DNA of 64,000 bases. Origin: a virus (lineage: Duplodnaviria > Caudoviricetes). The stretch covers positions 9,506 through 73,505 of the IMG/VR virus record IMGVR_UViG_3300020036_001974. One strand, 5' to 3'. Shown one piece after another: positions 1 through 64,000 of the stretch. The position numbers and the translations under genes were made by a program. Within the stretch, counting starts at the first letter, position 1. Each line of letters opens with the position of its first letter. Below the pieces are notes generated by a model. The model had not been told where the DNA came from. It worked only from the letters and a program-made list of their open reading frames with translations, and did not search any database.

Positions 1-26
1 TAAAGGATTCATTTTTAAATTTAACT

Positions 27-3000
27 ATGGAAAGAATCTTTAAAAATTCATTTCTACGTGGGATTAATGCTGATTTAGACAAGAGTATAACTCCTGCCGA
101 AAACTATGTTGCAGCATCTAACATAACCTTAACAGGGGATAATAAATTCCTTGCTGTTGAGAATATTGCCGGTACCTTAAAGATCGGTGAGATTCTTCCT
201 AACTTCACAGGTAAGGTCCTTGGTATGTATGCAAGCAGGTATCTGATAGATACTGTAGAAAGCGAGTGCCTTACGATCTTTGTTTTAGAGAGTTCAACCT
301 TCACCATCTATTGCTACGATCTTGACAATGACGATCTGATTACATTGTTCTCAGAAGCAATGAGTGAAACAGATCCGGTTGTAGACCTTGTGGTATACCC
401 GGAGAGTAACGTGGACATTTTATATTTCACAGACGGTGTAAATGAGTTAAGAAAGATACGTTGTGATATTACAACACCTTATACCTTAACGGCTGAGGAC
501 ATTTCATTACAACGTAGGGGAACTTTAGCTACTGTTGGACTAGATACAATCTCTTTAACAGGAGGTACCCTTTTAACAGGTTCTTACCAGTTCTCATTAA
601 GATTGTTTAATGAAAACACAAGAAGCTATACTAAGTGGACAGTTCCAACAACTCCGGTAGTAATATCAAGTGACGGTAATGGTACCTATAACCTAACCAG
701 TTCAAAGGTAATCAATATTGCAGTTAACTCTATTGCCGACTACACAACAGATAACTTTACACACTACCAGTTTGCTGTAATTGAAAACAGAACACCTGTT
801 ACACAAACAGTAGCCTCTTTACAGAAATTAGAAACATTATCAACTCCTTCTTTTACTTGGTCTTATTCAAATAACACTAAGATAGGAGATGTTGCCCTTG
901 CAGACATTGTTGTTGACTTAGCAGCTATTGCCCATGTCAAGACACTAGCTGTAAAGAATAACAGATTATTCGCTGGTAACATTGAATACTGGAATCGTAC
1001 TTACGATAGAACTCCGGCCATAGAACCCGGTGCAAACAGCACAATCTTAGCAGACACTGTAGCAGACCCAACAGATGACGAGGATATTTCAAAGTATAAA
1101 GGACACTTCAGAGATGAGGTGTATCGTTTCTATGTATCGTATTTTGATGAATATTACAACTTCTCAAGACCTTATAAATTAGACCTTACTCCTGTAACAG
1201 GGAATGAGATAGCTAATGGAGACTTCAGATTCCCAAAAGGAAGAGGTGGTTCTTATCATATCACGAATGCTTCTTCAGAGTTTCAATATCTTAATCTTAA
1301 ATTTGAGGTAAATAACCACCCATCGTGGGCTAAGGGATTTATCATATTAAGGGCAAAGCGTAAGAAAAGGATTAAGTTCCAATCCCCTGTAGTACCCATG
1401 TCAAACATAGAAGGGGGTATTGTTCAAGGTACTTACCCAGATACTCCACAGGTTCCTAATGGTTCAGGAACATATACTGATGTCACTTTAACAAGTGCTA
1501 CTCCAATGAATCCTATAGGTACTTATGTACCTAAAAACTTCCTATGGACAGAAAATCGTAACATCATAAAGTTTAAAAACCAAGCTACTGTAAGAGGGGT
1601 TGTTTATGAAAAAGGAACATGCTTTTATGAAGCTGCTTTTTCATCTCCACTACATCAGGTATTTCCATCTCAGAATATTTACGATACCTCTTCAGCAGAA
1701 ACCAATAGTTATGATATAAATGCCGGTGATTCATTAGACCCTGTTGATGTATCTTTTCTAAAAGCAAGTTATACAAATAGTACAGAAAACTCAGCAGCAT
1801 CAGATCTTCCCGGTGATACCGATGAGACTTCTTATGCAGCTACTTTATACTCTTCATTTGGAGATTACTATTATGTTTATGGAGGAAGCGAAGGTGCTTT
1901 AAATCAACCCGGGTATAGATTGATAGGAGCCAAGATGCTCGATAATTATGGGGAAGGTACTTCTTTGAATGGTAAGTCTATTGGTCAATTTTCAAATTTG
2001 GAAACAGGTGGTTTAAACTGGTTCCAAAGTGGTAATAACCAAAAATCACTAATCATTGAGACAGAGGTGCCAAGACCGGATATATCATGGGCAGCTAATT
2101 ACTATTCATGGACAACAAACACCGGAGGAAGTCCAAACAATGTAATCCCAACCACTTATTACAGTAACACAAGTAGTGTAGGAGGCTCTGATAGATTTAT
2201 AACTAATACAGAAGGTCATTTATTTGCCACTGACAAATCAGGATATGACTCTTCAAAATATGTAAGTGCTGTAGAAATAGCTAATATAGTAGACACTAAT
2301 ATAGGAGATGATAGATATGGTGATAGCGATGAGCCTCACGATCTTGTATATACAGGTGCTTCTTATCTATTTAGTGTTGCAGAGTTAGCAGATGTTGTAG
2401 CAGATGGGGATTCACCAGCGGTTGTAAATGTTAGAGGAGGAGATTGTTATGTATCAAGACATACTTTCAAAGTAACAGACAATCACTATGGATTGCAATA
2501 TGTAAGACTTCTACATACGTTGTTATCTTATTCTGGTAACGGTAGATACAGATTCAGATATGAGAGTCCATCTGGTAACAACTATACCATGCCATATGCG
2601 TATAAGAACATGTCCCAGATACTCCATGTATTTCTGGAATCAGAATACAACGGGGAATTAACAGCTACAAAACCAGTTACAGGAACACCTCCGGGCTACA
2701 CCTCTGATAATCAATTCAGGGTATGTTTTAACTATGGATATAATTTCGGATACCTAAAACAGTCCGATCAGAAAGCATTTACTCCTTATAATGCAGATGA
2801 GATTGTTAACACAACCTATCCAGCAAGGGTACTGTATAGCGACCAGAAGGTATATAACACAGACATTCAAGGGTTTGATATATTTAGAATTTCCAATACC
2901 TCAGACCTTCAGGAGACATTCAGAGGCATTACTAAGTTAACTTTAGCAGGTGACGCCATGTATGCTGTACAGGAAAGGGCCATTGCTTATCTACCAGTAG

Positions 3001-3866
3001 ACGCTGCAATTATCGAGACAGCCGATGTTAATACTCTGGCAATCAGATCAGGGACCGTAATAGACACCCCTAACTACCTGTCAAAGCAATTCGGGTCTCA
3101 ACACCTGAAGTCGGTAGTCAATCAGGATAATTCGTTTTTCTTAACAGATAATTACAACAAGGTAGTACTTAAGGTATCGGGGCAGGAGATCACCAACCTG
3201 ACAGACATAGGTACAGCTACTGAGTTTAAATCATTGTTAGCTACTACATTAGGAAACGATTCAATCTATGGATTGTATGATAACCTACGTAGACAATACC
3301 TGATATACAGACCAGATGGTACGTTCTGTTGGGTATTCGATGACCGGTTAGGTGTGTGGGTAGGAGACTACTCAGTTAGCTCATCTTATAGATTATACGA
3401 TGGAGTTTATACTAAAAACGACCTCTACGTACTCGGAAAGGATGGAACAAATATGAACCTTTACAAAATGTACAAAGGTACTCCGGGGCAACTCTTCAGT
3501 AATATAGTTACCCCTTCAGTTACATTCTCTGTAAATGATAACTTCGATGTACCTAAGACATTTGATAACTTCGTAATCTACTCCTCAGAAGCCCTTGGAA
3601 CCGCTGATATAACATCAGAAAGGGAACCGAGTATAATTGTTCAGGAAGTATTAAATCAGGATATAGAAATTGCCCGTAGAGAAGGTGCTTACAGGGTGGC
3701 CGTATTAAGAGACAATGATGGGGCCAGAATAAGAGGTACCCGGGCTACTGTTAAGTTGAAGTGGAACACTCTGGATTCATATTCAGAAGGTGCTCCTCCA
3801 TCTGTAAATAAGGTTTCTTTATCTCAGGTTATAACTAAATATAGAGAATCTCCCCGTTTTATTTAA
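27..3866 (+). CDS. Tail stabilization/muzzle protein (P22 gp10/crAss muzzle-like)
   Basis: 1279 aa beta-rich ORF with N-terminal F-x-x-G-I-N-x-D motif; sits directly before putative ejection-protein genes. Confidence 0.7.
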   Translation: MERIFKNSFLRGINADLDKSITPAENYVAASNITLTGDNKFLAVENIAGTLKIGEILPNFTGKVLGMYASRYLIDTVESECLTIFVLESSTFTIYCYDLDNDDLITLFSEAMSETDPVVDLVVYPESNVDILYFTDGVNELRKIRCDITTPYTLTAEDISLQRRGTLATVGLDTISLTGGTLLTGSYQFSLRLFNENTRSYTKWTVPTTPVVISSDGNGTYNLTSSKVINIAVNSIADYTTDNFTHYQFAVIENRTPVTQTVASLQKLETLSTPSFTWSYSNNTKIGDVALADIVVDLAAIAHVKTLAVKNNRLFAGNIEYWNRTYDRTPAIEPGANSTILADTVADPTDDEDISKYKGHFRDEVYRFYVSYFDEYYNFSRPYKLDLTPVTGNEIANGDFRFPKGRGGSYHITNASSEFQYLNLKFEVNNHPSWAKGFIILRAKRKKRIKFQSPVVPMSNIEGGIVQGTYPDTPQVPNGSGTYTDVTLTSATPMNPIGTYVPKNFLWTENRNIIKFKNQATVRGVVYEKGTCFYEAAFSSPLHQVFPSQNIYDTSSAETNSYDINAGDSLDPVDVSFLKASYTNSTENSAASDLPGDTDETSYAATLYSSFGDYYYVYGGSEGALNQPGYRLIGAKMLDNYGEGTSLNGKSIGQFSNLETGGLNWFQSGNNQKSLIIETEVPRPDISWAANYYSWTTNTGGSPNNVIPTTYYSNTSSVGGSDRFITNTEGHLFATDKSGYDSSKYVSAVEIANIVDTNIGDDRYGDSDEPHDLVYTGASYLFSVAELADVVADGDSPAVVNVRGGDCYVSRHTFKVTDNHYGLQYVRLLHTLLSYSGNGRYRFRYESPSGNNYTMPYAYKNMSQILHVFLESEYNGELTATKPVTGTPPGYTSDNQFRVCFNYGYNFGYLKQSDQKAFTPYNADEIVNTTYPARVLYSDQKVYNTDIQGFDIFRISNTSDLQETFRGITKLTLAGDAMYAVQERAIAYLPVDAAIIETADVNTLAIRSGTVIDTPNYLSKQFGSQHLKSVVNQDNSFFLTDNYNKVVLKVSGQEITNLTDIGTATEFKSLLATTLGNDSIYGLYDNLRRQYLIYRPDGTFCWVFDDRLGVWVGDYSVSSSYRLYDGVYTKNDLYVLGKDGTNMNLYKMYKGTPGQLFSNIVTPSVTFSVNDNFDVPKTFDNFVIYSSEALGTADITSEREPSIIVQEVLNQDIEIARREGAYRVAVLRDNDGARIRGTRATVKLKWNTLDSYSEGAPPSVNKVSLSQVITKYRESPRFI

Positions 3867-3884
3867 CTTTGGCACAATAATTGT

Positions 3885-4436
3885 ATGAGTTGGTTAACTA
3901 ACATTGTAAAAAACAATCCTTACTATAAAGCTGCCCCTCAGGGTACTTTTGGTACTGATGTAGCTTCCACCGCAGCCGGTGCAGCAGGTATTGTTGGTCA
4001 GGCAGCAGGCGTGGCTAATTCTGATCAGAAAGTAGGAATGGAAGACCCACAAGGTCAGAAGGACGCATATGGCCGTCCTATTTACAATTTAGGAGGTTTT
4101 TCCCAACAGGTTAATAACTTAGAACCTAAAGGAGCCTCTGGTGGACAGTTCCTTTCTGGAGCAGCATCAGGAGCTTCAGCAGGAGCACCTCTGGCAGCCG
4201 CTACAGGAGGACTTTCAATAGCAGCCGGTGCCTTGGTAGGTGGAGTAGGAAGTCTCATTGGAGGGGCTATAAAGAAGAATAAAGAGGAAAGGACTTTAGA
4301 AGAGAATAAGAAGAAGTTAACAACTTTACAAAATAATTTCAATAGTCAAAATATATCAGCCAATAACAACCTTCTTGCCCAACAAGCATACGAGGATCAG
4401 TTGAATATGTATAAATTACCAAAGACATTCCTATGA
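3885..4436 (+). CDS. Small internal virion/pilot protein
   Basis: Gly/Ala-rich hydrophobic stretch (GAPLAAATGGLSIAAGALVGGVGSLIGG) followed by a coiled coil. Confidence 0.55.
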   Translation: MSWLTNIVKNNPYYKAAPQGTFGTDVASTAAGAAGIVGQAAGVANSDQKVGMEDPQGQKDAYGRPIYNLGGFSQQVNNLEPKGASGGQFLSGAASGASAGAPLAAATGGLSIAAGALVGGVGSLIGGAIKKNKEERTLEENKKKLTTLQNNFNSQNISANNNLLAQQAYEDQLNMYKLPKTFL

Positions 4437-5446
4437 CAGGTGAAGAGTGGAAGAAGAAGAAAGAGCAAATTGAAGCTGATTTAGCTGCCGGTAAGATTAC
4501 CCCTCAGCAGGCTATGGATCAGTATGCGGCTTCTGCTAAAGATAGCCCTAAAGAGTTTGGAGACGATTTCCAGCGATTCATGGCTCGTAACCCTAGTTTA
4601 GCAGCCCCTTGGATGGCTCAACGTCAGGCTGAACTTGCTAAAGGAGAACTTAGTGGTAAATTAGCAGCCGGTCTTGAGACATTGACTAACTTAGGATTTA
4701 CAGCCGCTTCTATCAATCAGATAGTAATGGCTAATCAAGCCCAAGGTCAGTTACAGCGTCCTTCATTACCGGGTATCCCAGGTAGAGATCCTGCACTTCA
4801 ACAGGCCATGTATGAGGCTCGTCAAGGTGTAATGAATCCTAACGCTATCTTAGACCCTGCTAAACAGGAAATCCAGAATAGCTATTTAGGAGCACAGACT
4901 GCTAACCAATTAGCCTCCGGTGGACAAGCAGGTGCATTACAAGGAATGAATCAGGTTGCAAACCTACAAAGAATGCAGGCTAATTTAGGACTTGCTCCTA
5001 TTGCTCAGGAGGTAAAGATGCAGAACCAACAGAACTATAACAGTCTGTTAGGGCAACGTCTTAATGAAACCCAAAACCAATTTCAAAACCAAACATCCAA
5101 TTACGGAAACGCTTGGGATCGTTATGCTTTTGGAGCACAAGCAGCCGGGGCACTTGGACAGTCTGGTAGAACTAATTTAGCAGATTCAGCCCAACGTCTT
5201 GCCCAATCAATAGCACAGGGAGCAGCATACGCACCATCATGGATTAAATCGCCCGGGTTAGGAGAAGCAGACAATTCGCGAATTCAGAATATCTATGCAG
5301 AAGCTGCCCTTAATTCCCAACCTAATAAACCTTATTATATGAATCCTGCTACAGGAATTCAGGCTAATGAGAACTATCAATATCCAAAACCACAACCACT
5401 TCCTCTAAGACGTACTCCTTGGGGTGGATATGAAACTAATTACTAA
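4433..5446 (+). CDS. Gln/Ala-rich internal virion (ejection) protein
   Basis: 337 aa, Q/A/N-rich helical composition, ATGA-coupled to previous gene. Confidence 0.55.
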   Translation: MTGEEWKKKKEQIEADLAAGKITPQQAMDQYAASAKDSPKEFGDDFQRFMARNPSLAAPWMAQRQAELAKGELSGKLAAGLETLTNLGFTAASINQIVMANQAQGQLQRPSLPGIPGRDPALQQAMYEARQGVMNPNAILDPAKQEIQNSYLGAQTANQLASGGQAGALQGMNQVANLQRMQANLGLAPIAQEVKMQNQQNYNSLLGQRLNETQNQFQNQTSNYGNAWDRYAFGAQAAGALGQSGRTNLADSAQRLAQSIAQGAAYAPSWIKSPGLGEADNSRIQNIYAEAALNSQPNKPYYMNPATGIQANENYQYPKPQPLPLRRTPWGGYETNY

Positions 5447-5449
5447 TTT

Positions 5450-7129
5450 ATGAACGAAGGACAACTCTTAGGTAACGTATTTAGTCTTCCACAAGCTCCT
5501 CAATATGCTCAACCAGCAAGAGGAGCAGGTGTAGGTGGACAAGGATCTCCTACAATGGATGATAAATACTTTGGTATTCCTAATGCTGCTGAAGGTCTTC
5601 AATGGACTGGAAACGTAGCTGAGAATTCCCGGGATTACTATGATAAGTTGGCCGGGTTAAGAACACTTGCCCAAAGCCTGTGGTTAAACTATGGTATAGA
5701 CGTAACCCGTCCAGACTACTCAAGACCCGAGAGCATTACTGCTGCTGAAGCATTTAAAATGGAATTAGGTAACGTCCTATCAATGGCTGATAAGGCTAAG
5801 ACATCACAGTCGATGCTCGAAAAGGATTTAGCAAATAAGGATAAGGTAATTAATCAAGGTGCATTTGGTCAAGGTGAATATTATGCAGGTTATACCTCAG
5901 ATCAACAATATACAGATGTTTCCTTATCACCATTGGCTAAAGAAATAGCTAATAGTTACTCAGGTAATAGACAAACACAGGGTATAATTAATCAAGAGCA
6001 GGCTCAAATCGGAGAGAAGTTAGCAACAATGGAACAAGAAGCTGCTTATTTAGATACTACTAACCCGGCTTTAGCTGCTAATAAGCGTAAAGAGATTGCT
6101 CAAATAAAACAGATGCAGAATATGTATCTATCTCCTCCTTCAGACGGAGCAGGATATGGTCTTAATACTCCAGCCGCAAACTTAGGAGAATTGGGGAATG
6201 TTCTTGCAGGAGCTTCTTCAAACTATAAACCAGTAAATCGTGTAGTTAACGGTTATCAGGTTAAAAGAACAGATAATTCACCGTTTACAGGAATTAATAT
6301 TGGTGGTAAAGAAGTAGCAGCTACAGAAACAGCCGGTCCTGATACATGGTTTGAATTTACCGATGGCTCTAAAATGGATGTAAATGAAGATGATCTTTAC
6401 AGCTATTTAGCCGCTGCTTACAAGAAAATGGGGCAAGAGCCACAGTGGGAGGCTTTCGTTAAGAATGGTATAAAATCAGGTGCCATTGTTCAGGAAGATA
6501 CACAGGCAGGACCAGTGTTTAAGATTAAGATGGATAAAATTGTTACTCCTTCTGGATCTGAATACCTTAAAACTAGAGAACAAAAAGATCCTACTCTACA
6601 GAAGGCAATTGAAGAAGCTGATAAAGAAATTGAAACAAGTGTTACTAAGAATGTAGATTACTTGAATAAAAATTGGTTTCAAAGATTAAAACTTAAAACA
6701 ACAGGAACTGCCGGTGCTAACTTCCCTTATATCGGAACAGAAGATCCTCCTATTATAAAATATACCAGTGACAGGTTCCCGGGATATGATATTGTTATGA
6801 CTCCTAAAGGGGACAAGATTGCAATTAAAGTTGTAAATCCAAGTGATAATAAAGTATTGATGACTGACTCAAAAGGAGCACCTGTTACTGATAAAAGTAA
6901 ATCAGCATTTGTGTTTGAACATTCTGTAGATAGAAAGGATACTGGTAAAATAACAGAGCTTCTTAAGCAATACGAGGCTTATGATAAATTAGCCCTTGAT
7001 AAGAAGAATACCATAACACCTTCATCTTCTAATAAGTTTAAAGCTCCAAATGGATATTCTTATACAAGAGATGAATTAAAATCGTCAGGATGGACTGATG
7101 AAGATATTGATAATTTACCTAAAGAGTAA
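5450..7129 (+). CDS. Putative internal virion (ejection) protein
   Basis: 559 aa ORF inside the ejection-protein cluster; no catalytic motif recognised. Confidence 0.45.
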   Translation: MNEGQLLGNVFSLPQAPQYAQPARGAGVGGQGSPTMDDKYFGIPNAAEGLQWTGNVAENSRDYYDKLAGLRTLAQSLWLNYGIDVTRPDYSRPESITAAEAFKMELGNVLSMADKAKTSQSMLEKDLANKDKVINQGAFGQGEYYAGYTSDQQYTDVSLSPLAKEIANSYSGNRQTQGIINQEQAQIGEKLATMEQEAAYLDTTNPALAANKRKEIAQIKQMQNMYLSPPSDGAGYGLNTPAANLGELGNVLAGASSNYKPVNRVVNGYQVKRTDNSPFTGINIGGKEVAATETAGPDTWFEFTDGSKMDVNEDDLYSYLAAAYKKMGQEPQWEAFVKNGIKSGAIVQEDTQAGPVFKIKMDKIVTPSGSEYLKTREQKDPTLQKAIEEADKEIETSVTKNVDYLNKNWFQRLKLKTTGTAGANFPYIGTEDPPIIKYTSDRFPGYDIVMTPKGDKIAIKVVNPSDNKVLMTDSKGAPVTDKSKSAFVFEHSVDRKDTGKITELLKQYEAYDKLALDKKNTITPSSSNKFKAPNGYSYTRDELKSSGWTDEDIDNLPKE

Positions 7130-10100
7130 TGCCTCAACAAGTCATACCACCTCCACCACCTCCTCCTAAAAAAGGAGTAAATTCTACTATACCACCTCCA
7201 CCACCTGGTAAACCACTTCCACCTACTCCTCAGGAGGCTAAGATATTAGGTGAATTCAATCCTTGGGTAAAACAACGTCAGGCTGAACTTGAAGCATCTG
7301 CTCCTAAATTATATACTCAGAAAGAAGTAGACGATTATAATACTAAAATCAATCAACAGTTTCAACAGGAGCAGGAGCAGAAGTTTGCTGAAATATCTAA
7401 GAAATATACTTTACCATTACCTACTACTCAAGAACCAGCAGGGCAGCCTGCTTTAGATGAACGCTCTATATTCGGAGTACTTCCTATCATAGGAGATGCT
7501 ATCCATTACGGAGGTAAGGCTGTTGAAAGAGGGTTCTACCAAGGTCAACAGGCTGAGATCATAAATCCTTATAACACCGAAGGCTCTATTAATAGAACCG
7601 ATATTGAGGACTTATCAAGATACCAACAGGAGATAAACTCAAGACAACCATCTCCTTATTTTAAGAAAGCGACTGAAGCAGATTCCTTCTTGGGGTCTTT
7701 ATCTGCATTTGCAGAAAGGCCACTTACAACTATGGCCGAACTAATAGGTCAGTCAATGTCAGCAATGGCTACACACGGAGCTACCAGAATAGCAGGTGGT
7801 GCAGCTATTGGGGCAGGAGTTGGTCTTACAGGATTAGGAGTAGGAGCAGTACCCGGAGCAGCTACAGGAGCATTGGCCGCTGTACCAGATGTGAGTCTAA
7901 ACTTAGAGTATAGTGGTAAAATACTACAGACCTTATCGGAATCAGGTGTAGATACAACAAATCCAGAGCAAATTATACAAGCCTTCTCAGACCCTGTTAA
8001 GGTTTCTGAATTAAGGAACAATGCTTTTAAGAAGGCAGTTCCTATTGCCATATTTGATGCCCTGTCAGCCGGTATAGCAGGTAAATTCTTAAAAGGTGCC
8101 ATTACTAAAGGAGGTTCTAAATTAGCAGCCGGTGGTAAAGAGTTGGCTGTACAAATGGGGACAGGTGGTGCTGGTGAATTATCTGGAGAATTAGTTTCTG
8201 GAGAAAAGATAAGTCCCGGTGCTATCCTGAGTGAGATGGTTGGTGAGATAGGAGGAGGTGCTATTGAAACAGCAGTAGGGGCTTCTCAGGTAGATAATAT
8301 TACTGACAATGTTCTCGATCCCGTCCTCAAGGAAACTGTTGATAGTGAAGCAAATTCAGTAGTAGCTAATATAATTAACCAAACAGATGCCGTTCAAAAG
8401 CCAAGCACAGAAGGCGTGGATGTACGCCAACAAACCCCTGTTAGCGAAAAAGTTTCAGAAGTTAACACCGAAGAACCGACCGTTACCAAGGAAAGCAAAG
8501 TAGAAGATCCTCAGTTAACATCTTTAAAAGAGGAGTATAACAAAGCCACAGATGCTTTCTTTGCAGATCCAACAGATCCTGCATTGGCTGATAAAGTAAA
8601 ACAACTTCACCAGCAAATCAAAGATACTGAGATTGAAAAGAGTACTGCCAAGGAACCGTTCCAAGATCAGATAAAAATCCTTAACGATAAGAACGGAGTT
8701 GTAGATGATGAGTTTACAAACGCTGCTCGTATTGTTATTGATAGTATCCAAAATGAGGACCAGAGGCAAAATGCCGTTAAGCTATTCAATATAGCAATTC
8801 GTACTCAGAATAAGAATGACGTAAGTAACTTTGTAAAGGCATTAGAGGAATCTAAGGGTCTTAAAACAACTACTATCCGTGAAACAACTCTTACTAAGAA
8901 ACTGAGAGATGCTTGGAGACAGGGTATTACATTGGGTAGAAAGGATGAGAAGGCAGCCCGGGTTGGACTTATAACTAACATTAAAGAGTTACTTAAAGAA
9001 GCCGATCTTCCTAAGAGAACCTACAAGGCGATTATCAATAAGATAGGAAGTGTCAACCTTAAGAACGAAGAAAGTATTCGTAAGGTTCAGGACTATGTTG
9101 AGAAAGTTGTAGGAGATGCTAAGGTAGCAGAGCAGTTTGATGTTATTGAAAATCTTCAGGAGTCAGTACGGAAGTTTATTGGAAAGCTACCAAATAGCCA
9201 GAAAAAGTACGTTCGTCAGTTAGTTAATGCAGATCCTGTCAAGATTAAAGACTTACCTGCTTATATCAAACTCATGACAGATATTTCCAGAAACATATCT
9301 GGTGTAAAGGCCGATAAGGTTAAGGTAACAGAGGATAACTTTGAGGATCTGAAGGCACAATACCCTGAATTAGAGCAATCTGATATAGGGCATAGTGTTG
9401 TTGTAGATGTAGCGGAACCCGGACCGGCTGTAGAAGAAGGTCGTATTAAAGAGGGTTATAAGACAGTAACCAAGGATACAGAAGACTATAAATCCCAACA
9501 GAATATTGATTACCTTGAATCTGAGGACTTTGGTGATTTAGATCAGGAGATAAGAGATGTTATTAACGATAAGAAATCATTAACAGAAGTTAAAGAGTCA
9601 AATCGTAAAAAGATAATAGACGCTGTTATAGAGATGATCTCTAACCGGATCAACAAAGCAACTCCTCCTAAAGGCGAAACACAAAGCAGAACATATAACG
9701 ATATTAAGAATAATCTTAAGAATCTTGATAAGTTACCAATAGATGAACTTAAAACTTTACTAAGAGGAGTAGACCAAGGGTTGGTTAATGGTATTTGGGT
9801 AGATGCGTTTGGACCTTCTACTCATTTAGCAGCCATAGACGCTTTGAGTAAAATCCCAAAAATGGATATTACAAAAGGTCGTGGTAAATGGAAGTACACC
9901 TATATGAACTCTGCCTTATTCTTAGAGGATATTTACAATTCCTTTAAAGATAAGATTGCCAAATTTCGTGCAAACTCTGGGTGGGGTAGTTTTGTGGTTG
10001 GTAAAGCCAAGTCCCTGTTCAGTAACAACAAGTATTCTAAAGAAGTTAACGATATTCTTAAGAAGATTGAGAAGAAGTATAACCTCTCAAGAGGTAATAT

Positions 10101-12288
10101 TGATAAGCCCCGGCAAGTAATGCTTCGGCAGATTCTTGCTGAATACATGGTGGAATACAGCGAAGTTGAAACCACCGATCAGGAGGGTATAGACAGAGCC
10201 AACGCCAACTTAGAAACAGAGTTACGTTCGATGCTTGCCAAACATCCAGACACCGGTGAATATGTTTATCCATTTGCAGAGATTGCACAAGATGTATTTG
10301 GTAAGTTCCTGTCTCAGGATTTCAAAACTAAACAAGAGGTTATTGATTTTGCCAAGAGTATAGATCCTGCTTCTACAGAGTATACTTTGAAACTGATAGA
10401 GTTCTATAACAGACCTGAGATAAGAGAGAAGGCTTTAGAGTTATCAAAGGTACAGGGCGATAATACCTTCCGGGAGGATATGAAGAATGTACTTCCTATC
10501 CGATTTAAAGGAGCAGTAGAGCCTTCTGTAGACGATGTTGTTGCTAAACACAGAGCAGGTGCTAATATTAACATTCCAGATGCAAGTTCAATTAAGTACA
10601 GAAATCGGGTTTGGAAGGAAGGTACCTACCGAAGGATAGACCAGACAGCGGTTCTTATAGAAACCCTTTTTGCTATTAACAACAAGTACCATACCGAGTA
10701 CGGCACAAGAGTATTACTTAACCTGCTTAAAGAGGATACTAAGAATAACTACAAGTTGACGGGTAGTGAGGATGCTCATAACGTACTTGAGACCTACTTC
10801 ACTGAGATGATGTTATCCCATAGAAACGGTACATTAAACGAAGGGGTTCAGAAGGCATTAAATAAGATTATAAATATCACCACAACTGGTTTGTTAACTG
10901 GTCCAAGTAAACTTGCACTACAGTATTTCCCAATGATGGTTAACTCATTGTTGAGATTAGCTACATCTGGTAAAGATCCGAGTCTTGCTTTTGGTAATGG
11001 TGAGGGTAGTGAGACCTTCTTAGAAGGCACTCCTGTAGGAATGAGACTTGAACAGATGGCCGGACTCGCACTCGGTACTGATATAGATAGTACCAGTAAG
11101 AGAGCCATGAAGTCCATCAATGATAAGGATAACGCTCTTATTGAGGCAGGTCGCACTGGTGTTGATTTAGTAGATCAGGCTTCTTCTTTCTTAAAGAAAT
11201 ATATGTTCGGTGCTGCTGAAGCCTTTGGTGCCAAGCAGATATTCTTGGGTAATTATCTTAACAACCTTAAGAGTAATGGAGTAGATGTTTCAAAGCGTAA
11301 CACCCCTGAGTTTTGGCAGAATGAGAAGCAGTTACTTGAATCAGGAGATCCTATTCGTAACGAGGCTTTTCAGGCAGCGGATCAAGAGGTTTCAACAGTT
11401 GCCCTACCTTCAATGAACGCTGAGAAGTCTATTGCTACCAAGAACCCGGATAGTAATATAATGAGGATAGTATTCCCATTACTTCGCTACCAACTTGCAT
11501 TTAAGATTCGTCTTATGCAGAATATTGGTAATATGGCAACTGGTAAAAACAAAGCAGAAGGTGCCAGAGGGTTAGCTGGTAACACACTTGAAGCAGCCAC
11601 TTATATATCTTCACTTACATTTCTAATTGCTCCATTACTCGACAAAGCTGCTTCTGAAGTTGCCGAGATGTTTGGGTTTAGTTTACCTGAAGATGATGAA
11701 GAAGATAAGAAGAAAAAGAAAGAAAGGAAGTTTGCAACTGGTGTTATAAACGAACTTACCCCTCTTCCTTTAATAGGAGGAACTCAGGAATTAATGTATC
11801 CTCTATATAATGAATTGGCCTACCGTCTTACTAAAGAAGAAGGTCAGACATTTGAAGAATGGACAGATGATGGATTAAAGGGTTTACCTTGGAACACATA
11901 TGATAAGACCTTCATGGAAAGCCTAGGTTTGATCTCTACAGAATATAAGAACATAGACGAGTTTATAGAAGCCTATAGACTTGATGAAGAGAATAACGTT
12001 CTTGTTGCTGATACAGGGTATGGTGAAAAGAAGATTGAATTATCAGATGAACAACTCGCCTATTTCAAGCTAAGAATGTATATCAAGGGTCTCCAGTTGC
12101 TAGGGTTAACCCCCGCTGACGTAAGAGCAGTTGATGATAGAATCTATAGAGGAATAATTAAAGGTTCCTCTTCAACAGGAGGTTCTTCTGTTCCAGCATT
12201 TAGCCCGGGCATGAGTTCTCCTGCAATGTTTCCACCTCCTAATTTAATCCAACCTAGATTTACACCACCTAATTTACAAAGAAAATGA
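7129..12288 (+). CDS. Large internal virion/ejection protein with polyproline termini
   Basis: 1719 aa; poly-Pro N-terminus, Gly/Ala-rich hydrophobic segments, long helical body; no RNAP DxDxD motif seen. Confidence 0.55.
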   Translation: MPQQVIPPPPPPPKKGVNSTIPPPPPGKPLPPTPQEAKILGEFNPWVKQRQAELEASAPKLYTQKEVDDYNTKINQQFQQEQEQKFAEISKKYTLPLPTTQEPAGQPALDERSIFGVLPIIGDAIHYGGKAVERGFYQGQQAEIINPYNTEGSINRTDIEDLSRYQQEINSRQPSPYFKKATEADSFLGSLSAFAERPLTTMAELIGQSMSAMATHGATRIAGGAAIGAGVGLTGLGVGAVPGAATGALAAVPDVSLNLEYSGKILQTLSESGVDTTNPEQIIQAFSDPVKVSELRNNAFKKAVPIAIFDALSAGIAGKFLKGAITKGGSKLAAGGKELAVQMGTGGAGELSGELVSGEKISPGAILSEMVGEIGGGAIETAVGASQVDNITDNVLDPVLKETVDSEANSVVANIINQTDAVQKPSTEGVDVRQQTPVSEKVSEVNTEEPTVTKESKVEDPQLTSLKEEYNKATDAFFADPTDPALADKVKQLHQQIKDTEIEKSTAKEPFQDQIKILNDKNGVVDDEFTNAARIVIDSIQNEDQRQNAVKLFNIAIRTQNKNDVSNFVKALEESKGLKTTTIRETTLTKKLRDAWRQGITLGRKDEKAARVGLITNIKELLKEADLPKRTYKAIINKIGSVNLKNEESIRKVQDYVEKVVGDAKVAEQFDVIENLQESVRKFIGKLPNSQKKYVRQLVNADPVKIKDLPAYIKLMTDISRNISGVKADKVKVTEDNFEDLKAQYPELEQSDIGHSVVVDVAEPGPAVEEGRIKEGYKTVTKDTEDYKSQQNIDYLESEDFGDLDQEIRDVINDKKSLTEVKESNRKKIIDAVIEMISNRINKATPPKGETQSRTYNDIKNNLKNLDKLPIDELKTLLRGVDQGLVNGIWVDAFGPSTHLAAIDALSKIPKMDITKGRGKWKYTYMNSALFLEDIYNSFKDKIAKFRANSGWGSFVVGKAKSLFSNNKYSKEVNDILKKIEKKYNLSRGNIDKPRQVMLRQILAEYMVEYSEVETTDQEGIDRANANLETELRSMLAKHPDTGEYVYPFAEIAQDVFGKFLSQDFKTKQEVIDFAKSIDPASTEYTLKLIEFYNRPEIREKALELSKVQGDNTFREDMKNVLPIRFKGAVEPSVDDVVAKHRAGANINIPDASSIKYRNRVWKEGTYRRIDQTAVLIETLFAINNKYHTEYGTRVLLNLLKEDTKNNYKLTGSEDAHNVLETYFTEMMLSHRNGTLNEGVQKALNKIINITTTGLLTGPSKLALQYFPMMVNSLLRLATSGKDPSLAFGNGEGSETFLEGTPVGMRLEQMAGLALGTDIDSTSKRAMKSINDKDNALIEAGRTGVDLVDQASSFLKKYMFGAAEAFGAKQIFLGNYLNNLKSNGVDVSKRNTPEFWQNEKQLLESGDPIRNEAFQAADQEVSTVALPSMNAEKSIATKNPDSNIMRIVFPLLRYQLAFKIRLMQNIGNMATGKNKAEGARGLAGNTLEAATYISSLTFLIAPLLDKAASEVAEMFGFSLPEDDEEDKKKKKERKFATGVINELTPLPLIGGTQELMYPLYNELAYRLTKEEGQTFEEWTDDGLKGLPWNTYDKTFMESLGLISTEYKNIDEFIEAYRLDEENNVLVADTGYGEKKIELSDEQLAYFKLRMYIKGLQLLGLTPADVRAVDDRIYRGIIKGSSSTGGSSVPAFSPGMSSPAMFPPPNLIQPRFTPPNLQRK

Positions 12289-12896
12289 CAAAGTATTTAA
12301 TCCTTATTATCGTGGTTTTAGCCATTGCTGGTAGTATATTCTTTAACAGGTGGCTCGTTCTAAGGGAACAGAATAAGCAAATCACTCAGTATGCTATCCA
12401 GAAGAGTATGGAGGTTGAGTACTATAAGTTAGAGAACGGCCAATTAGTTGCTACCAAAGACGCTGCCATACTTGACCTAAAGACAGTAAAGAAGCTATCT
12501 GAAGATAAAGATCTACAGTGGATTAAACAGTTTGAAGGAATTAAGAAGAACCTCAGGAACTTAGAAACAGCTACTCAGATCAATACCGAGACGATTGTTT
12601 CTATGAAAGGGAATATTACCGACACAGTAGTAGTTGTAGATAGTACCGAACACAAGGCTTTCAGCTTTGATAACTCTGATAAATGGATGGAGGTTAAAGG
12701 AGTTGTTATTCCTGATCTAAAAACAGTCGATACGTTTGTTAAGGTACAAGTCCCTATTGAGGGAGTAATGTTTTGGAAACGTAAGAAAGTTCTTGGATTG
12801 AGAATAGGTGGTAAGGAGTGGAGTAGTGAGTTTACATCTCCTAATCCGTATACCAAGATAACAAATCTTAATCAGATTTTAATTAAGCGCAGGTAG
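12285..12896 (+). CDS. Membrane-anchored spanin-like protein
   Basis: Single N-terminal TM helix (YLILIIVVLAIAGSIFF) plus coiled coil; last gene of the late operon. Confidence 0.45.
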   Translation: MTKYLILIIVVLAIAGSIFFNRWLVLREQNKQITQYAIQKSMEVEYYKLENGQLVATKDAAILDLKTVKKLSEDKDLQWIKQFEGIKKNLRNLETATQINTETIVSMKGNITDTVVVVDSTEHKAFSFDNSDKWMEVKGVVIPDLKTVDTFVKVQVPIEGVMFWKRKKVLGLRIGGKEWSSEFTSPNPYTKITNLNQILIKRR

Positions 12897-13075
12897 TCTG
12901 AGAAGGACAGAACTTCGTAATCGCTTCCTTTATTTGATGATTCATCTGCTATCCACCATGTTATACCACATGCTGTAGTTATTGTATTATCATTTATTGA
13001 TTCTATCCTTGTAATAACGTCTCCTTTTTCATAAATATCGTATAATTTAACCATGTCTCCTATCTTCATTATCAA
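12872..13075 (-). CDS. FxxYL-tagged small protein (FSDYLRLI)
   Basis: KIGDMV SH3-like start, C-terminal tag. Confidence 0.7.
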   Translation of the reverse strand: MIMKIGDMVKLYDIYEKGDVITRIESINDNTITTACGITWWIADESSNKGSDYEVLSFSDYLRLIKI

Positions 13076-13171
13076 ATAGATTTAGCATAATAAGAACAAT
13101 AATACAAATAGTAAATACCGTAGCCATGTTGGGTCTTGTTTTCTTGTTTGTTTTAGTAATCTTAGCAGTAT

Positions 13172-13203
13172 ATACCGCCTACCTCCGGGGAAGTAGGCGG
13201 TAT
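13172..13203. terminator. Inverted repeat, possible terminator
   Basis: ATACCGCCTAC / GTAGGCGGTAT 11 bp stem; no clear U-tract on either strand. Confidence 0.35.
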
Positions 13204-13211
13204 GATGATGA

Positions 13212-13421
13212 CTAGGATATAATCTTAGAGGCTTTCGTATCCTCCTTGATAAAGGCTAAGTATTTATTAGCCCCGTCTACCACTTGCTCAAAAGTGAACA
13301 CTCCGCTTCCTCCCTTTTCCAAAGAAGCTAAAGACAGTTGTAAAAGATTCATACGTAACTCTAAGTTACGATCTCTCATGTGTTGTTCGATGATTTGTGC
13401 GTTCTGTTTTGCTTGATCCAT
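13212..13421 (-). CDS. Hypothetical protein
   Basis: 69 aa helical ORF; resembles the 44190-44369 product. Confidence 0.55.
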   Translation of the reverse strand: MDQAKQNAQIIEQHMRDRNLELRMNLLQLSLASLEKGGSGVFTFEQVVDGANKYLAFIKEDTKASKIIS

Positions 13422-13443
13422 TTTGTTTATTGTTTAGTTAAAT

Positions 13444-13839
13444 TTAAGCATTAGAATATCTTAGTTCTTGTTTTAAAGTAGAAATAGTTTGCCGGGATTG
13501 TTCAATAACAACATTGACCTGAGACATTAATAAGGATAACTTTTTATACATAGAATCAGAATCCATATGATCCTTATACAACCCTTTAAACGTGTCCTTG
13601 GCCAAGTTCTCAGCCTTACCTACCGGCAGAGCAGAAGTAGATATAAACCCACTTAAAGAGGATTTATACATGTACTCGGTGGTGTTCTTACGTTCATACC
13701 ACTCCCCTACCAAGGAGGCCAAGTAGTAAGAATTAATAGATAATCTCTCTGTTATCTGGGTTTTACTACCAATATCATTAGTGTTATTGGTACTCTTCAG
13801 TAGAGAAATGTCTTTCTCAATCTCTTCGATTATTTGCAT
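13444..13839 (-). CDS. Coiled-coil hypothetical protein
   Basis: 131 aa; start overlaps the LCK end of the upstream tagged gene. Confidence 0.6.
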   Translation of the reverse strand: MQIIEEIEKDISLLKSTNNTNDIGSKTQITERLSINSYYLASLVGEWYERKNTTEYMYKSSLSGFISTSALPVGKAENLAKDTFKGLYKDHMDSDSMYKKLSLLMSQVNVVIEQSRQTISTLKQELRYSNA

Positions 13840-14066
13840 AATTTTAAATATTTATTAAATGAAATCTCCTGCCACCTCCAAATATTACCATTAATTGGTA
13901 AAGTACCCAAATTACTACCAATAGTCCAATTCATAACCTCAGAAAACGCAGTTGGTTTGGTTAATCTAATACAATCTTGATAATATAGATCAATACATCT
14001 TTCACCTATTATAATTTCACCAATTCCTCCCTCATTACTGTCGTGTATACACTTAAATATCGCCAT
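13830..14066 (-). CDS. FxxYL-tagged small protein (FNKYLKLCK)
   Basis: C-terminal tag. Confidence 0.7.
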   Translation of the reverse strand: MAIFKCIHDSNEGGIGEIIIGERCIDLYYQDCIRLTKPTAFSEVMNWTIGSNLGTLPINGNIWRWQEISFNKYLKLCK

Positions 14067-15843
14067 ATAGATCTGTTTTCTTGTTAAACATCTTTATAAT
14101 CTTGTTACACTCCGATATATAATACCGGGTATCTATATCATAAGGCCCTTCTTTCCACTCGTTAAACATGGTTACCTTACGCTTAACGTGTACATTTCCA
14201 TCTGTTTTATCAGTCTTTTTACGCAATACATCCCCTGATCTGGATATGTAATAACGTAAATGCTTCTGCAAAGGTTGCTCAATTACCATACCATTTTCAA
14301 CTTTTCTTAGATAAAATTTACCTTTCTTAGCACGTTGCCCTATTAGGAACGGACTTATATCTTTGGTATCACAAATTGTGACCTCAACAGGTGTACCTTT
14401 TAGGAAGAACTCTTTCAGGGCCATAGGCACAATCAACTGACTGTTATCCTTACCTAACTCCGGCTTACAGATAAACACCCCTTTTTCCTTAATACCACCG
14501 TCTGTTTTAACAGCAAGATAGTTATTTATATCCCTTACAATCAACTTTGAGTAGGTAGAATGTTCCAGTTTAAGGTTAAACAGATCTTCCCACCAAGAGC
14601 AAATCTGGTGATATTTAACCCGGTCTATCATCTCAACCTCTATACCATCTGTATTGGCAAGAATTATCTTACAAGCCCCTTCTAAAGTCAGCCTCTCACA
14701 TAACATAGCCAGTAGTAACTGACCGTTAATGGTAATCTTATAGAACATCATCGGATCATAGAAAGGGGAATACTCAGAGTTACTCTTACCAAAGGTTCCA
14801 TTCTGAGCCAGTTTTAAGGCTTCATTCTCTGGTGTGCCCTTCTTATAAGTCTTTCTTTCAATCGCAATTTGTTTGTATACCTCTGTAAACGCCTCACCGA
14901 AGTGAGCGGGTGCAAATTTACGAGAAACAGCGAGGGAAGGGTAAAAACCAGTAACATCACAGGAATCAACATCACTGTAGACAGCAGTTCCCCGGCAAGC
15001 ATGGATACCGCCCAAACCAAAAAAGTACTCAACACCGTTGAAGTTACAAGAATAGTCCACTTCCTGATCGTTTGAAGTAACCACCGTAGCTTTAAATTTG
15101 TCATATATTTCTTTAAATTCAGGTGAGGAAAACGATACCTCCGGTAGTATACAATCGGCTATTTTTACTTCTCTTCGTGGAGTTCTGCACTTCTTAAGTG
15201 AGTCGATAGATATTCCTATTTTATCACTGAGCATTTTAAGGATAATATATTCCCCTATTTTAGGGTCGTTGAAGTTACCCATATCAGTACCATACTTCTC
15301 ACCTAACTGTTTCCTCATTTTAATCTTAGGGAAGGTTAGTTCGTATAGCTTATAGGTAGCCATTACATCGTTAAGGTTATATTTAAGAACCTCGTCTATC
15401 TGGTCTTTAGTAATCTTATCCGAATGATGTATAGGCATATCCATTACATTCTCAAAACCCATATTAATCTGTAGCCATTTCAAAGAACAGAATTTAGACA
15501 AATTATCGAAATGATGGATTTTCATTAAATCCCGCTGCTTCCATCTCACTTCTACATACTCATTTCTCTCAGCCGTAATGCGCTTCTGTGCTACTTTGTA
15601 GATCTTGTTTTCAATCTTATCAACATCCCAGTTATCGTAGAAGAATTGAAGAATAGGAGTATCAAAGTCTATACAATTAAAACCCACAAGACTAATGTCC
15701 TTAGAAATAAAGTCGTACAATAGCTTACGGTCGTCCCGGTCTTTATGAATAGCAAATTGAGATACCTTCTTAGTTGTAGGATTATAGAAAGTAACGGTAA
15801 AGCAATTCTTAATAGTTTCAATGTCATATATCTCTATTTGCAT
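14053..15843 (-). CDS. polB: Family B DNA polymerase with 3'-5' exonuclease
   Basis: Exo motifs YDIET, GFNCIDFD, YNLNDV; pol motifs CDVTGFYPS, KLAQNGTFGK, NTDG. Confidence 0.9.
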   Translation of the reverse strand: MQIEIYDIETIKNCFTVTFYNPTTKKVSQFAIHKDRDDRKLLYDFISKDISLVGFNCIDFDTPILQFFYDNWDVDKIENKIYKVAQKRITAERNEYVEVRWKQRDLMKIHHFDNLSKFCSLKWLQINMGFENVMDMPIHHSDKITKDQIDEVLKYNLNDVMATYKLYELTFPKIKMRKQLGEKYGTDMGNFNDPKIGEYIILKMLSDKIGISIDSLKKCRTPRREVKIADCILPEVSFSSPEFKEIYDKFKATVVTSNDQEVDYSCNFNGVEYFFGLGGIHACRGTAVYSDVDSCDVTGFYPSLAVSRKFAPAHFGEAFTEVYKQIAIERKTYKKGTPENEALKLAQNGTFGKSNSEYSPFYDPMMFYKITINGQLLLAMLCERLTLEGACKIILANTDGIEVEMIDRVKYHQICSWWEDLFNLKLEHSTYSKLIVRDINNYLAVKTDGGIKEKGVFICKPELGKDNSQLIVPMALKEFFLKGTPVEVTICDTKDISPFLIGQRAKKGKFYLRKVENGMVIEQPLQKHLRYYISRSGDVLRKKTDKTDGNVHVKRKVTMFNEWKEGPYDIDTRYYISECNKIIKMFNKKTDLYGDI

Positions 15844-16055
15844 AATTTCTCTAGGTATCCGTTAAAGTCAATTCGTGTATAATCAGAAAAATAGAAGCTG
15901 CTTATGTTTAATTCTACCCCTCTCTTAGTAAATCCTACAAATATCTTACCATTTGAATCTGTCCAATAATAGGTAACTATTTTATTATTAATCTTAAGAA
16001 CATGGAGAATATCTCCATACTCATCTCGATACTTACCAACTTTAAGTTTACTCAT
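15834..16055 (-). CDS. FxxYL-tagged small protein (FNGYLEKLCK)
   Basis: C-terminal tag; paralog of 24137-24370. Confidence 0.7.
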   Translation of the reverse strand: MSKLKVGKYRDEYGDILHVLKINNKIVTYYWTDSNGKIFVGFTKRGVELNISSFYFSDYTRIDFNGYLEKLCK

Positions 16056-16291
16056 AGCAGTTTCAAATAATCGTTAAAATTCTTAACATATATCCAAGTC
16101 TTTGTTCTTAGGTAATACTCAACATCTTTCTTTAAATAAGTTGTTCTGCTGTAGCCTCCTTTTATATTCCACTCAATTACTACTCTCTCAATACCATTCC
16201 TCCTTAATATATCACCTGTTGTATACTGTATATCATAAGAATCATTCTTAACAGTAAACTTTCTGCCGATTTGTATCATAATTATTTGCAT
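16052..16291 (-). CDS. FxxYL-tagged small protein (FNDYLKLL)
   Basis: C-terminal tag, ATGA overlap. Confidence 0.7.
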   Translation of the reverse strand: MQIIMIQIGRKFTVKNDSYDIQYTTGDILRRNGIERVVIEWNIKGGYSRTTYLKKDVEYYLRTKTWIYVKNFNDYLKLL

Positions 16292-16372
16292 AACTTTAAA
16301 TTATCCCAAGATCTAAAATCTCCTTTTCCATATCTAGCAGTATCTACCCAATATACAGGTAATCCGCAGTAC

Positions 16373-16726
16373 TTACAAGGAAGAGGTGAATTGATTGTAG
16401 GTTTCGCTATCATAAGTTTTCATTATTTCTAAACAGTGTTCCCAGTTCTTAAGAGATTTAAAATCCCCTTTATACCCTTCTATTTTAGAGTTGCAAGAGT
16501 GGCAAGCAGGGAAGTACATAACCGGGTTCCATATTAACTCAGTACGTCCTAGTTCTTTCAACCTAGCTTTAGGGATTATATGAGCAGATCCTTGGGCTTG
16601 TTTACCACATCCCATACAATAAGGCTTAGGATTAAAGGTATAAGTTTCTTTATAACTATCAGATAGTTTCTTTTGTATAGTAGCCTCAGATACCTTACTA
16701 CCATCTGAACATTTATAGTAGTTCAT
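16373..16726 (-). CDS. HNH/NinG-like Zn-binding nuclease
   Basis: CMGC...HIIPK...N...CHSCN pattern. Confidence 0.6.
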   Translation of the reverse strand: MNYYKCSDGSKVSEATIQKKLSDSYKETYTFNPKPYCMGCGKQAQGSAHIIPKARLKELGRTELIWNPVMYFPACHSCNSKIEGYKGDFKSLKNWEHCLEIMKTYDSETYNQFTSSL

Positions 16727-16911
16727 AGTTTCTTTAAGTATTCACTAAAAGCAACACCCTTGATATTAGAGTCATCGGCAACATATTGTTTATTGTAGAA
16801 AGAATACCACTTACTATTATAAGATACTTCACTTATCTTATATATCTCGTTTTCATTGAAGAAACTCATATATTGCTTCATAATAACAACATCTCCTACT
16901 TTATATTTCAT
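16723..16911 (-). CDS. FxxYL-tagged small protein (FSEYLKKL)
   Basis: MKYKVGDVV SH3/KOW-like start, tag. Confidence 0.7.
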   Translation of the reverse strand: MKYKVGDVVIMKQYMSFFNENEIYKISEVSYNSKWYSFYNKQYVADDSNIKGVAFSEYLKKL

Positions 16912-17111
16912 AATAACTTTAGATAATAGTTAAATGCTGAACCTTTTTCTTCCCAATTACCCCCACTCCATGTACCTATTTTACCAACCGGGTAATAATG
17001 AGTGTTATAAGTATTCTTTATTAACATGTGTTTGTTACTAGACATGATTAATATCTCCATATCACAAAGACCTTCGTCATAAATATAATAAATATATCCA
17101 ATCTTTTTCAT
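16908..17111 (-). CDS. FxxYL-tagged small protein (FNYYLKLL)
   Basis: C-terminal tag. Confidence 0.7.
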   Translation of the reverse strand: MKKIGYIYYIYDEGLCDMEILIMSSNKHMLIKNTYNTHYYPVGKIGTWSGGNWEEKGSAFNYYLKLL

Positions 17112-19126
17112 ACATTAAAATGGTTTCTCCAGAATTGTTCTTCTTTATATAAACTCATATACTCATCACCAAACGCCATGCTCTCACTCCAGAACCGGAA
17201 TCGGCTAATATCACAGTTAATAAGATAATCCCTAACCTGCCCTTCTCTGTTCTTAACAACCCTAAGCATTGCCTTGTTCATTGCAGGTACTTCCATACCA
17301 GTATCTGGGTGTTTGAGTAGTTCTTTCCTACGGTATTCAGGACGGTCAAGGATGATAAGTGTATCAGAGTTCTGTTCTATAGATTGTGAATCAGATAGGT
17401 CAGTAACATCGGGGTATTCTTTAGTATCCGCAGTACGGTTAATCTGGGCTAATAGAAAACAAGAAAGACCAGTCTCATTAGCATGTTGCTTAAGGGTTTG
17501 AAGGAAGTTAGCTAGGTCATAAGTCTTATTACCATACTTAGCATTACCCTGAACCATCCCTACATAGTCTAATACCATTACAGGCTGGATCTTAATACCT
17601 TCCATTTTCTCTTTCTTAGCTACCCCGGCTAACCATTCTAAGTTGGTCTTAATGATTGTTTCAATGTTGGTAGAGTATTGGTGGTAGGATATTGGAAACT
17701 TAGCTGCTTCAGCGTATGCTTTGTTAATCTCGGTACGGATGGCTTGAGGGAGTATCCTTGAGTACCGTAGTTCTGGTAGAGTAATTCCTACTTTCCAGCA
17801 AACATAACGATCTGCTAAAAAGGAAGCCTCCATTTCCCAAGAATAGATTAATAACTCACTACGTTTACCCTCTACTACTTTACCTGCTACCTCACTCATT
17901 TGAGTTACAAGCCCTGTGTTATGGGTTACTGTAAAATCTTCTAAAAAGAATCTCTTATCATCGTTCTCTAGTTGAAAACCATAATAATTACCAATACCTA
18001 TAGACTCTACAGAAATACCTGTCTTTGTTTTATCTATTCTAGTACTAGATGTTAGTAATTTCTTACGAGGTATTACTAATGGGAGAGTATTAAGATCGTT
18101 ACCAGAGATCACAGTTCTGTAATACACAGTACCGTTGACTACCTTCTCAGTAAGGTATCCTCTATACCCAAGAGAGTTTGACAGGTAAACAATATCGCTG
18201 GCTAACTGACGATTTACTTGTACAATTTCGTAGGAATTAGATGCCATGTAGCCGTCTGTATCTAGTAATCCTGCTAATAATTGTTTTCTTTGATTTACAG
18301 AAGATGTTAAGTATTTATGTGGAATATGTTTGTTGGAATAAACATTAATATCCTTTAATACATCTGTAAAATACTTACCAGATGTATTTCTTCCGGTTAT
18401 TGTTATTTCCTCGCAAGTTTTTCTATCATAGCGATTTATACCCCATCCTTCTTTATCTGTAATATCCTTTAAAGCATTGAATAATTCAATATCTGGTTTA
18501 AATATAGAAGCCTTATTATGACCACCGTCCCCTAACCATACTCCTAATAAATAAGGGTCTAACTCCAATATAACCTCGGGTTTAATCATTGTAGATTTAT
18601 AACCCTTATGAGAGAGCTTCCACTTATTTGTTTTTGTTAAATATTCATTTAGTGGAATATTAACAATCCCGCCTTTTACCCCATGTATTCCGTTTGTTAT
18701 TTCCTTTCTTATCTTATTTCTATAATAAGCAGAGCCGGATGACTTTAAACTAAGAACATGAACAGAGTTAACAATATAATCAATCGCTCTGTTTTGTTTT
18801 ATCTTAAACATTTCATCCTGTCCCTTACAAACAGAGACTACTTTATTAGGTCTACCATCTACACCCAATAGTAATTCTCCCGGTAAAATATCCTGCACTT
18901 CTTTAAAAGTACCATCAAACAGTATAACCTTAGTCCCGTAACCAAGGCACTTACCCTGACCACTACGGGCTGCAAGGGTTGTTACCTTACTAGGCACATG
19001 ACCACCGGTTATCATATTCAACTCATGAACCCCCATAGGAGTCCCGTATAACCCTATTTCCCTTGTAAGATTCGAGTGATACCTTTTATAAGATTTTTCA
19101 ACGGCTGATCTTTGTTCAATAAGCAT
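17108..19126 (-). CDS. dnaB: DnaB-like replicative helicase containing an intein
   Basis: Walker A ARSGQGK|T split by intein; VLDYVGMV, LAQINR, DLSDSQSIEQNSD, VKNREG motifs. Confidence 0.92.
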   Translation of the reverse strand: MLIEQRSAVEKSYKRYHSNLTREIGLYGTPMGVHELNMITGGHVPSKVTTLAARSGQGKCLGYGTKVILFDGTFKEVQDILPGELLLGVDGRPNKVVSVCKGQDEMFKIKQNRAIDYIVNSVHVLSLKSSGSAYYRNKIRKEITNGIHGVKGGIVNIPLNEYLTKTNKWKLSHKGYKSTMIKPEVILELDPYLLGVWLGDGGHNKASIFKPDIELFNALKDITDKEGWGINRYDRKTCEEITITGRNTSGKYFTDVLKDINVYSNKHIPHKYLTSSVNQRKQLLAGLLDTDGYMASNSYEIVQVNRQLASDIVYLSNSLGYRGYLTEKVVNGTVYYRTVISGNDLNTLPLVIPRKKLLTSSTRIDKTKTGISVESIGIGNYYGFQLENDDKRFFLEDFTVTHNTGLVTQMSEVAGKVVEGKRSELLIYSWEMEASFLADRYVCWKVGITLPELRYSRILPQAIRTEINKAYAEAAKFPISYHQYSTNIETIIKTNLEWLAGVAKKEKMEGIKIQPVMVLDYVGMVQGNAKYGNKTYDLANFLQTLKQHANETGLSCFLLAQINRTADTKEYPDVTDLSDSQSIEQNSDTLIILDRPEYRRKELLKHPDTGMEVPAMNKAMLRVVKNREGQVRDYLINCDISRFRFWSESMAFGDEYMSLYKEEQFWRNHFNV
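17918..18949 (-). mobile_element. Intein with LAGLIDADG homing endonuclease in DnaB P-loop (344 aa)
   Basis: Starts CLGYGT, ends VTHN, followed by Thr; LLGVWLGDG and LLAGLLDTDG motifs. Confidence 0.92.
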
Positions 19127-19305
19127 AAATATGTTTTAAATGTAACTAATTCAACATTATTATTTTCTACCCACTTAATTCCTCTCTTAGTTTCTATCAC
19201 AACACCAGCACCATTAGGTTTAGTAATATAGACTATTTTACCTACTATACCCTTCTCAATCCAAGGAGTGCTAATAATGGTTACAACTCTATCCCCCGCT
19301 TTCAT
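19054..19305 (-). CDS. FxxYL-tagged small protein (FKTYLCLL plus extension)
   Basis: MKAGDRVV SH3-like start; tag overlaps the dnaB start codon. Confidence 0.65.
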   Translation of the reverse strand: MKAGDRVVTIISTPWIEKGIVGKIVYITKPNGAGVVIETKRGIKWVENNNVELVTFKTYLCLLNKDQPLKNLIKGITRILQGK

Positions 19306-19439
19306 CGTATATTAGGTTTAAATGCTTTAACAGGTGCGTGTCTCTGGCGTAACCTATCTGCTACGCTATCGTTCTGGTGCTTACTTACTTTAGATGAAGC
19401 ACAACCGGATAGAAGGATGAGGAGTAGAAGGTATTTCAT
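19302..19439 (-). CDS. Small lipoprotein (45 aa, not in ORF track)
   Basis: MKYLLLLILLSG-C lipobox; ATGA-coupled to next gene. Confidence 0.6.
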   Translation of the reverse strand: MKYLLLLILLSGCASSKVSKHQNDSVADRLRQRHAPVKAFKPNIR

Positions 19440-19666
19440 GGCTTTAAATTATTCTTTGTTACATACAGGACATGGTCGCATAGTTACTTACCGAATAATA
19501 ATTCACCGATAAGATAAAACCATTTTGGAACAGCCAATCCCTTATCCATCATTATCAGCGGATTGCCGTTCAGAAATCTATCCACGTTATAAAACGTAAT
19601 TGAATACTCCCCTGAATTTGTTGATGTTGTTGTTTCTCTCATGGCTTTTCTTGGTTAGGTTGATAA

Positions 19667-19688
19667 ACCCCCTCAATTAAGAGGGGGT
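19667..19688 (-). terminator. Intrinsic terminator after SSB-like gene
   Basis: ACCCCCTC-6 nt-GAGGGGGT stem followed by a short T run on the - strand. Confidence 0.6.
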
Positions 19689-19695
19689 ATTTAGT

Positions 19696-19977
19696 TTAAA
19701 AAGGGGTGTCATCACTACTTGAGGAATCAATATTCCCCCAATCATCTCTACCATCTGGTAAAACCGGTTCCTTAGCTTTAGGAACAAAGGTATCAACTTC
19801 AACATAATATCCCCCCTTCTTAGACTCTTTTACAACGAATTTAATCTCGTCTTTCTGAGTCTTAAGCCACTCGGTAATATCTTTCTTAGTGATAATACCG
19901 GAGAACTTAACAAAGTCAGGGGCATTGGGGAAAGGTTTAAACACTCTAACCCCGTTTACAAATTCAGTTTGTTTCAT
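19696..19977 (-). CDS. Putative single-stranded DNA-binding protein
   Basis: Small beta-rich protein with acidic tail ending DDTPF, like the SSB C-terminal tip. Confidence 0.6.
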   Translation of the reverse strand: MKQTEFVNGVRVFKPFPNAPDFVKFSGIITKKDITEWLKTQKDEIKFVVKESKKGGYYVEVDTFVPKAKEPVLPDGRDDWGNIDSSSSDDTPF

Positions 19978-20267
19978 TTATATTTTGGTTTAACTTTTGA
20001 AAAAATAGGCCAAGCCCAACGTCTACCATTACCTTCTACTTCAGTCATATTAAACTCATGACTGATTACTGAGTATACGCTTCCTCGAAACGTAAACTGA
20101 TCTCCCTCTCTAAGGGTTTTTAAGTGTCTCATATTCTTTTATATTAGATCGTGCTATTATTTTAACCTTACCTTTTAATCCGGTAACCTTTAACAATCCA
20201 TCATCAAAAGCCTCTAACCAAGTGTCATTAGGGAATTCCGTCCCCAATGACCTGATTAATTTGATTC

Positions 20268-20729
20268 TCACTTATCAGATGATTTAGTATACACCCAAGC
20301 GAAGATCTCCTCAGCCAAGGCGAATATATGATCCTTCTTAAGAGGACTACCGTCTAAACCGGTAGAGCGTTCTCTATAGAAATCAACAGATGTACTCATT
20401 GCACTCATAGCAGCAATACGTCCTTGATCTGAGTATGCACCTGCTGGTTTCTTAAATCCACCAAATCCGGTCACTGGTTTAGCCTCTACCGGGGAGATCT
20501 TATGATTGGTAAAGTTACCATTCTGCTTAGTCTCTGTGGTAAACGTAGCCTCCTGAGTAGGCACAAATTTAGTACACGTTTGAGCTAATGAATGATACTC
20601 CCATTCAATAGGATCACCTTCTATGGTAATCCCATGTACATACACTGTGGGGTTTTTACCAGTGGTATCCCGTTTGTTAGGATAACTCTTAATGTTCTCT
20701 CGTACTTGTTTTACTTTTCCTGTTTGCAT
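20268..20729 (-). CDS. Putative OB-fold ssDNA-binding/recombination protein
   Basis: Beta-rich N-half, helical C-half, in replication cluster. Confidence 0.4.
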   Translation of the reverse strand: MQTGKVKQVRENIKSYPNKRDTTGKNPTVYVHGITIEGDPIEWEYHSLAQTCTKFVPTQEATFTTETKQNGNFTNHKISPVEAKPVTGFGGFKKPAGAYSDQGRIAAMSAMSTSVDFYRERSTGLDGSPLKKDHIFALAEEIFAWVYTKSSDK

Positions 20730-20734
20730 ATAAT

Positions 20735-20938
20735 TTATTTGTTTAAAAGTTTAATATATTCATTGAATTCCTCAATAATTAACCATTCATCTATATGCCA
20801 AATCATATCAGATTTATCTAATTTAATTGTTTTACCAATCTCTCCCCTAGTAAACTTAGTACCCGGGTTAACAAGAGTACAGTGTCTTTTATCAATCATC
20901 TTCCAAATGATACCATATTGTTTATGTCTATACATCAT
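20735..20938 (-). CDS. FxxYL-tagged small protein (FNEYIKLL)
   Basis: MMYRHK..GIIW paralog group, tag. Confidence 0.7.
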   Translation of the reverse strand: MMYRHKQYGIIWKMIDKRHCTLVNPGTKFTRGEIGKTIKLDKSDMIWHIDEWLIIEEFNEYIKLLNK

Positions 20939-21132
20939 AATAGTTTCAAGTATTCGTTAAATGTAACAATCACCCACTGCCCTGAATCCCAAGAATCACA
21001 ATTAAGATAATTAGTTCTATAACCTACATCTTTTATAGTCCAACCTCCTCCGTGTTTAATAAGCGTTCCACTGGCTCTGTTATTAGGATCAACGTCCCAT
21101 ATAATGCCTTCTTTTTTGTGTTTATACATCAT
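20935..21132 (-). CDS. FxxYL-tagged small protein (FNEYLKLL)
   Basis: MMYKHK..GIIW paralog group, tag. Confidence 0.7.
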   Translation of the reverse strand: MMYKHKKEGIIWDVDPNNRASGTLIKHGGGWTIKDVGYRTNYLNCDSWDSGQWVIVTFNEYLKLL

Positions 21133-21317
21133 AGCAATTTCAAATATTCCTTAAATTCATAAAGTGCTTCCCATTCTGTACTTCTCCATTGCGTTGTAAA
21201 ACGTTCTATCCTCCCAACAGCACTTTGATAGTATCCACCACCTGCTTTAATTAGAGTATAAGAACCGTCATCATTAAGCCTCCAGACAATACCCTTAGTT
21301 CTGTTTCTATACATCAT
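21129..21317 (-). CDS. FxxYL-tagged small protein (FKEYLKLL)
   Basis: MMYRNR..GIVW paralog group, tag. Confidence 0.7.
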   Translation of the reverse strand: MMYRNRTKGIVWRLNDDGSYTLIKAGGGYYQSAVGRIERFTTQWRSTEWEALYEFKEYLKLL

Positions 21318-21502
21318 AACATTTCCAGATAATCGTTAAAATTAACAATAACAAATCTCCATTTAAAATAGTAATTTCCTTTTATCTGAAAGCCATCTCC
21401 TGTATCTATCGCATCGTGTATACTACCAATAGGAAATATATTAGTTTCGTCTGTAATATACCCAACCTTGTTACCACCATTAATATATTTAACCTTAATC
21501 AT
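21314..21502 (-). CDS. FxxYL-tagged small protein (FNDYLEML)
   Basis: C-terminal tag. Confidence 0.7.
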   Translation of the reverse strand: MIKVKYINGGNKVGYITDETNIFPIGSIHDAIDTGDGFQIKGNYYFKWRFVIVNFNDYLEML

Positions 21503-21740
21503 TTATAGTCAGTTTAATTCCTACTTCTATACCTACCTCCCTTGCTATTAAAACAAGGGAATACTGGGTAAGGCGTTTACTATCCTTACCGTTTAAATAA
21601 AGACTAATATTACCCTTGTTTAACTGCAATTTCCGTGCCAATTCACTAATTGTCAGCTTCTTCTGAGTCATTTTATGACGGATTAATTCCCTTAAATCCT
21701 CATTATCCCTTACCAAACAATACTTTCTTATAGCCAACAT
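21495..21740 (-). CDS. XRE/Cro-type HTH DNA-binding protein
   Basis: LTISELARKLQLNKGNISLYLNG helix-turn-helix. Confidence 0.85.
   Translation of the reverse strand: MLAIRKYCLVRDNEDLRELIRHKMTQKKLTISELARKLQLNKGNISLYLNGKDSKRLTQYSLVLIAREVGIEVGIKLTIND
21625..21640 (-). promoter_or_regulatory. Sigma54-type -24/-12 match inside the HTH gene
   Basis: TGGCAC-GGAAA-TTGCA on - strand; may be a coding coincidence. Confidence 0.4.
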
Positions 21741-21946
21741 AAGTAATCTTTAAAGGTTGGTATTTTAGAAAACAAATGTTTAAATTTACTAATAGAATTA
21801 TAAGTATGAGTTCCTTCTGTACGTAACCTCGATGTTTCTTTATTCCAAGCTACTGTAACTCCTCTTTTAGGTAAATCTATAATAGTATATATTGTACCTC
21901 CTTTAACATTATCCTGATACCAACGGTATTTATCCCCTACTTGCAT
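21728..21946 (-). CDS. FxxYL-tagged small protein (FKDYLCWL)
   Basis: MQVGDKY start, tag. Confidence 0.7.
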   Translation of the reverse strand: MQVGDKYRWYQDNVKGGTIYTIIDLPKRGVTVAWNKETSRLRTEGTHTYNSISKFKHLFSKIPTFKDYLCWL

Positions 21947-22149
21947 AAGTTAATATATAGTTTAAAGGTAACTAACTCTGCATTTTGTTCTTTAATAGCA
22001 GGTCTTAAGTAATCATTATAAGGAGTTTGCGATAATACATATGGAACACTGGAACCATCCTCATCAATAATAGCAATGGTTCCTTTCCTAATATAACGAC
22101 TATGTCGTGTCATTATCACCACGTCTCCTTTCTTAAACTTGTATTTCAT
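21937..22149 (-). CDS. FxxYL-tagged small protein (FKLYINLCK)
   Basis: KFKKGDVV KOW-like start, tag. Confidence 0.7.
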   Translation of the reverse strand: MKYKFKKGDVVIMTRHSRYIRKGTIAIIDEDGSSVPYVLSQTPYNDYLRPAIKEQNAELVTFKLYINLCK

Positions 22150-22325
22150 AATAGTTTTAGATAATCATTAAATAGTACATCTTTGAACCTATACTGGAAC
22201 CATTTTATATTAATGTCCTGAAGTATATAGTAACCACTCCCAATAACTTCTTCAACCTTATAACAACAACCTCTTTTTAATCTACTGTTAGATTGTTCAT
22301 CATCAATACAAATTACATACTTCAT
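22146..22325 (-). CDS. FxxYL-tagged small protein, 59 aa, not in ORF track (FNDYLKLL)
   Basis: Hand translation MKYVICIDD...KDVLFNDYLKLL*; ATGA overlaps at both ends. Confidence 0.7.
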   Translation of the reverse strand: MKYVICIDDEQSNSRLKRGCCYKVEEVIGSGYYILQDINIKWFQYRFKDVLFNDYLKLL

Positions 22326-23047
22326 ATAGTTATTTCTTCAAATTGAACTGTTTCTTTAAGTAATCTTTTGCTACAGATTAAAGGGCATTTAGAACAAGAT
22401 GATTCTTTTGGGAATCTTGGGAACTCGTCTAATAACGAGTATTCATCCCATAAGGTTCGGGCACTGGAGAATCTTTGGTGGTACTCTTCAACAGCCTGAT
22501 CACTTATATTAACCCGTATCTCCTTGATTCTCATCTTAGTAGAGTAGTCAAAGATAAGTAACCTCATTTCAGGAATTATACCGAAATTCTGTTCATATAA
22601 CCATTGGTAGTGGATTTGTTGAAGGAAATCTACAGTAGATAAATCACTCCACATACCTCCTTCTAAGTCGGCAGTTAGCTTAAGATCGTACACAATCAAT
22701 GGGTCTGTAGTAAAGTCAATAGTACCTTCCCTGTCTCCATGCTTGAGAACCAACTGCCTGTCCTTAATAACTTTACCACCAAAATCCTTATGATTAGGGT
22801 CAAACATATTCTTAAACCGTTCGGCCTGTTCTTCTATACGTAGGTGTTCAGCCGATTTACCCTTCTTTAGTAAGGGAAGTTCAGTTTGTTTACCACCAAC
22901 CCCAGAACCTAAACAAAGAGTTTCAAAGAAGGAACCCTTTTGCATAGGACTACCATCAGGTGCATCTGGTCTCTTAAGGATAAGTTCATTAGCTAACCGA
23001 GGACACTCTGATTCAAGTACCTTTACAATAGATTGTGTTATTTGCAT
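22322..23047 (-). CDS. Cas4-like/PD-(D/E)xK exonuclease
   Basis: GTIDF...YDLK...Q...Y catalytic pattern; N-terminal Cys plus C-terminal CxxCPxxC (Fe-S). Confidence 0.75.
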   Translation of the reverse strand: MQITQSIVKVLESECPRLANELILKRPDAPDGSPMQKGSFFETLCLGSGVGGKQTELPLLKKGKSAEHLRIEEQAERFKNMFDPNHKDFGGKVIKDRQLVLKHGDREGTIDFTTDPLIVYDLKLTADLEGGMWSDLSTVDFLQQIHYQWLYEQNFGIIPEMRLLIFDYSTKMRIKEIRVNISDQAVEEYHQRFSSARTLWDEYSLLDEFPRFPKESSCSKCPLICSKRLLKETVQFEEITI

Positions 23048-23259
23048 AGTTTTATATATTCGTTAAATGAACTTCTCCATTTCCAAACATTACCATCTAA
23101 AAGCATAGTATTACCTAAATAGAGGTTTAGTATACCACACGCTTTTGTACGCTTTGTAATCTTGATATACACATCTTTCCCTATATACATAATATCCCCG
23201 ATCAGTGTTAATCCTAACACATTCCGTTTTGAATTACTATAATAACAAACAACCTTCAT
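23038..23259 (-). CDS. FxxYL-tagged small protein (FNEYIKLCK)
   Basis: C-terminal tag. Confidence 0.7.
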   Translation of the reverse strand: MKVVCYYSNSKRNVLGLTLIGDIMYIGKDVYIKITKRTKACGILNLYLGNTMLLDGNVWKWRSSFNEYIKLCK

Positions 23260-24146
23260 AACAAATGGTTTATAAGTTTAATTTCATTACGGCAATACAG
23301 ACTATTCAAGTCCTCTCCTTTAGGTAAAATAAGTTTAACAGGTTCTAACCCGAGGTGAACGTACTTAGAGAGCCTCTCTTGGTATGATGATTCGCTATCA
23401 TCAAAGTCAATCATTATTTTACCTTTTAAATGGGCATATTTATGGGGTAGTTCTTTAGGAACACTCGTCACCCCACCTGCACTTGCAACCACACAACTCT
23501 TACCAATATTACGACAATGTTCCCATAAAGAGTTAGCATTAGCCTCACCCTCTATGAGGTAGAACACTGGTTCCTCAAAGGAATCCTTTATATTCTCAAG
23601 TATATAGAACCCTAATTGCCCTGATGAAGAGAACCGCTGTCCATTGATCTGTTCTAAAGCCCTGAATTTAGCCCCTGTTACAACCCCATTTGAATCCTGA
23701 TGAGGAAATAATATAGCCAAATGCCTGTCAAATCCACTATCTGTCTTAGTAAAAAAACAACCGTTAGCATAACCCCTTACAATACCCCTTGATTCAGCAT
23801 AAGCCATTACCTTGTTACGTTCTTCTGTAGAAAGGTCTATGAAGGTTTCTTTAATACCGTTCCAAGATTTACGGGTTAGTATAGCTGGTGGCTTCCAAGC
23901 GAATGACTTGTTTCTAAAGTCCCTCAGATCATCCCCAAAGTGTTTGGCAAGGGTTATAACATTACCTGATTTAGGACCATTACCATTCCACCCAAAGTCT
24001 ACCCAAGCATTATCCGGGAATATACAGAAGGAAGGAGTTCTCTCCTGCCTAAAGGGTGAGTTAGTAAACCACTTGTTACCCCGTCTTTCAATCTTGTACC
24101 CCTTCATCTGAAGGTAGTCTACACAAGGAATGTCTCTTATTTGCAT
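23256..24146 (-). CDS. dnaG: DNA primase (TOPRIM)
   Basis: SPF..E.TPSF...W.DFG N-domain; YLIEGE and DFD TOPRIM motifs. Confidence 0.8.
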   Translation of the reverse strand: MQIRDIPCVDYLQMKGYKIERRGNKWFTNSPFRQERTPSFCIFPDNAWVDFGWNGNGPKSGNVITLAKHFGDDLRDFRNKSFAWKPPAILTRKSWNGIKETFIDLSTEERNKVMAYAESRGIVRGYANGCFFTKTDSGFDRHLAILFPHQDSNGVVTGAKFRALEQINGQRFSSSGQLGFYILENIKDSFEEPVFYLIEGEANANSLWEHCRNIGKSCVVASAGGVTSVPKELPHKYAHLKGKIMIDFDDSESSYQERLSKYVHLGLEPVKLILPKGEDLNSLYCRNEIKLINHLL

Positions 24147-24370
24147 AATATTAAGTAAGCATTAAAATCAATTCTTTTATATTTATCTTCATCTGGCCAC
24201 CACCACATAACAGTCTGACCACTTGTATCGAAACCGGTTAGTAATCCACCTCTCCCGTCTGTCCAGTAATATGTAACATAATACACATCTCTACGTTTAG
24301 ATACTTTTGTTATATATAGAAATTCTCCCATTGTATCAACATATTTACCAACAATCGGTTTCATATTCAT
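24137..24370 (-). CDS. FxxYL-tagged small protein (FNAYLILCK)
   Basis: Paralog of 15834-16055 (GKY.D..G..L....VTYYWTD..G...GF), tag. Confidence 0.7.
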   Translation of the reverse strand: MNMKPIVGKYVDTMGEFLYITKVSKRRDVYYVTYYWTDGRGGLLTGFDTSGQTVMWWWPDEDKYKRIDFNAYLILCK

Positions 24371-24555
24371 AATCTTTTAATATAATTACTAAATGGTTTA
24401 TAGTACCCTATTATTCTTTTCTCCATTGCTACAAAAGGTATCTCAATGAATCTATAAGTATCTGAATCTGTATGACCTCCTGTGGTATAGGGTGTACCGA
24501 TATTAAAGTAATCAGGATAATCTAATAATACAACATCGCCTATTTTATATTTCAT
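24367..24555 (-). CDS. FxxYL-tagged small protein (FSNYIKRL)
   Basis: MKYKIGDVV start, tag. Confidence 0.7.
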   Translation of the reverse strand: MKYKIGDVVLLDYPDYFNIGTPYTTGGHTDSDTYRFIEIPFVAMEKRIIGYYKPFSNYIKRL

Positions 24556-24755
24556 AACTTATCAAGATAATGTTTAAACTTATTAACTATTTCCCATTTC
24601 ATACCCAATGCCCCTTTATAAAAACTATCAAAGGTGTAAATCTGTCTCTTGCCTGTATTACTAATAAATACCCATTCATCCTCTCTTATATGTTCTTCGG
24701 CAGTCCAAGTTGTACCAATTTTATTAACAAATTTTATACCTTTATAACACATCAT
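24552..24755 (-). CDS. FxxYL-tagged small protein (FKHYLDKL)
   Basis: C-terminal tag. Confidence 0.7.
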   Translation of the reverse strand: MMCYKGIKFVNKIGTTWTAEEHIREDEWVFISNTGKRQIYTFDSFYKGALGMKWEIVNKFKHYLDKL

Positions 24756-25240
24756 AACAACTTTATTCTGTCTATTATAGAATGACCAAACCTATCTACT
24801 TTAACAGCTTTACCTGATGGTTTTAAAGAACCAGTCTTAAGGAAATCCCTTGTAGCATAAGGACCAAACCCATGTAACGCTCCAAATAGTCGCGTTCTTG
24901 TTATCCTAATACCTCTCACCCTCTTACCAACAAACCTATACAACCCCATCCGGGTTAATAACTGATGACAATGGTATATAGAAGCGTTCATTGTTTTCTC
25001 CTGATAAACAGGATTGTTAAGGAAGTAATCAACAGTTAAACACTCATTAGGTTCTTCAAGTAACCCAATGTTTATCAACCCTTTAACCGTTGTCATAGAG
25101 AACTGGTACTTACCAAAATGGGTTCCATTAGTAGCACAATAATCCCCTCTCGACTCTAAGTAGCCTATCCTTTCTTTATAAGTAACAACGTTATCCGTTG
25201 GTACAAAGATAAATGTAGTTATTAAAAGTAATACGTTCAT
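24752..25240 (-). CDS. Lysozyme-like/lytic transglycosylase with N-terminal hydrophobic leader
   Basis: IGYLES...GKYQF catalytic pattern. Confidence 0.65.
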   Translation of the reverse strand: MNVLLLITTFIFVPTDNVVTYKERIGYLESRGDYCATNGTHFGKYQFSMTTVKGLINIGLLEEPNECLTVDYFLNNPVYQEKTMNASIYHCHQLLTRMGLYRFVGKRVRGIRITRTRLFGALHGFGPYATRDFLKTGSLKPSGKAVKVDRFGHSIIDRIKLL

Positions 25241-25370
25241 AGAATCTTGGGGTTAAATCTAGGTATTTATGTTCTACACCGGAAAGTATAATAGTAGTAT
25301 CATCAACAACTGTTAATATCTTATGATGTTTAAAAGTACCGGCTATTATCCTATATCTTCCTTTTTGCAT
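25191..25370 (-). CDS. FxxYL-tagged small protein, 59 aa, not in ORF track (FNNYIYLC)
   Basis: Hand translation MQKGRYR...ERITFNNYIYLCTNG*. Confidence 0.65.
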   Translation of the reverse strand: MQKGRYRIIAGTFKHHKILTVVDDTTIILSGVEHKYLDLTPRFYERITFNNYIYLCTNG

Positions 25371-25570
25371 AACTTTATATATTTAGTAAAGGTACAAACC
25401 TCATAACAATGAGAAGGTATCCATTTATTATAAGTAGAAACTTTAAACCATTGATAAGAAGTGATGGTGGTATCAGTAACTACCCCGCTATGAGTATTTG
25501 TACAATATTCAGGCCAATCTTTATCAAGGTAATCACTTCTTCTTATAACAAAATCACCTATTTTGAACAT
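25346..25570 (-). CDS. FxxYL-tagged small protein (FTKYIKLCK)
   Basis: MFKIGDFV start, tag. Confidence 0.7.
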   Translation of the reverse strand: MFKIGDFVIRRSDYLDKDWPEYCTNTHSGVVTDTTITSYQWFKVSTYNKWIPSHCYEVCTFTKYIKLCKKEDIG

Positions 25571-25755
25571 AGCTTTAAGTAATATTTAAAGGTAACAATA
25601 GTGTAATCCTCTTCTTCTATTAGAATGTAATTAGATTCTTTAACAACATCTACTGTTTTATTGTATTTTTTTAATACCCTATACACAGTATTAGTCTTAA
25701 TAAGACCCTCTCTTACTATATGGGGAGGTAGTTTTGATTTAGTTTTTATGTACAT
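25558..25755 (-). CDS. FxxYL-tagged small protein (FKYYLKLC)
   Basis: Tandem paralog of 25746-25943. Confidence 0.7.
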   Translation of the reverse strand: MYIKTKSKLPPHIVREGLIKTNTVYRVLKKYNKTVDVVKESNYILIEEEDYTIVTFKYYLKLCSK

Positions 25756-25943
25756 AATTTCATGTAATCTTTAAAATTGACAACAGTATAGTATTCAGGA
25801 GATAAATAGTACGCACTCTTAGTGTCTACATCTACTTGCGATGTACCATTAACTAAATTTAAAACCCTATATACAGTATCAGGTTTAATTAACTTCTCTT
25901 CTGTTACATTAGGTGAGAGGATATGCCTTGTCTTGATATACAT
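25746..25943 (-). CDS. FxxYL-tagged small protein (FKDYMKLC)
   Basis: MYIKT...LIK..TVYRVL paralog pair. Confidence 0.7.
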   Translation of the reverse strand: MYIKTRHILSPNVTEEKLIKPDTVYRVLNLVNGTSQVDVDTKSAYYLSPEYYTVVNFKDYMKLCT

Positions 25944-26091
25944 TAGTTCAATGGTAAAATTGCCTGATAATTTATAACCACATCTAACATAGAAAACGTA
26001 CCCATTGTAGGTAATTCAACAAGGGTATAAGCGAAGCACTTGTTCTTATTAAGAATGATTGCTCCTTGAATTGCAGGTTGATAACTGTTTT

Positions 26092-26283
26092 TCATTTTAG
26101 TAGTTTTAAGTATTCGCTGAATCCATAGTATCTGAAGTTATTCCAATTCCACATTTGTTCACAAGTTTGTCCAATTCTATAGGTATTTGTATCCTCTGAT
26201 ATAACCAACACATTCTTATCATCACCTGTATAAAGGAAACCAAATTTATTGGTTTTACTTCTATATATACCATTTCTCCTCAT
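26092..26283 (-). CDS. FxxYL-tagged small protein (FSEYLKLL)
   Basis: C-terminal tag. Confidence 0.7.
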   Translation of the reverse strand: MRRNGIYRSKTNKFGFLYTGDDKNVLVISEDTNTYRIGQTCEQMWNWNNFRYYGFSEYLKLLK

Positions 26284-26477
26284 TGTATTAGCTTTATATA
26301 GTCATTGAAACTTAGTATAGTTATTTTCCATCTTTTATTATCTACATGTAAACCTATCATCTGACCATCCTTTCTTATATACCAGATACCTCTTGGAATT
26401 CTAACAATCTCAACAATAGAACCATGCTCCCAAAACCCCCTGTTCTTGTAAGCCTCCCCTGTAAGTTTCGCTATCAT
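26280..26477 (-). CDS. FxxYL-tagged small protein (FNDYIKLI)
   Basis: Track ORF 26280-26522; the ATGA overlap suggests the true start is 26477. Confidence 0.65.
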   Translation of the reverse strand: MIAKLTGEAYKNRGFWEHGSIVEIVRIPRGIWYIRKDGQMIGLHVDNKRWKITILSFNDYIKLIQ

Positions 26478-26686
26478 CGTTTTATTAGTATTAAGTAATC
26501 GGAAAATCCACACCTCACCCAAACCCCGTAATAAAGGTCTGTAATATCCCTCATCCCACGGGTATCCCCTTCATCATCTATAAAACACCACCTATTGTCG
26601 TCCTCTTTGGTAATATCATACACCTTACCAACGGTAACTTCAACAGGGTTAAAATAATTACCGAGTGATCTGCAAATATACTTCAT
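26474..26686 (-). CDS. FxxYL-tagged small protein (FSDYLILI)
   Basis: VGKVYDI SH3-like core, tag. Confidence 0.7.
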   Translation of the reverse strand: MKYICRSLGNYFNPVEVTVGKVYDITKEDDNRWCFIDDEGDTRGMRDITDLYYGVWVRCGFSDYLILIKR

Positions 26687-26886
26687 AGTAATTTAAGATA
26701 GGTGCTAAACGGCAAAGGTTCCCACATTTCAAAATTAATTCTAAACTCCTTATTAAGATAGGAAGAATCCTGCCAATGTGCAATTGTTAATATAACAGCC
26801 CTATTGCTGGTAAAATCAATAACCTTGCAAATATATGTAGGAGCAGTTTTATGTCTGTATATCATAGAAAAAATACCCCCACTCAA
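26683..26886 (-). CDS. FxxYL-tagged small protein (FSTYLKLL)
   Basis: C-terminal tag. Confidence 0.7.
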   Translation of the reverse strand: MSGGIFSMIYRHKTAPTYICKVIDFTSNRAVILTIAHWQDSSYLNKEFRINFEMWEPLPFSTYLKLL

Positions 26887-26897
26887 GGGGGTAGAAT

Positions 26898-28187
26898 TTA
26901 GTCCTGAATAACTACCTGTTTAACGTTACCCCCGTTAGAAAATTTAACAGGTTCACCACAGGATATAATCAGGAATTGTTGATAAGTTCCTTTAAAATCT
27001 AAATGGTCGCAATACCCATCGGTTAAGATGACCACTGGTTTATTACGCATCTTGTTCTTAGGGTCAAGTACATAGTTGACAAAGGGTTGTAATTCAGTAC
27101 CACCTAACCCTTTAATCATCATTGACTTAAGATCGTTCTTCTTCTTAACCTTGTCAATCTTCTGTATCTGTGTGTCAACCTGAACAAGATCAATCTCATA
27201 CCCATCCCTGAATAACTCAGATAGGACAAGTTCAAAGCGTCTATACATACTGCCTGATACATCGAGTCCGGCTACCAAAGATTGGGATACTTTCTTGTTA
27301 CCCTTAATAAGACCGGGTAGTTTTCTTGATAGACGAGTATAGGTTTTCTCCTTGATACGACCTTTGAAGGCAGAGATAACCCTCTTAAGAGTACGAAGGT
27401 TGTTCTTCTTAGGAGCCTTGAGAAGCATCTTCATCTTCTCTTCAGTAGAGTTAGAACCATACCCTCTTAAGCGAACCTTAACCTTTTCAATACCTTCTTT
27501 AGCAAGTTGCTCCTTAATCTCCTGCATCATTTCATCATTCGGTAGGTGGGTATCGAGTGACTGCCCCTCGCCACAACGTTCTAACAGGTCTTTAGTACGC
27601 TGTGTTAGCTCAGACTTCTCACCCTTATCATCCTTCTCTTTCTCCTCTTTAAGCCAACGGTACAAAGGCTCAAACACTAACTCACCTTTATAGTTTTCGT
27701 CAAGGGTTACACAATAGGTTTCGCCTATAGCTTTACGAGCCTTAGCAAGGTTATCCTCATTGATCGTATGACCTTGAGAGCTGCCCTTTTCAATCTGTTT
27801 CTGTATCCACTCCTCTGTTATCTTAGGGAAGGATAGAGTCTTGTGATAGGTCATGATCAGGTGATTGATGATCATATCCATAGCAATGTTGGCCATTTGC
27901 CTATCGTAATACTTACCCCTCTCCAAGTGATTGTGTAAGAGGTGGTCACACTCATGTAGCAGGATGGTAACTACCTCTATATCAGATAGTTCCTCAACAA
28001 ACTCTTCATTGTATAGAAGAGCCATTCTCATATCCACTACGGTGACTGCCATTGTAGGCAGTTCATCCGTAACATAGAAATCAACGTAGTTGAGGAAATA
28101 GAAATAGAACTGTAGTTCCTTTTGGTTGTGAAGGAGAACCTCCTCCAGACACCTATTTAGTTTCGGTGTTACTTTCTTGTATCTCAT
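26898..28187 (-). CDS. DUF2201-like protein: HExxH metallopeptidase-like domain plus vWA domain
   Basis: LLHECDH; MIDAS-like DVSGSM...GGT...TDG. Confidence 0.85.
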   Translation of the reverse strand: MRYKKVTPKLNRCLEEVLLHNQKELQFYFYFLNYVDFYVTDELPTMAVTVVDMRMALLYNEEFVEELSDIEVVTILLHECDHLLHNHLERGKYYDRQMANIAMDMIINHLIMTYHKTLSFPKITEEWIQKQIEKGSSQGHTINEDNLAKARKAIGETYCVTLDENYKGELVFEPLYRWLKEEKEKDDKGEKSELTQRTKDLLERCGEGQSLDTHLPNDEMMQEIKEQLAKEGIEKVKVRLRGYGSNSTEEKMKMLLKAPKKNNLRTLKRVISAFKGRIKEKTYTRLSRKLPGLIKGNKKVSQSLVAGLDVSGSMYRRFELVLSELFRDGYEIDLVQVDTQIQKIDKVKKKNDLKSMMIKGLGGTELQPFVNYVLDPKNKMRNKPVVILTDGYCDHLDFKGTYQQFLIISCGEPVKFSNGGNVKQVVIQD

Positions 28188-29298
28188 TGGTTTCTCTTTC
28201 GCCTAACATAATATACTCCTTCTCAAACTCTTTCATTAATGCTGTCTCGTTAGCAGACGCCTTCTTAGTGGCCTCCAACTCAGCAATACGGTTGATACCT
28301 AACTGGTAGATAGCACCGACCAATACATCATGGTTCGTCTCTCTAAGCATTTGCAGGAACTTAATAAGGTTGGCCATTTCCTTCTTATTAAGGGTTGCAA
28401 TCTTGCAATTAGAGAACTCCTTTGCAAGCTCTGCCTGATTGTCCCGCTTGATTGTTTTCAGGTTAGCCTTACCTGATAAAATATCAGGGAAAGTTACTGA
28501 TATATTCTCCTCAAGGAACCGGATTAAATCAAGGTTACGGGCACCTACAAAGTTGTGACCAAACTTGCGTAAGAAATCACCGTACTCTTGGTAGGTAGCA
28601 GTCTTTCCGAAGTTGGCCTCGATAGCCTTTGATAATCCCGTCCATGTTCTAGGGTTGGTAATAACGTCACCGCCCTGCTCCTTAAGATCTGGGTAGAAGG
28701 AAGTAGGCTTCGCTTTCAGATACTCAACAATGTCCGAGTGGATGTTCTCAGTAGCGTAAGCATCAATCCAGTGGTGAAGCTCATGTTCGTGGTTAACAGA
28801 GATCAAACGACTCTTAAGAGCGTTATCAAACTCTTCAACATCTGTCCCATCCTCTGTACCTAAGTTACCGGTTGCTGCCATAAACACGTTCTCACCAAAT
28901 ACAAAATTCGGGCCAATTCTTCTCTCAAGCAGAAGCCCTAACGCTGCGTTTCTTACAGCCGGAGAGGTTCTGTTAAGTTCCTCAAATACAATCAAGAAAT
29001 TCTTTGTTTTATCCTTTGTCATATAAGCCCACTCAGGAATACCGTTCTTTGCAATAGGCAACCCGTTGTCGTAATGAATCACCGGCATTGTACCCAAGTC
29101 AACCTCATCCATCGTTGGTAAGCGAAGGTCAATAAAAATCATATTCATCTTGTCCGATATGGATTTTAAGATGGCCGACTTCCATGTACCCGGTTTCGCT
29201 TTGATAAAAAGAACCATGTACTGGCTCAACATCAGTTGAAAGTATCCCAACTCTTGGGAATTTAATACTTGTTTTGCTTTTTTAATTAATTGTTTCAT
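28153..29298 (-). CDS. MoxR-like AAA+ ATPase
   Basis: Variant Walker A KPGTWKS, variant Walker B VFEELNR, ATGN, ALKSR, NPRTW. Confidence 0.85.
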   Translation of the reverse strand: MKQLIKKAKQVLNSQELGYFQLMLSQYMVLFIKAKPGTWKSAILKSISDKMNMIFIDLRLPTMDEVDLGTMPVIHYDNGLPIAKNGIPEWAYMTKDKTKNFLIVFEELNRTSPAVRNAALGLLLERRIGPNFVFGENVFMAATGNLGTEDGTDVEEFDNALKSRLISVNHEHELHHWIDAYATENIHSDIVEYLKAKPTSFYPDLKEQGGDVITNPRTWTGLSKAIEANFGKTATYQEYGDFLRKFGHNFVGARNLDLIRFLEENISVTFPDILSGKANLKTIKRDNQAELAKEFSNCKIATLNKKEMANLIKFLQMLRETNHDVLVGAIYQLGINRIAELEATKKASANETALMKEFEKEYIMLGERETNEIQESNTETK

Positions 29299-29310
29299 AG
29301 TTTTTAAAGT

Positions 29311-29589
29311 TTATACTAATTCAGGGTTAAATTTCACAACGTCTGCCATACCTTTTGCGGTTGCTAAGAACCACTTGCTAACATCTTTCTTAGGAAGATG
29401 TACCTCTATTGAGGGGCTATTCAAAGCCCTTTCAATAGCTTTCTCACGACCAACCCTTCGGATAAACTGGTCGTTTTTTGAACAACGGCTAACTCCGAAT
29501 TTAGCCTTAGAGCCGTCAATTACTGCGGCTACGGTAACCCTTGACTCCTTGAGTCCGGTTACTTTTGAGTGAAAAATAAACTGCATCAT
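29311..29589 (-). CDS. Conserved small phage protein (G-x-S-x-C-x3-D-x-F-x4-G motif)
   Basis: FGVSRCSKNDQFIRRVGREKAIERA. Confidence 0.55.
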   Translation of the reverse strand: MMQFIFHSKVTGLKESRVTVAAVIDGSKAKFGVSRCSKNDQFIRRVGREKAIERALNSPSIEVHLPKKDVSKWFLATAKGMADVVKFNPELV

Positions 29590-29753
29590 AATAATTTTAA
29601 ATATTCGTTAAACTTGTAAACTCTATCCCAATAGGCTTCAGAAAGCATAGTAGAATACCCAAATCCCATAACCCCTTTAATACCATCAAACCGATCACCG
29701 TATACTTTTATAAGGCTTTTATGGTGTTTGTTTATATAATAACCGTCTTTCAT
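29586..29753 (-). CDS. FxxYL-tagged small protein, 55 aa, not in ORF track (FNEYLKLL)
   Basis: Hand translation MKDGYYINKH...RVYKFNEYLKLL*; ATGA overlaps at both ends. Confidence 0.7.
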   Translation of the reverse strand: MKDGYYINKHHKSLIKVYGDRFDGIKGVMGFGYSTMLSEAYWDRVYKFNEYLKLL

Positions 29754-29962
29754 AATCTTCTAAGGTAAGCATTAAATGATATAATTTTAAATAGCTTCCA
29801 ATCATTTAAATGATATTCATGAATTTTTCCAATATTGTAAGGATGATTACTTGTACCCTTGTCCACTAATTCAACTTCAAGATATGGATTCTTAACCTGA
29901 ATAACCTTCCAAGTAATTCCATTACCCGGATACTTCAATACATCACCAACATTATACTTCAT
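29750..29962 (-). CDS. FxxYL-tagged small protein (FNAYLRRL)
   Basis: MKYNVGDVL start, tag. Confidence 0.7.
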   Translation of the reverse strand: MKYNVGDVLKYPGNGITWKVIQVKNPYLEVELVDKGTSNHPYNIGKIHEYHLNDWKLFKIISFNAYLRRL

Positions 29963-30144
29963 AACTTTTCAAGATAATAATTAAAACCAATTCTTTTCCA
30001 ATGTTCAGGGTAATAATGAACACTCCAATCTCCAGTATCTCCAACATTATACAAAGGTCGTTTACCATTACGTATTATAGTATAGAAGTTAGGTTTTGTC
30101 CTAAGCAACATCATCCCTTCTTTATGTAACCAAATCTCTCTCAT
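29959..30144 (-). CDS. FxxYL-tagged small protein (FNYYLEKL)
   Basis: C-terminal tag. Confidence 0.7.
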   Translation of the reverse strand: MREIWLHKEGMMLLRTKPNFYTIIRNGKRPLYNVGDTGDWSVHYYPEHWKRIGFNYYLEKL

Positions 30145-30395
30145 AACATATTAAATTAAGCCATTTGTTCTAAGTAAGTTCGCTATCATCATTTTTATTC
30201 GTTATTTAAAGGGCACACTTCTCCCAAGAGTTTAAGAAGGCTCTCAAGAACCATGATTCATTATTCTTTTTTGAGTAGCAGCCTCTTTCTTAGTTAGCTT
30301 ACGGGTCACCCCTGATACCTTAGAATGTCCTATACTCTGTGGTATTTTACCACAGTCAGTGGTTACTTTACGGATTGAATTACCTTCGTACTTCT

Positions 30396-30602
30396 TCATT
30401 GTAATAGTTTTATGTAATGATTAAAAGAAATCTCTTCAAAGAACTGGTTATAATCGAAGTTTGTAATATATTGTTTTGAGGGGGTTATTGAATACCTCGT
30501 CATACCAATATCATCTATTATACCCATGTCAGTCTCCAAATATATTTTACCGACTGTCATATGAATGAACAATTCAGTCTTACACAACCAATACCTTTTC
30601 AT
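30396..30602 (-). CDS. FxxYL-tagged small protein (FNHYIKLL)
   Basis: MTVGKIY core, tag. Confidence 0.7.
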   Translation of the reverse strand: MKRYWLCKTELFIHMTVGKIYLETDMGIIDDIGMTRYSITPSKQYITNFDYNQFFEEISFNHYIKLLQ

Positions 30603-30672
30603 TAGTTAAGGTTTATATAGTTAAAAGGATTCCTTAAGTCACCAAACGGACACAACACTTGTACGTTGTAGA

Positions 30673-30927
30673 CTAGGACGTTTTCTTTGTAGCTGAAGAT
30701 TCTTGGGTATTGCATAACTTTAAATAGTTTTTAAACGGTGGAATATATATATCTCCTTTATCTAATTTAACAGGAAATTTATCATCTTTATATAAATCAC
30801 CAACCTGCCAACCTGTCTTATTATCAGAACCTTTTAAACACCTCCAACTAAGATCACCAATATAAATCCATTGGTAATTATTATGAGTTATATAGATTCC
30901 CCCTATTGTTGGTGTTATTCTTTGCAT
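30673..30927 (-). CDS. FxxYL-tagged small protein (FKNYLKLC plus extension)
   Basis: Tag followed by a short extension overlapping the next ORF. Confidence 0.65.
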   Translation of the reverse strand: MQRITPTIGGIYITHNNYQWIYIGDLSWRCLKGSDNKTGWQVGDLYKDDKFPVKLDKGDIYIPPFKNYLKLCNTQESSATKKTS

Positions 30928-31229
30928 AAATTAACGTATAAATCAAATGTTTTCTTAACAGGAGTCCACTTACCATCCCAATATTTGCCATTCAAATACC
31001 AACTGCCTTGTTTTTGGGATATACTAACACCGGGTAAACCATTTAATCTATCTTTAGTAGTAACTGTTCTCCAACCGGCTGAGGATATATAAATGTTATT
31101 ACCCTTGTGATAAGCAATAAGGTTACCGAATACTGTAAGGTTGTTTCCATCTGTTTCTGTATTAGAAACCTTACAATACCTACGTTCTAAGAACGCCTTA
31201 ATTACTGGTTGTATAGACTTTCTACTCAT
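30915..31229 (-). CDS. Phage hypothetical protein (GWxTxTTKxRLN motif) with FxxY tag (FDLYVNLCK)
   Basis: 104 aa; tag at C-terminus. Confidence 0.65.
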   Translation of the reverse strand: MSRKSIQPVIKAFLERRYCKVSNTETDGNNLTVFGNLIAYHKGNNIYISSAGWRTVTTKDRLNGLPGVSISQKQGSWYLNGKYWDGKWTPVKKTFDLYVNLCKE

Positions 31230-31453
31230 TTTCTAAAATCATTATCTTTCTGACGTTCTGTTACAAACATTACAGGTCTATTTTCAAAGATATTAGGCCC
31301 GGGTACTCTGGATAAGAAGCAGTAGAACACCTTCTCAGATATAATCTCTTCAAAATCTTCTTCTTTATACCCGTTACTCTTAAACCAACAGTAGGCATCT
31401 GATACCCAAACGTCATTAGAAGAGGATAGGTAGACAAGGTAAGGTTTTTTCAT
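31226..31453 (-). CDS. Hypothetical protein
   Basis: 75 aa, ATGA-coupled, no tag. Confidence 0.5.
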   Translation of the reverse strand: MKKPYLVYLSSSNDVWVSDAYCWFKSNGYKEEDFEEIISEKVFYCFLSRVPGPNIFENRPVMFVTERQKDNDFRK

Positions 31454-31459
31454 ATGCTT

Positions 31460-31648
31460 TTATTTAAAAGTGGGTATTAGCTTAATATAGTTATTAAACG
31501 AAAAGGGAGAAGCATTCGGTTTATCTTTATAATGATAACACGGAGTCCTTGACCAGTTATTCATATTTACACCATGTACCCATCTTGGAGTGGGGTCAGG
31601 ATATAACCAAAATATAGGTTTTCCACAGTATTTACAAGTATAGTTCAT
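31460..31648 (-). CDS. Zn-finger-like FxxYL-tagged protein (FNNYIKLI)
   Basis: CKYCG...H...C.H, tag. Confidence 0.7.
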   Translation of the reverse strand: MNYTCKYCGKPIFWLYPDPTPRWVHGVNMNNWSRTPCYHYKDKPNASPFSFNNYIKLIPTFK

Positions 31649-31830
31649 TTTTCAATTAGTTCTAAATAAGATATAAAAGCATAAGGTTCGTAAGAAATGG
31701 GTAAGTCACCACTATAAGGAAAATTATAACCTTTGTCCAAATTAGTTACCTCTTTAGGATCTGAGATAATAGTTATAACCTTATTACTAAGATCTAATAT
31801 AACACCTGATATTTTATGTTTATATAGCAT
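31645..31830 (-). CDS. FxxYL-tagged small protein (FISYLELI)
   Basis: MLYKHKISG start, tag. Confidence 0.7.
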   Translation of the reverse strand: MLYKHKISGVILDLSNKVITIISDPKEVTNLDKGYNFPYSGDLPISYEPYAFISYLELIEK

Positions 31831-32033
31831 TACTCTCCTTTAATGGTTAGTTGTCCGACTTCTATACCAATATCACGACATCTATCTATTGCTTTAAACA
31901 GATCATCCTCAGACTCAATAAGCCCCTCAGAACCATCTGGGTAAAGAATATAAAGATCAAATAACCCCGATTTGTAAATACTATGAGCTTTATGAGTAAC
32001 TATTAACCATATAAAGTTATCTATTATTTTCAT
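31830..32033 (-). CDS. Hypothetical protein
   Basis: 67 aa, LYILYPDGSEGLIES. Confidence 0.55.
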   Translation of the reverse strand: MKIIDNFIWLIVTHKAHSIYKSGLFDLYILYPDGSEGLIESEDDLFKAIDRCRDIGIEVGQLTIKGE

Positions 32034-32226
32034 ATTATTTAACTATTTAATTTAATACAAGTACTTCAGATGCTGAAAAAACATTACCATTAACAGTTCT
32101 AAAACTACCATTCTCTAACTGATAAGCAAGAGTAGTGATATAAAGAGATCTAATAAGTATTTTTTTCATATTATTCATATTAGTATTATTTAAGTAAAAC
32201 TTGTCGATTTGAGTGAAAATTCCGGT

Positions 32227-32445
32227 TTATCCTATTTCATCTATTGAATCTTCATCTATTTCAATACTATCAGTATCTCCATCATATTGATCTCCATGAG
32301 TCCAATCTGCCTGTTCATCAATATCTTTTTTAGACATTTTTTTAAGTTTGTTTAATGCTGCTTTTTGATTAGAAGCCTCTATTTCAATAGTTCCTTCATA
32401 ATAACCAGTTAGATTCTGTGTTACTCTTATTTCAAATGTTTTCAT
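32227..32445 (-). CDS. DpnD/PcfM-like small acidic protein
   Basis: MKTFEIRVTQ...TIEIEASNQKAA pattern; first gene of the left - operon. Confidence 0.5.
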   Translation of the reverse strand: MKTFEIRVTQNLTGYYEGTIEIEASNQKAALNKLKKMSKKDIDEQADWTHGDQYDGDTDSIEIDEDSIDEIG

Positions 32446-32511
32446 AATAGTTATTTTTAAATAGGATTAAACTGTTTTTCTTGAATTTTGGGGATTTTCC
32501 CTTGAACCCGA

Positions 32512-32545
32512 TGCAACGTTCGGAGTTTTGGCGGATATGTGCAAA
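32512..32545 (-). promoter_or_regulatory. Possible Bacteroidota-type -33/-7 early promoter for the left - operon
   Basis: TTTG-20 nt-GAACGTTGCA, an imperfect match to TTTG/TAnnTTTG. Confidence 0.35.
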
Positions 32546-32574
32546 TTTTTGGGGAATTATTTTCCAAAAATCTC

Positions 32575-32589
32575 TGGCACGATTTTTGT
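32575..32589 (+). promoter_or_regulatory. Sigma54-type promoter
   Basis: TGGCAC-GATTT-TTGT, upstream of HNH ATG 32627. Confidence 0.65.
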
Positions 32590-32626
32590 GGGCTTATCAC
32601 GCACACAAGTAAAAACCCACTAAACA

Positions 32627-33406
32627 ATGAATATTAACGAATTACTAAAACAAAAGACTGTATTAGAACTATCTTTAAAAGACTTAAGATATAAAATAAA
32701 CAATTATTATAGTCAAAGACCTTTAATAGAGCATGAAAGTATTAAAGGATACTATTTAATTCATCGAACAGGTGTTCATTATATAAGCAAAGATGCCGTT
32801 ATAATAAATAAGAAAGGGGCTGTTATAAAACAAACTCACCAAAAGGATTACTGGGTTGTGCCTTTAAAGGGTACTGGTTTAAGGGTTCATAGGTTAATAG
32901 CAGAGATATTCATTCCTAACCCAGATAATAAACCATTTGTCAATCATATAAACGGTAATAGATCTGATAATAGGGTAGAAAACTTAGAATGGGTAACTCA
33001 ATCAGAAAACTTAATTCATGCATTTTATGTACTTGGTAGAAAAGGTAAGCCGTTAAAGAGGGCAGATGACGGGCGCACCCTTGAGGAAATAATGAATGAA
33101 GAAGGATTAACCTATCATCAAGCAAGTTATAAATACTTTACTAAAAGACCTCGTTTTGGTGGTAAACATGGTGACATTATTAAAAATATAATGAAACAAG
33201 AGGGTGTTGGTTACAATATTGCTTATAGAAAAGCCGTAAAAATGAATTTAATAGAACCTCCTAATAGCTCCTTTCTTAAGAAAACACAGGCCCAACATAA
33301 TGGAATTATTAAACAGATAATGGATGAAACAGGATTTACTTATAACAGGGCTTATAGAAAGGCTAAAAGAGAGGGGTTAATATCTCCCAAAACCAGAGTT
33401 AAATAG
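32627..33406 (+). CDS. HNH homing endonuclease with three C-terminal repeats
   Basis: VHRLIAEIFIPNP...VNHINGNRSDNRVENLEW. Confidence 0.9.
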   Translation: MNINELLKQKTVLELSLKDLRYKINNYYSQRPLIEHESIKGYYLIHRTGVHYISKDAVIINKKGAVIKQTHQKDYWVVPLKGTGLRVHRLIAEIFIPNPDNKPFVNHINGNRSDNRVENLEWVTQSENLIHAFYVLGRKGKPLKRADDGRTLEEIMNEEGLTYHQASYKYFTKRPRFGGKHGDIIKNIMKQEGVGYNIAYRKAVKMNLIEPPNSSFLKKTQAQHNGIIKQIMDETGFTYNRAYRKAKREGLISPKTRVK

Positions 33407-33763
33407 GACAAGAGTTGAGGATTGCTTGCAAGCGGTCGTCCTTAACAAGGATCTGGAGCTGGAGAAACTAATGTATCAGATTCTTAAGGTACAATAGGCT
33501 GTATAAGCTCTATATAAGCTATTAGAGCAACGCAGGAATCCAACCACTCCAGATAGGTCTAATAGTACAAACCTCTTATAAAGGCAATTATAAAGCTAAT
33601 TTATACCCTATAAATGATCCCAAAAGAGTTCATCTTGTCCTAATACACTAAAGCGTGATAGCGATAAATACCTACATTATAGATACGTAATAGAAGAAAA
33701 TGAATTACTATACTAACTTCTTTAGCAATCGCTTAACCACATACTAATATAGATAGTATTTAG

Positions 33764-33787
33764 TAATAACTAAAAGTTTAGTTATTA
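33764..33787. repeat. Perfect 11 bp inverted repeat in a long AT-rich intergenic region
   Basis: TAATAACTAAA-AG-TTTAGTTATTA. Confidence 0.8.
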
Positions 33788-34087
33788 ACCTATTTATACT
33801 CCCTTTTTTAAGGTAATTAAGGGGTTTTTATCCCAATTTGGGACAATTATTCCCATTCTGGGACAAACACAGGGAGTAAAAAAGTAATATTTCACCTAAA
33901 ACCTTACATCATGCCAAAACCAAAAAGGCCCAAAATGAAGGAATTTACCGGCAAAACACAAATAATCTTACATGGAATGGGTGAAAATTAGGAAATTCCA
34001 AAAATCGGTTATTACTTTGGGGCAACAAATCGGGAATAAGTCCCACCACCATATGGGGTTCCCGATAAAAACCAAATTTATAGTATT

Positions 34088-34753
34088 ATGAAAAATGTAA
34101 GTTTAAAGAGTGAGCAGAAGGTATTATTAACCGTTGTAGGTCTAATAATAGCCTATTTTGTAGGTCAGAATTTATTGACATTGTTTCAATACCTTATCAG
34201 TTTTAGGCAAGATGAGGTAATTGGGTTTTTAAGCCTTGCAAGCGTTTTACCTGTTTTAAAGGTCAAAGCGTTAAAGTATCCTATTTCCTTAATTGACCAT
34301 ACAACTAAAAGTGGTCGCAATCGTAAAGGTGTTATTTTGGGTACTGAAAATGGCCGTTTGGATCGTGAATTATGGTATTTAGCTTTACATAGCGATTTTA
34401 AGGCTACTTCATTATTCGACTCTCAAGGCTATTCAGTTGAGAACAAAAAGCCTGTTTACCTTGTAAAGCCTGAATATTGCAACGGTAAAACCGATTCTCA
34501 AATTATCGAATCGGTGCAATCATTCCTTAATACGGGATTGACTAAAGATAATAGAGAATTGATAGCTGCAAAGATAGCTGCAAAGGACGCTGAAAAGGAA
34601 AGCCAGAAGGCTGCAAAGACAGCTAACAAGGTAACTAAAGGTAAGGGAAACAGTATTACTGAATTGGTTGCAAAATTGGATATAGCACTTGATAGAGGGC
34701 TTATCACCGCTGAAGAGCACAAGGTGAAGTTAACCGCTGCATTAGGTATCTAA
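34088..34753 (+). CDS. Membrane-anchored protein with C-terminal SHOCT-like helix
   Basis: N-terminal TM segment; ELVAKLDIALDRGLITAEEHKVKL. Confidence 0.6.
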   Translation: MKNVSLKSEQKVLLTVVGLIIAYFVGQNLLTLFQYLISFRQDEVIGFLSLASVLPVLKVKALKYPISLIDHTTKSGRNRKGVILGTENGRLDRELWYLALHSDFKATSLFDSQGYSVENKKPVYLVKPEYCNGKTDSQIIESVQSFLNTGLTKDNRELIAAKIAAKDAEKESQKAAKTANKVTKGKGNSITELVAKLDIALDRGLITAEEHKVKLTAALGI

Positions 34754-34773
34754 TCAGGTAAGTAAGTAAAAGG

Positions 34774-34802
34774 AAAGGACGCCTAAACAGCGTCCTTTTT
34801 TT
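34774..34802 (+). terminator. Intrinsic terminator
   Basis: AAAGGACGC-loop-GCGTCCTTT plus T run. Confidence 0.85.
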
Positions 34803-34847
34803 ATGTCTATACTTTTGGCACCCTATTTTTAATTAGTCTAAATAATT

Positions 34848-34874
34848 AACCCGCCTAATTTAGCGGGTTTTTTT
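34848..34874 (+). terminator. Second intrinsic terminator
   Basis: AACCCGC-loop-GCGGGTT plus T run. Confidence 0.8.
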
Positions 34875-35023
34875 ATTGCCTTATATAAGATAGTTGTTTA
34901 TGCGATTATTCAAATTGACCCCCACCCTCTTTGAATGACCCCCCGGCAGTCAGACGAAATTGCATACAGGGCCGCATGTGTAGTTTAAAGGTTAATAGAT
35001 AGAGATATTATAAGAAAAAAGGG

Positions 35024-35212
35024 TTAATTAATAAGACTATAAAGTAAAACCCCCCATAAAAGACTTAAAAACGCAATTAAGAACCCTATTAAAAACTGTC
35101 TACGACCATATTCCTTTAACATCATTAGTATGTATCCTTGGTATTCTATTGGTATCTTCTTACCATGTTTTAACCAGCATAGATTTAAGTATCTGTTCAT
35201 TATGTCTCTCAT
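35024..35212 (-). CDS. Small membrane protein
   Basis: C-terminal TM segment FLIGFLIAFLSLLWGVLLY. Confidence 0.5.
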   Translation of the reverse strand: MRDIMNRYLNLCWLKHGKKIPIEYQGYILMMLKEYGRRQFLIGFLIAFLSLLWGVLLYSLIN

Positions 35213-35289
35213 GTCCTTAGTGTTTATTGTACCCCTTCGGGTATAAAAGTAGTAGTATTGTATATGTTTATACCTTATAGGGTATAGTC

Positions 35290-35511
35290 TTACTGTTTAT
35301 GGCAAGATGAACCACTCGGTTTTTCAAGGTAGGTAAGGTAGGCTCTAAAGAAAGCAGGAGTATGGAAAAACCCACCTAATGTATTATGTAGACCAAAACA
35401 AAAGAACCCGTTACTATGTACCTTTCCTTTCTTATAAGAATTGGATATTTCCTGACTCCACCAATCTTTACCGAGACTCTCTATCTCATATCCACATCTG
35501 CTGCATTTCAT
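35290..35511 (-). CDS. Zn-finger-like FxxYL-tagged protein (FRAYLTYL)
   Basis: CSRCG...H...C...H, tag. Confidence 0.65.
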   Translation of the reverse strand: MKCSRCGYEIESLGKDWWSQEISNSYKKGKVHSNGFFCFGLHNTLGGFFHTPAFFRAYLTYLEKPSGSSCHKQ

Positions 35512-35723
35512 TTCTTAAAGGTTATAAGGTAATCTTCTTTCTTAAGAGGGCAGTCTTCTGGAGTACTATACCCGGGTTCTTCAAACCCCATATAAGTACC
35601 TAAAACATTGCCGGTAAGGTTACATTTATCGCAAGAATCCTCACCTATTGCCCAATCATCATATTCACTTACCATAAAAGGGCAGTTTCCACACCCAATA
35701 ACTTCAGTTTTAACTGTTTTCAT
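35508..35723 (-). CDS. Cys-rich hypothetical protein
   Basis: CGNCPF...C..C...CPL. Confidence 0.6.
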   Translation of the reverse strand: MKTVKTEVIGCGNCPFMVSEYDDWAIGEDSCDKCNLTGNVLGTYMGFEEPGYSTPEDCPLKKEDYLITFKK

Positions 35724-35850
35724 ATAAAATAAGCGATTATTTGAGGCAATAGGAAAATAATAAATAAATAGGTTAGAATGTGGTACCAGATAAGGGTTTT
35801 AGTCACTCTACCTTCAATAAGGTACATAAGTCCTAGTATAGGTATGTATT

Positions 35851-36021
35851 TCATAGTAATTTTAAATAATTGGTAAAATTAATAGGTTTCAAGTCTTTTG
35901 TATAGCAGATATTTACATTCCCATCTGTAAACTTTATACGTGATACCAGACCTTCTTTACTCATTGCTTCAATATCACATACCCTACCCATACGGCTTAA
36001 TACTCTATCGCCTATCTTCAT
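35851..36021 (-). CDS. FxxYL-tagged small protein, 56 aa, not in ORF track (FTNYLKLL)
   Basis: Hand translation MKIGDRVL...KPINFTNYLKLL*. Confidence 0.7.
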   Translation of the reverse strand: MKIGDRVLSRMGRVCDIEAMSKEGLVSRIKFTDGNVNICYTKDLKPINFTNYLKLL

Positions 36022-36033
36022 AACTTCCTTAAA

Positions 36034-36456
36034 TCATGATAATATCCTGTCTAATCCAAAATAGATCCCTAAACACCATCCTAAGATGATAATCCTAATC
36101 CCGATAAGGGTTAGTTTGGAGAATTTCTTAAGTACCTTATCTGTTGAAGAACTCTCACCCAGATAGAACGGATCTCTTTTAAAGAAAGTTCCAAAGGTTA
36201 TATCAAAGAACATTACAAATAGTCCAAAACAAGCTATCAGGCTCTGAAGTAAGTGAACCGGGAAGATGAATTCATTTGGGAAAATCATTACATTTACAAG
36301 GCTCGCCAGAAGAAAAGCAGGAGCACGTAGTGTCCATATGTCCTTCTTGTGGTTGTCCCAGACCCCGTTCTTGGAGTCCTTTAGGTCCAAAACTGCTTCC
36401 AGTATCCAAGGGGTTGATAGTAGTAGGAGTTGTAGGGTTATCAGTAGTGTTTCCAT
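36034..36456 (-). CDS. Multi-pass membrane protein
   Basis: About four hydrophobic segments. Confidence 0.65.
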   Translation of the reverse strand: METLLITLQLLLLSTPWILEAVLDLKDSKNGVWDNHKKDIWTLRAPAFLLASLVNVMIFPNEFIFPVHLLQSLIACFGLFVMFFDITFGTFFKRDPFYLGESSSTDKVLKKFSKLTLIGIRIIILGWCLGIYFGLDRILS

Positions 36457-36522
36457 GTTTTAATTTATATAAGTCGCAAATATGAAGGGTTTTAAATAAC
36501 TCCTTGAACTTCTCATTAGCTG

Positions 36523-36861
36523 TCATTTCTTCTTGGATTCTTTATAACAGTTATAGATCTGACCTACTATCCACCCGGTAAGGTAAGCCTCCGGCTCATC
36601 GTTACTAAGGTCGTGCTTAATCCCTGAGTGACTGTATACCATATTTTTGATATGGATTGCTTCATGGGCGATAGTGTCTATCTCCAGACCCCGGGTGTCG
36701 AACACTACTGCAATAATACTACCGTTGGCAGCAATATTTTGCCCTATGAGGTGTGGCTGCCATAACCCCACAAAGCCGCGCTGCTCAAATCCTGCGCTCA
36801 CGCCACACTCGCCAACCCTTCGCAAAATACAGCCGTTGCCGACACACATTACCGTTTTCAA
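36523..36861 (-). CDS. HExxH metallopeptidase-like protein
   Basis: IAHEAIH...EPEAY. Confidence 0.6.
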   Translation of the reverse strand: MKTVMCVGNGCILRRVGECGVSAGFEQRGFVGLWQPHLIGQNIAANGSIIAVVFDTRGLEIDTIAHEAIHIKNMVYSHSGIKHDLSNDEPEAYLTGWIVGQIYNCYKESKKK

Positions 36862-37360
36862 TAGTCACTACCAACACATCTCTATTGTTGCTGGGAACAA
36901 ACTTTTTTACATCAGTCCAGTTTTCCATAAGGTATGTATTCAAATGATTTAACTTTTGGTTGTTTATCAAGTTGAGCAAGCCAAGTTCCAATTTTACCTC
37001 GGCTGTCTTTTACGGGTTTCATCCATTTTTCTCCATCCCAATACATAACTTTGGTTCCCCCATTTAATTTATAATATCCTTCTTCCATCGCGCTAAAAAT
37101 TATTTATTAAAACCTTTATTTTATCATTCTAATTAAGTTCGTGCGTCAACTCGGCCACTGTTCATAGCAATGTCCATTATAGAAGTGATCGTTTGCACAC
37201 GCAGACATTCCATCATCCCATGTAATGTTTATACCCGGGTTGGAGACATTTGTTTGAGTAACCTCTTTATGAGGGTCTTTACTAATAATAACCCACATAT
37301 CGATGGATACGGAGAAATAGGAATCTTAGTTAAGCTCATGGCGTCTGGCTTTATCCATTT

Positions 37361-37612
37361 CTAAAAATCAACAAATTTGAAGTCTTTTTGAATATCTTCC
37401 ATTGAAGCGTACACTCTGTATCCCGAAGGGTCTTTACCTTCTTTAAAGATATTGGTAACTGTCTTATACAACATAATTCTCAGGTCCTTCTCTCCATTTG
37501 GCATGTTACCGGTCATTGGGGTAATGTCAATAGAGTTGAGTTCACCGGGAACATACTCCTCACAAGGAGGTCCGGTGTAAGTGACTTTTTGGTTAAAATA
37601 TGCTTTTCTCAT
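37361..37612 (-). CDS. Hypothetical protein
   Basis: 83 aa, ATGA-coupled. Confidence 0.5.
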   Translation of the reverse strand: MRKAYFNQKVTYTGPPCEEYVPGELNSIDITPMTGNMPNGEKDLRIMLYKTVTNIFKEGKDPSGYRVYASMEDIQKDFKFVDF

Positions 37613-37908
37613 TTTTTAGTGCTTTTACCGTTGCTTCCGTTTCTACTTCTGTTTGTTTTAGAGCTTTCTGATACAAGTTTACCAGATTTAGTATGAGATC
37701 TGTCCTTACCCATACTTTTCATTTTACCATACGTACCAGCATCTCTGTTAGCTTTGTTCAACTTAGCACGGTACTTCTTACGCTCGGGGGTAGCGTGGTA
37801 CTTAGTATCATAAGCCGCCTTCTTCTTTTTAGCTTCCGGGTGGCTGTCATAATACTTTTGTGTTTTACTCTTTGCCATTGTTTTTATAATGTTTAGTAAC
37901 ATAATCAT
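37609..37908 (-). CDS. Basic HNH-like protein (likely start MAKSK)
   Basis: GKDRSH...E...NRSRNG degenerate HNH pattern. Confidence 0.5.
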   Translation of the reverse strand: MIMLLNIIKTMAKSKTQKYYDSHPEAKKKKAAYDTKYHATPERKKYRAKLNKANRDAGTYGKMKSMGKDRSHTKSGKLVSESSKTNRSRNGSNGKSTKK

Positions 37909-38016
37909 ATACTCGTCTTACCTCATAATTTGGATTTTCAAAATCATCCATTGCAAGCTCATCGTAAAAGAACTTACGTAAGAACTGCCAAAGTCTTTCT
38001 TCCTTACTCTTTGCCA

Positions 38017-38217
38017 TTAGTTTAAATTGTTTAAAATGTTAGTAGAATCTTCTCCATTTGCCATATCGTTAAATGCATTAGAAGCAGCATTAATAGCAGG
38101 AGAATCACCATTGTGATTGCAATACATAGCAGTATACTCTTCCTTGTCGATAAGAAGAAGATAATCTTTAGATAAGAGAAGTGCCCAGAGCGCACGTAGT
38201 TTAAGTTTGAATTTCAT
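38017..38217 (-). CDS. Hypothetical protein
   Basis: 66 aa ORF in the operon. Confidence 0.45.
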   Translation of the reverse strand: MKFKLKLRALWALLLSKDYLLLIDKEEYTAMYCNHNGDSPAINAASNAFNDMANGEDSTNILNNLN

Positions 38218-38337
38218 CTTAATATTGATTTAACAGCCTCATATAATGATTTACACTTATCCTCAGAAATACCAGCCAAGGTTTTCTCCCAAGCCTCTTT
38301 CTGTAATTTTCTAACCTTTGATTGTTTCATAGTTTAA

Positions 38338-39024
38338 TTATTTATGTAAAATTGTTATGTTTCCTTTTTGAATATCCTTGAAAGTACAACTTTTATTTGT
38401 CAGATGGTCGATGACCTCGTTGGCCTTTTGATTGTATGTCCTCCTCTTGTTTCCTCTGAAAGTATCACCAATCTGGTCTTTTCTGATCTTAGAATAGGTA
38501 TCGTCATAATTACTCTTGTGTTGTTCTTTAATCCTCTGTTTCATGATCTTATATGCCTGCTCTATGTTGGCCTCCTTTGATCTACCCTCAACCTTAACAG
38601 TAACATGTGCCTTTATGTGGGTCATCATGACTGAGCATTGTTTTCTGTTACGATGCTGACCACCGGCTCCTGTGCCACTGAAAAATCTGATAGTAACATC
38701 TTCAGACTTAACATCCACTTGTATATCCTGTAAAGGATCAAGTACAGCTACGCTTACTGTGGAGGTTTGAGTTCGTCCTCTCTTTTCAGTAGGAGGAACC
38801 CTTTGCCATCTATGGCCGCCTATTTCATTAGCAAAGATTTTCTTGACGTCCATCCCTTGTATTCATAACTTAACAAAACCCGGACGGTTCTCCATTGATT
38901 CTATAGTAATGTTATTCTTGTAACAGAATCTTGAGTAGACATCTGCCATGTCCTGACACAGGAGTTTTGCATCTTGTCCTCCCTCCATGTCTCTAATTTC
39001 GATAATAATTGTTTCTTGCTTCAT
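38338..39024 (-). CDS. RF1-like peptide chain release factor homolog (no domain 1) with in-frame UGA at 38863-38865
   Basis: IIEIRDMEGGQDAKL N-part; GGHRWQRVPPTE (PxT), GAGGQHRN (GGQ), RRTYN...DH; ATGA-coupled start at 39024. Confidence 0.8.
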
Positions 39025-39311
39025 TTACGTTTCAGTTTAATCCTCTTTCTATCGTACCAATACTCTATATACGAATCATTAACGAAAATAGTTACAAAAA
39101 GTTCATCTTTTTTTGCCAAGATGAGGGCTGCGTCTATTCTACCGGTATCCTTGTCTACCCGAACCTGCTCCAGATGGGTCACTGGTAAGGTAATGTACCC
39201 ATATTCACGAACATAGAAGGATACACTATCGTTTTGAACTAATATCCTGCCAGATATATCATAGCTCCCGGAAGTGGTAACATACATGGTCCAGTATATG
39301 ATCCACTTCAT
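39021..39311 (-). CDS. Hypothetical protein
   Basis: 96 aa beta-rich ORF. Confidence 0.5.
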   Translation of the reverse strand: MKWIIYWTMYVTTSGSYDISGRILVQNDSVSFYVREYGYITLPVTHLEQVRVDKDTGRIDAALILAKKDELFVTIFVNDSYIEYWYDRKRIKLKRK

Positions 39312-39541
39312 AGAGTTTTTAGATAGTCGTTAAATGATAGTATTTTACTATACCCATCTTTTTTAGTGGGTCTCCATTTAAGACAATTACCACTCATCTC
39401 AGGTCTATTAGTTATATTAATTATCTCCCCTTTCCATAACAACCATCTCCACTTTAAACTATTACCTTCATTAAAGATTTGAAGTATATTATTATTTATA
39501 AATCTCCATCTCCCTATATACTCACTGTTGGACATAATCAA
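39308..39541 (-). CDS. FxxYL-tagged small protein (FNDYLKTL)
   Basis: C-terminal tag. Confidence 0.7.
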   Translation of the reverse strand: MIMSNSEYIGRWRFINNNILQIFNEGNSLKWRWLLWKGEIINITNRPEMSGNCLKWRPTKKDGYSKILSFNDYLKTL

Positions 39542-39758
39542 TCAGATTGAAACTTTTAATGTCTACGTCTTTATCCTCAACTTTCTTTTTAAGACGGGAG
39601 GTAGCGTCTGTCTTAGCCTGATAGAGGGCTGTCTGGAGAATGTGGGAAATATCCTTATCTTCTACGTCCCAGACACGATAGTCTGTCCAGAAAAATCCTT
39701 CAGACCCTCTGACGGTGTACTTGATGAGGTATCTATGGAATGTGCCAGTTTTTCCCAT
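39522..39758 (-). CDS. Hypothetical protein
   Basis: 78 aa ORF in the operon. Confidence 0.45.
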   Translation of the reverse strand: MGKTGTFHRYLIKYTVRGSEGFFWTDYRVWDVEDKDISHILQTALYQAKTDATSRLKKKVEDKDVDIKSFNLIDYVQQ

Positions 39759-39879
39759 GCTCCTATTGGATTTTTGATTTTTATTAACTTGTCATTTCCA
39801 GCGTAGTGATAGTGAATATAGAACTCACTTTCACATACTATTCCATTTTTGATCTCTGTGTCTGTCTCTATAACCTTAA

Positions 39880-40110
39880 TTACTGGCTTTTGACAGATCG
39901 GGCATTGCGTTTGCATCGTTTTATATAGTCTTTGAATTTATAATCAGGTTCCAGTTCCCAACACCACTGAGTCCATGATTCTGTAGCAGGATACTCATGG
40001 TAGTAATCAGGTTCAATATTCTTTTTATCATCTCCTGTAAGTTCTGCAACAAGATATTCATCAGGGTCTATACCCCATAATAACTTACGACCACAGGTCT
40101 TACATTTCAT
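39880..40110 (-). CDS. Zn-finger-like FxxYL-tagged protein (FKDYIKRCK)
   Basis: CKTCG...H...C, tag. Confidence 0.65.
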   Translation of the reverse strand: MKCKTCGRKLLWGIDPDEYLVAELTGDDKKNIEPDYYHEYPATESWTQWCWELEPDYKFKDYIKRCKRNARSVKSQ

Positions 40111-40838
40111 TTCTTAATAGGATAAGTACTATAAGAACCACAAGACTTACACTGGTACTGTTGAACCTGAATCCCCCCGGCTGTCAATCTCACCATCTTC
40201 TTAGCTAAAGAATTACTTCCACAATTCCGGCAAGCACAATCTGACTTAGGAGTTGAAAAAGGATGGTTTTCAATATAAGGTCTTATTTTAAGATAGACCT
40301 CCTCCAGACGAACAACGTCTATTTTATTATATTTAACCATTTCAGCTACTGCTAGTCTTTCTCCTCTCATAGCCCGGAGCCACATTCCTGTTGAGGTTTC
40401 AATCTTACCATGCCCTATTAGCTTTTTACCTAAAAAGTCAAGACGGTTGGAGGTAAAGGCAGCTATTTTCTTTATTTCCTTGAGGGTATCCAGTTGAACA
40501 ATCTTAGGCAGCGGTTTTAAACCGTGAAAGATCAACCTCGCATTTAATTTTTTAGTATCGAATTTTTTAGAATTATGCCCTATTAGAATATCTGCTTCTT
40601 CTAAAGCCTCTCTAAGGGCTTTACAAACCCCATAATCATCATCTGCCGACTTACGCTTAAAGTCATTGATTGAGGTAGATTTTACACTCTTAGCTCCTAG
40701 TTCCTTCCAAGCTGCTGAGATAATGAAGGTATCCTGAAGGATGTCAGTGTGGTTAATGTGGTCCTGATACAGGCTCCAAGTAGTAGCAATAATTGGAGAA
40801 GTTTCGATGTCGTATAGAACTATCTTAGGTTTTCTCAT
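40107..40838 (-). CDS. DEDD/RNase H-like 3'-5' exonuclease with C-terminal Zn ribbon
   Basis: YDIET, GHNSKKFD, YNKIDV; CRNC...CKSC. Confidence 0.85.
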   Translation of the reverse strand: MRKPKIVLYDIETSPIIATTWSLYQDHINHTDILQDTFIISAAWKELGAKSVKSTSINDFKRKSADDDYGVCKALREALEEADILIGHNSKKFDTKKLNARLIFHGLKPLPKIVQLDTLKEIKKIAAFTSNRLDFLGKKLIGHGKIETSTGMWLRAMRGERLAVAEMVKYNKIDVVRLEEVYLKIRPYIENHPFSTPKSDCACRNCGSNSLAKKMVRLTAGGIQVQQYQCKSCGSYSTYPIKK

Positions 40839-41041
40839 TTTAAAAGGTTTAAATATTTATTAAAAGAAACTTCTATAAATCTATCTTTATACCAAGGACC
40901 ACTCCATTCACCATTTACTTTAACCTCTATCAATTCCCTGTCACTGTTATCAAACGTGTATGTGGTTTCGGCAATCTCATACACTTTACAGGCTATAAGT
41001 AAAGAACCGGGAGTTGTTGATATACACTTAGCGTACTTCAT
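40835..41041 (-). CDS. FxxYL-tagged small protein (FNKYLNLL)
   Basis: C-terminal tag. Confidence 0.7.
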   Translation of the reverse strand: MKYAKCISTTPGSLLIACKVYEIAETTYTFDNSDRELIEVKVNGEWSGPWYKDRFIEVSFNKYLNLLK

Positions 41042-41453
41042 TCTTAATCCTGTCTATTTCCATTAAAAGATAATGAACTGACTTGTAGAGATCTTTAACA
41101 TCTCCGCTCTTTCCGTACCCTGAGGTAAGGTAGCGTTTGTTATACTTAAGGCTGTTGCCTACGTTAAAACCTTTCCCATGTTGGGAACTTCTCATAAGAT
41201 GGTACAGGTCCACCTCTGGTTCTCCTTCTTCGTACTTATCCTTGAAGGTTGATAATACGTGGGACACTACTTCACCAATAGAAGTAACAATAGCAGAATC
41301 GTAAAGATCAAGCTCCACGAGATCACTGGATACTTTATTATTAGCTTTATCAGCGTCATTGATTCTACTTTGTTCTGCTTTTTCTAAGATTTTGTAAATT
41401 GACTGTTCTTCCATGTTATTCTTGTTGCGTTTCTTGATGTATACGATCAACAA
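41028..41453 (-). CDS. DUF3310-like protein
   Basis: GFNVGNSLKY..RY...K....DLYKSVHYL. Confidence 0.6.
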   Translation of the reverse strand: MLIVYIKKRNKNNMEEQSIYKILEKAEQSRINDADKANNKVSSDLVELDLYDSAIVTSIGEVVSHVLSTFKDKYEEGEPEVDLYHLMRSSQHGKGFNVGNSLKYNKRYLTSGYGKSGDVKDLYKSVHYLLMEIDRIKNEVR

Positions 41454-42021
41454 GGCTTAAAGGTTTCACTTCTTGTGAAGTTTCTTCAATAAATACTTCA
41501 TCTTTTATATCAGCTATCTTTGCAAGCTTCTTTTTAGCTTCAACAAGATCCGGGATTGTCATGAGTAGTGCATTTCGCTTTTTCAGCTCATCTGTCTCCA
41601 CAGGAACATCCTTTCCATCCACATTGGTAGTGGAGGACATTATAGTCTTTTTGATTAATTCTATTTGTTTGTTGATTATCTCCAGCATATCCCGATCCTC
41701 ATCGTGCTGGATCTCTAGGTACTTAGCAAGGGCTGCTTCTATCTTTGGGTTCTTACCTTCTACTATCTCCCGGGCACGGAGATCAAGTGTCTCATGGTTT
41801 CTATTCTGAATCTTACCACCTGCTGACAGAATGGCTAATTCTTTTCTTTTAGTAATAGGGTGTTGTTTTAAAGGAGACTTGTAATCAGCTACAAGCATTA
41901 CATACCTCATCCACTTGTCTCCAACCCTTGCATCTTCTTCTAATGCAGCAAATTCAGGTATAAGTCTTAATCCATTATGGGAATCAAATACCGACTTTCC
42001 CCGTTCTATCTGGTAAAGCAT
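41416..42021 (-). CDS. Helical hypothetical protein
   Basis: 201 aa charged helical ORF. Confidence 0.6.
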   Translation of the reverse strand: MLYQIERGKSVFDSHNGLRLIPEFAALEEDARVGDKWMRYVMLVADYKSPLKQHPITKRKELAILSAGGKIQNRNHETLDLRAREIVEGKNPKIEAALAKYLEIQHDEDRDMLEIINKQIELIKKTIMSSTTNVDGKDVPVETDELKKRNALLMTIPDLVEAKKKLAKIADIKDEVFIEETSQEVKPLSLVDRIHQETQQE

Positions 42022-42163
42022 CTAAATAGTTATTAAAATTAATAGGATAATGAAAAGCAGGATAGTGTATATCTTTACAATAAGGGTTTGAATCTTTATC
42101 AAGATACAAACCTATTACTTTAGTTTTAACCAGTTCTACCTTGCAATATTTACATTTATACAT
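41984..42163 (-). CDS. Zn-finger-like FxxYL-tagged protein, 59 aa, not in ORF track (FNNYLDAL)
   Basis: Hand translation MYKCKYCK...PYCKDIHYPAFHYPINFNNYLDALPDRTGKVGI*. Confidence 0.65.
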   Translation of the reverse strand: MYKCKYCKVELVKTKVIGLYLDKDSNPYCKDIHYPAFHYPINFNNYLDALPDRTGKVGI

Positions 42164-42523
42164 TAATTCTTGGTAAGGACATGGGTGATGGTTTCTTGCT
42201 CAATCCCGCCACAACCCACCTATTCACCATTCCTTGTATTCGTTAATTCCTGTATTATAATTGCTTTAGTAGGAGAATGAGAAAGTAAATTAATCCGTGA
42301 AAAATGGTTATAGCTATCGCTACCATTTATCACTTCCTCATTCTTCGATTTCTTGCTTTGAGCTATCGAAAGAGTTTCCCTTGGAATTAATACACTCAAG
42401 GTATTGGAGTCAACTTTACTGCTGTGTATTCAGCACACTAGTCTTACGGTTCTCTCCTTTGTACCACCGCTGCGCTTGCTAGTTCCCCTGATAGCGCAAT
42501 AAAATACACTCGTCATCCGTCTT

Positions 42524-42940
42524 TTAATCCCGCCCAAGTGTAAGTCTCTTAATAGAACCCCTCGGCTCTATCAACATCCCCTCTATCTCCTTTTTTAAAT
42601 CACTTTTAGACATTAAGTTCACTTTTTCATTAGTGATCCTCAATAATCTCATTCTTCTAGTTTTTGTAAGATAAGACTCTCTTATTCTATCTTTTTTTAT
42701 TTGATTCTCATCTTCGTGGTATTTTCCATCAATTTCAATACACAGGAAGTAAGGCTTCGGTAAATAAAAATCAACAATCGAGAACCTATCTGTCAAAAAC
42801 GCTTTTTGAAATACAAACCTATATTTTAAATCCTCCAATAATCCAAATATAATATCTTCGGATTCTGTGCTATTTTCAATAAGATAGTTCTTCTTTCTAA
42901 TCAAAGAACCACCGTGTAGTTTGATATAACTTTCTTTCAT
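42524..42940 (-). CDS. DUF559/Vsr-like endonuclease
   Basis: TESE...FQ...IVDFY...IEIDGKYH...D..R...L...LRITN. Confidence 0.85.
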   Translation of the reverse strand: MKESYIKLHGGSLIRKKNYLIENSTESEDIIFGLLEDLKYRFVFQKAFLTDRFSIVDFYLPKPYFLCIEIDGKYHEDENQIKKDRIRESYLTKTRRMRLLRITNEKVNLMSKSDLKKEIEGMLIEPRGSIKRLTLGRD

Positions 42941-43126
42941 TTATGATCTAAAAACCATTCTCTGGTAAAGTTACGAGGCCCCCAGAGGTCCAGTTCTTTA
43001 ATTCTATCTTTTCCTAGAATCCTATTAAGCTCAACAAAAGTCATGCCAACTTTATAATTAGGACGAAATGTCTTAATTACGTAGCTTACTTCATAAGAAT
43101 TTAAAGGTTCCATTTTACTTATTTAG

Positions 43127-43196
43127 TAGCGGACCCCGGAATCGAACCGGCCCTTGAGGGATATGAACCCTTAATGCACCATTACACCTTTCCGCG
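43127..43196 (-). tRNA. tRNA-Met(CAT), initiator-like, with several mismatches
   Basis: CGCGG 5' end, GGG/CCC anticodon stem, loop TTCATAT, T loop TTCGATT; followed by CTA, not CCA. Confidence 0.7.
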
Positions 43197-43202
43197 ATAT
43201 AG

Positions 43203-43274
43203 AGCGTTCGGAGGGATTCTAACCCCCTTCTTCCATATTACAAGTATGGGCTTCAACAGCAAAGCTTCAAACGC
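43203..43274 (-). tRNA. tRNA-Thr(TGT), atypical D and T loops
   Basis: GCGTTTG/CGAACGC acceptor, CCATA-CTTGTAA-TATGG anticodon arm, T loop TTAGAAT; followed by CTA. Confidence 0.7.
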
Positions 43275-43372
43275 TTAAAAGTAAGTGGGTACGTCATACC
43301 ACTTATCCAGAATACGACCGGGTACGCACTCGCCTTTCGGAGAGACAGCCGGTTTCTGTTATAATATCTACC

Positions 43373-43387
43373 ACAAAAACCGTGCCA
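43373..43387 (-). promoter_or_regulatory. Sigma54-type promoter upstream of the tRNAs
   Basis: TGGCAC-GGTTT-TTGT on - strand. Confidence 0.65.
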
Positions 43388-43658
43388 GACTCAAAATACT
43401 TTAAAATAATCAGAAATTTGGCAACTTTTTAAGTGGTTCTTACGTTATAACGTAGAAAGGCACCAAAAGGTTTCAAAATGGCATTAAAATCTATAAAAAT
43501 AGAACATCTGGAGAGAAGTTTGTTAAAATCAGATGAATCTTGGAAGGATCATTCTAAGTCCAGAAAGGGTTTAAAGAAGATGAGGAACCGGAAACTACGT
43601 AGGACTCCTGTTACTGAAAAACCTGCCACAAAGAGGTATACTGACTATGAATTTTAAC

Positions 43659-43674
43659 TGGCATGGTTTTTGCT
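43659..43674 (+). promoter_or_regulatory. Sigma54-type promoter
   Basis: TGGCAT-GGTTT-TTGCT before the sigma-like gene. Confidence 0.7.
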
Positions 43675-44190
43675 GTAGGTATGAATATGAACGCTATTAT
43701 GTATAAAAAGGCCCAGTCCTACGCATATAAGTGTCGTCCTGATGAATATAAAGATTTAGTTCACGATGCTTGGGTAGTTTGGTGGGATAAAAAAGGAGAA
43801 GACCTGTTTGATCAGGATGAGAGACTTGTAATGAGAGTACTTAAGTATATTGTGCTTAGTAGATCTCAGAAAGATTATTTTGTTCAGAATGGAGAAAAGC
43901 GTCATAAGTTATTCATAAACGTTGAAAAACTAACCTGTACATCTTATGATAGTGAATTTAATACAAAAGCACTTAAGGCTTTACAAAACTCACCGCTTAT
44001 TACCGAAACAACACCTGAAAGGATTCTCATTGACAAGGATGAGATGGAGGTAGTACGCAAGAGGCTTACCGAAAAGCAGAAGACTGTATTTGATTTATTA
44101 ACAGAAGGATTGTCCAGAAAGCAAATAGATATGAGCCAACAGCTTTGTAGCTATTATATTTCCCAGATAAGAAAGAAAAGATTTAACTAA
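43663..44190 (+). CDS. ECF/sigma70-family sigma-factor-like protein (true start probably 43687 or 43699)
   Basis: Region 2-like YKDLVHDAWVVWW; region 4-like TPERIL...LTEKQKTVFDLLTEGLSRKQI. Confidence 0.65.
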   Translation: MVFAVGMNMNAIMYKKAQSYAYKCRPDEYKDLVHDAWVVWWDKKGEDLFDQDERLVMRVLKYIVLSRSQKDYFVQNGEKRHKLFINVEKLTCTSYDSEFNTKALKALQNSPLITETTPERILIDKDEMEVVRKRLTEKQKTVFDLLTEGLSRKQIDMSQQLCSYYISQIRKKRFN

Positions 44191-44369
44191 TGACAGACGA
44201 AGAATTGAGATTAGAGATTTTAAAGCAAATAGTGTTTCTTCACAAAGGAGAGGGAATAGATAAACAACGCTTTCTTGACGACCTTAAAGGAAGCTACGAG
44301 TTTATGAAAAACACGTTAAAAGAACCAGTTGAAAAGAATTCAAAACCAAACGAATATCCATACAAATGA
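44190..44369 (+). CDS. Hypothetical protein, 59 aa, not in ORF track
   Basis: MTDEELRLEILKQ...SYEFMK; resembles 13212-13421. Confidence 0.5.
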   Translation: MTDEELRLEILKQIVFLHKGEGIDKQRFLDDLKGSYEFMKNTLKEPVEKNSKPNEYPYK

Positions 44370-44484
44370 AACCAAAACCAAAAGCATCAGCATCAGTAGG
44401 AGTTAAAGCAACTCTTAGACCAGTACCTCCTAAGAATAAAAAGACCCATTTCGGTGCTAATTCATCTAAAGGAACAACAAGAAA

Positions 44485-44799
44485 ATGAACAACTTTAATG
44501 ATTACATAGCTGAGATTAGAGCCTCTGAGAGACTCAAGAAAACTCTTGAATTGTTTAAGAAAGGTAATTTAACAATTGAAGAAGCTATTGAATTCATAGC
44601 CTCAGACGTCCAGTTCCATAAAAAAGAAATTCAAGAGAGTTCTTTTTCAGGATATTCTTATATACCAACATGGATTGGTGGAACAGGATCTGGAATTACA
44701 TATACATCAGACCCCCTAACAGGTAATCCATATTTAGTAAGCGGAACAACAACTACAACAAGTGTCAGCCTATCAGGACCCGATAATAGTACCACATAA
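44485..44799 (+). CDS. Hypothetical protein
   Basis: 104 aa ORF upstream of the terminase. Confidence 0.45.
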   Translation: MNNFNDYIAEIRASERLKKTLELFKKGNLTIEEAIEFIASDVQFHKKEIQESSFSGYSYIPTWIGGTGSGITYTSDPLTGNPYLVSGTTTTTSVSLSGPDNSTT

Positions 44800-47647
44800 C
44801 GAATATGACCCGGTATTAGAAGATAAAGTAAAATACTATCTTACACTAACACCGGATCTTCCTAAAAATGATAAAAGGATTATTAGGGCTAAAGCCCCTG
44901 AAGGAGCTACGCCTTATGAGTTAGAAATCTGGCAGCGTGAAGAGGTTCGTAGAATAAGAGAAGGCCATTTTGGGATGTCTCCTAAGATGTACTTCTTTTA
45001 TAACTATGTTAAGATGTGGGATATTGAATCCGGGTTAATTCGCCCTGAGTACCGGGTCTGCCAACAAGCATGGTTCTCATTAATCGAGGAATGTCAGGCT
45101 TCGAGAGAATGGGGTGTTATTTGCGTAAAGCGTAGACGGGTAGGAGCTTCTTGGTTAGAAGCATCTGATGTAATGCATGATTGTATTATAAACCCCATGT
45201 TCAAAGTAGGTATGACTTCTAAAACAGAAGCCGATGCTATTGAATTATTTAAGAAGGTTAAATTCGTATACGACAATCTCCCGGATTGGTTACGACCTAC
45301 ATCTTCTGCCGGTAACACAAGATCCTCTATTGATTTTTCATACTTTATAAAAGATTCTACAGGCTCGAGACGCAGATTAGGACTTCAGTCTGAAATCATT
45401 GTAAAAGCCCCAACAGACACATCTTGGGAAGGTTTTGCATTACGTAAATTAGTCATTGATGAGTGTTTTGGTCGAGGTACTTTGGTTAGAATGTTCAACG
45501 GCAATATTAAACCCATTGAAGATATAAAAATAGGAGATAAGGTAATTGGTTTAAAAGGAAAACCAAGAACAGTAGAGTGTACAACATCTGGTATTTCTGA
45601 TTTATATAGAATAACCCCAAACAAAGGAGAACCGTTTGTTTGTAATGGTGCTCATTTATTGACAGTAACATTCAACGGAACCTCTAAAGTATTAAATATT
45701 AAAACAAGTGAGTTCTTTAAATTAAAAAAGAAAAGAATAAGAGGTTACCAGTTAATGAGATCTGGTTGGGAATATAAAAGAAAACCCCTCTCAATAGACC
45801 CTTATTGGTTAGGATGTTGGCTTGGAGACGGATCATCTAGTTCACCTTCTATTTGTGCAGCAGACCCGGAACTTAAAGAATATTTAGAAAAAGAAGCACC
45901 GTCTGTTCTGAATTGTAAAGTAACTCCTAATAAAAGAGCAGATGGTATTGTTACATATTATTATGGTAATAACTACAGCAGAGATCATGGAGGTATTAGA
46001 AATAGATTAAAGCGTATAAAAGTATATAATAACAAACATATTCCTCTTAGATATTTAAAATCTAATAGATTAGATAGACTTAGACTATTGGCAGGAATAA
46101 TTGATACAGATGGTCATAAGGCTAAAAATAAAGAACAATATGAAGTAACATTTAAAATAAAAAGACTATCAGAGGAATTAAAAGAATTATGTATTAGTCT
46201 TGGATTCTATGCATCTTTAAATAAAAAGATAGCAACAATGAAACGAGAAGATGGTAGTATTTATAAATGTGAGGTATACAGGGTTCATATATACGGTAGT
46301 AATTTATCAGATATACCGTGTAAAGTAAAAAGAAAACAATCAAATGGATCTCCTAAAGTAAAAGGAAGAAAGACTCCTGAAAAGACAGGTTTTAAAATTG
46401 AAAAAATAGAGGATGGTGAATATTTCGGGATTAGATTAAAAGAAGATCCTTATTTTCTATTGCACGATGGTACGATTGTACATAATTGTGGTAAAATATC
46501 CAATTTAAAGTCAATGTTCTCAATGGCCAACGAAGTAATGAGGGTTGGGCACCGGAGATCAGGTATTCCTTTGTTATTCGGAACCGCAGGTGAGGTTTCT
46601 AAAGAAGGAAAGGACCTCAAGGAAATGTGGTATAATGCTGAGATTTATAAATTGAAGCAATTCTTTTATGGAGGCTGGAATGGAATCATAGTAGACCAGT
46701 TTGGTAATGACCTTAAAGAAGAAGCAATACGCTGGATTGTATACGAACGTAAGCGCAGGGAGGGATTATCTCAAAAAGAATACAACGACTTTCTACAACA
46801 GTATCCATTAACGGTACAAGAGGCGTTTACATCTAATGAAAACCAAGGATTAGGTAATCAGGTTAAAATTAGCAAACAACTTCAATCTCTGTACGAAAAC
46901 CCTGTTAAAGAAAAGAAGGGTTACTTTAAATTAGATAAAGATGAAAACGTAGTTTTCCATCCAGACAACAGAGGAGCTTGTATAATTTATGAAGATCCTG
47001 ACCCTTCTTTAAAGAATACCTACTGTGCAAGCGCAGATCCAACTGATCACGAGGTAACAGACACAAGTGGATTATCATCTCTGTCAATGTTTATTATGAA
47101 GAAGTCAAATGGCATACAACCGCCTAAGATTGTATTTCAGTATACAGACAGACCTAACATTCCCCGTGACTTCTATGAACAAGCACTAATGGCATTGTTA
47201 TACTATAATAAGTGTAAGATTTTAATAGAGAGGAATAAATCAGGTATGATTACCTATTTCGATGAAAGAGGATATAAGTATCTACTCCAAACCACCCCAC
47301 AAGGAATGACAAGGTTAATAGGAGGTAATACTTTTAACATAGGATATTATAGAACGAAGGCAAGTAAACAATACGGAGAAGAGCTTGTGTGCGAATATAT
47401 AGAGGATTACTGTGAGTATATACCGTGTAAGGAATTACTGAAAGAGTTGCAAAGCTATGGTGTTATAAATACAGATAGGGTAGACGCCCTTCAAGCAGGT
47501 TTAATGTTTTTAAGGGAAGATAAAACCAAATCAATTGCCTCCTCACTGGTTAAAGAAAAAACCCCTAACTTTGGATTAAGTAGAATAGGTGGAAGACTCG
47601 TTCGTAATAAGCACGATAGTAACGGACAAAAGATTTACCATATTTAG
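44762..47647 (+). CDS. terL: Terminase large subunit containing an intein
   Basis: KRRRVGAS Walker A region, LVIDE Walker B split by intein, nuclease ADP..., IERN, DRVDA. Confidence 0.92.
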   Translation: MSAYQDPIIVPHNEYDPVLEDKVKYYLTLTPDLPKNDKRIIRAKAPEGATPYELEIWQREEVRRIREGHFGMSPKMYFFYNYVKMWDIESGLIRPEYRVCQQAWFSLIEECQASREWGVICVKRRRVGASWLEASDVMHDCIINPMFKVGMTSKTEADAIELFKKVKFVYDNLPDWLRPTSSAGNTRSSIDFSYFIKDSTGSRRRLGLQSEIIVKAPTDTSWEGFALRKLVIDECFGRGTLVRMFNGNIKPIEDIKIGDKVIGLKGKPRTVECTTSGISDLYRITPNKGEPFVCNGAHLLTVTFNGTSKVLNIKTSEFFKLKKKRIRGYQLMRSGWEYKRKPLSIDPYWLGCWLGDGSSSSPSICAADPELKEYLEKEAPSVLNCKVTPNKRADGIVTYYYGNNYSRDHGGIRNRLKRIKVYNNKHIPLRYLKSNRLDRLRLLAGIIDTDGHKAKNKEQYEVTFKIKRLSEELKELCISLGFYASLNKKIATMKREDGSIYKCEVYRVHIYGSNLSDIPCKVKRKQSNGSPKVKGRKTPEKTGFKIEKIEDGEYFGIRLKEDPYFLLHDGTIVHNCGKISNLKSMFSMANEVMRVGHRRSGIPLLFGTAGEVSKEGKDLKEMWYNAEIYKLKQFFYGGWNGIIVDQFGNDLKEEAIRWIVYERKRREGLSQKEYNDFLQQYPLTVQEAFTSNENQGLGNQVKISKQLQSLYENPVKEKKGYFKLDKDENVVFHPDNRGACIIYEDPDPSLKNTYCASADPTDHEVTDTSGLSSLSMFIMKKSNGIQPPKIVFQYTDRPNIPRDFYEQALMALLYYNKCKILIERNKSGMITYFDERGYKYLLQTTPQGMTRLIGGNTFNIGYYRTKASKQYGEELVCEYIEDYCEYIPCKELLKELQSYGVINTDRVDALQAGLMFLREDKTKSIASSLVKEKTPNFGLSRIGGRLVRNKHDSNGQKIYHI
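45464..46486 (+). mobile_element. Intein with LAGLIDADG endonuclease in TerL Walker B (341 aa)
   Basis: CFGRGT...IVHN followed by Cys; WLGCWLGDG and LLAGIIDTDG. Confidence 0.92.
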
Positions 47648-47651
47648 ATTC

Positions 47652-47667
47652 TGGCACGGTTTTTGCT
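47652..47667 (+). promoter_or_regulatory. Sigma54-type promoter upstream of portal
   Basis: TGGCAC-GGTTT-TTGCT. Confidence 0.75.
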
Positions 47668-47732
47668 GTAAGAGTAAACAGGCCAAATTTCCAATAAAAT
47701 CGCGATTTCATCATTCACTCGGTAAATAATAC

Positions 47733-49949
47733 ATGAGTCAATTCCCTTCTATCTATGTTTCTGAGAAGTCAAAGAACGAAGACTATCATAGAGAATTTGT
47801 AACTGCTATTTGTAAGCGGTCTCTTAATTCTAATTACGCCCTGCAACAGTCCATTACAGATAGTTGCTATAACTTCTATAATGGAACCCAAGGTAGTGCC
47901 AGTTTTGAGTACCTCCAGAAAGCAGAAGACGGATCTTCCTTACCTGCTCAATGGATGACTTTGAACAAAATCCGTTCCAAAGTTAACCTTTTGATAGGAG
48001 AGTTGATGGAGAAGGGGTACGACTTTAGGGTATCTGCAATCAATAAAGAGGCAAAATCCCGCAAACTTCAGGAAAAAGAGAAGATGAGAGTTGATGTAAG
48101 ACTCCAGCCAATCTTCCAAGAACTAGAGCAAACCACCTCAATGCCCTCTCCAATGGGCCAAAATCTACCAGAAACCGAGGAAGAGGTAGACGAGTTCTTT
48201 GACAAGAACTACAAAGAAATATCCGAAATAGTTCTTTATTATGCAATTAAATATATCGACAAGAAAACGATGTGGAATTCTGAGAGAACTTCCCTCTTCA
48301 GAGATATTCTTATTGCCGGTAAAGCATTTGCCAAGACTGAAATAGTAAACGGAATCCCGAGAGTACGTAGGATTGATCCACGATACGTGGTCTACGATAC
48401 TTACGCAGAAAATGACTACTTGACCGATTCAACCTACTTTGGTGAAGTTAGATATATGAATGCAGCCGATGCTGCTGTTAAGTATAACGTATCTGTTGAG
48501 GATCTTAAGAAATCAGCCCAAAGTTATCAGGATTACATAAAATACATGCAGAAGTCATCTCAGGAGAGAATGTCTCAATTGGACATTAATTTCCCGAGCT
48601 TAGGTGGTAGTAATCTAAACTGGTTTGAGCAGACTCCTTCTGGTCTCAGAGTTCTTGTAATGGACGCTTATTGGGTAGATTACAAGGTTATAAAGAACAA
48701 GGTTTCCGAGGATAACTACGGAAATGAACATATTAAAGAAATATCAGACTCAGCCCGGGATAAAGAAAATGTTATCTCTAAAATGGTTAAAGTCTGGAGA
48801 AAGGCCACTTTGATAGGTGGAGACACTATTACCGATTGGGGTCTGGTTAAAAACCAACCAAGAGATGTAGACAACCTTTCTGAAACATACCCTCCTTTCT
48901 GTGCCCTAATCCCACACTTTGTAAATGGCCGCTCTGTAAGCATTGTAGAGCAGCTACAGTCGCTTCAAAACATGAAGGACATTATCACCTACAACATAAG
49001 CCTCTCTATGGCCAGAGCAGGTGCAAAGGGCTTTGTATACGATGTATCTCAGTGCCCTGATACTTGGGAGCCTGAAGATGTAATTCGTTATCTTAAAACC
49101 GTAGGTATTGCGTTTATAGATTCCCGGGCTGGTGGTGTACCGGCACAGTTTAATCAATTCCAACAGATTGACCTTTCCTTATCTGATTCAGTTCGTCAGT
49201 ATCTTGAACTAACAAGATGGGTAGATATGGAGATGGATCAGATTTCAGGCATTAGTGAAGCCCGTCAGGGTATCATGCAAGGAGCCAGTCAGTTAGCAAG
49301 TGTAACCCAGTCAGCCCTAATACAGTCCTCCTTAACAACAGCCTCTTACTTTAAAATGTTTGAGCAGTTCTCTACAAACATTTGGAACCAAATTGCTAAG
49401 TTAACTAAGATAGCTTGGGCTGGTAAAGAGAGATTTGCTCCTATTATAGGGGATGCCGGTGTTAATTTCTTAGAACAGGATATTGAACTTGATCTTAATG
49501 ATTACGCAGTATTTGTAGAATCTACCCCTAAGCTGCTTGACGATCTGAATTCATTCCAACAAATGATCATGGCTGGTCTTCAGTCTGGAGACTTGAGATT
49601 TGGAGATGCTATGAAGCTATTGATGGAAAAAGATGTAGTTTCTGGTATTCTTAAATACGAGAAATTAACAGCTAAGAGAGAGAAAGAGCAAGCGGCTCAG
49701 GAGCAGCAGATGATGATGCAGCAGGAACAGATGAAGATGCAGGCTCAACAGCAAATGGCCCAATTCAATGCTCAGACTTCTCAGACAGCAAATGAAAAAG
49801 CACTTCAGGTTCAGCAACTTAAAAACCAAGGAGCACTTCAACAGAAGGCACTTGACTCCAGAACTAAACTAAGAAGTGAACAGATAAAAGGCGTAACTCA
49901 GTTAGCCACAACTAAGGAACAATCTAAAAACAAGAAACCAAATGAGTAA
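47733..49949 (+). CDS. Portal protein
   Basis: 738 aa after TerL; YNFYNG, NKIRSKVNLLIGE, Gln-rich coiled-coil C-terminus. Confidence 0.85.
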   Translation: MSQFPSIYVSEKSKNEDYHREFVTAICKRSLNSNYALQQSITDSCYNFYNGTQGSASFEYLQKAEDGSSLPAQWMTLNKIRSKVNLLIGELMEKGYDFRVSAINKEAKSRKLQEKEKMRVDVRLQPIFQELEQTTSMPSPMGQNLPETEEEVDEFFDKNYKEISEIVLYYAIKYIDKKTMWNSERTSLFRDILIAGKAFAKTEIVNGIPRVRRIDPRYVVYDTYAENDYLTDSTYFGEVRYMNAADAAVKYNVSVEDLKKSAQSYQDYIKYMQKSSQERMSQLDINFPSLGGSNLNWFEQTPSGLRVLVMDAYWVDYKVIKNKVSEDNYGNEHIKEISDSARDKENVISKMVKVWRKATLIGGDTITDWGLVKNQPRDVDNLSETYPPFCALIPHFVNGRSVSIVEQLQSLQNMKDIITYNISLSMARAGAKGFVYDVSQCPDTWEPEDVIRYLKTVGIAFIDSRAGGVPAQFNQFQQIDLSLSDSVRQYLELTRWVDMEMDQISGISEARQGIMQGASQLASVTQSALIQSSLTTASYFKMFEQFSTNIWNQIAKLTKIAWAGKERFAPIIGDAGVNFLEQDIELDLNDYAVFVESTPKLLDDLNSFQQMIMAGLQSGDLRFGDAMKLLMEKDVVSGILKYEKLTAKREKEQAAQEQQMMMQQEQMKMQAQQQMAQFNAQTSQTANEKALQVQQLKNQGALQQKALDSRTKLRSEQIKGVTQLATTKEQSKNKKPNE

Positions 49950-50301
49950 ATTTTCACCACTCAAAACAGCAGCAACTAACTATAGAGTGTTGTCTTTAAA
50001 TACAACTAATTCGGCTGTTATTAAAACAAGCCCTGCTTTGGTACAAGGTATAATGATTCACAATACAGGAACAATTGCTTTTGTAAAACTATATAACAAA
50101 GCAACCGCTCCGACTGTAGGAACAGATGCACCAATAATGACTATTCCAGTAGCAGCAACAACAGGGTCGGTTGTTATTAGTTTTCCAGCAGGTGTAGTAT
50201 TTGGTATCGGACTTGGTATAGGTATTACAGGAGCCATTGGTGATAGCGATACAACTGCTGTAGCAGCTAATCAGGTAACAGTAAATCTTCAGTATAACTA
50301 A
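49942..50301 (+). CDS. Small beta-rich structural protein
   Basis: AFVKLYNKATAP jelly-roll-like sequence; ends TAVAANQVTV. Confidence 0.5.
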   Translation: MSKFSPLKTAATNYRVLSLNTTNSAVIKTSPALVQGIMIHNTGTIAFVKLYNKATAPTVGTDAPIMTIPVAATTGSVVISFPAGVVFGIGLGIGITGAIGDSDTTAVAANQVTVNLQYN

Positions 50302-50822
50302 TGGTAACATTTACCAAGACAGGTAATTCGGTTGAAATGGATTTAGGGACAGATGTCCACTATCTTCCCACGTCAATGGTAGTATCTGCCAAGGTATCTT
50401 CTAATAAAATATTTCTAGCAGACTCACCATCACCAACAACAACGTTTATTGCATTTCTACCTACAGATATAAATGGTAGACCTAGTGATGATATACTTGC
50501 TGTTGCAGAATGGCTTAGAGATACTTACTTTACAGGTCTTTCAGTGTCAGGTGGCGGAGGTGGTGGTGACGCAACGGCTGCTAATCAGGTAACCGAAATT
50601 GCACTACTTGGAGCAATTGAAACAGACATTGAATTACTTAGTGATAAAACACCAAGTGATTTAGTTACAGAAGTACACGATTATAAGCAAATAGAATATA
50701 CAATTGACGGTGACATTGATTATGTAGCGTATAAAACAGGTGGTAGCGGTGGAACAGAGGTTGCTAGAATAACACTGGCTTATGACGTAGATGGTAATAT
50801 AACAGGTATAACTAAAACATAA
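50301..50822 (+). CDS. Putative structural protein
   Basis: GGGGGDATAANQ linker; position in the morphogenesis cluster. Confidence 0.5.
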   Translation: MVTFTKTGNSVEMDLGTDVHYLPTSMVVSAKVSSNKIFLADSPSPTTTFIAFLPTDINGRPSDDILAVAEWLRDTYFTGLSVSGGGGGGDATAANQVTEIALLGAIETDIELLSDKTPSDLVTEVHDYKQIEYTIDGDIDYVAYKTGGSGGTEVARITLAYDVDGNITGITKT

Positions 50823-51055
50823 TGAAGATCTTCGGAATTGATTTTTCATCTGATAAGGATAAAGTTTACGAATGTATTGAGTGTAGTGGAATGCCTAGTT
50901 TGGTTGGTATGAAAACTTACGGTAAACCTGCACTTGGTAAAGATTCTATATTCATAGGAGACAAACAATATAGAACAATATCACCTTCTAAAATAGACGA
51001 AGATATAGTGTATACAAAACACCACCTGAGAATAAAACTAAATAGAATTAAATAA
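50822..51055 (+). CDS. Hypothetical protein
   Basis: 77 aa in the operon. Confidence 0.45.
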   Translation: MKIFGIDFSSDKDKVYECIECSGMPSLVGMKTYGKPALGKDSIFIGDKQYRTISPSKIDEDIVYTKHHLRIKLNRIK

Positions 51056-51058
51056 ATT

Positions 51059-51499
51059 ATGAGCAAGGGTAATACTTTTGAAAATGACCTTTTACAGTTG
51101 ATATTCAACAACGTTGATATTGCTGATATTGGGGACGCTGGTGGATTACAAAATAGCGCAACAGCAGGTAGTCTTTATATAGCACTACACACCGGTGATC
51201 CCGGTGAAGCAGGTACTGCTACTACAAGTGAAGCAGCCTATGGCTCCTATGCAAGGGTAGCTGTAGCCAGAACAGTAGGTGGATGGACAGTTGCAACTAA
51301 CACTGCAACAAATGCAGCGTTAATCCAGTTCCCGGAATGTAGTTCTGGTTCTGAAACAATAACTCACGTATCTATTACTACCGCTTCAAGCGGAGCAACT
51401 AAGATACTATATAGCGGAGCTTTAACTGCTTCAAGAGCTATTAGTTCTGGTATTCAACCACAGTTCGCTGCAAGTGCATTAACAGTAACAGAAGATTAA
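51059..51499 (+). CDS. Tail-fibre-associated structural protein
   Basis: LYIALHTGDPGEAG...SYARVAV...IQFP pattern common in tailed phages. Confidence 0.65.
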   Translation: MSKGNTFENDLLQLIFNNVDIADIGDAGGLQNSATAGSLYIALHTGDPGEAGTATTSEAAYGSYARVAVARTVGGWTVATNTATNAALIQFPECSSGSETITHVSITTASSGATKILYSGALTASRAISSGIQPQFAASALTVTED

Positions 51500-51500
51500 T

Positions 51501-51689
51501 ATGTATAAGTGTAGTAAATGTGGTTTAGGGGTTATTGTTCATGATGGTAAAGGTGGTATTCTACCACAACCTATAAGAGCTTGTAAATGCAATGCTCCTA
51601 TAAATGTAGATATGAATTCTAATGTACAAGGTGGTAGTACTGTTGGTGTAGGAACACCACTAAGACAACCTAAAGTAACACTCGGATAA
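51501..51689 (+). CDS. Small Cys-containing protein
   Basis: CSKCG...ACKC. Confidence 0.5.
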   Translation: MYKCSKCGLGVIVHDGKGGILPQPIRACKCNAPINVDMNSNVQGGSTVGVGTPLRQPKVTLG

Positions 51690-52549
51690 TGGCTTTCAAA
51701 ACCATAGGTGAAGTTGTTAATGCTGAATTAGATGGGAAAGTAAGAAATTACATTTGGCGTAAAACCCCATCCCAAACTACAACAGCAGGTATATGGTTCG
51801 ACTTGTCAATGAGTCCCGGGATGCCTGTTCCTAAATATTGGTTTGATGCTGCTCCATTAACAGCAAAAGCGATAACACAAAGCGGAGACGGTGGTTTTTA
51901 TCATGGTCCAAATGTAACAGGGGAGAAGTATTTAAGAAGTATAACAACACAAGCAAGTGCAGCGACAGCATTACCCATGAACGCTATACTTTGTGATTAC
52001 TTACTATACTACCCAACAACAGACGATGGTACAACCGATGAACAGTTGATGGATAATACCGTTACGCTACCTCGATATACAGATGGTAAAGGTGTACAAA
52101 TATTAGCAGTAACTGTAGGACCAAGAACAGGAGGACAGAAATTTACAATTAGTTATACAAACTCAGAAGGAGTTTCAGGAAGAACAACAACAGCGGTTAC
52201 TCAAAACACTTCAACAGCACTTGGTAGTATAACTGGTAGTAATAGAGATACAATTAACGCCACTAACCCATTTATAGGATTACAAGCAGGTGACAGTGGG
52301 GTAAGAAGTATTGAAAGCATAACAATGTTAGGTGCCGATGTTGGGTTAATGAGTTTGATATTAGTAAAACCACTTGTTCAAACATGTTTCAGGGAAATAA
52401 CAGTTCCTTATGAAAAGGACTTTTTAGTACCAACAAGTGATTTGATAAGGATATATGATAATGCTTTTCTTAACTTTATTTGCTTACCCGGTGGAACACT
52501 GGCCGCAACTGTTTTAAGAGGCGACCTTAAGGTGATTTGGACAGAATAA
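51689..52549 (+). CDS. Structural protein, paralog of the next gene
   Basis: LPRYTDGKGV, SYTNSEG, LQAGDSGV. Confidence 0.65.
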   Translation: MAFKTIGEVVNAELDGKVRNYIWRKTPSQTTTAGIWFDLSMSPGMPVPKYWFDAAPLTAKAITQSGDGGFYHGPNVTGEKYLRSITTQASAATALPMNAILCDYLLYYPTTDDGTTDEQLMDNTVTLPRYTDGKGVQILAVTVGPRTGGQKFTISYTNSEGVSGRTTTAVTQNTSTALGSITGSNRDTINATNPFIGLQAGDSGVRSIESITMLGADVGLMSLILVKPLVQTCFREITVPYEKDFLVPTSDLIRIYDNAFLNFICLPGGTLAATVLRGDLKVIWTE

Positions 52550-52564
52550 TTAATAAAAAATAAT

Positions 52565-53740
52565 ATGGCTGGTTTCTCAAGCAATGATCAAATAATTCAA
52601 GCATTAAGTAACGGGCAAACATGGAACGCTCCATTTGGAAAAAACATGCAACCAACAACGGTGTGTGTAGCGAACGAATGGCACATGCTTGCCAGAGGTG
52701 CAGGTAATCCGGGTTCAGATGCTCTATTTGACACAGGTGCTAACTTAACATTTATTCCTGTAGAAGATGATACCGCATCTGCCGGAACTCTTCAACATGG
52801 AGGAGATGTGCAGCCTACATACTATAAATATCTATTATCAGGACATGCTGTAACAGCAGCAGCAACTATGGCACCCGGAACACTTGCTGTATTAGACGTT
52901 ATAGGTTATTATAGAGTAACAACTGTAACCACAGCAACCGCTCAGGCAACAACTAATACAATATCAACACGTACTGCAACATTTACAGCAGATGCAGGTA
53001 CAGACATTTGCACACATACTTCTACAACTTCTATTCCTAGTAATATATTAACCGGAACAAGAGTAAGATGTACTACTACAACAACTCTTCCTGCCGGATT
53101 AGCAACAGCAACGGATTACTACTTTATCAAAGTAAGCGATACAACTTATAAACTTGCTACTTCTTATGCTAATGCTATAGCAGGAACAGCTATTAACATT
53201 ACAGACGCTGGTACAGGTACACATACTCTTAACTGGTTGTTACCACGTTACACAAATGGAGCAGGTGTAAACGCTGTTATTTTTAATCCATCGGCTACTC
53301 CATTAGGAGCAGCTACTCCTAACATGAGTTTAGGTTATACTAACTCAGCACAAACTACTACAAGAGCAACTCCTACAGTTCTACCTATTGGTAAAACAGC
53401 CTGTCCGAACTCACAGATTATATACACAGGAGCAACTGGTACTGGTAAATACAATTATATGATGCCATTGCAAGCAGGGGATGCGGGTATAGCTGAAATA
53501 AATACTATACAAAACTCTATAAGTTATGTATCAGGAACTTACACTGTGGCATTAGTAAAAGAACTTGCAAGATTTCCATTATCGACATTGGGTTTAGCAA
53601 GTGAACGTAATTTCTTGTTTGAATACCCCTCAATGCCGAGAATTTACGATGGAGCGGCTTTATACTTTGCTTGGGGCAGTGGAGCAGCAACTCCTGTATC
53701 AAGTGCTGTTTCAGGGCAACTCAATTTTATATGGTCATAA
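52565..53740 (+). CDS. Structural protein, paralog of the previous gene with an insert
   Basis: LPRYTNGAGV, GYTNSAQ, LQAGDAGI. Confidence 0.65.
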   Translation: MAGFSSNDQIIQALSNGQTWNAPFGKNMQPTTVCVANEWHMLARGAGNPGSDALFDTGANLTFIPVEDDTASAGTLQHGGDVQPTYYKYLLSGHAVTAAATMAPGTLAVLDVIGYYRVTTVTTATAQATTNTISTRTATFTADAGTDICTHTSTTSIPSNILTGTRVRCTTTTTLPAGLATATDYYFIKVSDTTYKLATSYANAIAGTAINITDAGTGTHTLNWLLPRYTNGAGVNAVIFNPSATPLGAATPNMSLGYTNSAQTTTRATPTVLPIGKTACPNSQIIYTGATGTGKYNYMMPLQAGDAGIAEINTIQNSISYVSGTYTVALVKELARFPLSTLGLASERNFLFEYPSMPRIYDGAALYFAWGSGAATPVSSAVSGQLNFIWS

Positions 53741-53784
53741 TATATAGTAAAACAAAAGGGTTGTCTTTTCAATATATCTGATAA

Positions 53785-54639
53785 ATGCTTATAGCCAACT
53801 ACTCTTATATTAATCAAATTTGTGGACACAATCACTCAGGTGTCACAAATCCTATATGGATAATCTCTCCACATAGAATGAGGGGGTATTATGGTAAATC
53901 TCAGTATGAGGATATACAGGAACAAATAAAAAGGGACAGCTTTCCAACAGGAACTAATATCCACTACTCATTGATAATGGGAGACAAAGGTGGACTTTTA
54001 AGCGCAACAACAACTTTAAATGGAGGTAGTGGATTAACTCTTGGTTCCTTAGCTTTGGGTAAAGACTTATCTACAACGATCTCAGGAACAGGCGAATTAG
54101 CAGATTCAAGTCTTTCACTGATAACAAGTATGGCGGCTGCTATAACAGCATTAGGTGTTATATCTGGAGCTTCACTTGTTGGATCGGTTTCATTAGCATG
54201 TTCTATTACATCATCCGGGGACATCTCTGGATCCTTAGGTCTTATTTCAAGTATGGTTAGTGCTCTTATTGGTAGTGGAGATATAACCAGTAACCTGAGA
54301 GGTACCTCAAGTCTCGAAGCTGATATATTTGTTAATCAATCTGAAGCCACTACACAAGAACTAGCAGCAGCAGTATGGAATGCTCTAACTTCTGATTTTA
54401 ACGCATCAGGAACGATGGGAGAGGCTATGGCAGCCGCAGGTAGTGCAGGAGACCCTTGGATTACCAACTTACCCGGGGCATATGGCTCAGGAAGTGCAGG
54501 GCATATATTAGGAAATCTTTTAAGTAATATACCTGATTCAGTATGGGATGAGATTATAGCAAATCATACTACAGCCGGTACAATGGGTAAGAAACTTAAA
54601 GATAGTTTAAAGACAGGAGACTTTATCGCACTAAAATAA
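53785..54639 (+). CDS. Gly/Ser/Ala-rich structural protein
   Basis: AAAVWNAL and DSVWDEII..HTTAGTMG repeats. Confidence 0.6.
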   Translation: MLIANYSYINQICGHNHSGVTNPIWIISPHRMRGYYGKSQYEDIQEQIKRDSFPTGTNIHYSLIMGDKGGLLSATTTLNGGSGLTLGSLALGKDLSTTISGTGELADSSLSLITSMAAAITALGVISGASLVGSVSLACSITSSGDISGSLGLISSMVSALIGSGDITSNLRGTSSLEADIFVNQSEATTQELAAAVWNALTSDFNASGTMGEAMAAAGSAGDPWITNLPGAYGSGSAGHILGNLLSNIPDSVWDEIIANHTTAGTMGKKLKDSLKTGDFIALK

Positions 54640-54698
54640 TAAAAATATGAAAAAGAAAGGTAAGAAAAAGTGCTAACAAATACCATACCAGTAATTTC

Positions 54699-54714
54699 TG
54701 GCACGGTTTTTGCT
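54699..54714 (+). promoter_or_regulatory. Sigma54-type promoter upstream of scaffold/MCP
   Basis: TGGCAC-GGTTT-TTGCT; 25 nt identical to the portal site. Confidence 0.75.
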
Positions 54715-54755
54715 GTAAGAATAAAAGTGTTATTTTAGCTAAATTTTAAAGATTT

Positions 54756-55787
54756 ATGGTAGAAACAAAAGATCCATTGGCTTCATTTATTGAGGCTCAA
54801 GAGGCAGTTGAAAAAAATAGTCCACCAGTCGAGGTAGTCAACAAAGTTGAAACCCCGTCTGAGGTTCAAAAACCAGAAGTAACTCCAGAGGTAAAGCCTG
54901 TGGAAACCAAGGTCGAAATTCCTAAAAAGGAGGAACTTACAGATGATGGATTAATAGATTTAGAAATTCCAGAACCAACGGTAGAGAAACCAGCAGAGTT
55001 CGACTTCTCATCCCTTGTCAAAGACTTAGGGTTTGAAGTTAAAACTAAAGAGGAATTAATATCCAAGGTAAAGGAAGCAGTAACAAAACAATCGGAAGAC
55101 CCCTTTAAAGGGTTGCCCGATAACCTACGAAAGGCGGTTGAGTTTGCAAAGCAGGGAGGCGACTTCTTGCAAATGCTAAAAGTTAGTCAAGTAGATTATT
55201 CTCAGATTGACCCGAGTGTCATTTATGAGAACCATATCTACAGCAGCATCTCCGATAAGGAAAAGGCTAAAGAGTATCTTGAAAGTTTATCTCCCCTTGC
55301 TAAGGAGATAGAAGGTCAGAAGCTGAAGACACAGTACATTCAATGGCAGGAAAGCCAAGAACGTGCAATGAAATCAGAACTCGAAGCTAAAGCCTCTGAG
55401 GAACTGAAAAGAAAGGCCGATAATGAACAAAGAATGCGTGAGACAATCAACAAAGTTGAAGACATCAGCGGATTCAAAGTTAAACCAAGCCAGAAAGAGA
55501 AGTTCTATAAAGATGTTGTTGAGGGGAACTTATCAAAAAAGTTGTTCTTTGACGAGAAGGGAAATTATGATTATAACAAGATGTTTAAGGTAGCTTTCAT
55601 TGCTGAAAACTTTGACGCCATCCAAAAGCATTACAAGGGTAGAATTCAAACAGCTACTAAAAGAGAGATCATAGAACCTTTGACTAATGCAGAATTGCAA
55701 ATCAACTCTGAAAAGCCGGTAACAAATAGTGGTGAAGTTGATCCACTTACCGCTTGGATGAATGCCTCGCGTGGTATAAAGACATAA
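54756..55787 (+). CDS. Capsid scaffolding protein
   Basis: Acidic Pro/Glu-rich N-terminus, coiled coil, directly upstream of MCP. Confidence 0.65.
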   Translation: MVETKDPLASFIEAQEAVEKNSPPVEVVNKVETPSEVQKPEVTPEVKPVETKVEIPKKEELTDDGLIDLEIPEPTVEKPAEFDFSSLVKDLGFEVKTKEELISKVKEAVTKQSEDPFKGLPDNLRKAVEFAKQGGDFLQMLKVSQVDYSQIDPSVIYENHIYSSISDKEKAKEYLESLSPLAKEIEGQKLKTQYIQWQESQERAMKSELEAKASEELKRKADNEQRMRETINKVEDISGFKVKPSQKEKFYKDVVEGNLSKKLFFDEKGNYDYNKMFKVAFIAENFDAIQKHYKGRIQTATKREIIEPLTNAELQINSEKPVTNSGEVDPLTAWMNASRGIKT

Positions 55788-55805
55788 ACTAAACAATAAA
55801 AACAA

Positions 55806-57158
55806 ATGCCAACAGCAGGTATTGGGTACCCCTCAGGTGCCCTCACATCAGGTAACTCAGCAAGATCCTCTATATTAGATGGTTATATCTTTGCATCTGG
55901 TATCAATAAACCAGAACATTCAGCATTTCTAACTGAAAAGTTTGGAAGTGTATACACAATGACTTCGTTGCTCGATAAATTAGGAGCAGCAAAACCAGTA
56001 TATGCAAAAGCATATTCTTGGTCAATTTTAGATCGTACTCGTAGTAATGCTACCATTTCAAGTGGTGACGGTACAGGTGCGACAGTAACCTTAACACTTG
56101 ACGTTGCCGCTGACACATCCAATCTTGGATATTTCTTGGTAGATGATGTGTTGAGAACAGAAACAGGTACAATTGTTAAAGTAACAGCAGTAGGTACAGG
56201 TGGTGGTTTTCAAACTATCACTGTAGCTCGTGTTGATGGTACTAACATTGTAGCCGCTGACTTTGCAGATGGAGAGAAGATCGGTCACCTTTCTACAGCG
56301 TTTGATGAAGGTTCAACTGGCCCTAACGGTCGTTTGTTCCTGCCTTCAGAAGACTATAACTACACACAAATCTTCCGTAGAGCGGTTAAGGTTTCCCGTG
56401 GTGCAGCTTCTTCTAAGTCTTACATCAGCGTAGGTGGAAAAGAGTACTGGTATTTTACCAACGAACAGAAAATGTTCGATGAATTCTTCGCAGATCAGGA
56501 GCGTTCTTTGATGTTCGGTACCCGTACCACATCAGGTAACAAAACCACTTCAGGTGGTATTTATGACAAAGTAGTAACTCAGGCATTGGGTCAGGTAGTT
56601 AACTTTACCACAGCCACAGGTATTACTGAGTCGGATTTCTTCACACTGATCCCTCGCTTGATCCGTCAGGGTTGCTCTAAGAATCTATTGTTGCTTGCAG
56701 GTAGCGAAGCCGCTTCTGATATTCAACAGGCTCTTAGAACTTACACTCTGAATGGTGGAGTAAACTTCGGATCTTTCGGTTCCAATAAAGTTGGTATCGA
56801 CATCCCGGGTTATAGCTTCATGGGTGTGAATATCGCCTTCCAACATTATCCAATGTTCGATGATGAGAAGACTCTTCCTTTTACTTCTACTTCTACTTCA
56901 ACTAAGGTTAACTTCCGTCAGGCAGCCCTTGTGTTGGATTTGGGTGAAGGAGCAGGTGAGCCTAACATCTCTAAGGTTTATCGTGATGGTGATATGGGCG
57001 ATGCTCGTATGATCAAAACTTTGATCCCGGGTATGATTGGTCAGTCTGGTGGAGTTAGCTCTAACAGCTTCGATGGTTGGGAATCACAAGTTCTCGCTGA
57101 ATTAGGATGGAAGGTAAATAACGCCCACAGATCAGGAGCGTTCATCCCGAACGCTTAA
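55806..57158 (+). CDS. Major capsid protein (HK97 fold, with insertion)
   Basis: 450 aa; YNYTQIFRRAVKVSR, E...MFG, TSGG patterns; synteny. Confidence 0.85.
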   Translation: MPTAGIGYPSGALTSGNSARSSILDGYIFASGINKPEHSAFLTEKFGSVYTMTSLLDKLGAAKPVYAKAYSWSILDRTRSNATISSGDGTGATVTLTLDVAADTSNLGYFLVDDVLRTETGTIVKVTAVGTGGGFQTITVARVDGTNIVAADFADGEKIGHLSTAFDEGSTGPNGRLFLPSEDYNYTQIFRRAVKVSRGAASSKSYISVGGKEYWYFTNEQKMFDEFFADQERSLMFGTRTTSGNKTTSGGIYDKVVTQALGQVVNFTTATGITESDFFTLIPRLIRQGCSKNLLLLAGSEAASDIQQALRTYTLNGGVNFGSFGSNKVGIDIPGYSFMGVNIAFQHYPMFDDEKTLPFTSTSTSTKVNFRQAALVLDLGEGAGEPNISKVYRDGDMGDARMIKTLIPGMIGQSGGVSSNSFDGWESQVLAELGWKVNNAHRSGAFIPNA

Positions 57159-57161
57159 CTT

Positions 57162-57177
57162 TGGCACGATTTTTGCT
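57162..57177 (+). promoter_or_regulatory. Sigma54-type promoter upstream of the second HNH gene
   Basis: TGGCAC-GATTT-TTGCT. Confidence 0.7.
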
Positions 57178-57206
57178 GTGGGTAGGTAGTAAAATACTTA
57201 CCCACT

Positions 57207-57983
57207 ATGCAAGAATCATTAGAAAACTGGAGAGAAGTTGTAAATTTCTCTGATTATGAAGTTAGTAGTTTAGGAAATGTTAGAAAAAAGGTAGTAAGAT
57301 CAAAGGTTCCGGGGTTATTTAAAGGTGGTGGATTTATTTGTGGTGGAGTTGATGGAGGTGGATATATAAAGGTAAGATTGTGGAGCAAAGTCCATAAAAA
57401 TGGAATATCTACAGGAATACATAGACTCGTTGCAGAGGCATTTATACCAAATCCAGACAATAAAGAGATGGTCAATCATAAAAACTCAATACGAAATGAT
57501 AATCGGGTTGAGAATTTAGAGTGGGCCACACCAAGAGAGAATATTCTCCACTGTATATCTCAGGGAAATCATAAGCCAAGACAAGGTGAAAGTTCGCATT
57601 TTGCAACCTTAACTGAAGTAGAGGTAAATGAAATAAGAAATTTATATTTGAACTACACTTCTATTTATGATATTTCTAAACATTACAATGTTACACCAAG
57701 TGCTGTAAGTGGGATAATAAAATATAAAACATGGAAGCACCTTGGAAACAAAAATGAGTATTTAAATAAAACACTATTTATAAGTTCCTCAATAAGATCT
57801 AAAAAACAATCAACCTCTTTAAAACACAATACCCGTAAATTATCTATTGATGATATAAAGGAAATAAGGAGGATTTGGTCAGAAGATCAACCCATGACAA
57901 GAACTAAGATTGCTAAAAAATATGAAGTGGGAGTTGGGACAATTAGTGATATTATTTATAGAAAAACCCACAGATTTATATAA
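57207..57983 (+). CDS. NUMOD4-HNH homing endonuclease with C-terminal HTH repeats
   Basis: YEVSSLGNVR; IHRLVAEAFIPNP...VNHKNSIRNDNRVENLEW. Confidence 0.9.
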   Translation: MQESLENWREVVNFSDYEVSSLGNVRKKVVRSKVPGLFKGGGFICGGVDGGGYIKVRLWSKVHKNGISTGIHRLVAEAFIPNPDNKEMVNHKNSIRNDNRVENLEWATPRENILHCISQGNHKPRQGESSHFATLTEVEVNEIRNLYLNYTSIYDISKHYNVTPSAVSGIIKYKTWKHLGNKNEYLNKTLFISSSIRSKKQSTSLKHNTRKLSIDDIKEIRRIWSEDQPMTRTKIAKKYEVGVGTISDIIYRKTHRFI

Positions 57984-58004
57984 CAAAATTTAAACTTTAT
58001 TTTT

Positions 58005-58712
58005 ATGTTTGATTACAAAACAAATGATTATTTTGCTTTAATTAATCCCATCCCCGGTGGATGGTCATTTACAAGCTACACCTTTGAGGGTGAAACGTAC
58101 AGGGCGATTAACGGATTTAACAGAGATGGAGTTGCTCGTAACTTCGTAGTGTTTTTCGGAGATCGTGAGAGAGTCTTCACATGTCCTAAAAAGAAGTTGA
58201 TTGATGTTATTGTTAATAACAACGTCAACAATCTAAGGCAAATGAAACTTTCCGAGTATCTTGAGAAATCAGGATATTGCACTGGAGCAAATTGCACTTC
58301 TGCTATCTTTAAAAAGATTGACGAAGTTAAAGATGCTAAAGAGATGGTGGATGTAAAAACCTTCCGTATCGAACAAGAGGCATTAGCAGTAGGACTCAAA
58401 GGAGAGGAGCTAAAAGAGATGGCTAATTTACTTGGAGAATTCTCGGATGATAAGAACTTGCAGAAAAGAGCAGTGCTTGAATTTGCAGGTAAGCAACCAG
58501 ATGACTTCAAAAGGATTTACGAAGATCCATCAAGAACCATGAAATCAACAATCCAAAAAGCCATCAAGATGGGTATCTTGAAGCAAAAAGGAAAAGTTGT
58601 AACATGGGATAAAGATGTGATCGGAAGTGGTGAGGAGCAGTGGGTTGATTACTTCACTAAAGAGAAGGAAAAATTCGCAATCCTCAAAGAGACGGTTAGA
58701 GCCTTTAAATAA
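58005..58712 (+). CDS. Conserved hypothetical protein (head-associated?)
   Basis: 235 aa following MCP/HNH. Confidence 0.55.
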   Translation: MFDYKTNDYFALINPIPGGWSFTSYTFEGETYRAINGFNRDGVARNFVVFFGDRERVFTCPKKKLIDVIVNNNVNNLRQMKLSEYLEKSGYCTGANCTSAIFKKIDEVKDAKEMVDVKTFRIEQEALAVGLKGEELKEMANLLGEFSDDKNLQKRAVLEFAGKQPDDFKRIYEDPSRTMKSTIQKAIKMGILKQKGKVVTWDKDVIGSGEEQWVDYFTKEKEKFAILKETVRAFK

Positions 58713-58722
58713 AAAGAAAGTA

Positions 58723-58745
58723 CCCTCCTTCGGGAGGGGCTTTTT
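58723..58745 (+). terminator. Intrinsic terminator with UUCG loop
   Basis: CCCTCC-TTCG-GGAGGG-GC-TTTTT. Confidence 0.85.
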
Positions 58746-58750
58746 AACTT

Positions 58751-59284
58751 ATGAAATACGAACGTCACCAGATCATAAAGCGTATTAGAGATTTAGGGTT
58801 CAAGGACTCTCAGTTTATGATCGTAGGTATCAGGAGTAACGCTGATAAACCTAATGAGTTTGACGATAAAGTATATTTAGTTACAAGAAATAAGTTCTTA
58901 TCTTTCGATGCTACTACAAATCCGGGAACCTCATGGCTTTTAAAGTTCATGAATCAAAAAGGAGCAGCGTTGCTGAAGCCCGGGTTATATAAATATAAAT
59001 TAGGAACTCATAAAACCTACGAGGCTCTGGTTCAAGCAGGACCAGTCACAGTCTATCGTGATAGCGATAAAGACTTAAAATCAGAAGAAACTTTAATAGA
59101 AGATACTGGATATTTTGGTATCAACATCCACAGGGCTAATGAAACTGTAACTTCTAAGTTGATCAATCTATGGTCAGCAGGATGTACAGTAATAGCCAAT
59201 CCAGCAGATTTTAAACTTTTAATTGACGAATGCAAAGCCTCTGGCTTAAAAGTTTTTGATTATATACTACTAAAGGAATGGTAA
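58751..59284 (+). CDS. Putative endolysin (YkuD/L,D-peptidase-like His...Cys)
   Basis: GINIHRA...WSAGC; adjacent holin-like gene. Confidence 0.6.
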   Translation: MKYERHQIIKRIRDLGFKDSQFMIVGIRSNADKPNEFDDKVYLVTRNKFLSFDATTNPGTSWLLKFMNQKGAALLKPGLYKYKLGTHKTYEALVQAGPVTVYRDSDKDLKSEETLIEDTGYFGINIHRANETVTSKLINLWSAGCTVIANPADFKLLIDECKASGLKVFDYILLKEW

Positions 59285-59502
59285 ACCCACTAAAGAAATT
59301 CAGCTTCTGGCAAAAAGTCAAAGCTATCTGTTTGTCACTTGGAGTAGGAGGGGAAATAGCCCTTTACTCAGAAGGTGCTGATGGAAAATGGAAAGCTGCT
59401 GTATTGGTAGCAACTGTGCTTGGTATCCTCATTACTAACATTATCGAGGATAAAAACAACAACGACATAATTGATATTTTAGAAAATAAACCAAAAGACT
59501 AA
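59278..59502 (+). CDS. Putative holin
   Basis: 74 aa, two hydrophobic segments, charged C-tail. Confidence 0.55.
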   Translation: MVNPLKKFSFWQKVKAICLSLGVGGEIALYSEGADGKWKAAVLVATVLGILITNIIEDKNNNDIIDILENKPKD

Positions 59503-60188
59503 TGGCTCTAACGGTAACTCTTGACTATACATCAGAAACAATTAGCGGTGAGGCATACTCTGGAGTGATCACGGACGAGACTACGTATGGAGGTGCAAAC
59601 CCCGATAGAGCAGATGTAGTTACATATATTACTGGTGAAAAGATCGACCAATATGGTGAAGTAGAATCGGATGTAACCTTCAGTACAGTAGATCCAGAAG
59701 TAGACACTACTTATACATTTGAAATTAATTCAGATGGTTATTATAAGTTTAAATTTGCAATAATTCCTGAATACGATAACGCAGTAAACTATGACCAATA
59801 CGATGTAGTTTATAGTGGTGGTATTGTATATCAGGCTTACGCAGAAACTCCATCAGCAGGTATTGCTCCTCCTAATACTTCTTATTGGGAAGTAGTATCA
59901 GAACCAACATCTTTACTTGATGAAATAGGTTCTTCTACAGAATCAGGTAACTTGGAATACGAGTTATACGAACGTATTATCTATCCTTTTAGTAAGAAGG
60001 GGTATGGTGATTCTGCTGAACAAGCTGCACTTGAGTGTTGCTCTGATTGTGAAAGAGGAGAGGATGTTAAAACTCACGAAATGCTTGCTGTACTTGTTAG
60101 AGGTATGAATGCTGCCGATACAAGAAGTAAATTTTTACGTGGTGAGAAGATGGCCAGAAAGGCCCAAGAATTAATTGAATCTATATAA
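59502..60188 (+). CDS. Head-tail ring/adaptor-type structural protein
   Basis: Acidic, YDQYDVVYSGG..Y.A..WE motif, CCSDC. Confidence 0.5.
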   Translation: MALTVTLDYTSETISGEAYSGVITDETTYGGANPDRADVVTYITGEKIDQYGEVESDVTFSTVDPEVDTTYTFEINSDGYYKFKFAIIPEYDNAVNYDQYDVVYSGGIVYQAYAETPSAGIAPPNTSYWEVVSEPTSLLDEIGSSTESGNLEYELYERIIYPFSKKGYGDSAEQAALECCSDCERGEDVKTHEMLAVLVRGMNAADTRSKFLRGEKMARKAQELIESI

Positions 60189-61739
60189 ATGCTAAATCCC
60201 AATTGGCAGTCAATAGAATATCAATCGGAGGAAGTATTAATGAATTTGGCCGAGAAGATCGCTGACTCTCGGAATACCAAACGAATTAAAAAATACCTCG
60301 ATCAATCTGCTGCAATTCTATATTACTTAGAAGCTGTTGCTTATAAAGACTACTTAGAGGACTCTCAGGTAAATAATATTTATCAATGCCTTATAGAGGT
60401 ATCTGGTATTTATGATTTTCCTGTTACACCTAATCAACCATCTCTTACAGTACCATCAAACGGGACTACTATAATCATCCAAGGGACCCCGGGAGAACGT
60501 GGTGCAGATGGTGGTGCTACCGATTTTGCAGTAGTAGGTGCAGCATCGAGTCAGGTTGTTGACAGTTTTGCAGTAGGATTAGCCTACGCAGCCCGGTGGG
60601 ATTATATCGTAAACTCCACAGCCCAAAGAGCAGGGACAATCATAGCAACTTGGACAGAAGACGGAGCATCTATCGACTTATCAGATACAAGTTCACCAGA
60701 TGTTAACGGTAGTACTTCTGGAATAGAATTCTCAGTATCATATTTAGGAGGTTTAATAAGATTAGTTGCAGATATAACAAGCGGAACTTGGGATATATCT
60801 GGTTCTCGTTATTTCATTCCAAATCAAGGTTCTGGTGTTAATGTATCTTCAACACCACTTGCAGAAGGTAAAATATTCATAGGAGACGTCAACGATCTCC
60901 CATCAGCACAAACAGTATCGGGAGACGTTACTATTAATACATCAGGAGTAACGGCTATTTCATCTGCTGTAATTGTAAACGCAGACATAAACGGATCGGC
61001 AGCAATTGCTGTATCAAAACTTGCGGCATTACCCGATAATTCCTCGGCAGTTGTAACAGACGGAAGTGGTAAACTAACCACAGTAACCGGTGTATCTGCA
61101 ACTGAAGTAGGCTACTTATCAGGAGTAACTTCAGATATACAAACACAATTAGACTCTAAACTAAGCGGAGCCACAGGAGCCATCTCCACAGTAACAGCAG
61201 TTGACCTAACTGTTGACAGGGCTGTTATATCCTCACCAACTGGTAAGATAGCTGTAAGCGGAACAAGTGCTACTGAACTTGGGTATGTAAGTGGAGTAAC
61301 ATCAGCAATTCAGACTCAACTAAATTCAAAAGTATCAGATACAGGTGATACCATGACAGGTGCGCTTATCAATACATCTACCATAGAAGCCCAAGGAGGT
61401 ATTAGAACAGCAGCTTCTGGTTCATATCTTAAAACAATTGTGGTAGAAATCGACACTTGGGATATGACCTCTGGTACTAAAAACGTAGCGCATGGAATTG
61501 CAGATTATCAGAAAATAAGATCTGTAAGTGTAATAATCAGAAATGATGCTGAAAATCAATTAGTAGATCTTATTACTAATGGTTACGGAGGATCTGAATC
61601 ATCTGCCGGAATTGGTGGATATTTTGTAGTACAATCAACCAATGTTGTCTTATTCGCAGGAACCGGATGTTTTAATACATCATTATTTAATGATGGAACT
61701 ATTAACAGAGGGTGGATAACTATAACTTATGAAGTATAA
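60189..61739 (+). CDS. Tail fibre/fibre-attachment protein
   Basis: Short GxxG collagen-like stretch; repeated TELGYxSGVTSxIQTQLxSK. Confidence 0.65.
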   Translation: MLNPNWQSIEYQSEEVLMNLAEKIADSRNTKRIKKYLDQSAAILYYLEAVAYKDYLEDSQVNNIYQCLIEVSGIYDFPVTPNQPSLTVPSNGTTIIIQGTPGERGADGGATDFAVVGAASSQVVDSFAVGLAYAARWDYIVNSTAQRAGTIIATWTEDGASIDLSDTSSPDVNGSTSGIEFSVSYLGGLIRLVADITSGTWDISGSRYFIPNQGSGVNVSSTPLAEGKIFIGDVNDLPSAQTVSGDVTINTSGVTAISSAVIVNADINGSAAIAVSKLAALPDNSSAVVTDGSGKLTTVTGVSATEVGYLSGVTSDIQTQLDSKLSGATGAISTVTAVDLTVDRAVISSPTGKIAVSGTSATELGYVSGVTSAIQTQLNSKVSDTGDTMTGALINTSTIEAQGGIRTAASGSYLKTIVVEIDTWDMTSGTKNVAHGIADYQKIRSVSVIIRNDAENQLVDLITNGYGGSESSAGIGGYFVVQSTNVVLFAGTGCFNTSLFNDGTINRGWITITYEV

Positions 61740-62104
61740 TGGAGAGCGTTTCTTATCAGACCTTTATAACAACCATATCATCGGTGATAGGCTTCTTTTC
61801 AATTATAGGGGCTTATTTATTTATGAAAATAGCAAGTCAAAATGAAAAAATATCTTCAATTACGACTGCTCAAACTACTGGTTCAAGAGACGAGGAGAGA
61901 TTATTCGAGAGATTGAATGGAATGGAGGATAGTATAAAGAAAGTAGACGATAAGGCCACAAGAGACAGCAGAGCGTTCACTGAAATACTAGGTGAATTTA
62001 ATGTTACTCTTACAAGAATGGATACTACTCTCCGTCACATTGATGAGACAATGAAAGAACACAAGATCAAGTTAACAGAACACGACCAAAAACTTAATAA
62101 ATGA
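61739..62104 (+). CDS. TM plus coiled-coil protein (lysis accessory?)
   Basis: One TM segment, heptad-rich C-half. Confidence 0.45.
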   Translation: MESVSYQTFITTISSVIGFFSIIGAYLFMKIASQNEKISSITTAQTTGSRDEERLFERLNGMEDSIKKVDDKATRDSRAFTEILGEFNVTLTRMDTTLRHIDETMKEHKIKLTEHDQKLNK

Positions 62105-64000
62105 GTAAGACTGTAATAAGAGGAGGTGCTCAGATTATCGGATCTTTACCATCTGGTACTGGTGATAATCTATTGACCACAGACGGAACCTCTTTAGGGT
62201 CTATTTCTCCTATAGATACTTCTACGTTTGTTTCTAAGACATTGACTAGTGGTCAGATTATAGTAGGCAACGGTTCAAACGTTGCAACTGCTGTAGCAAT
62301 GACAGGAGATGGTAGTATTTCCAATGCTGGTGTTTTTGCAATAGGAACTGGTGTTATTGTAAATGCAGATGTAAATGCTTCTGCCGCAATTGCTCTTAGT
62401 AAACTAGCAGCAACCACTGCTTCTCGTTTATTGGTTTCTGATGGTTCTGGTGTAATAACCCCATCTGCTGTAACATCTACAGAGGCTGGTTATTTATCAG
62501 GGGTAACCTCGGCTATTCAGACACAACTCGATAGTAAGGTAACAAATAGTTTTACAGCATCTAGGGCTTTAATTTCAAATGGTTCTGGTAATGTTGCTGT
62601 AAGCTCGGTGACATCTACAGAACTTGGTTATCTATCAGGGGTTACTTCTGCTATTCAAACTCAATTGAATACAAAACTAGCAGCTAGTATAACAGGGGCT
62701 GCTCAGGGGGATATTATATATTACAATGGTAGTGCTTGGGTTAACCTAGCAAAAGGAACAACTGGACAAGTATTACAATCTACAGCAGGTTCTATTCAAT
62801 GGGCATCTGGTGCTTCAAATGGTCAACCAACAGGGGGTACTGTTGGTCAGTATCTTAGAAAGTCAAGTTCAACAGATTATGACTCTGCTTGGGATACTTT
62901 TACTATATCAGATGTTACTGATATATCAGCGTCTGCTGCTGAATTAAACTTACTAGATGGTGTTACAACAACTACTACTCAGTTAAACTTTTTAAATACA
63001 ACCACAGGAGACGTACAGGCTCAGTTAGATGCTAAGTTAGGATTATCCCTTACTCAGAACTATATGTTTGTGGGTAATGCCTCAAATGTAATATCAACAC
63101 TTGCACCCGGAACCAATGGTTACGTTTTAACTTCTGTTTCAGGTGTTCCTACATGGGTCAGTCCGGGAACAGGTGGTACTGTTACTTCAGTAGGAGCTTC
63201 TGGAGGAACAACAGGTATGTCGTTCACAGGATCTCCTATCACAACAAGCGGAACGTTAACGCTTACAGGAACACTCGCTATTGCCAACGGAGGCACAGGT
63301 TTAACAGCATTAGGTACAGCGGGGCAGTTAATAAAAGTTAATGCAGGCGCAACAGCATTAGAGTACTTTACTCCTGCTTATTGGGCACTTACAGGATCAT
63401 CTACCCTTACAGGAAATGTTAATATACTTGGAACAGGGACTTATAATTTAAGTCTTGGTACTATCGGGAGTAAGATAAATGATTTCCTTGTTACTGCCGA
63501 CAATAGTCTAAGTCTTAACTCTGACTCAGTACTTGACATAAATGCAACTGGTAATTTAGGAGTGTATTCAGGTGCAGTACTTGGATTAGGAGGTGTCACA
63601 AGTGTTGATTTCTTGACATCGTTAATTAATGTTAATAGCGATGCCATAATTTTTACTCCTTATATTGGAAGTAGTGTTGATATTACTTTTGCTACTGATA
63701 GCCAAGTTACAGGAGGTAGTCCACTAACATTCAGAGATGGTAAACTTGCTTTACGAAATGTAGCTAACACATTTAGCGGCTTCTTTACGAATACAGTAAC
63801 AGCCAATAGAACCTATACTCTTCCTAATGCTTCAGGAACGGTAGCTCTTACTTCTGATATAGTAACCTATACATCGTCTAATGGTATAACAAAAACTGGT
63901 AATAATTTTACTTTAGGTGGTAGTCTTACTTCGCCAGTTTCTATAACAGGAACACAGGCATTTTCTTTAGGTGGTTTCTTAAATTATTTAACTCAGTTCA
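62101..64000 (+). CDS. Long tail fibre protein, runs off the window end (not in ORF track)
   Basis: MSKTVIRGGAQ... open in all segments translated; SGVTSAIQTQL repeats; ANRTYTLPNASGTVALTSD. Confidence 0.8.
   Translation, partial: MSKTVIRGGAQIIGSLPSGTGDNLLTTDGTSLGSISPIDTSTFVSKTLTSGQIIVGNGSNVATAVAMTGDGSISNAGVFAIGTGVIVNADVNASAAIALSKLAATTASRLLVSDGSGVITPSAVTSTEAGYLSGVTSAIQTQLDSKVTNSFTASRALISNGSGNVAVSSVTSTELGYLSGVTSAIQTQLNTKLAASITGAAQGDIIYYNGSAWVNLAKGTTGQVLQSTAGSIQWASGASNGQPTGGTVGQYLRKSSSTDYDSAWDTFTISDVTDISASAAELNLLDGVTTTTTQLNFLNTTTGDVQAQLDAKLGLSLTQNYMFVGNASNVISTLAPGTNGYVLTSVSGVPTWVSPGTGGTVTSVGASGGTTGMSFTGSPITTSGTLTLTGTLAIANGGTGLTALGTAGQLIKVNAGATALEYFTPAYWALTGSSTLTGNVNILGTGTYNLSLGTIGSKINDFLVTADNSLSLNSDSVLDINATGNLGVYSGAVLGLGGVTSVDFLTSLINVNSDAIIFTPYIGSSVDITFATDSQVTGGSPLTFRDGKLALRNVANTFSGFFTNTVTANRTYTLPNASGTVALTSDIVTYTSSNGITKTGNNFTLGGSLTSPVSITGTQAFSLGGFLNYLTQF

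Follow-up and report, generated by a model that had tools for sequence, protein, structure and literature searches.

The locus raises the question of why some 40 small early proteins of one phage, with divergent bodies, should end in the same short peptide. In the stretch of DNA analysed here (the window, 64,000 nucleotides, positions 9,506 to 73,505 of IMG/VR record IMGVR_UViG_3300020036_001974), the motif F-x-x-Y-[LIMV]-x-x-[LCI] is found within 20 residues of the C-terminus in 40 minus-strand ORFs, each of 55-104 amino acids, and it ends three residues or less from the C-terminus in 33 of them. About 30% of the genes of this 73.5-kb phage, coding for small, fast-evolving early proteins, are thus tagged. 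A previous sequence-only reading had listed these 40 ORFs, and all are present with their motif, including the five shorter than 60 residues that start at positions 22146, 25191, 29586, 35851 and 41984 (59, 59, 55, 56 and 59 residues). Its statement that the core enzymes lack the tag also stands, as no large enzyme carries it. Second-order Markov shuffles of the genome yield 0-3 tagged ORFs (mean about 0.8-1) against the 40 observed, and the motif is therefore far more frequent than in shuffled sequence. The same expression matches four more ORFs of the window, none of them near the C-terminus. A tail-similarity graph built without the expression places 39 C-termini in one cluster, as compared to a cluster of 3 for internal control segments; the tail cluster includes a possible degenerate tag, ANKYLAFI, with Ala for Phe (13212..13421, minus strand, 69 residues). 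No published description of a shared tail tag of this kind was found in the literature. The reading we favor, with a probability of about 0.5, takes the tag for a portable docking handle that a single partner recognises.

The tagged genes, all on the minus strand, are spread along the arrays. Those without further distinguishing features carry the tags FNKYLKLC (13830..14066, 78 residues), FNGYLEKL (15834..16055, 73), FNDYLKLL (16052..16291, 79), FNDYLEML (21314..21502, 62), FKDYLCWL (21728..21946, 72), FNDYLKLL (22146..22325, 59), FNEYIKLC (23038..23259, 73), FNAYLILC (24137..24370, 77), FKHYLDKL (24552..24755, 67), FTKYIKLC (25346..25570, 74), FSEYLKLL (26092..26283, 63), FNDYIKLI (26280..26522, 80), FSDYLILI (26474..26686, 70), FSTYLKLL (26683..26886, 67), FNEYLKLL (29586..29753, 55), FNYYLEKL (29959..30144, 61), FNHYIKLL (30396..30602, 68), FISYLELI (31645..31830, 61), FNDYLKTL (39308..39541, 77) and FNKYLNLL (40835..41041, 68). 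Three neighbours form an MMYRHK subfamily (FNEYIKLL, 20735..20938, 67 residues; FNEYLKLL, 20935..21132, 65; FKEYLKLL, 21129..21317, 62) and two an MYIKT pair (FKYYLKLC, 25558..25755, and FKDYMKLC, 25746..25943, both 65). The chain continues for 20 residues beyond the tag FKTYLCLL (19054..19305, 83 residues) and for 12 beyond FKNYLKLC (30673..30927, 84).

At least three types of body carry the tag: SH3/Tudor-like barrels, Zn-ribbons and the Kyano_Gp96 domain, and one consensus per genome spans all three. The barrel type is exemplified by the protein tagged FSEYLKKL (16723..16911, 62 residues), modelled as an SH3/Tudor-like barrel with a C-terminal helix, and SH3-like N-termini are found ahead of the tags FKLYINLC (21937..22149, 70), FSNYIKRL (24367..24555, 62), FNAYLRRL (29750..29962, 70) and FTNYLKLL (35851..36021, 56). 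A Zn-ribbon-type body carries FNNYIKLI (31460..31648, 62), and CxxC bodies carry FRAYLTYL (35290..35511, 73), FKDYIKRC (39880..40110, 76) and FNNYLDAL (41984..42163, 59), with 11, 10 and 9 residues beyond the tag, respectively. In a protein of 104 residues (30915..31229), a Kyano_Gp96/phrog_554 domain (residues 1 to about 92) precedes the tag FDLYVNLC. This domain has 1486 relatives, and in nearly all of them the match ends at query residue about 91-93, just before the tag; most relatives inspected stop there. Tagged members come only from this phage group, each with the dialect of its own lineage (FDLYVNLC, FKIYTELC, VKDYIELC, EVVNILETY, DIKKILESY). The helix thus lies outside this domain, which argues against its being simply an integral part of one shared fold, and the tag is portable across unrelated bodies. 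The claim that the bodies are divergent holds for these three types, but not all bodies are unrelated: an N-terminal MK.K.GD.V-type motif is common to at least 16 of the 40, and the SH3-type members have it as well. From this motif, and from the SH3-like barrel of the only such member modelled, it follows that some of the tagged proteins belong to a single paralogous family.

Relatives were located via the adjoining AAA+ gene. In five related loci of 12-21 kb each (L058, L060, L062, L063 and L064), 12-28 small proteins are tagged, against 0-0.2 in shuffles, and each relative marks dozens of its small early proteins with a uniform dialect of its own, such as EVxxILKEY, IIDKVLxKY, LEDYVEEALKI or NFKSLYEKLSG. 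The dialects follow phylogeny, tracking the trees of the AAA+ and vWA proteins. Zn-ribbon bodies bear the lineage's own dialect in every lineage; in the window, the body of the protein tagged FNYYLKLL (16908..17111, 67 residues) resembles an L064 protein with a different dialect. Every dialect has hydrophobic residues at i, i+3, i+4 and i+7, as in an amphipathic helix, and polar helix positions are conserved as well (e.g., FKSLYEKLSG), suggesting contact with a partner outside the protein. With its own uniform version in each related phage, the tag looks like a common handle.

The tagged bodies evolve fast. Between the window and its relative L057 they are 46-62% identical, as compared to 93-95% for untagged neighbours, with dN of 0.283 versus 0.042 and dN/dS of 0.32 versus 0.075, that is, a rate about 7 times that of the neighbours; the Kyano_Gp96 orthologue is 91% identical. 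The key positions of the tag are retained in these orthologues through synonymous changes.

The main alternative is that most tagged proteins belong to one hyper-divergent family of SH3-like mini-barrels in which the C-terminal helix packs against the protein's own core, the family having undergone its own expansion from one founder in each lineage and in-array deletions having fused the helix-coding 3' end to a few unrelated bodies. Such helices are common in Tudor, PWWP and chromo-type barrels, and the AlphaFold model passes directly from barrel to helix. By their N-termini, at least 16 of the 40 proteins group together (20 in L062), about 10 pairs of bodies are still similar by BLAST, and in 23 of the 40 a Trp precedes the tag by 12 residues or less, so that the shared module is a β-strand followed by a helix. 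As many of the tagged proteins form a single paralogous family, its conserved terminal helix could be just a part of the fold, and because bodies diverge so fast that duplicates made after the lineages split would already be unrecognisable, expansion from a single founder in each lineage could also yield uniformity within a genome. However, in nearly all its relatives the Kyano_Gp96 domain is complete and has no helix attached; a lineage-matched tag is nevertheless retained across 64-98% identity, and the same dialect sits on Zn-ribbon bodies in every lineage. Moreover, polar and probably exposed helix positions are conserved, and F and Y are almost never replaced, even conservatively, over 40 copies, although the putative packing residues vary. 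In the models, both the SH3-like barrel and the Kyano_Gp96 α/β domain are confident, whereas the tag helix is less so than the body (60-71 and 54-66, respectively). We consider this explanation possible but rather doubtful.

Alternatively, the tags may bind each other, assembling the mini-proteins into homo- or hetero-oligomers or a single large complex, and the need to remain compatible with one another would keep the tag uniform in each genome. The amphipathic pattern common to every dialect would suit such an interface, and mutual binding would indeed require uniformity within a genome. Nevertheless, 8-10 residues are short for a stable helix-helix contact and pure homodimerisation would not need one sequence across 40 proteins, which makes self-association improbable.

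An explanation at the nucleotide level would take the repeated 3' sequence for an RNA operator, or for an element of translation initiation or coupling, that serves the following gene in a non-Shine-Dalgarno host, with the peptide as a by-product. The next start codon does overlap the final codons of the tag (YTA-TGA or YTA-TGC) in 28 of the 40 genes and within 12 nt of the tag in 5 others, an SD-like core is present at only 17 of 130 starts, the upstream regions are A-rich, and the consensus tag codons are AT-only. Positions 7-8, including the Cys at position 8, are therefore partly dictated by gene overlap, and part of their conservation is not peptide-driven. However, seven tags persist with no coupled downstream start, such as FSDYLRLI in the last gene of its operon (12872..13075, 67 residues); in another gene (FNNYIYLC, 25191..25370, 59 residues) the next ATG lies upstream of the tag. 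Untagged genes overlap their successors as well, and other dialects are GA-rich with a variable distance to the next start. The synonymous variation from which selection on the peptide had been proposed is confirmed by the counts: while both aromatic residues are invariant, F is encoded by TTT 35 times and TTC 5 times, Y by TAT 25 times and TAC 15 times, and Leu by five codons. Information at codon positions 1, 2 and 3 amounts to 1.02, 1.35 and 0.68 bits in the window, with the same pattern in five relatives, position 3 being far less informative in all six lineages. In L064, tag identity is higher for amino acids (0.84) than for nucleotides (0.70); nucleotide conservation thus does not exceed that of the peptide. 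Third positions at identical residues agree in only 47-62% of cases, so that no recent gene conversion has taken place. Selection acts on the peptide, since the first two codon positions are fixed while the third drifts, and the nucleotide-level explanation is largely refuted. A MinD/FtsA-type membrane-targeting helix or an ssrA-like degron for a host protease would share the amphipathic periodicity and the hydrophobic -KLL with which many window tags close the protein at its very C-terminus, but is highly improbable, since the L060, L063 and L062 dialects are net acidic (-2.8, -2.0 and -1.1), unlike cationic membrane helices, and what follows the tag varies in length (0-20 residues) and kind, so that a free LAA-type carboxy-terminus is not conserved.

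As a docking handle, the tag may be compared to several known systems. The acidic C-terminal tip of SSB, the clamp-binding tails of T4 gp43, gp33 and gp55 (read by gp45) and the ssrA/SspB-ClpX tags are short terminal peptides common to unlike proteins with one reading partner, as proposed here, but they are found on a handful of proteins and conserved across wide taxa, whereas the present tag changes genome-wide between related phages and marks close to a third of the genes; it has neither a Q-x-x-L-x-F clamp motif nor an LAA end. In this phage, the SSB-like protein has a different tail of its own, DDTPF. Poxvirus ankyrin-PRANC/F-box proteins, adaptors that dock on the SCF of a eukaryotic host, likewise have numerous variable, rapidly evolving binding domains, each joined to the same conserved docking element at the C-terminus; theirs is a folded F-box-like domain of ~40 residues with a known reader, while here it would be a helix of 8-12 residues with a candidate one. 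The T4 capsid-targeting sequence and MinD-type helices are also short transferable addressing peptides, the former N-terminal and cleaved, the latter cationic; the present tag is C-terminal, on early proteins, and acidic in three dialects.

We infer that a reader exists, and the best candidate, as yet unproven, is the phage's own pair of a divergent MoxR-type AAA+ ATPase (28153..29298, minus strand; relatives match AAA_5, bpMoxR and AAA_3) and a zincin-vWA protein (26898..28187, minus strand; HECDH and DVSGS MIDAS, DUF2201_N/DUF2201). Both genes lie within the arrays in every lineage, the relatives carrying the AAA+ gene by construction as they were found through it. In other IMG/VR phages, 9 of 23 loci around zincin-vWA genes had shared tails, as compared to none of 15 controls (one-sided Fisher p = 0.005); this association is partial, with no shared tail in the other 14 neighbourhoods and the tail-bearing loci belonging to few related groups. 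'Group 2.2' jumbo phages possess a MoxR AAA+ ATPase together with a vWA co-chaperone to which a metallopeptidase is fused at the N-terminus (Iyer et al. 2021, PMC7824862), and it was proposed that the vWA domain captures a client peptide, MoxR then remodelling the client (PMC7824862; Kaur et al. 2020, PMC7159879). The likeness resides in the HExxH zincin and vWA (DxSxS MIDAS) adjoining a MoxR-type gene. Those papers describe no tagged client set and propose a role in virion assembly, whereas the genes of the present candidate pair are surrounded by 40 tagged mini-genes in the early/replication region.

The idea that an effector library is routed to a common hub survives in part: the motif is selected as a peptide and is portable, and the genome-wide dialects fit a common reader, but a membrane hub is disfavoured by the acidic dialects. 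The tag is a transferable C-terminal module in which a short amphipathic helix follows a β-strand; in the docking-handle reading, small fast-evolving binding domains (SH3/Tudor-like barrels, Zn-ribbons, the Kyano_Gp96 domain) would each present the same helix to one reader. Co-evolution of this reader with the tag would explain the uniform dialect of each phage lineage. The AAA+ and zincin-vWA pair may act on the tagged proteins by remodelling or cleaving them, or may employ them as adaptors towards host targets, and the phage could in this way treat about 40 early proteins as one class.

The shared tail is real and striking. Forty minus-strand ORFs of 55-104 amino acids carry the tag F-x-x-Y-[LIMV]-x-x-[LCI], which in 33 of them ends at most three residues from the C-terminus, while second-order Markov shuffles yield between 0 and 3 tagged ORFs. 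The count made in the sequence-only reading is thus confirmed, at a frequency well beyond that of shuffled sequence. The tail also emerges without the regular expression: in a graph of BLOSUM-scored 8-residue windows, taken from the C-terminal 20 residues of every small ORF, 39 tails fall into one cluster, as compared to a cluster of 3 for internal segments of the same proteins. Tagged genes represent ~30% of the ORFs and 11% of the genome. A Trp is found within 12 residues upstream of the tag in 23 of the 40 proteins and the residues just N-terminal to the tag Phe mostly alternate between hydrophobic and polar, so that the common module is a β-strand followed by a two-turn helix.

The phage genome is a single contig of 73,505 bp with no N and a G+C content of ~37%, the window covering its bases 9506-73505. 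The plus strand carries large ORFs on the flanks, and the minus strand two long blocks (~12.8-32.4 kb and 35-43 kb) encoding a family-A DNA polymerase, a zincin-vWA protein (DUF2201_N and DUF2201), an RNase H-like exonuclease and, at 38338-39024 (minus strand), an RF-1/PCRF-domain protein of 171 residues with a 53-residue ORF before it. The DnaB-type helicase (17108-19126, minus strand) is 672 residues long instead of 327-334 in its relatives, and carries an intein, since Hint and LAGLIDADG homing-endonuclease domains are found inside it. A single tRNA-Thr (TGT; 43202-43274, minus strand) stands at the head of a minus-strand block. Amid the tagged genes lies an untagged Cro/C1-type HTH protein of 81 residues (21495-21740, minus strand), conserved in the related phage contigs L058, L062 and L063. 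To note, a 93-residue protein (19696-19977, minus strand) terminates in DDTPF, and its orthologues in DGDLPF, DDLPF or NDLPF; this end looks like the acidic C-terminal tip of SSB-type proteins and may be a second, classical tail system of the same phage. Over the whole genome, a Shine-Dalgarno-like core precedes 17 of the 130 start codons, a near-absence, and the upstream regions are A-rich and G-poor, with A reaching 67% at position -13. Such a pattern is typical for phages of Bacteroidota-type hosts, and suggests a host of this type. No close relative was found in IMG/VR, JGI metagenomes, GTDB genomes or the phage collection, the last of which returned zero matches in a megablast with 12 kb.

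Once the tag is removed, just about ten pairs among the 40 bodies are similar by BLAST. At least 16 of the 40 N-termini cluster in an unbiased graph as an MK.K.GD.V-type group; the other groups are the MMYRHK proteins, CxxC Zn-ribbon-type proteins, an MYIKT pair and one Kyano_Gp96/phrog_554 protein. Pfam and PHROGs searches with all 40 retrieved solely the latter match and one weak Zn-binding match. The AlphaFold2 model of the protein encoded at 16723-16911 (minus strand; 24 aligned relatives) is a five-strand barrel followed by a helix (residues 56-60), with a mean pLDDT of 78.7 and values of 60-71 across the tag; its nearest Foldseek neighbours are SH3, Tudor, PWWP and KOW folds, all weak (E > 0.1). 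An ESM Atlas look-up of one MMYRHK member scored below 0.8. The tag is therefore borne by an SH3-like model, by CxxC Zn-ribbon-type bodies and by the Kyano_Gp96 protein, outside its domain, and the claim that it is common to divergent bodies holds. This diversity bears directly on the best-surviving alternative, in which an SH3-like family of extreme divergence would have this tail as its framework helix, in-array fusions having carried it onto other bodies and birth-and-death having homogenised it. The resemblance of the clustered N-termini and the body pairs detected by BLAST are in its favor, as is a body divergence so fast that the ages of paralogues can no longer be read; the Kyano_Gp96 and CxxC bodies, belonging to different families, argue against a single family in which all bodies are homologous. 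We consider this explanation rather unlikely, although a serious one.

The Kyano_Gp96 member (30915-31229, minus strand) matches phrog_554 at 2.3e-11 over residues 3-83 and, over the domain, PF23790 (Kyano_Gp96) at 7e-6, with 26.6 bits for a cut-off of 27. AlphaFold2 (82-row alignment) predicts an alpha/beta domain up to residue 91, unlike the SH3-like barrel, with a pLDDT of ~87-90, and then a helix (residues 92-102) at 54-66. Among 1.84 billion representatives, phmmer identified 1486 relatives of the domain, whose matches stop at query residue ~91-93, and most of the short relatives inspected terminate there, at W-x-G-x-W-x-x-[IV]. The close relatives of the window protein possess F-x-x-Y tails (TFDLYVNLC, TFKLYLESC, TFQMYLAEN, DFVRYYKAA), and more distant ones terminate ahead of the tail. 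The orthologue in the related contig L060 ends in EVVNILETY, and relatives P0129 and P0235 end in VKDYIELC and DIKKILESY. Judged from these alignments, the tag is an add-on to the Kyano_Gp96 domain. The objection that the helix is integral to one shared fold is thereby answered for this domain, and retains its force for the proteins sharing the N-terminal motif.

Related phages, found via homologues of the AAA+ ATPase gene (28153-29298, minus strand), are contigs of ~72-77 kb with the core gene order of the window, and the small genes of each bear one uniform tail, particular to that contig. L057, with an AAA+ protein 93% identical to that of the window, carries the identical tag on 10 small ORFs (shuffle mean 0.1). 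In L058 (53%), the tail is [ST]-F-K-x-Y (12 ORFs, 0.2); in L060 (46%), E-V-x-x-[IL]-L-K-[EQ]-Y (18-19, 0.2); in L062 (44%), I-I-[DN]-[KR]-V-L-x-K-Y (28, 0.0); in L063 (47%), [LI]-x-L-E-D-Y-[VL]-x-E-A-[LI]-K-I (28, 0.0); and in L064 (42%), N-F-K-S-L-Y-E-K-L-S-G (11-12, 0.0). All these dialects retain hydrophobic residues at i, i+3, i+4 and i+7 and one Tyr, and they track the AAA+ and vWA trees: the window and L057 have F-[NK]-x-Y in common with L058, while L060 and L062 share [VI]-x-x-[IV]-L-x-[EK]-Y. The same body families, Zn-ribbon and MK.K.GD.V-type (SH3-type), bear the local dialect of each genome. A conserved Cys-rich protein of 117 residues (16373-16726, minus strand) harbors in all lineages an internal E-I-M-K-T-Y-D..E.Y, resembling the L060/L062 dialect. 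Another shared tail, R-[DE]-x-[KR]-[IL]-x-x-[IL]-[LI], is found on several small proteins of other phages with AAA+ or zincin-vWA relatives (L065, at 17723-20516, and L073, L080, L082, L086 and L104). The tag is absent from the DNA polymerase relatives in IMG/VR (30-37% identity, L001-L009), and back-translated tag patterns gave single chance matches in spurious ORFs of IMG/VR, JGI metagenomes and GTDB genomes. A full-text literature search turned up neither a description of gene sets tagged in this way nor an equivalent.

The dialects also bear on the membrane, one of the hubs put forward in the sequence-only reading. A MinD/FtsA-type membrane-targeting helix is amphipathic and cationic; over the tag plus or minus 3 residues, the net charge is +1.0 in the window, but -2.8 in L060, -2.0 in L063 and -1.1 in L062. 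With three acidic dialects, membrane targeting is disfavoured.

Conservation of the 3' ends by a nucleotide-level signal is largely excluded. The Phe and Tyr are invariant while their codons alternate (TTT/TTC 35/5, TAT/TAC 25/15), and five Leu codons are used. Mean information at codon positions 1, 2 and 3 of the window tags is 1.02, 1.35 and 0.68 bits, and the first two positions are far more informative than the third in every lineage. Third positions at identical residues agree in just 47-62% of cases, and the L064 tags are more alike in amino acids (0.84) than in nucleotides (0.70), the opposite of what nucleotide selection predicts; the uniformity therefore stems from selection and not from recent gene conversion of 3' ends, which is rejected as third positions are randomised. 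Gene overlap nevertheless contributes: in 28 of the 40 genes the ATG of the next gene lies inside the final tag codons, as YTA-TGA or YTA-TGC, and another five genes have it within 12 nt, so that positions 7-8, notably the Cys at 8, are partly a by-product. At the recurring junction YTA-TGC-AAA-TAA, present at several sites within 13830-39916 (minus strand), the upstream protein ends in L-C-K and the next one begins with M-Q-I or M-Q-x, as do the DNA polymerase and proteins of 296 and 241 residues. Seven uncoupled tags retain the motif, among them that of 12872-13075 (minus strand; FSDYLRLI), the final gene of its operon, with GC-richer codons, and untagged genes overlapping their successors do not have it. 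Together with the synonymous variation, this indicates that the core F-x-x-Y-[LI] is selected as protein, as had been proposed from codon usage, and orthologue comparison likewise finds the peptide conserved apart from the rest of the protein.

Three other candidates were dismissed: an ssrA-like degron (fixed LAA-COOH-type end), as 0-20 variable residues follow the tag and other dialects end polar; a nascent-peptide stalling signal, in view of the same 0-20 residue distance to the stop; and a sliding-clamp or PIP motif, with no Gln in the tag and no clamp gene noticed among the proteins scanned.

Between the window and L057, dN is 0.283 and dN/dS 0.32 for tagged genes, and 0.042 and 0.075 for their untagged neighbours, while the key tag positions show synonymous or conservative changes only. 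On these rates, the tagged genes encode real proteins whose tail is under purifying selection and whose body is under relaxed or diversifying selection. An addressing interpretation is plausible: the tag may be a docking handle read by one co-evolving partner, a reading to which we assign a probability of about 0.5. It would account for the portability of the tag, the single consensus on different folds, the conservation of polar helix positions and the genome-wide dialects.

A putative reader, proposed tentatively, is the putatively MoxR-type AAA+ ATPase (28153-29298) with the adjacent zincin-vWA protein (26898-28187, minus strand). Both genes are flanked by tagged arrays in every lineage. 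The zincin-vWA protein matches PF13203 and PF09967; its N-terminal HExxH zincin domain (HECDH) is fused to a vWA domain with a MIDAS DxSxS (DVSGS), both motifs being invariant in 7 lineages. The window AAA+ protein itself matches no Pfam model at E <= 0.01; aligned with 12 relatives (37-93% identity), AAA_5 is matched by 9 of the 13 sequences, bpMoxR by 7 and AAA_3 by 5. It matches the phrog_1297 ATPase (2e-43). A PDB profile search with this alignment matched the P-loop region only, to Lon, and one with the vWA alignment gave no match. A MoxR/metallopeptidase-vWA pair has been described in jumbo phages (Iyer et al. 2021, PMC7824862), but without a client set, whereas the window pair sits among tagged arrays; vWA domains have been proposed to capture client peptides for MoxR (PMC7159879). 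Among 46 IMG/VR loci around distant zincin-vWA homologues, scored where at least 12 small ORFs were present, shared C-terminal tail clusters (three or more) occur at 9 of 23 zincin-vWA loci vs 0 of 15 controls (one-sided Fisher p = 0.005), a partial co-occurrence with positive loci in few groups and imperfectly matched controls. Co-folding of the zincin-vWA protein with the 16723-16911 protein, Zn and Mg scored 0.00 without controls, and speaks neither for nor against binding. A Chloroherpetonaceae bacterial contig (L066, 8615-11209) has DUF2201 and AAA+ genes paired within chromosomal surroundings that lack small tagged genes. In L060 (8531-8818) and L062 (9209-9475), a ClpS-like gene (PF02617) precedes the AAA+ gene by a few genes; a ClpS link was rejected, such genes being found in these two only and in none of the part of the window proteins scanned against Pfam.

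If this machine is the reader, the C-terminal helix would be its plug, and the ~40 fast-evolving mini-domains would be interchangeable adaptors bringing host, probably defence, proteins to it, or alternatively clients inactivated by it on schedule. Joint drift of tag and reader would leave every phage lineage with a dialect of its own. This complete phage-encoded addressing system is possible but speculative; the tagged mini-domains and the MoxR/zincin-vWA machine would then be the bacterial-virus counterpart of F-box-type adaptor libraries.

In this phage about 30% of the genes, and in its relatives a comparable fraction, belong to the small orphans that are commonly dismissed as ‘hypothetical’, and a selected common handle would join them into one system. 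Were the helix a fold element only, they would still form a paralogous expansion that few mid-sized phages could match. The tag offers a direct experimental entry point, could assign a role to unexplained phage MoxR/zincin-vWA pairs and, if its reader is found, could be put to use as a compact peptide for targeting. Among the bodies, which evolve fast, one would naturally look for binders that serve host takeover or anti-defence.

Follow-up and report, generated by a model that had tools for sequence, protein, structure and literature searches.

The DNA analysed belongs to an uncultured phage genome, a 73.5-kb contig that is distantly related to the crAss-like phages; the window, that is the whole stretch examined here, covers 64,000 nucleotides of it. 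The genome is probably complete, since the two contig ends join in frame into a single 1175-aa ORF; genome size in this phage family is about 72-80 kb, and more than 40 metagenomic relatives share sigma-54-type boxes before virion genes. The genome also encodes dozens of small proteins of undescribed function. Its host is probably a member of the Bacteroidota, as suggested by sparse Shine-Dalgarno sequences (a Shine-Dalgarno-like 4-mer precedes only 16 of 121 genes), by A-rich and G-poor upstream regions, and by portal matches in the phage collection, all of them distant (best 23-27% identity), that comprise crAss-like, Bacteroides, Flavobacterium and Cellulophaga phages only. The presence of rpoN in this host is assumed, the host itself being deduced from such signals.

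Table 1. Boxes, genes and RNA features of the phage locus (window coordinates; bit scores refer to the relatives-only matrix).
Feature	Position	Strand	Remarks
Weaker candidate box TGGCACAATAATTGT	3870..3884	+	In the gap separating the 1311-aa gene from the following gene; abuts annotated ATG; 20.4 bits
Sigma-54-type -24/-12 box TGGCACGATTTTTGT	32575..32589	+	37 nt before HNH gene 32627-33406; 22.9 bits
HNH homing-endonuclease gene	32627..33406	+	PF13392 HNH_3, E=3.6e-12; phrog_59
tRNA-Met-like sequence	43126-43196	-	Marginal; Rfam 22 bits, below gathering score; ARAGORN only at relaxed threshold
tRNA-Thr	43202-43274	-	Firm; ARAGORN and Rfam
Leftward sigma-54-type box TGGCACGGTTTTTGT	43373..43387	-	23.4 bits
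Sigma-54-type box TGGCATGGTTTTTGC	43659..43673	+	Before ECF-like sigma gene
Divergent ECF-like sigma factor	43687..44190	+	Sigma-2-like N-terminus and sigma-4 / LuxR-type HTH
Terminase large subunit with intein (Hint and LAGLIDADG)	44762..47647	+	Stops 4 nt short of putative portal promoter
Sigma-54-type box TGGCACGGTTTTTGC	47652..47666	+	66 nt before portal gene 47733-49949; box here in many relatives too
Sigma-54-type box	54699..54713	+	42 nt before scaffold-like gene; equivalent box in many relatives
Scaffold-like gene, then major capsid gene	54756-55787; 55806-57158	+	Downstream of box 54699
Sigma-54-type box TGGCACGATTTTTGC	57162..57176	+	3 nt past capsid stop, 30 nt before HNH gene 57207-57983
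RNA structure at HNH start	57168..57217	+	Promoter spacer and 11-bp hairpin pair with HNH start codon region
GC-rich hairpin, T-runs on either strand	58723..58738		Likely terminator of HNH / 235-aa gene unit

The consensus TGGCAY-N5-TTGY occurs nine times in the window, against 0.34 matches expected, and none of 100 shuffled sequences reached nine. The six sites listed in a first-pass annotation (32575+, 43373-, 43659+, 47652+, 54699+ and 57162+) were all recovered with exact N5 spacing; with a perfect copy at genome position 5164 (window position -4341, 4.3 kb left of the window), 35 nt upstream of a tail-region gene, they form a set of seven strong copies that are near-identical, lie between genes or at gene ends, and are directed toward the next gene. 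GG and G(C) doublets stand exactly 10 bp apart in all seven, within TGGCAC-N5-TTGC; the -12 element is TTGC in five and TTGT in two, and four copies within the genome are identical at 18 of 18 nt. The previously claimed distance of 30-70 nt to the start codon was borne out by the four sites at 32575, 47652, 54699 and 57162 (30-66 nt from motif end to ATG), as was the block of exactly 25 identical nucleotides common to the portal and scaffold sites (TTC, the motif, and TGTAAGA). TGGCACG is the sole standout k-mer of the genome's upstream regions, where five of its seven genome copies lie. A scoring matrix built from the relatives' sites only, with the phage itself left out, placed the seven strong sites on top at 22-25 bits (highest at 57162, 25.1 bits); shuffled genomes yielded about two matches above 12 bits. 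The remaining window matches (3870+, 21626- and 43034-) are weaker and may represent internal promoters or chance matches; 21626- lies within an ORF and 43034- within a 58-aa ORF, and the variant at 3870 is used before scaffold genes in the relatives L033 and L035.

The units behind the strong boxes would comprise the ECF-like sigma gene with small ORFs and the terminase, the portal block, scaffold and major capsid, the tail block, two free-standing HNH endonuclease genes, and a leftward tRNA/ncRNA unit. Virion genes are thus headed by boxes, in keeping with the proposed "late programme", but that label does not extend to the site that would drive the leftward unit, nor to weaker, sense-oriented copies inside minus-strand operons. 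The box at 43373 appears to head a structured leader, tRNAs and possibly a leftward operon, and its unit may continue into genes for nucleases and DNA metabolism; the "tRNA cluster" formerly placed here has one secure member, tRNA-Thr, but its second is only marginally tRNA-Met-like. The first HNH gene is inserted on the plus strand, adjoining the start of an operon transcribed leftward on the minus strand from 32445. The box at 43659 ends 7, 13 or 25 nt upstream of the candidate sigma-gene starts 43681, 43687 and 43699, so that the predicted mRNA would be leaderless or carry a very short leader.

In about 48 related loci, motif density is five-fold higher in intergenic than in genic DNA (1.9 vs. 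0.37 per kb); 60 of 62 intergenic copies are oriented to the next gene on the same strand, at a median distance of 42 nt before the ATG, and many directly precede a portal or scaffold gene. In the closest relative, L008, a divergent minus-strand copy occupies the place equivalent to 43373-, and the sigma-gene homolog has a box of its own, with 12 nt between box end and ATG; at the place equivalent to 57162, L008 lacks both the HNH gene and the box. Among 59 unique family sites, all information is confined to one 15-bp block, T-GGCAC-GR-TTTTTG-Y; the site filter had required GG and G, and the unforced positions C4, A5, C6, G7, T9, T12 and T13 are conserved as well. A bipartite ECF or sigma-70 promoter was rejected: in these 59 sites, information stays at or below 0.6 bit at every position from 16 to 45 nt past the start of the box; sigma-70-type matches between 42000 and 60000 show no excess (57, against 56.2 in shuffles). 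The primary-sigma promoter of Bacteroidota (TTG ... TAnnTTTG) was likewise discarded, the box having GG or GA where TA is expected; TAnnTTTG itself is not enriched in intergenic DNA (4 of 89 copies, chance level).

These regularities bear on whether the boxes are promoters at all. As sites for a regulator, a packaging or replication factor, or as decoys that titrate host sigma-54, they could account for the -24 half being repeated in inverted orientation immediately upstream of one box (54682-54707, at 54699) and for a TGACA-N4-TGTCA palindrome that adjoins the box in one sub-lineage; yet the box is asymmetric, faces genes at promoter-like distances, opens every gene block and accompanies the HNH genes with copies of their own, which makes a non-promoter function very improbable. 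The start of HNH gene 57207 adds an argument of a different kind. The segment 57165-57225 folds at -28.3 kcal/mol (z = -7.4) and buries the start codon, whereas RNA from the predicted start at 57188 is unstructured (-0.2 kcal/mol); the modelled structure would therefore be confined to transcripts that read through from the capsid gene. Its loss in RNA that begins at the predicted +1 hints at a start site within the hairpin, and the hairpin makes sense only with such a start. In T4-type control (I-TevI, e, soc), folding of the read-through RNA covers the start codon, and RNA from the late promoter, which lacks the 5' arm, is translatable. HNH 57207, the only one of the two HNH genes with a start-codon structure, resembles this control of endonuclease and late genes by promoter-dependent mRNA structure, with the difference that T4 uses a gp55 late promoter where the HNH promoter is sigma-54-like.

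The phage's own sigma factor, not weighed in the first-pass annotation, is a rival reader of the boxes. The gene is real, as that annotation had it: it encodes a divergent ECF-like sigma whose family profile matches the sigma-H structure 3mzy (E=1.8e-9) and SigH (0.002). Look-alikes in the ESM Atlas carry Sigma70_r2 or r4; among 60 relatives, Sigma70_r4_2 was found in 13, the full-length model Sigma70_ECF in 8, and GerE in 23. A sigma-4 HTH was thus recognised in ORF 43687-44190 through family profile and relatives, the window protein by itself giving only GerE at E=0.03; N-terminal residues 1-60 of the structural model align to many ECF sigma-2 structures, with Z of 3.5-5.2 only and a mean pLDDT of 69. 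The boxes might then be phage-specific promoters read by this sigma on host core polymerase, their likeness to sigma-54 promoters being convergent, and the box before the sigma gene would yield positive feedback. A private phage sigma is usually accompanied by private promoters, and its position directly behind one box counts against a host reader, as does the uniformity of the boxes within a genome, which far exceeds that of cellular sigma-54 promoters and is typical of phage-specific ones. In addition, the boxed sigma gene heads the rightward virion-gene region both here and in L008, and the four loci that carry it (G000, L008, L013 and L027) have the most consensus-like boxes. Against this, ECF sigmas require a -35 and a -10 element separated by about 16-17 bp, and the boxes form a single block that has a 5-bp gap, is followed by no conserved sequence and matches the sigma-54 consensus at 11-12 specified positions with exact spacing. 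Although it is the main rival, we consider recognition by the phage sigma unlikely, also in view of where else the same element is found.

Of 121 bacterial occurrences of the exact 16-mer TGGCACGGTTTTTGCT, spread over many phyla (including Prevotella, Muribaculaceae, Paenibacillus, Treponema and Planctomycetota), 76 lie between genes, usually facing the next one, and 15 GAFTGA proteins are encoded within the bacterial loci that bear it. In three complete 12-kb phi29-like phage genomes, each of the two terminal inverted repeats contains the same 18-mer, pointing inward; no homolog of the phage sigma is present in these three genomes, so that the reader of the 18-mer there must be a host factor. 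Flavobacterium psychrophilum provides a cellular counterpart: its sigma-54 (SM4) promoters with mapped starts precede groES-groEL, lon, dnaK, grpE-dnaJ, htpG, clpB, skp and remFG-sprCDBF (PMC9723704) as well as panD (PMC9723704, main text and supplement), and the organism has one sigma-54 and three enhancer-binding proteins (bEBPs), its sigma-54 promoters being treated by the authors as activator-dependent (PMC9723704). The phage-family matrix scores these promoters at 5.8-21.8 bits; they share with the phage boxes the -24/-12 architecture, the spacing, a spacer rich in T, and a frequent T or A in place of the -12 C (as in remF, TTGGCACGATTTTAGT, compared with phage, CTGGCACGATTTTTGT). The two sets differ in that the F. 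psychrophilum promoters serve stress and motility genes on the chromosome of an organism that has three bEBPs, whereas the phage boxes are phage-borne, near-identical to each other, placed before virion genes and without a recognisable enhancer. At -12, 32 of the 59 family sites carry T, 19 C and 7 A; this departs from the proteobacterial consensus and counts against a sigma-54 reading. The same substitutions occur in the Flavobacterium promoters.

Several lines of comparative evidence (synteny of the sites, their orientation, the compactness of the information, sequence identity with cellular sigma-54 promoters, and these -12 variants) together make it probable that the boxes are sigma-54 (RpoN)-type -24/-12 promoters read by the host sigma-54 holoenzyme. 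The comparisons thus sustain the motif reading of the first-pass annotation well; its interpretation as a whole, a late programme that hijacks host sigma-54 or relies on a phage activator encoded elsewhere, is supported in part. Sigma-54 promoters initiate about 11-13 nt past the -12 element. In the phage, the predicted contacts of host holoenzyme are GG at about -25/-24 and TTG(C/T) at about -14 to -12, and transcription would begin approximately 12-13 nt past the box, so that leaders would measure about 15-55 nt and be absent for the sigma gene. Besides the HNH structure, the sigma-gene ATG of L008, 12 nt after its box, is an indirect hint at such starts. Within this scheme, we infer what reads the boxes, where transcription starts, to which phylum the host belongs and what activates the promoters.

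Sigma-54 closed complexes stay silent until an ATP-driven AAA+ activator fires them. The reported absence of an activator or RpoN homolog extends to the whole 73.5-kb contig, where PF00158, PF04552 and PF04963 all lack a match; a GAFTGA-like loop was not found in the phage genome, nor a GAFTGA motif in 536 kb of DNA from the family. The earlier suggestion of a phage activator encoded elsewhere is therefore unlikely for a canonical bEBP, the contig being complete in appearance. Recognised AAA+ ATPases of the phage are a DnaB helicase and one MoxR-type protein only; ATPase 28153-29298 was rejected as a bEBP, as it has no PF00158 or GAFTGA, its homologs carry the MoxR-type domains PF07728, PF07726 and PF20030, and the adjacent gene encodes a vWA/DUF2201 partner. 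The 220-nt regions that precede the seven sites showed no shared enhancer-like element, common 8-mers being no more frequent than in random controls; this counts against the host sigma-54 reading but proves little, since some bEBPs act without DNA binding or need no enhancer.

The missing bEBP, GAFTGA motif, RpoN domain and shared enhancer would also fit sigma-54 sites whose firing needs no classical AAA+ activator and relies on a small phage remodeler, for which the many small phage proteins offer room, or on the frequent T or A at -12 loosening the closed complex. Non-consensus -12 regions have been reported to raise unregulated sigma-54 transcription. We find such activator-free firing hard to credit, because flavobacterial promoters with the same -12 variants are treated as activator-dependent in a species with three bEBPs (PMC9723704), a candidate phage protein was not identified, and bEBPs that act without DNA binding weaken the argument from the missing enhancer. 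Under host sigma-54 recognition, the firing factor would be a host bEBP, as the phage has no recognisable one, or alternatively an unrecognised phage protein. A candidate is the host bEBP that runs the chaperone and protein-quality-control regulon, sigma-54-dependent in flavobacteria; mass production of virion proteins would induce this activator. That the phage family times its virion genes through host sigma-54 without a classical activator of its own, using a proteotoxic-stress bEBP as late signal or a new non-AAA+ activator, with a separate role for the ECF-like sigma, is a tentative proposal that may well prove wrong. If true, the timing of the late programme is handed to a host signalling protein, or the phage has its own means of unlocking sigma-54; the flavobacterial sigma-54 regulon includes chaperones needed for phage head assembly, which suggests a coupling of proteotoxic stress and virion production. 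The boxes would also offer compact parts with tight off/on control for Bacteroidota genetics.

Sigma-54 dependence was described as unusual for phages; it is rare, but a precedent exists. To our knowledge, Pseudomonas phage YuA is the sole phage documented as sigma-54-dependent so far. This virulent siphovirus of a proteobacterium, P. aeruginosa (Ceyssens et al. 2008, J Bacteriol 190:1429), is reported as strictly host sigma-54-dependent; a sigma-54-like promoter was confirmed via promoter trap and cappable-seq, the only one matched by cappable-seq, next to sigma-70-like and phage-specific motifs, and no phage bEBP is reported in the citing papers (PMC5053324, PMC10914365). Compared with YuA as summarised there, the present phage has seven strong copies that head virion-gene units, and the putative trait is kept across a whole, large and uncultured metagenomic family. 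It also appears in unrelated phi29-like phages. The box before the ECF-like sigma gene has a parallel in the HrpR/HrpS - sigma-54 - HrpL cascade of Pseudomonas syringae, in which a sigma-54 promoter directly controls an ECF-type sigma gene (PMC3105312), giving a two-step sigma cascade such as the phage would have; unlike the HrpL case, the downstream virion genes of the phage bear sigma-54-type boxes as well.

The 64-kb window, which spans positions 9506-73505 of the 73.5-kb viral contig, contains nine matches to the pattern TGGCAY-N5-TTGY, a sigma-54-type -24/-12 box; 0.34 would be expected, and no shuffle gave nine. A pattern search recovered all six sites that the first-pass annotation had named, each at the same position and on the same strand, and a seventh perfect copy was found in the same genome outside the window; the seven strong copies share the sequence TGGCA(C/T)G(G/A)TTTTTG(C/T), and the remaining three matches are weaker (see table). 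The copies ahead of the portal and scaffold genes are identical over 25 nt when aligned, as had been reported. In a k-mer scan of the upstream regions of this genome TGGCACG was the sole standout, and no second motif emerged. The tRNA cluster that had been placed behind the minus-strand box holds for tRNA-Thr, but its second member is only a marginal tRNA-Met-like sequence. Just upstream of the scaffold promoter, at 54682-54707, the -24 half-site is repeated in inverted orientation (ACCATACCAG ... CTGGCACGGT); read on the minus strand as a box, the inverted copy reaches 17 bits, and it scores as a hairpin too.

Boxes and box-associated palindromes in the phage genome and its relatives (window coordinates unless stated)
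Feature	Position	Strand	Downstream gene or context
Box, outside the window	genome 5164 (window -4341)		tail block; 35 nt upstream of a tail-region gene
Box	32575	+	HNH endonuclease gene (32627)
Box	43373	-	structured leader, tRNA-Thr, marginal tRNA-Met-like sequence
Box	43659	+	167-aa gene at 43687, then small ORFs and terminase gene
Box	47652	+	portal gene
Box	54699	+	scaffold-like gene and capsid gene
Box	57162	+	HNH endonuclease gene (57207)
Weaker pattern match	3870	+	abuts ATG
Weaker pattern matches	21626, 43034	-	inside ORFs
Weaker sense-oriented boxes within minus-strand operon genes	15936, 21625, 25501, 28900, 43033	-	14-20 bits; mostly shortly ahead of next gene start
TGACA-N4-TGTCA next to box, in relatives	L001:3993-4035 and 6678-6725; L016:7777-7815; L020:6693-6730; L049:902-940

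Relatives were gathered via the portal protein and comprise 45 metagenome loci, the assemblies L008 and L009 (portal identity 71% and 57%) and the viral contig L001 (46%); in these loci and in the genome itself, a family site had to contain GG and G and to match the consensus at no fewer than 8 of 10 letters. Such sites are found at a density of 1.9 per kb between genes vs. 0.37 per kb within genes; 60 of the 62 intergenic sites face a gene on the same strand, at a median of 42 nt upstream of its ATG, and many directly precede the portal gene or directly follow it, ahead of the scaffold gene. When the genome is scored with a matrix built from the relatives only, its seven strong sites take the top places (22-25 bits); in shuffled genomes, about two matches exceed 12 bits. 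The tightly packed minus-strand operons contain weaker, sense-oriented copies of 12-20 bits; since across the family 12 of the 21 sense-strand coding matches with a measurable distance are no more than 122 nt away from the next start, some internal promoters are likely to exist in these operons, and the five copies listed in the table may serve replication and middle genes in this way. In a sub-lineage of the relatives, the palindrome TGACA-N4-TGTCA is located 4-11 nt past the -12 box and covers the predicted start; it resembles the operator of a dimeric regulator, occurs in 11 copies in 463 kb of family DNA, five of them beside a box, and is absent from the present genome.

The entire information content of the 59 unique family sites resides in one 15-bp block, and the positions beyond it, out to 45 nt, all stay at or below 0.6 bit; on sequence grounds, this single block agrees with the compact -24/-12 layout of sigma-54, not with the 16-18-bp -35/-10 spacing of sigma-70 or ECF promoters. 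Scans for the Bacteroidota motif TAnnTTTG and, in 42000-60000, for sigma-70-type promoters found no enrichment of either. The box also has cellular counterparts: the 16-mer TGGCACGGTTTTTGCT is found exactly in many bacterial genomes, with 76 of its 121 occurrences intergenic and usually facing the next gene; Prevotella, Muribaculaceae, Paenibacillus, Treponema and Planctomycetota are among the taxa, and the bacterial loci that carry the 16-mer encode 15 GAFTGA proteins. The textbook C at -12 is replaced in the phage family by T (32 of 59 sites) or A (7 of 59), and sigma-54 promoters with mapped starts in Flavobacterium psychrophilum depart from the consensus in the same way: groES, lon and clpB carry A, and remF and others carry T, after the G of the -12 box (PMC9723704 and its supplement). 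The phage matrix scores these F. psychrophilum promoters at 5.8-21.8 bits; random 17-mers reach 8 bits at a rate of about 1 in 10,000.

The geometry and the cellular counterparts of the box both argue against a reading in which the phage's own ECF-like sigma recognizes the boxes, with feedback on itself. The factor is credible enough: the ORF at 43687-44190 (+) is a divergent ECF-like sigma by prediction, its Atlas look-alikes carry Sigma70_r2 or r4, many ECF sigma-2 structures can be aligned to its first 60 residues (Z 3.5-5.2), its family profile matches sigma-H (E=1.8e-9), and 13 of 60 relatives match Sigma70_r4_2 and 8 of 60 Sigma70_ECF; a Foldseek search of the model against the PDB gave no significant match. 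Its gene also lies directly behind a box, here and in L008. Further evidence against this factor as the reader comes from three unrelated phi29-like genomes (L004, 1-12147; L005; L007), complete 12-kb IMG/VR contigs from metagenome 3300045988 that encode Phi29_MCP, connector, gp16 ATPase and a protein-primed PolB, have a GC content of 36-37% and almost no Shine-Dalgarno sites, and end in perfect terminal inverted repeats of 170-214 bp. Both repeats of each contain, about 60-100 nt from the end and reading inward, an exact copy of the 18-mer TGGCACGGTTTTTGCTGT, the same 18-mer as in the phage boxes; since none of the three complete genomes encodes a homolog of the phage sigma, the reader of the 18-mer there must, judged by gene content, be a host factor. 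Recognition by the phage sigma is thus unlikely, and the best-supported interpretation is that the boxes represent host-sigma-54-type promoters that would organize the transcription of virion genes, HNH genes and tRNAs in a phage family. If host sigma-54 is the reader, the box ahead of the ECF-like sigma gene recalls the HrpRS – sigma-54 – HrpL cascade (PMC3105312), where the gene of an ECF sigma is under the control of a sigma-54 promoter.

Sigma-54 promoters call for an activator, and neither this nor an RpoN homolog had been visible in the window; the absence extends to the whole contig, where Pfam searches found no match to Sigma54_activat (PF00158), Sigma54_DBD or Sigma54_CBD (PF04552, PF04963). 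The suggestion that a phage activator might be encoded elsewhere fares poorly for a GAFTGA protein, as a regular-expression search returned no GAFTGA-like loop from the complete contig, nor from the 536 kb of family DNA; a phage-encoded bacterial enhancer-binding protein (bEBP) or RpoN was rejected on these results. The sole recognized AAA+ ATPase besides the DnaB helicase, a 381-aa protein (28153-29298), was also rejected as activator: this MoxR-type protein, which has a vWA partner, belongs to a widespread family and is not a bEBP. In this gene pair (26898-29298, minus strand) the partner is a vWA / DUF2201 metallopeptidase-like protein, and Walker A (PGTWKS) and Walker B (FEELNR) of the ATPase are altered. 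No enhancer-like element shared upstream of the seven boxes rose above random. The sigma-54 promoter set of F. psychrophilum covers groES-groEL, dnaK, grpE-dnaJ, htpG, lon and clpB, and its genome encodes three bEBPs (PMC9723704); from this stress and chaperone set we infer that a host bEBP, possibly that of a chaperone/stress regulon, would fire the phage promoters.

Use of sigma-54-type promoters by a phage had been called unusual; it is barely documented, but a precedent exists in Pseudomonas aeruginosa phage YuA, which is described as strictly dependent on host sigma-54 and as having a sigma-54-like promoter (PMC5053324, PMC10914365). For crAss-like and other phages, literature searches on sigma-54 promoters yielded, besides the YuA line, just one 2026 preprint, which concerns the bEBP-like T4-type protein Htm; a search whose scope took in few subscription journals found no report of sigma-54 promoters ahead of virion genes or in Bacteroidota phages.

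A hint at the start site comes from the HNH gene at 57207. The RNA 57165-57225 is predicted to fold at -28.3 kcal/mol (z = -7.4), with the promoter spacer and an 11-bp hairpin pairing with the start-codon region; for a transcript that begins at the predicted start, 57188, the fold prediction shows no structure. Since the structure requires a transcript that reads through from the capsid gene, such transcripts would be translated poorly and those from the HNH gene's own promoter would be translatable, an arrangement that hints at transcription starting inside the structure, as it would make sense only then. The other HNH gene (32627) showed no such fold. Homing-endonuclease and late genes of T4 follow the same logic, and the predicted behavior of the HNH gene at 57207 resembles theirs: read-through RNA hides the start codon, own-promoter RNA is translatable.

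The virion proteins include a P22-type portal, a major capsid protein of SU10/crAss type and an intein-bearing terminase; the minus-strand block encodes an intein-bearing DnaB helicase, a DnaG-like primase and a protein with a PolB-type exonuclease domain. Against sequenced phages the portal has distant matches only, the best-ranked at 23-27% identity (crAss-like, Bacteroides, Flavobacterium and Cellulophaga phages), and no isolated relative turned up in the phage collection by megablast (15 kb) or tblastn (capsid and sigma-like proteins). A Shine-Dalgarno-like 4-mer is present at 16 of 121 genes, and upstream regions are A-rich and G-poor, a pattern typical of Bacteroidota. The contig ends (window 62101-64000 and genome 1-1625) fuse in frame into one 1175-aa tail-fibre-like ORF, and many relatives measure 72-80 kb; the 73.5-kb record is therefore probably a complete, circularly permuted genome, despite a completeness estimate of 51%. 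A crAss-type virion RNA polymerase was sought among proteins of 1279, 1311 and 1719 aa, which have neither a PHROG match nor a DxDGD motif; their function is not settled thereby. With inteins containing Hint and LAGLIDADG domains in the terminase large subunit (44762-47647) and DnaB helicase (17108-19126), the two HNH genes and a DUF559 endonuclease-like gene (42524-42940), the genome is rich in selfish nucleases. In a short release-factor-like gene (38338-38853, minus strand), an RF-1 domain (E=3e-17) is accompanied by the end of a PCRF domain. Three ORF-free stretches of 270-680 nt (33407-34087, 34754-35023 and 42022-42523), with GGGA/TCCC-type repeats and hairpins inside, could represent an origin, non-coding RNAs or intron-like sequences.
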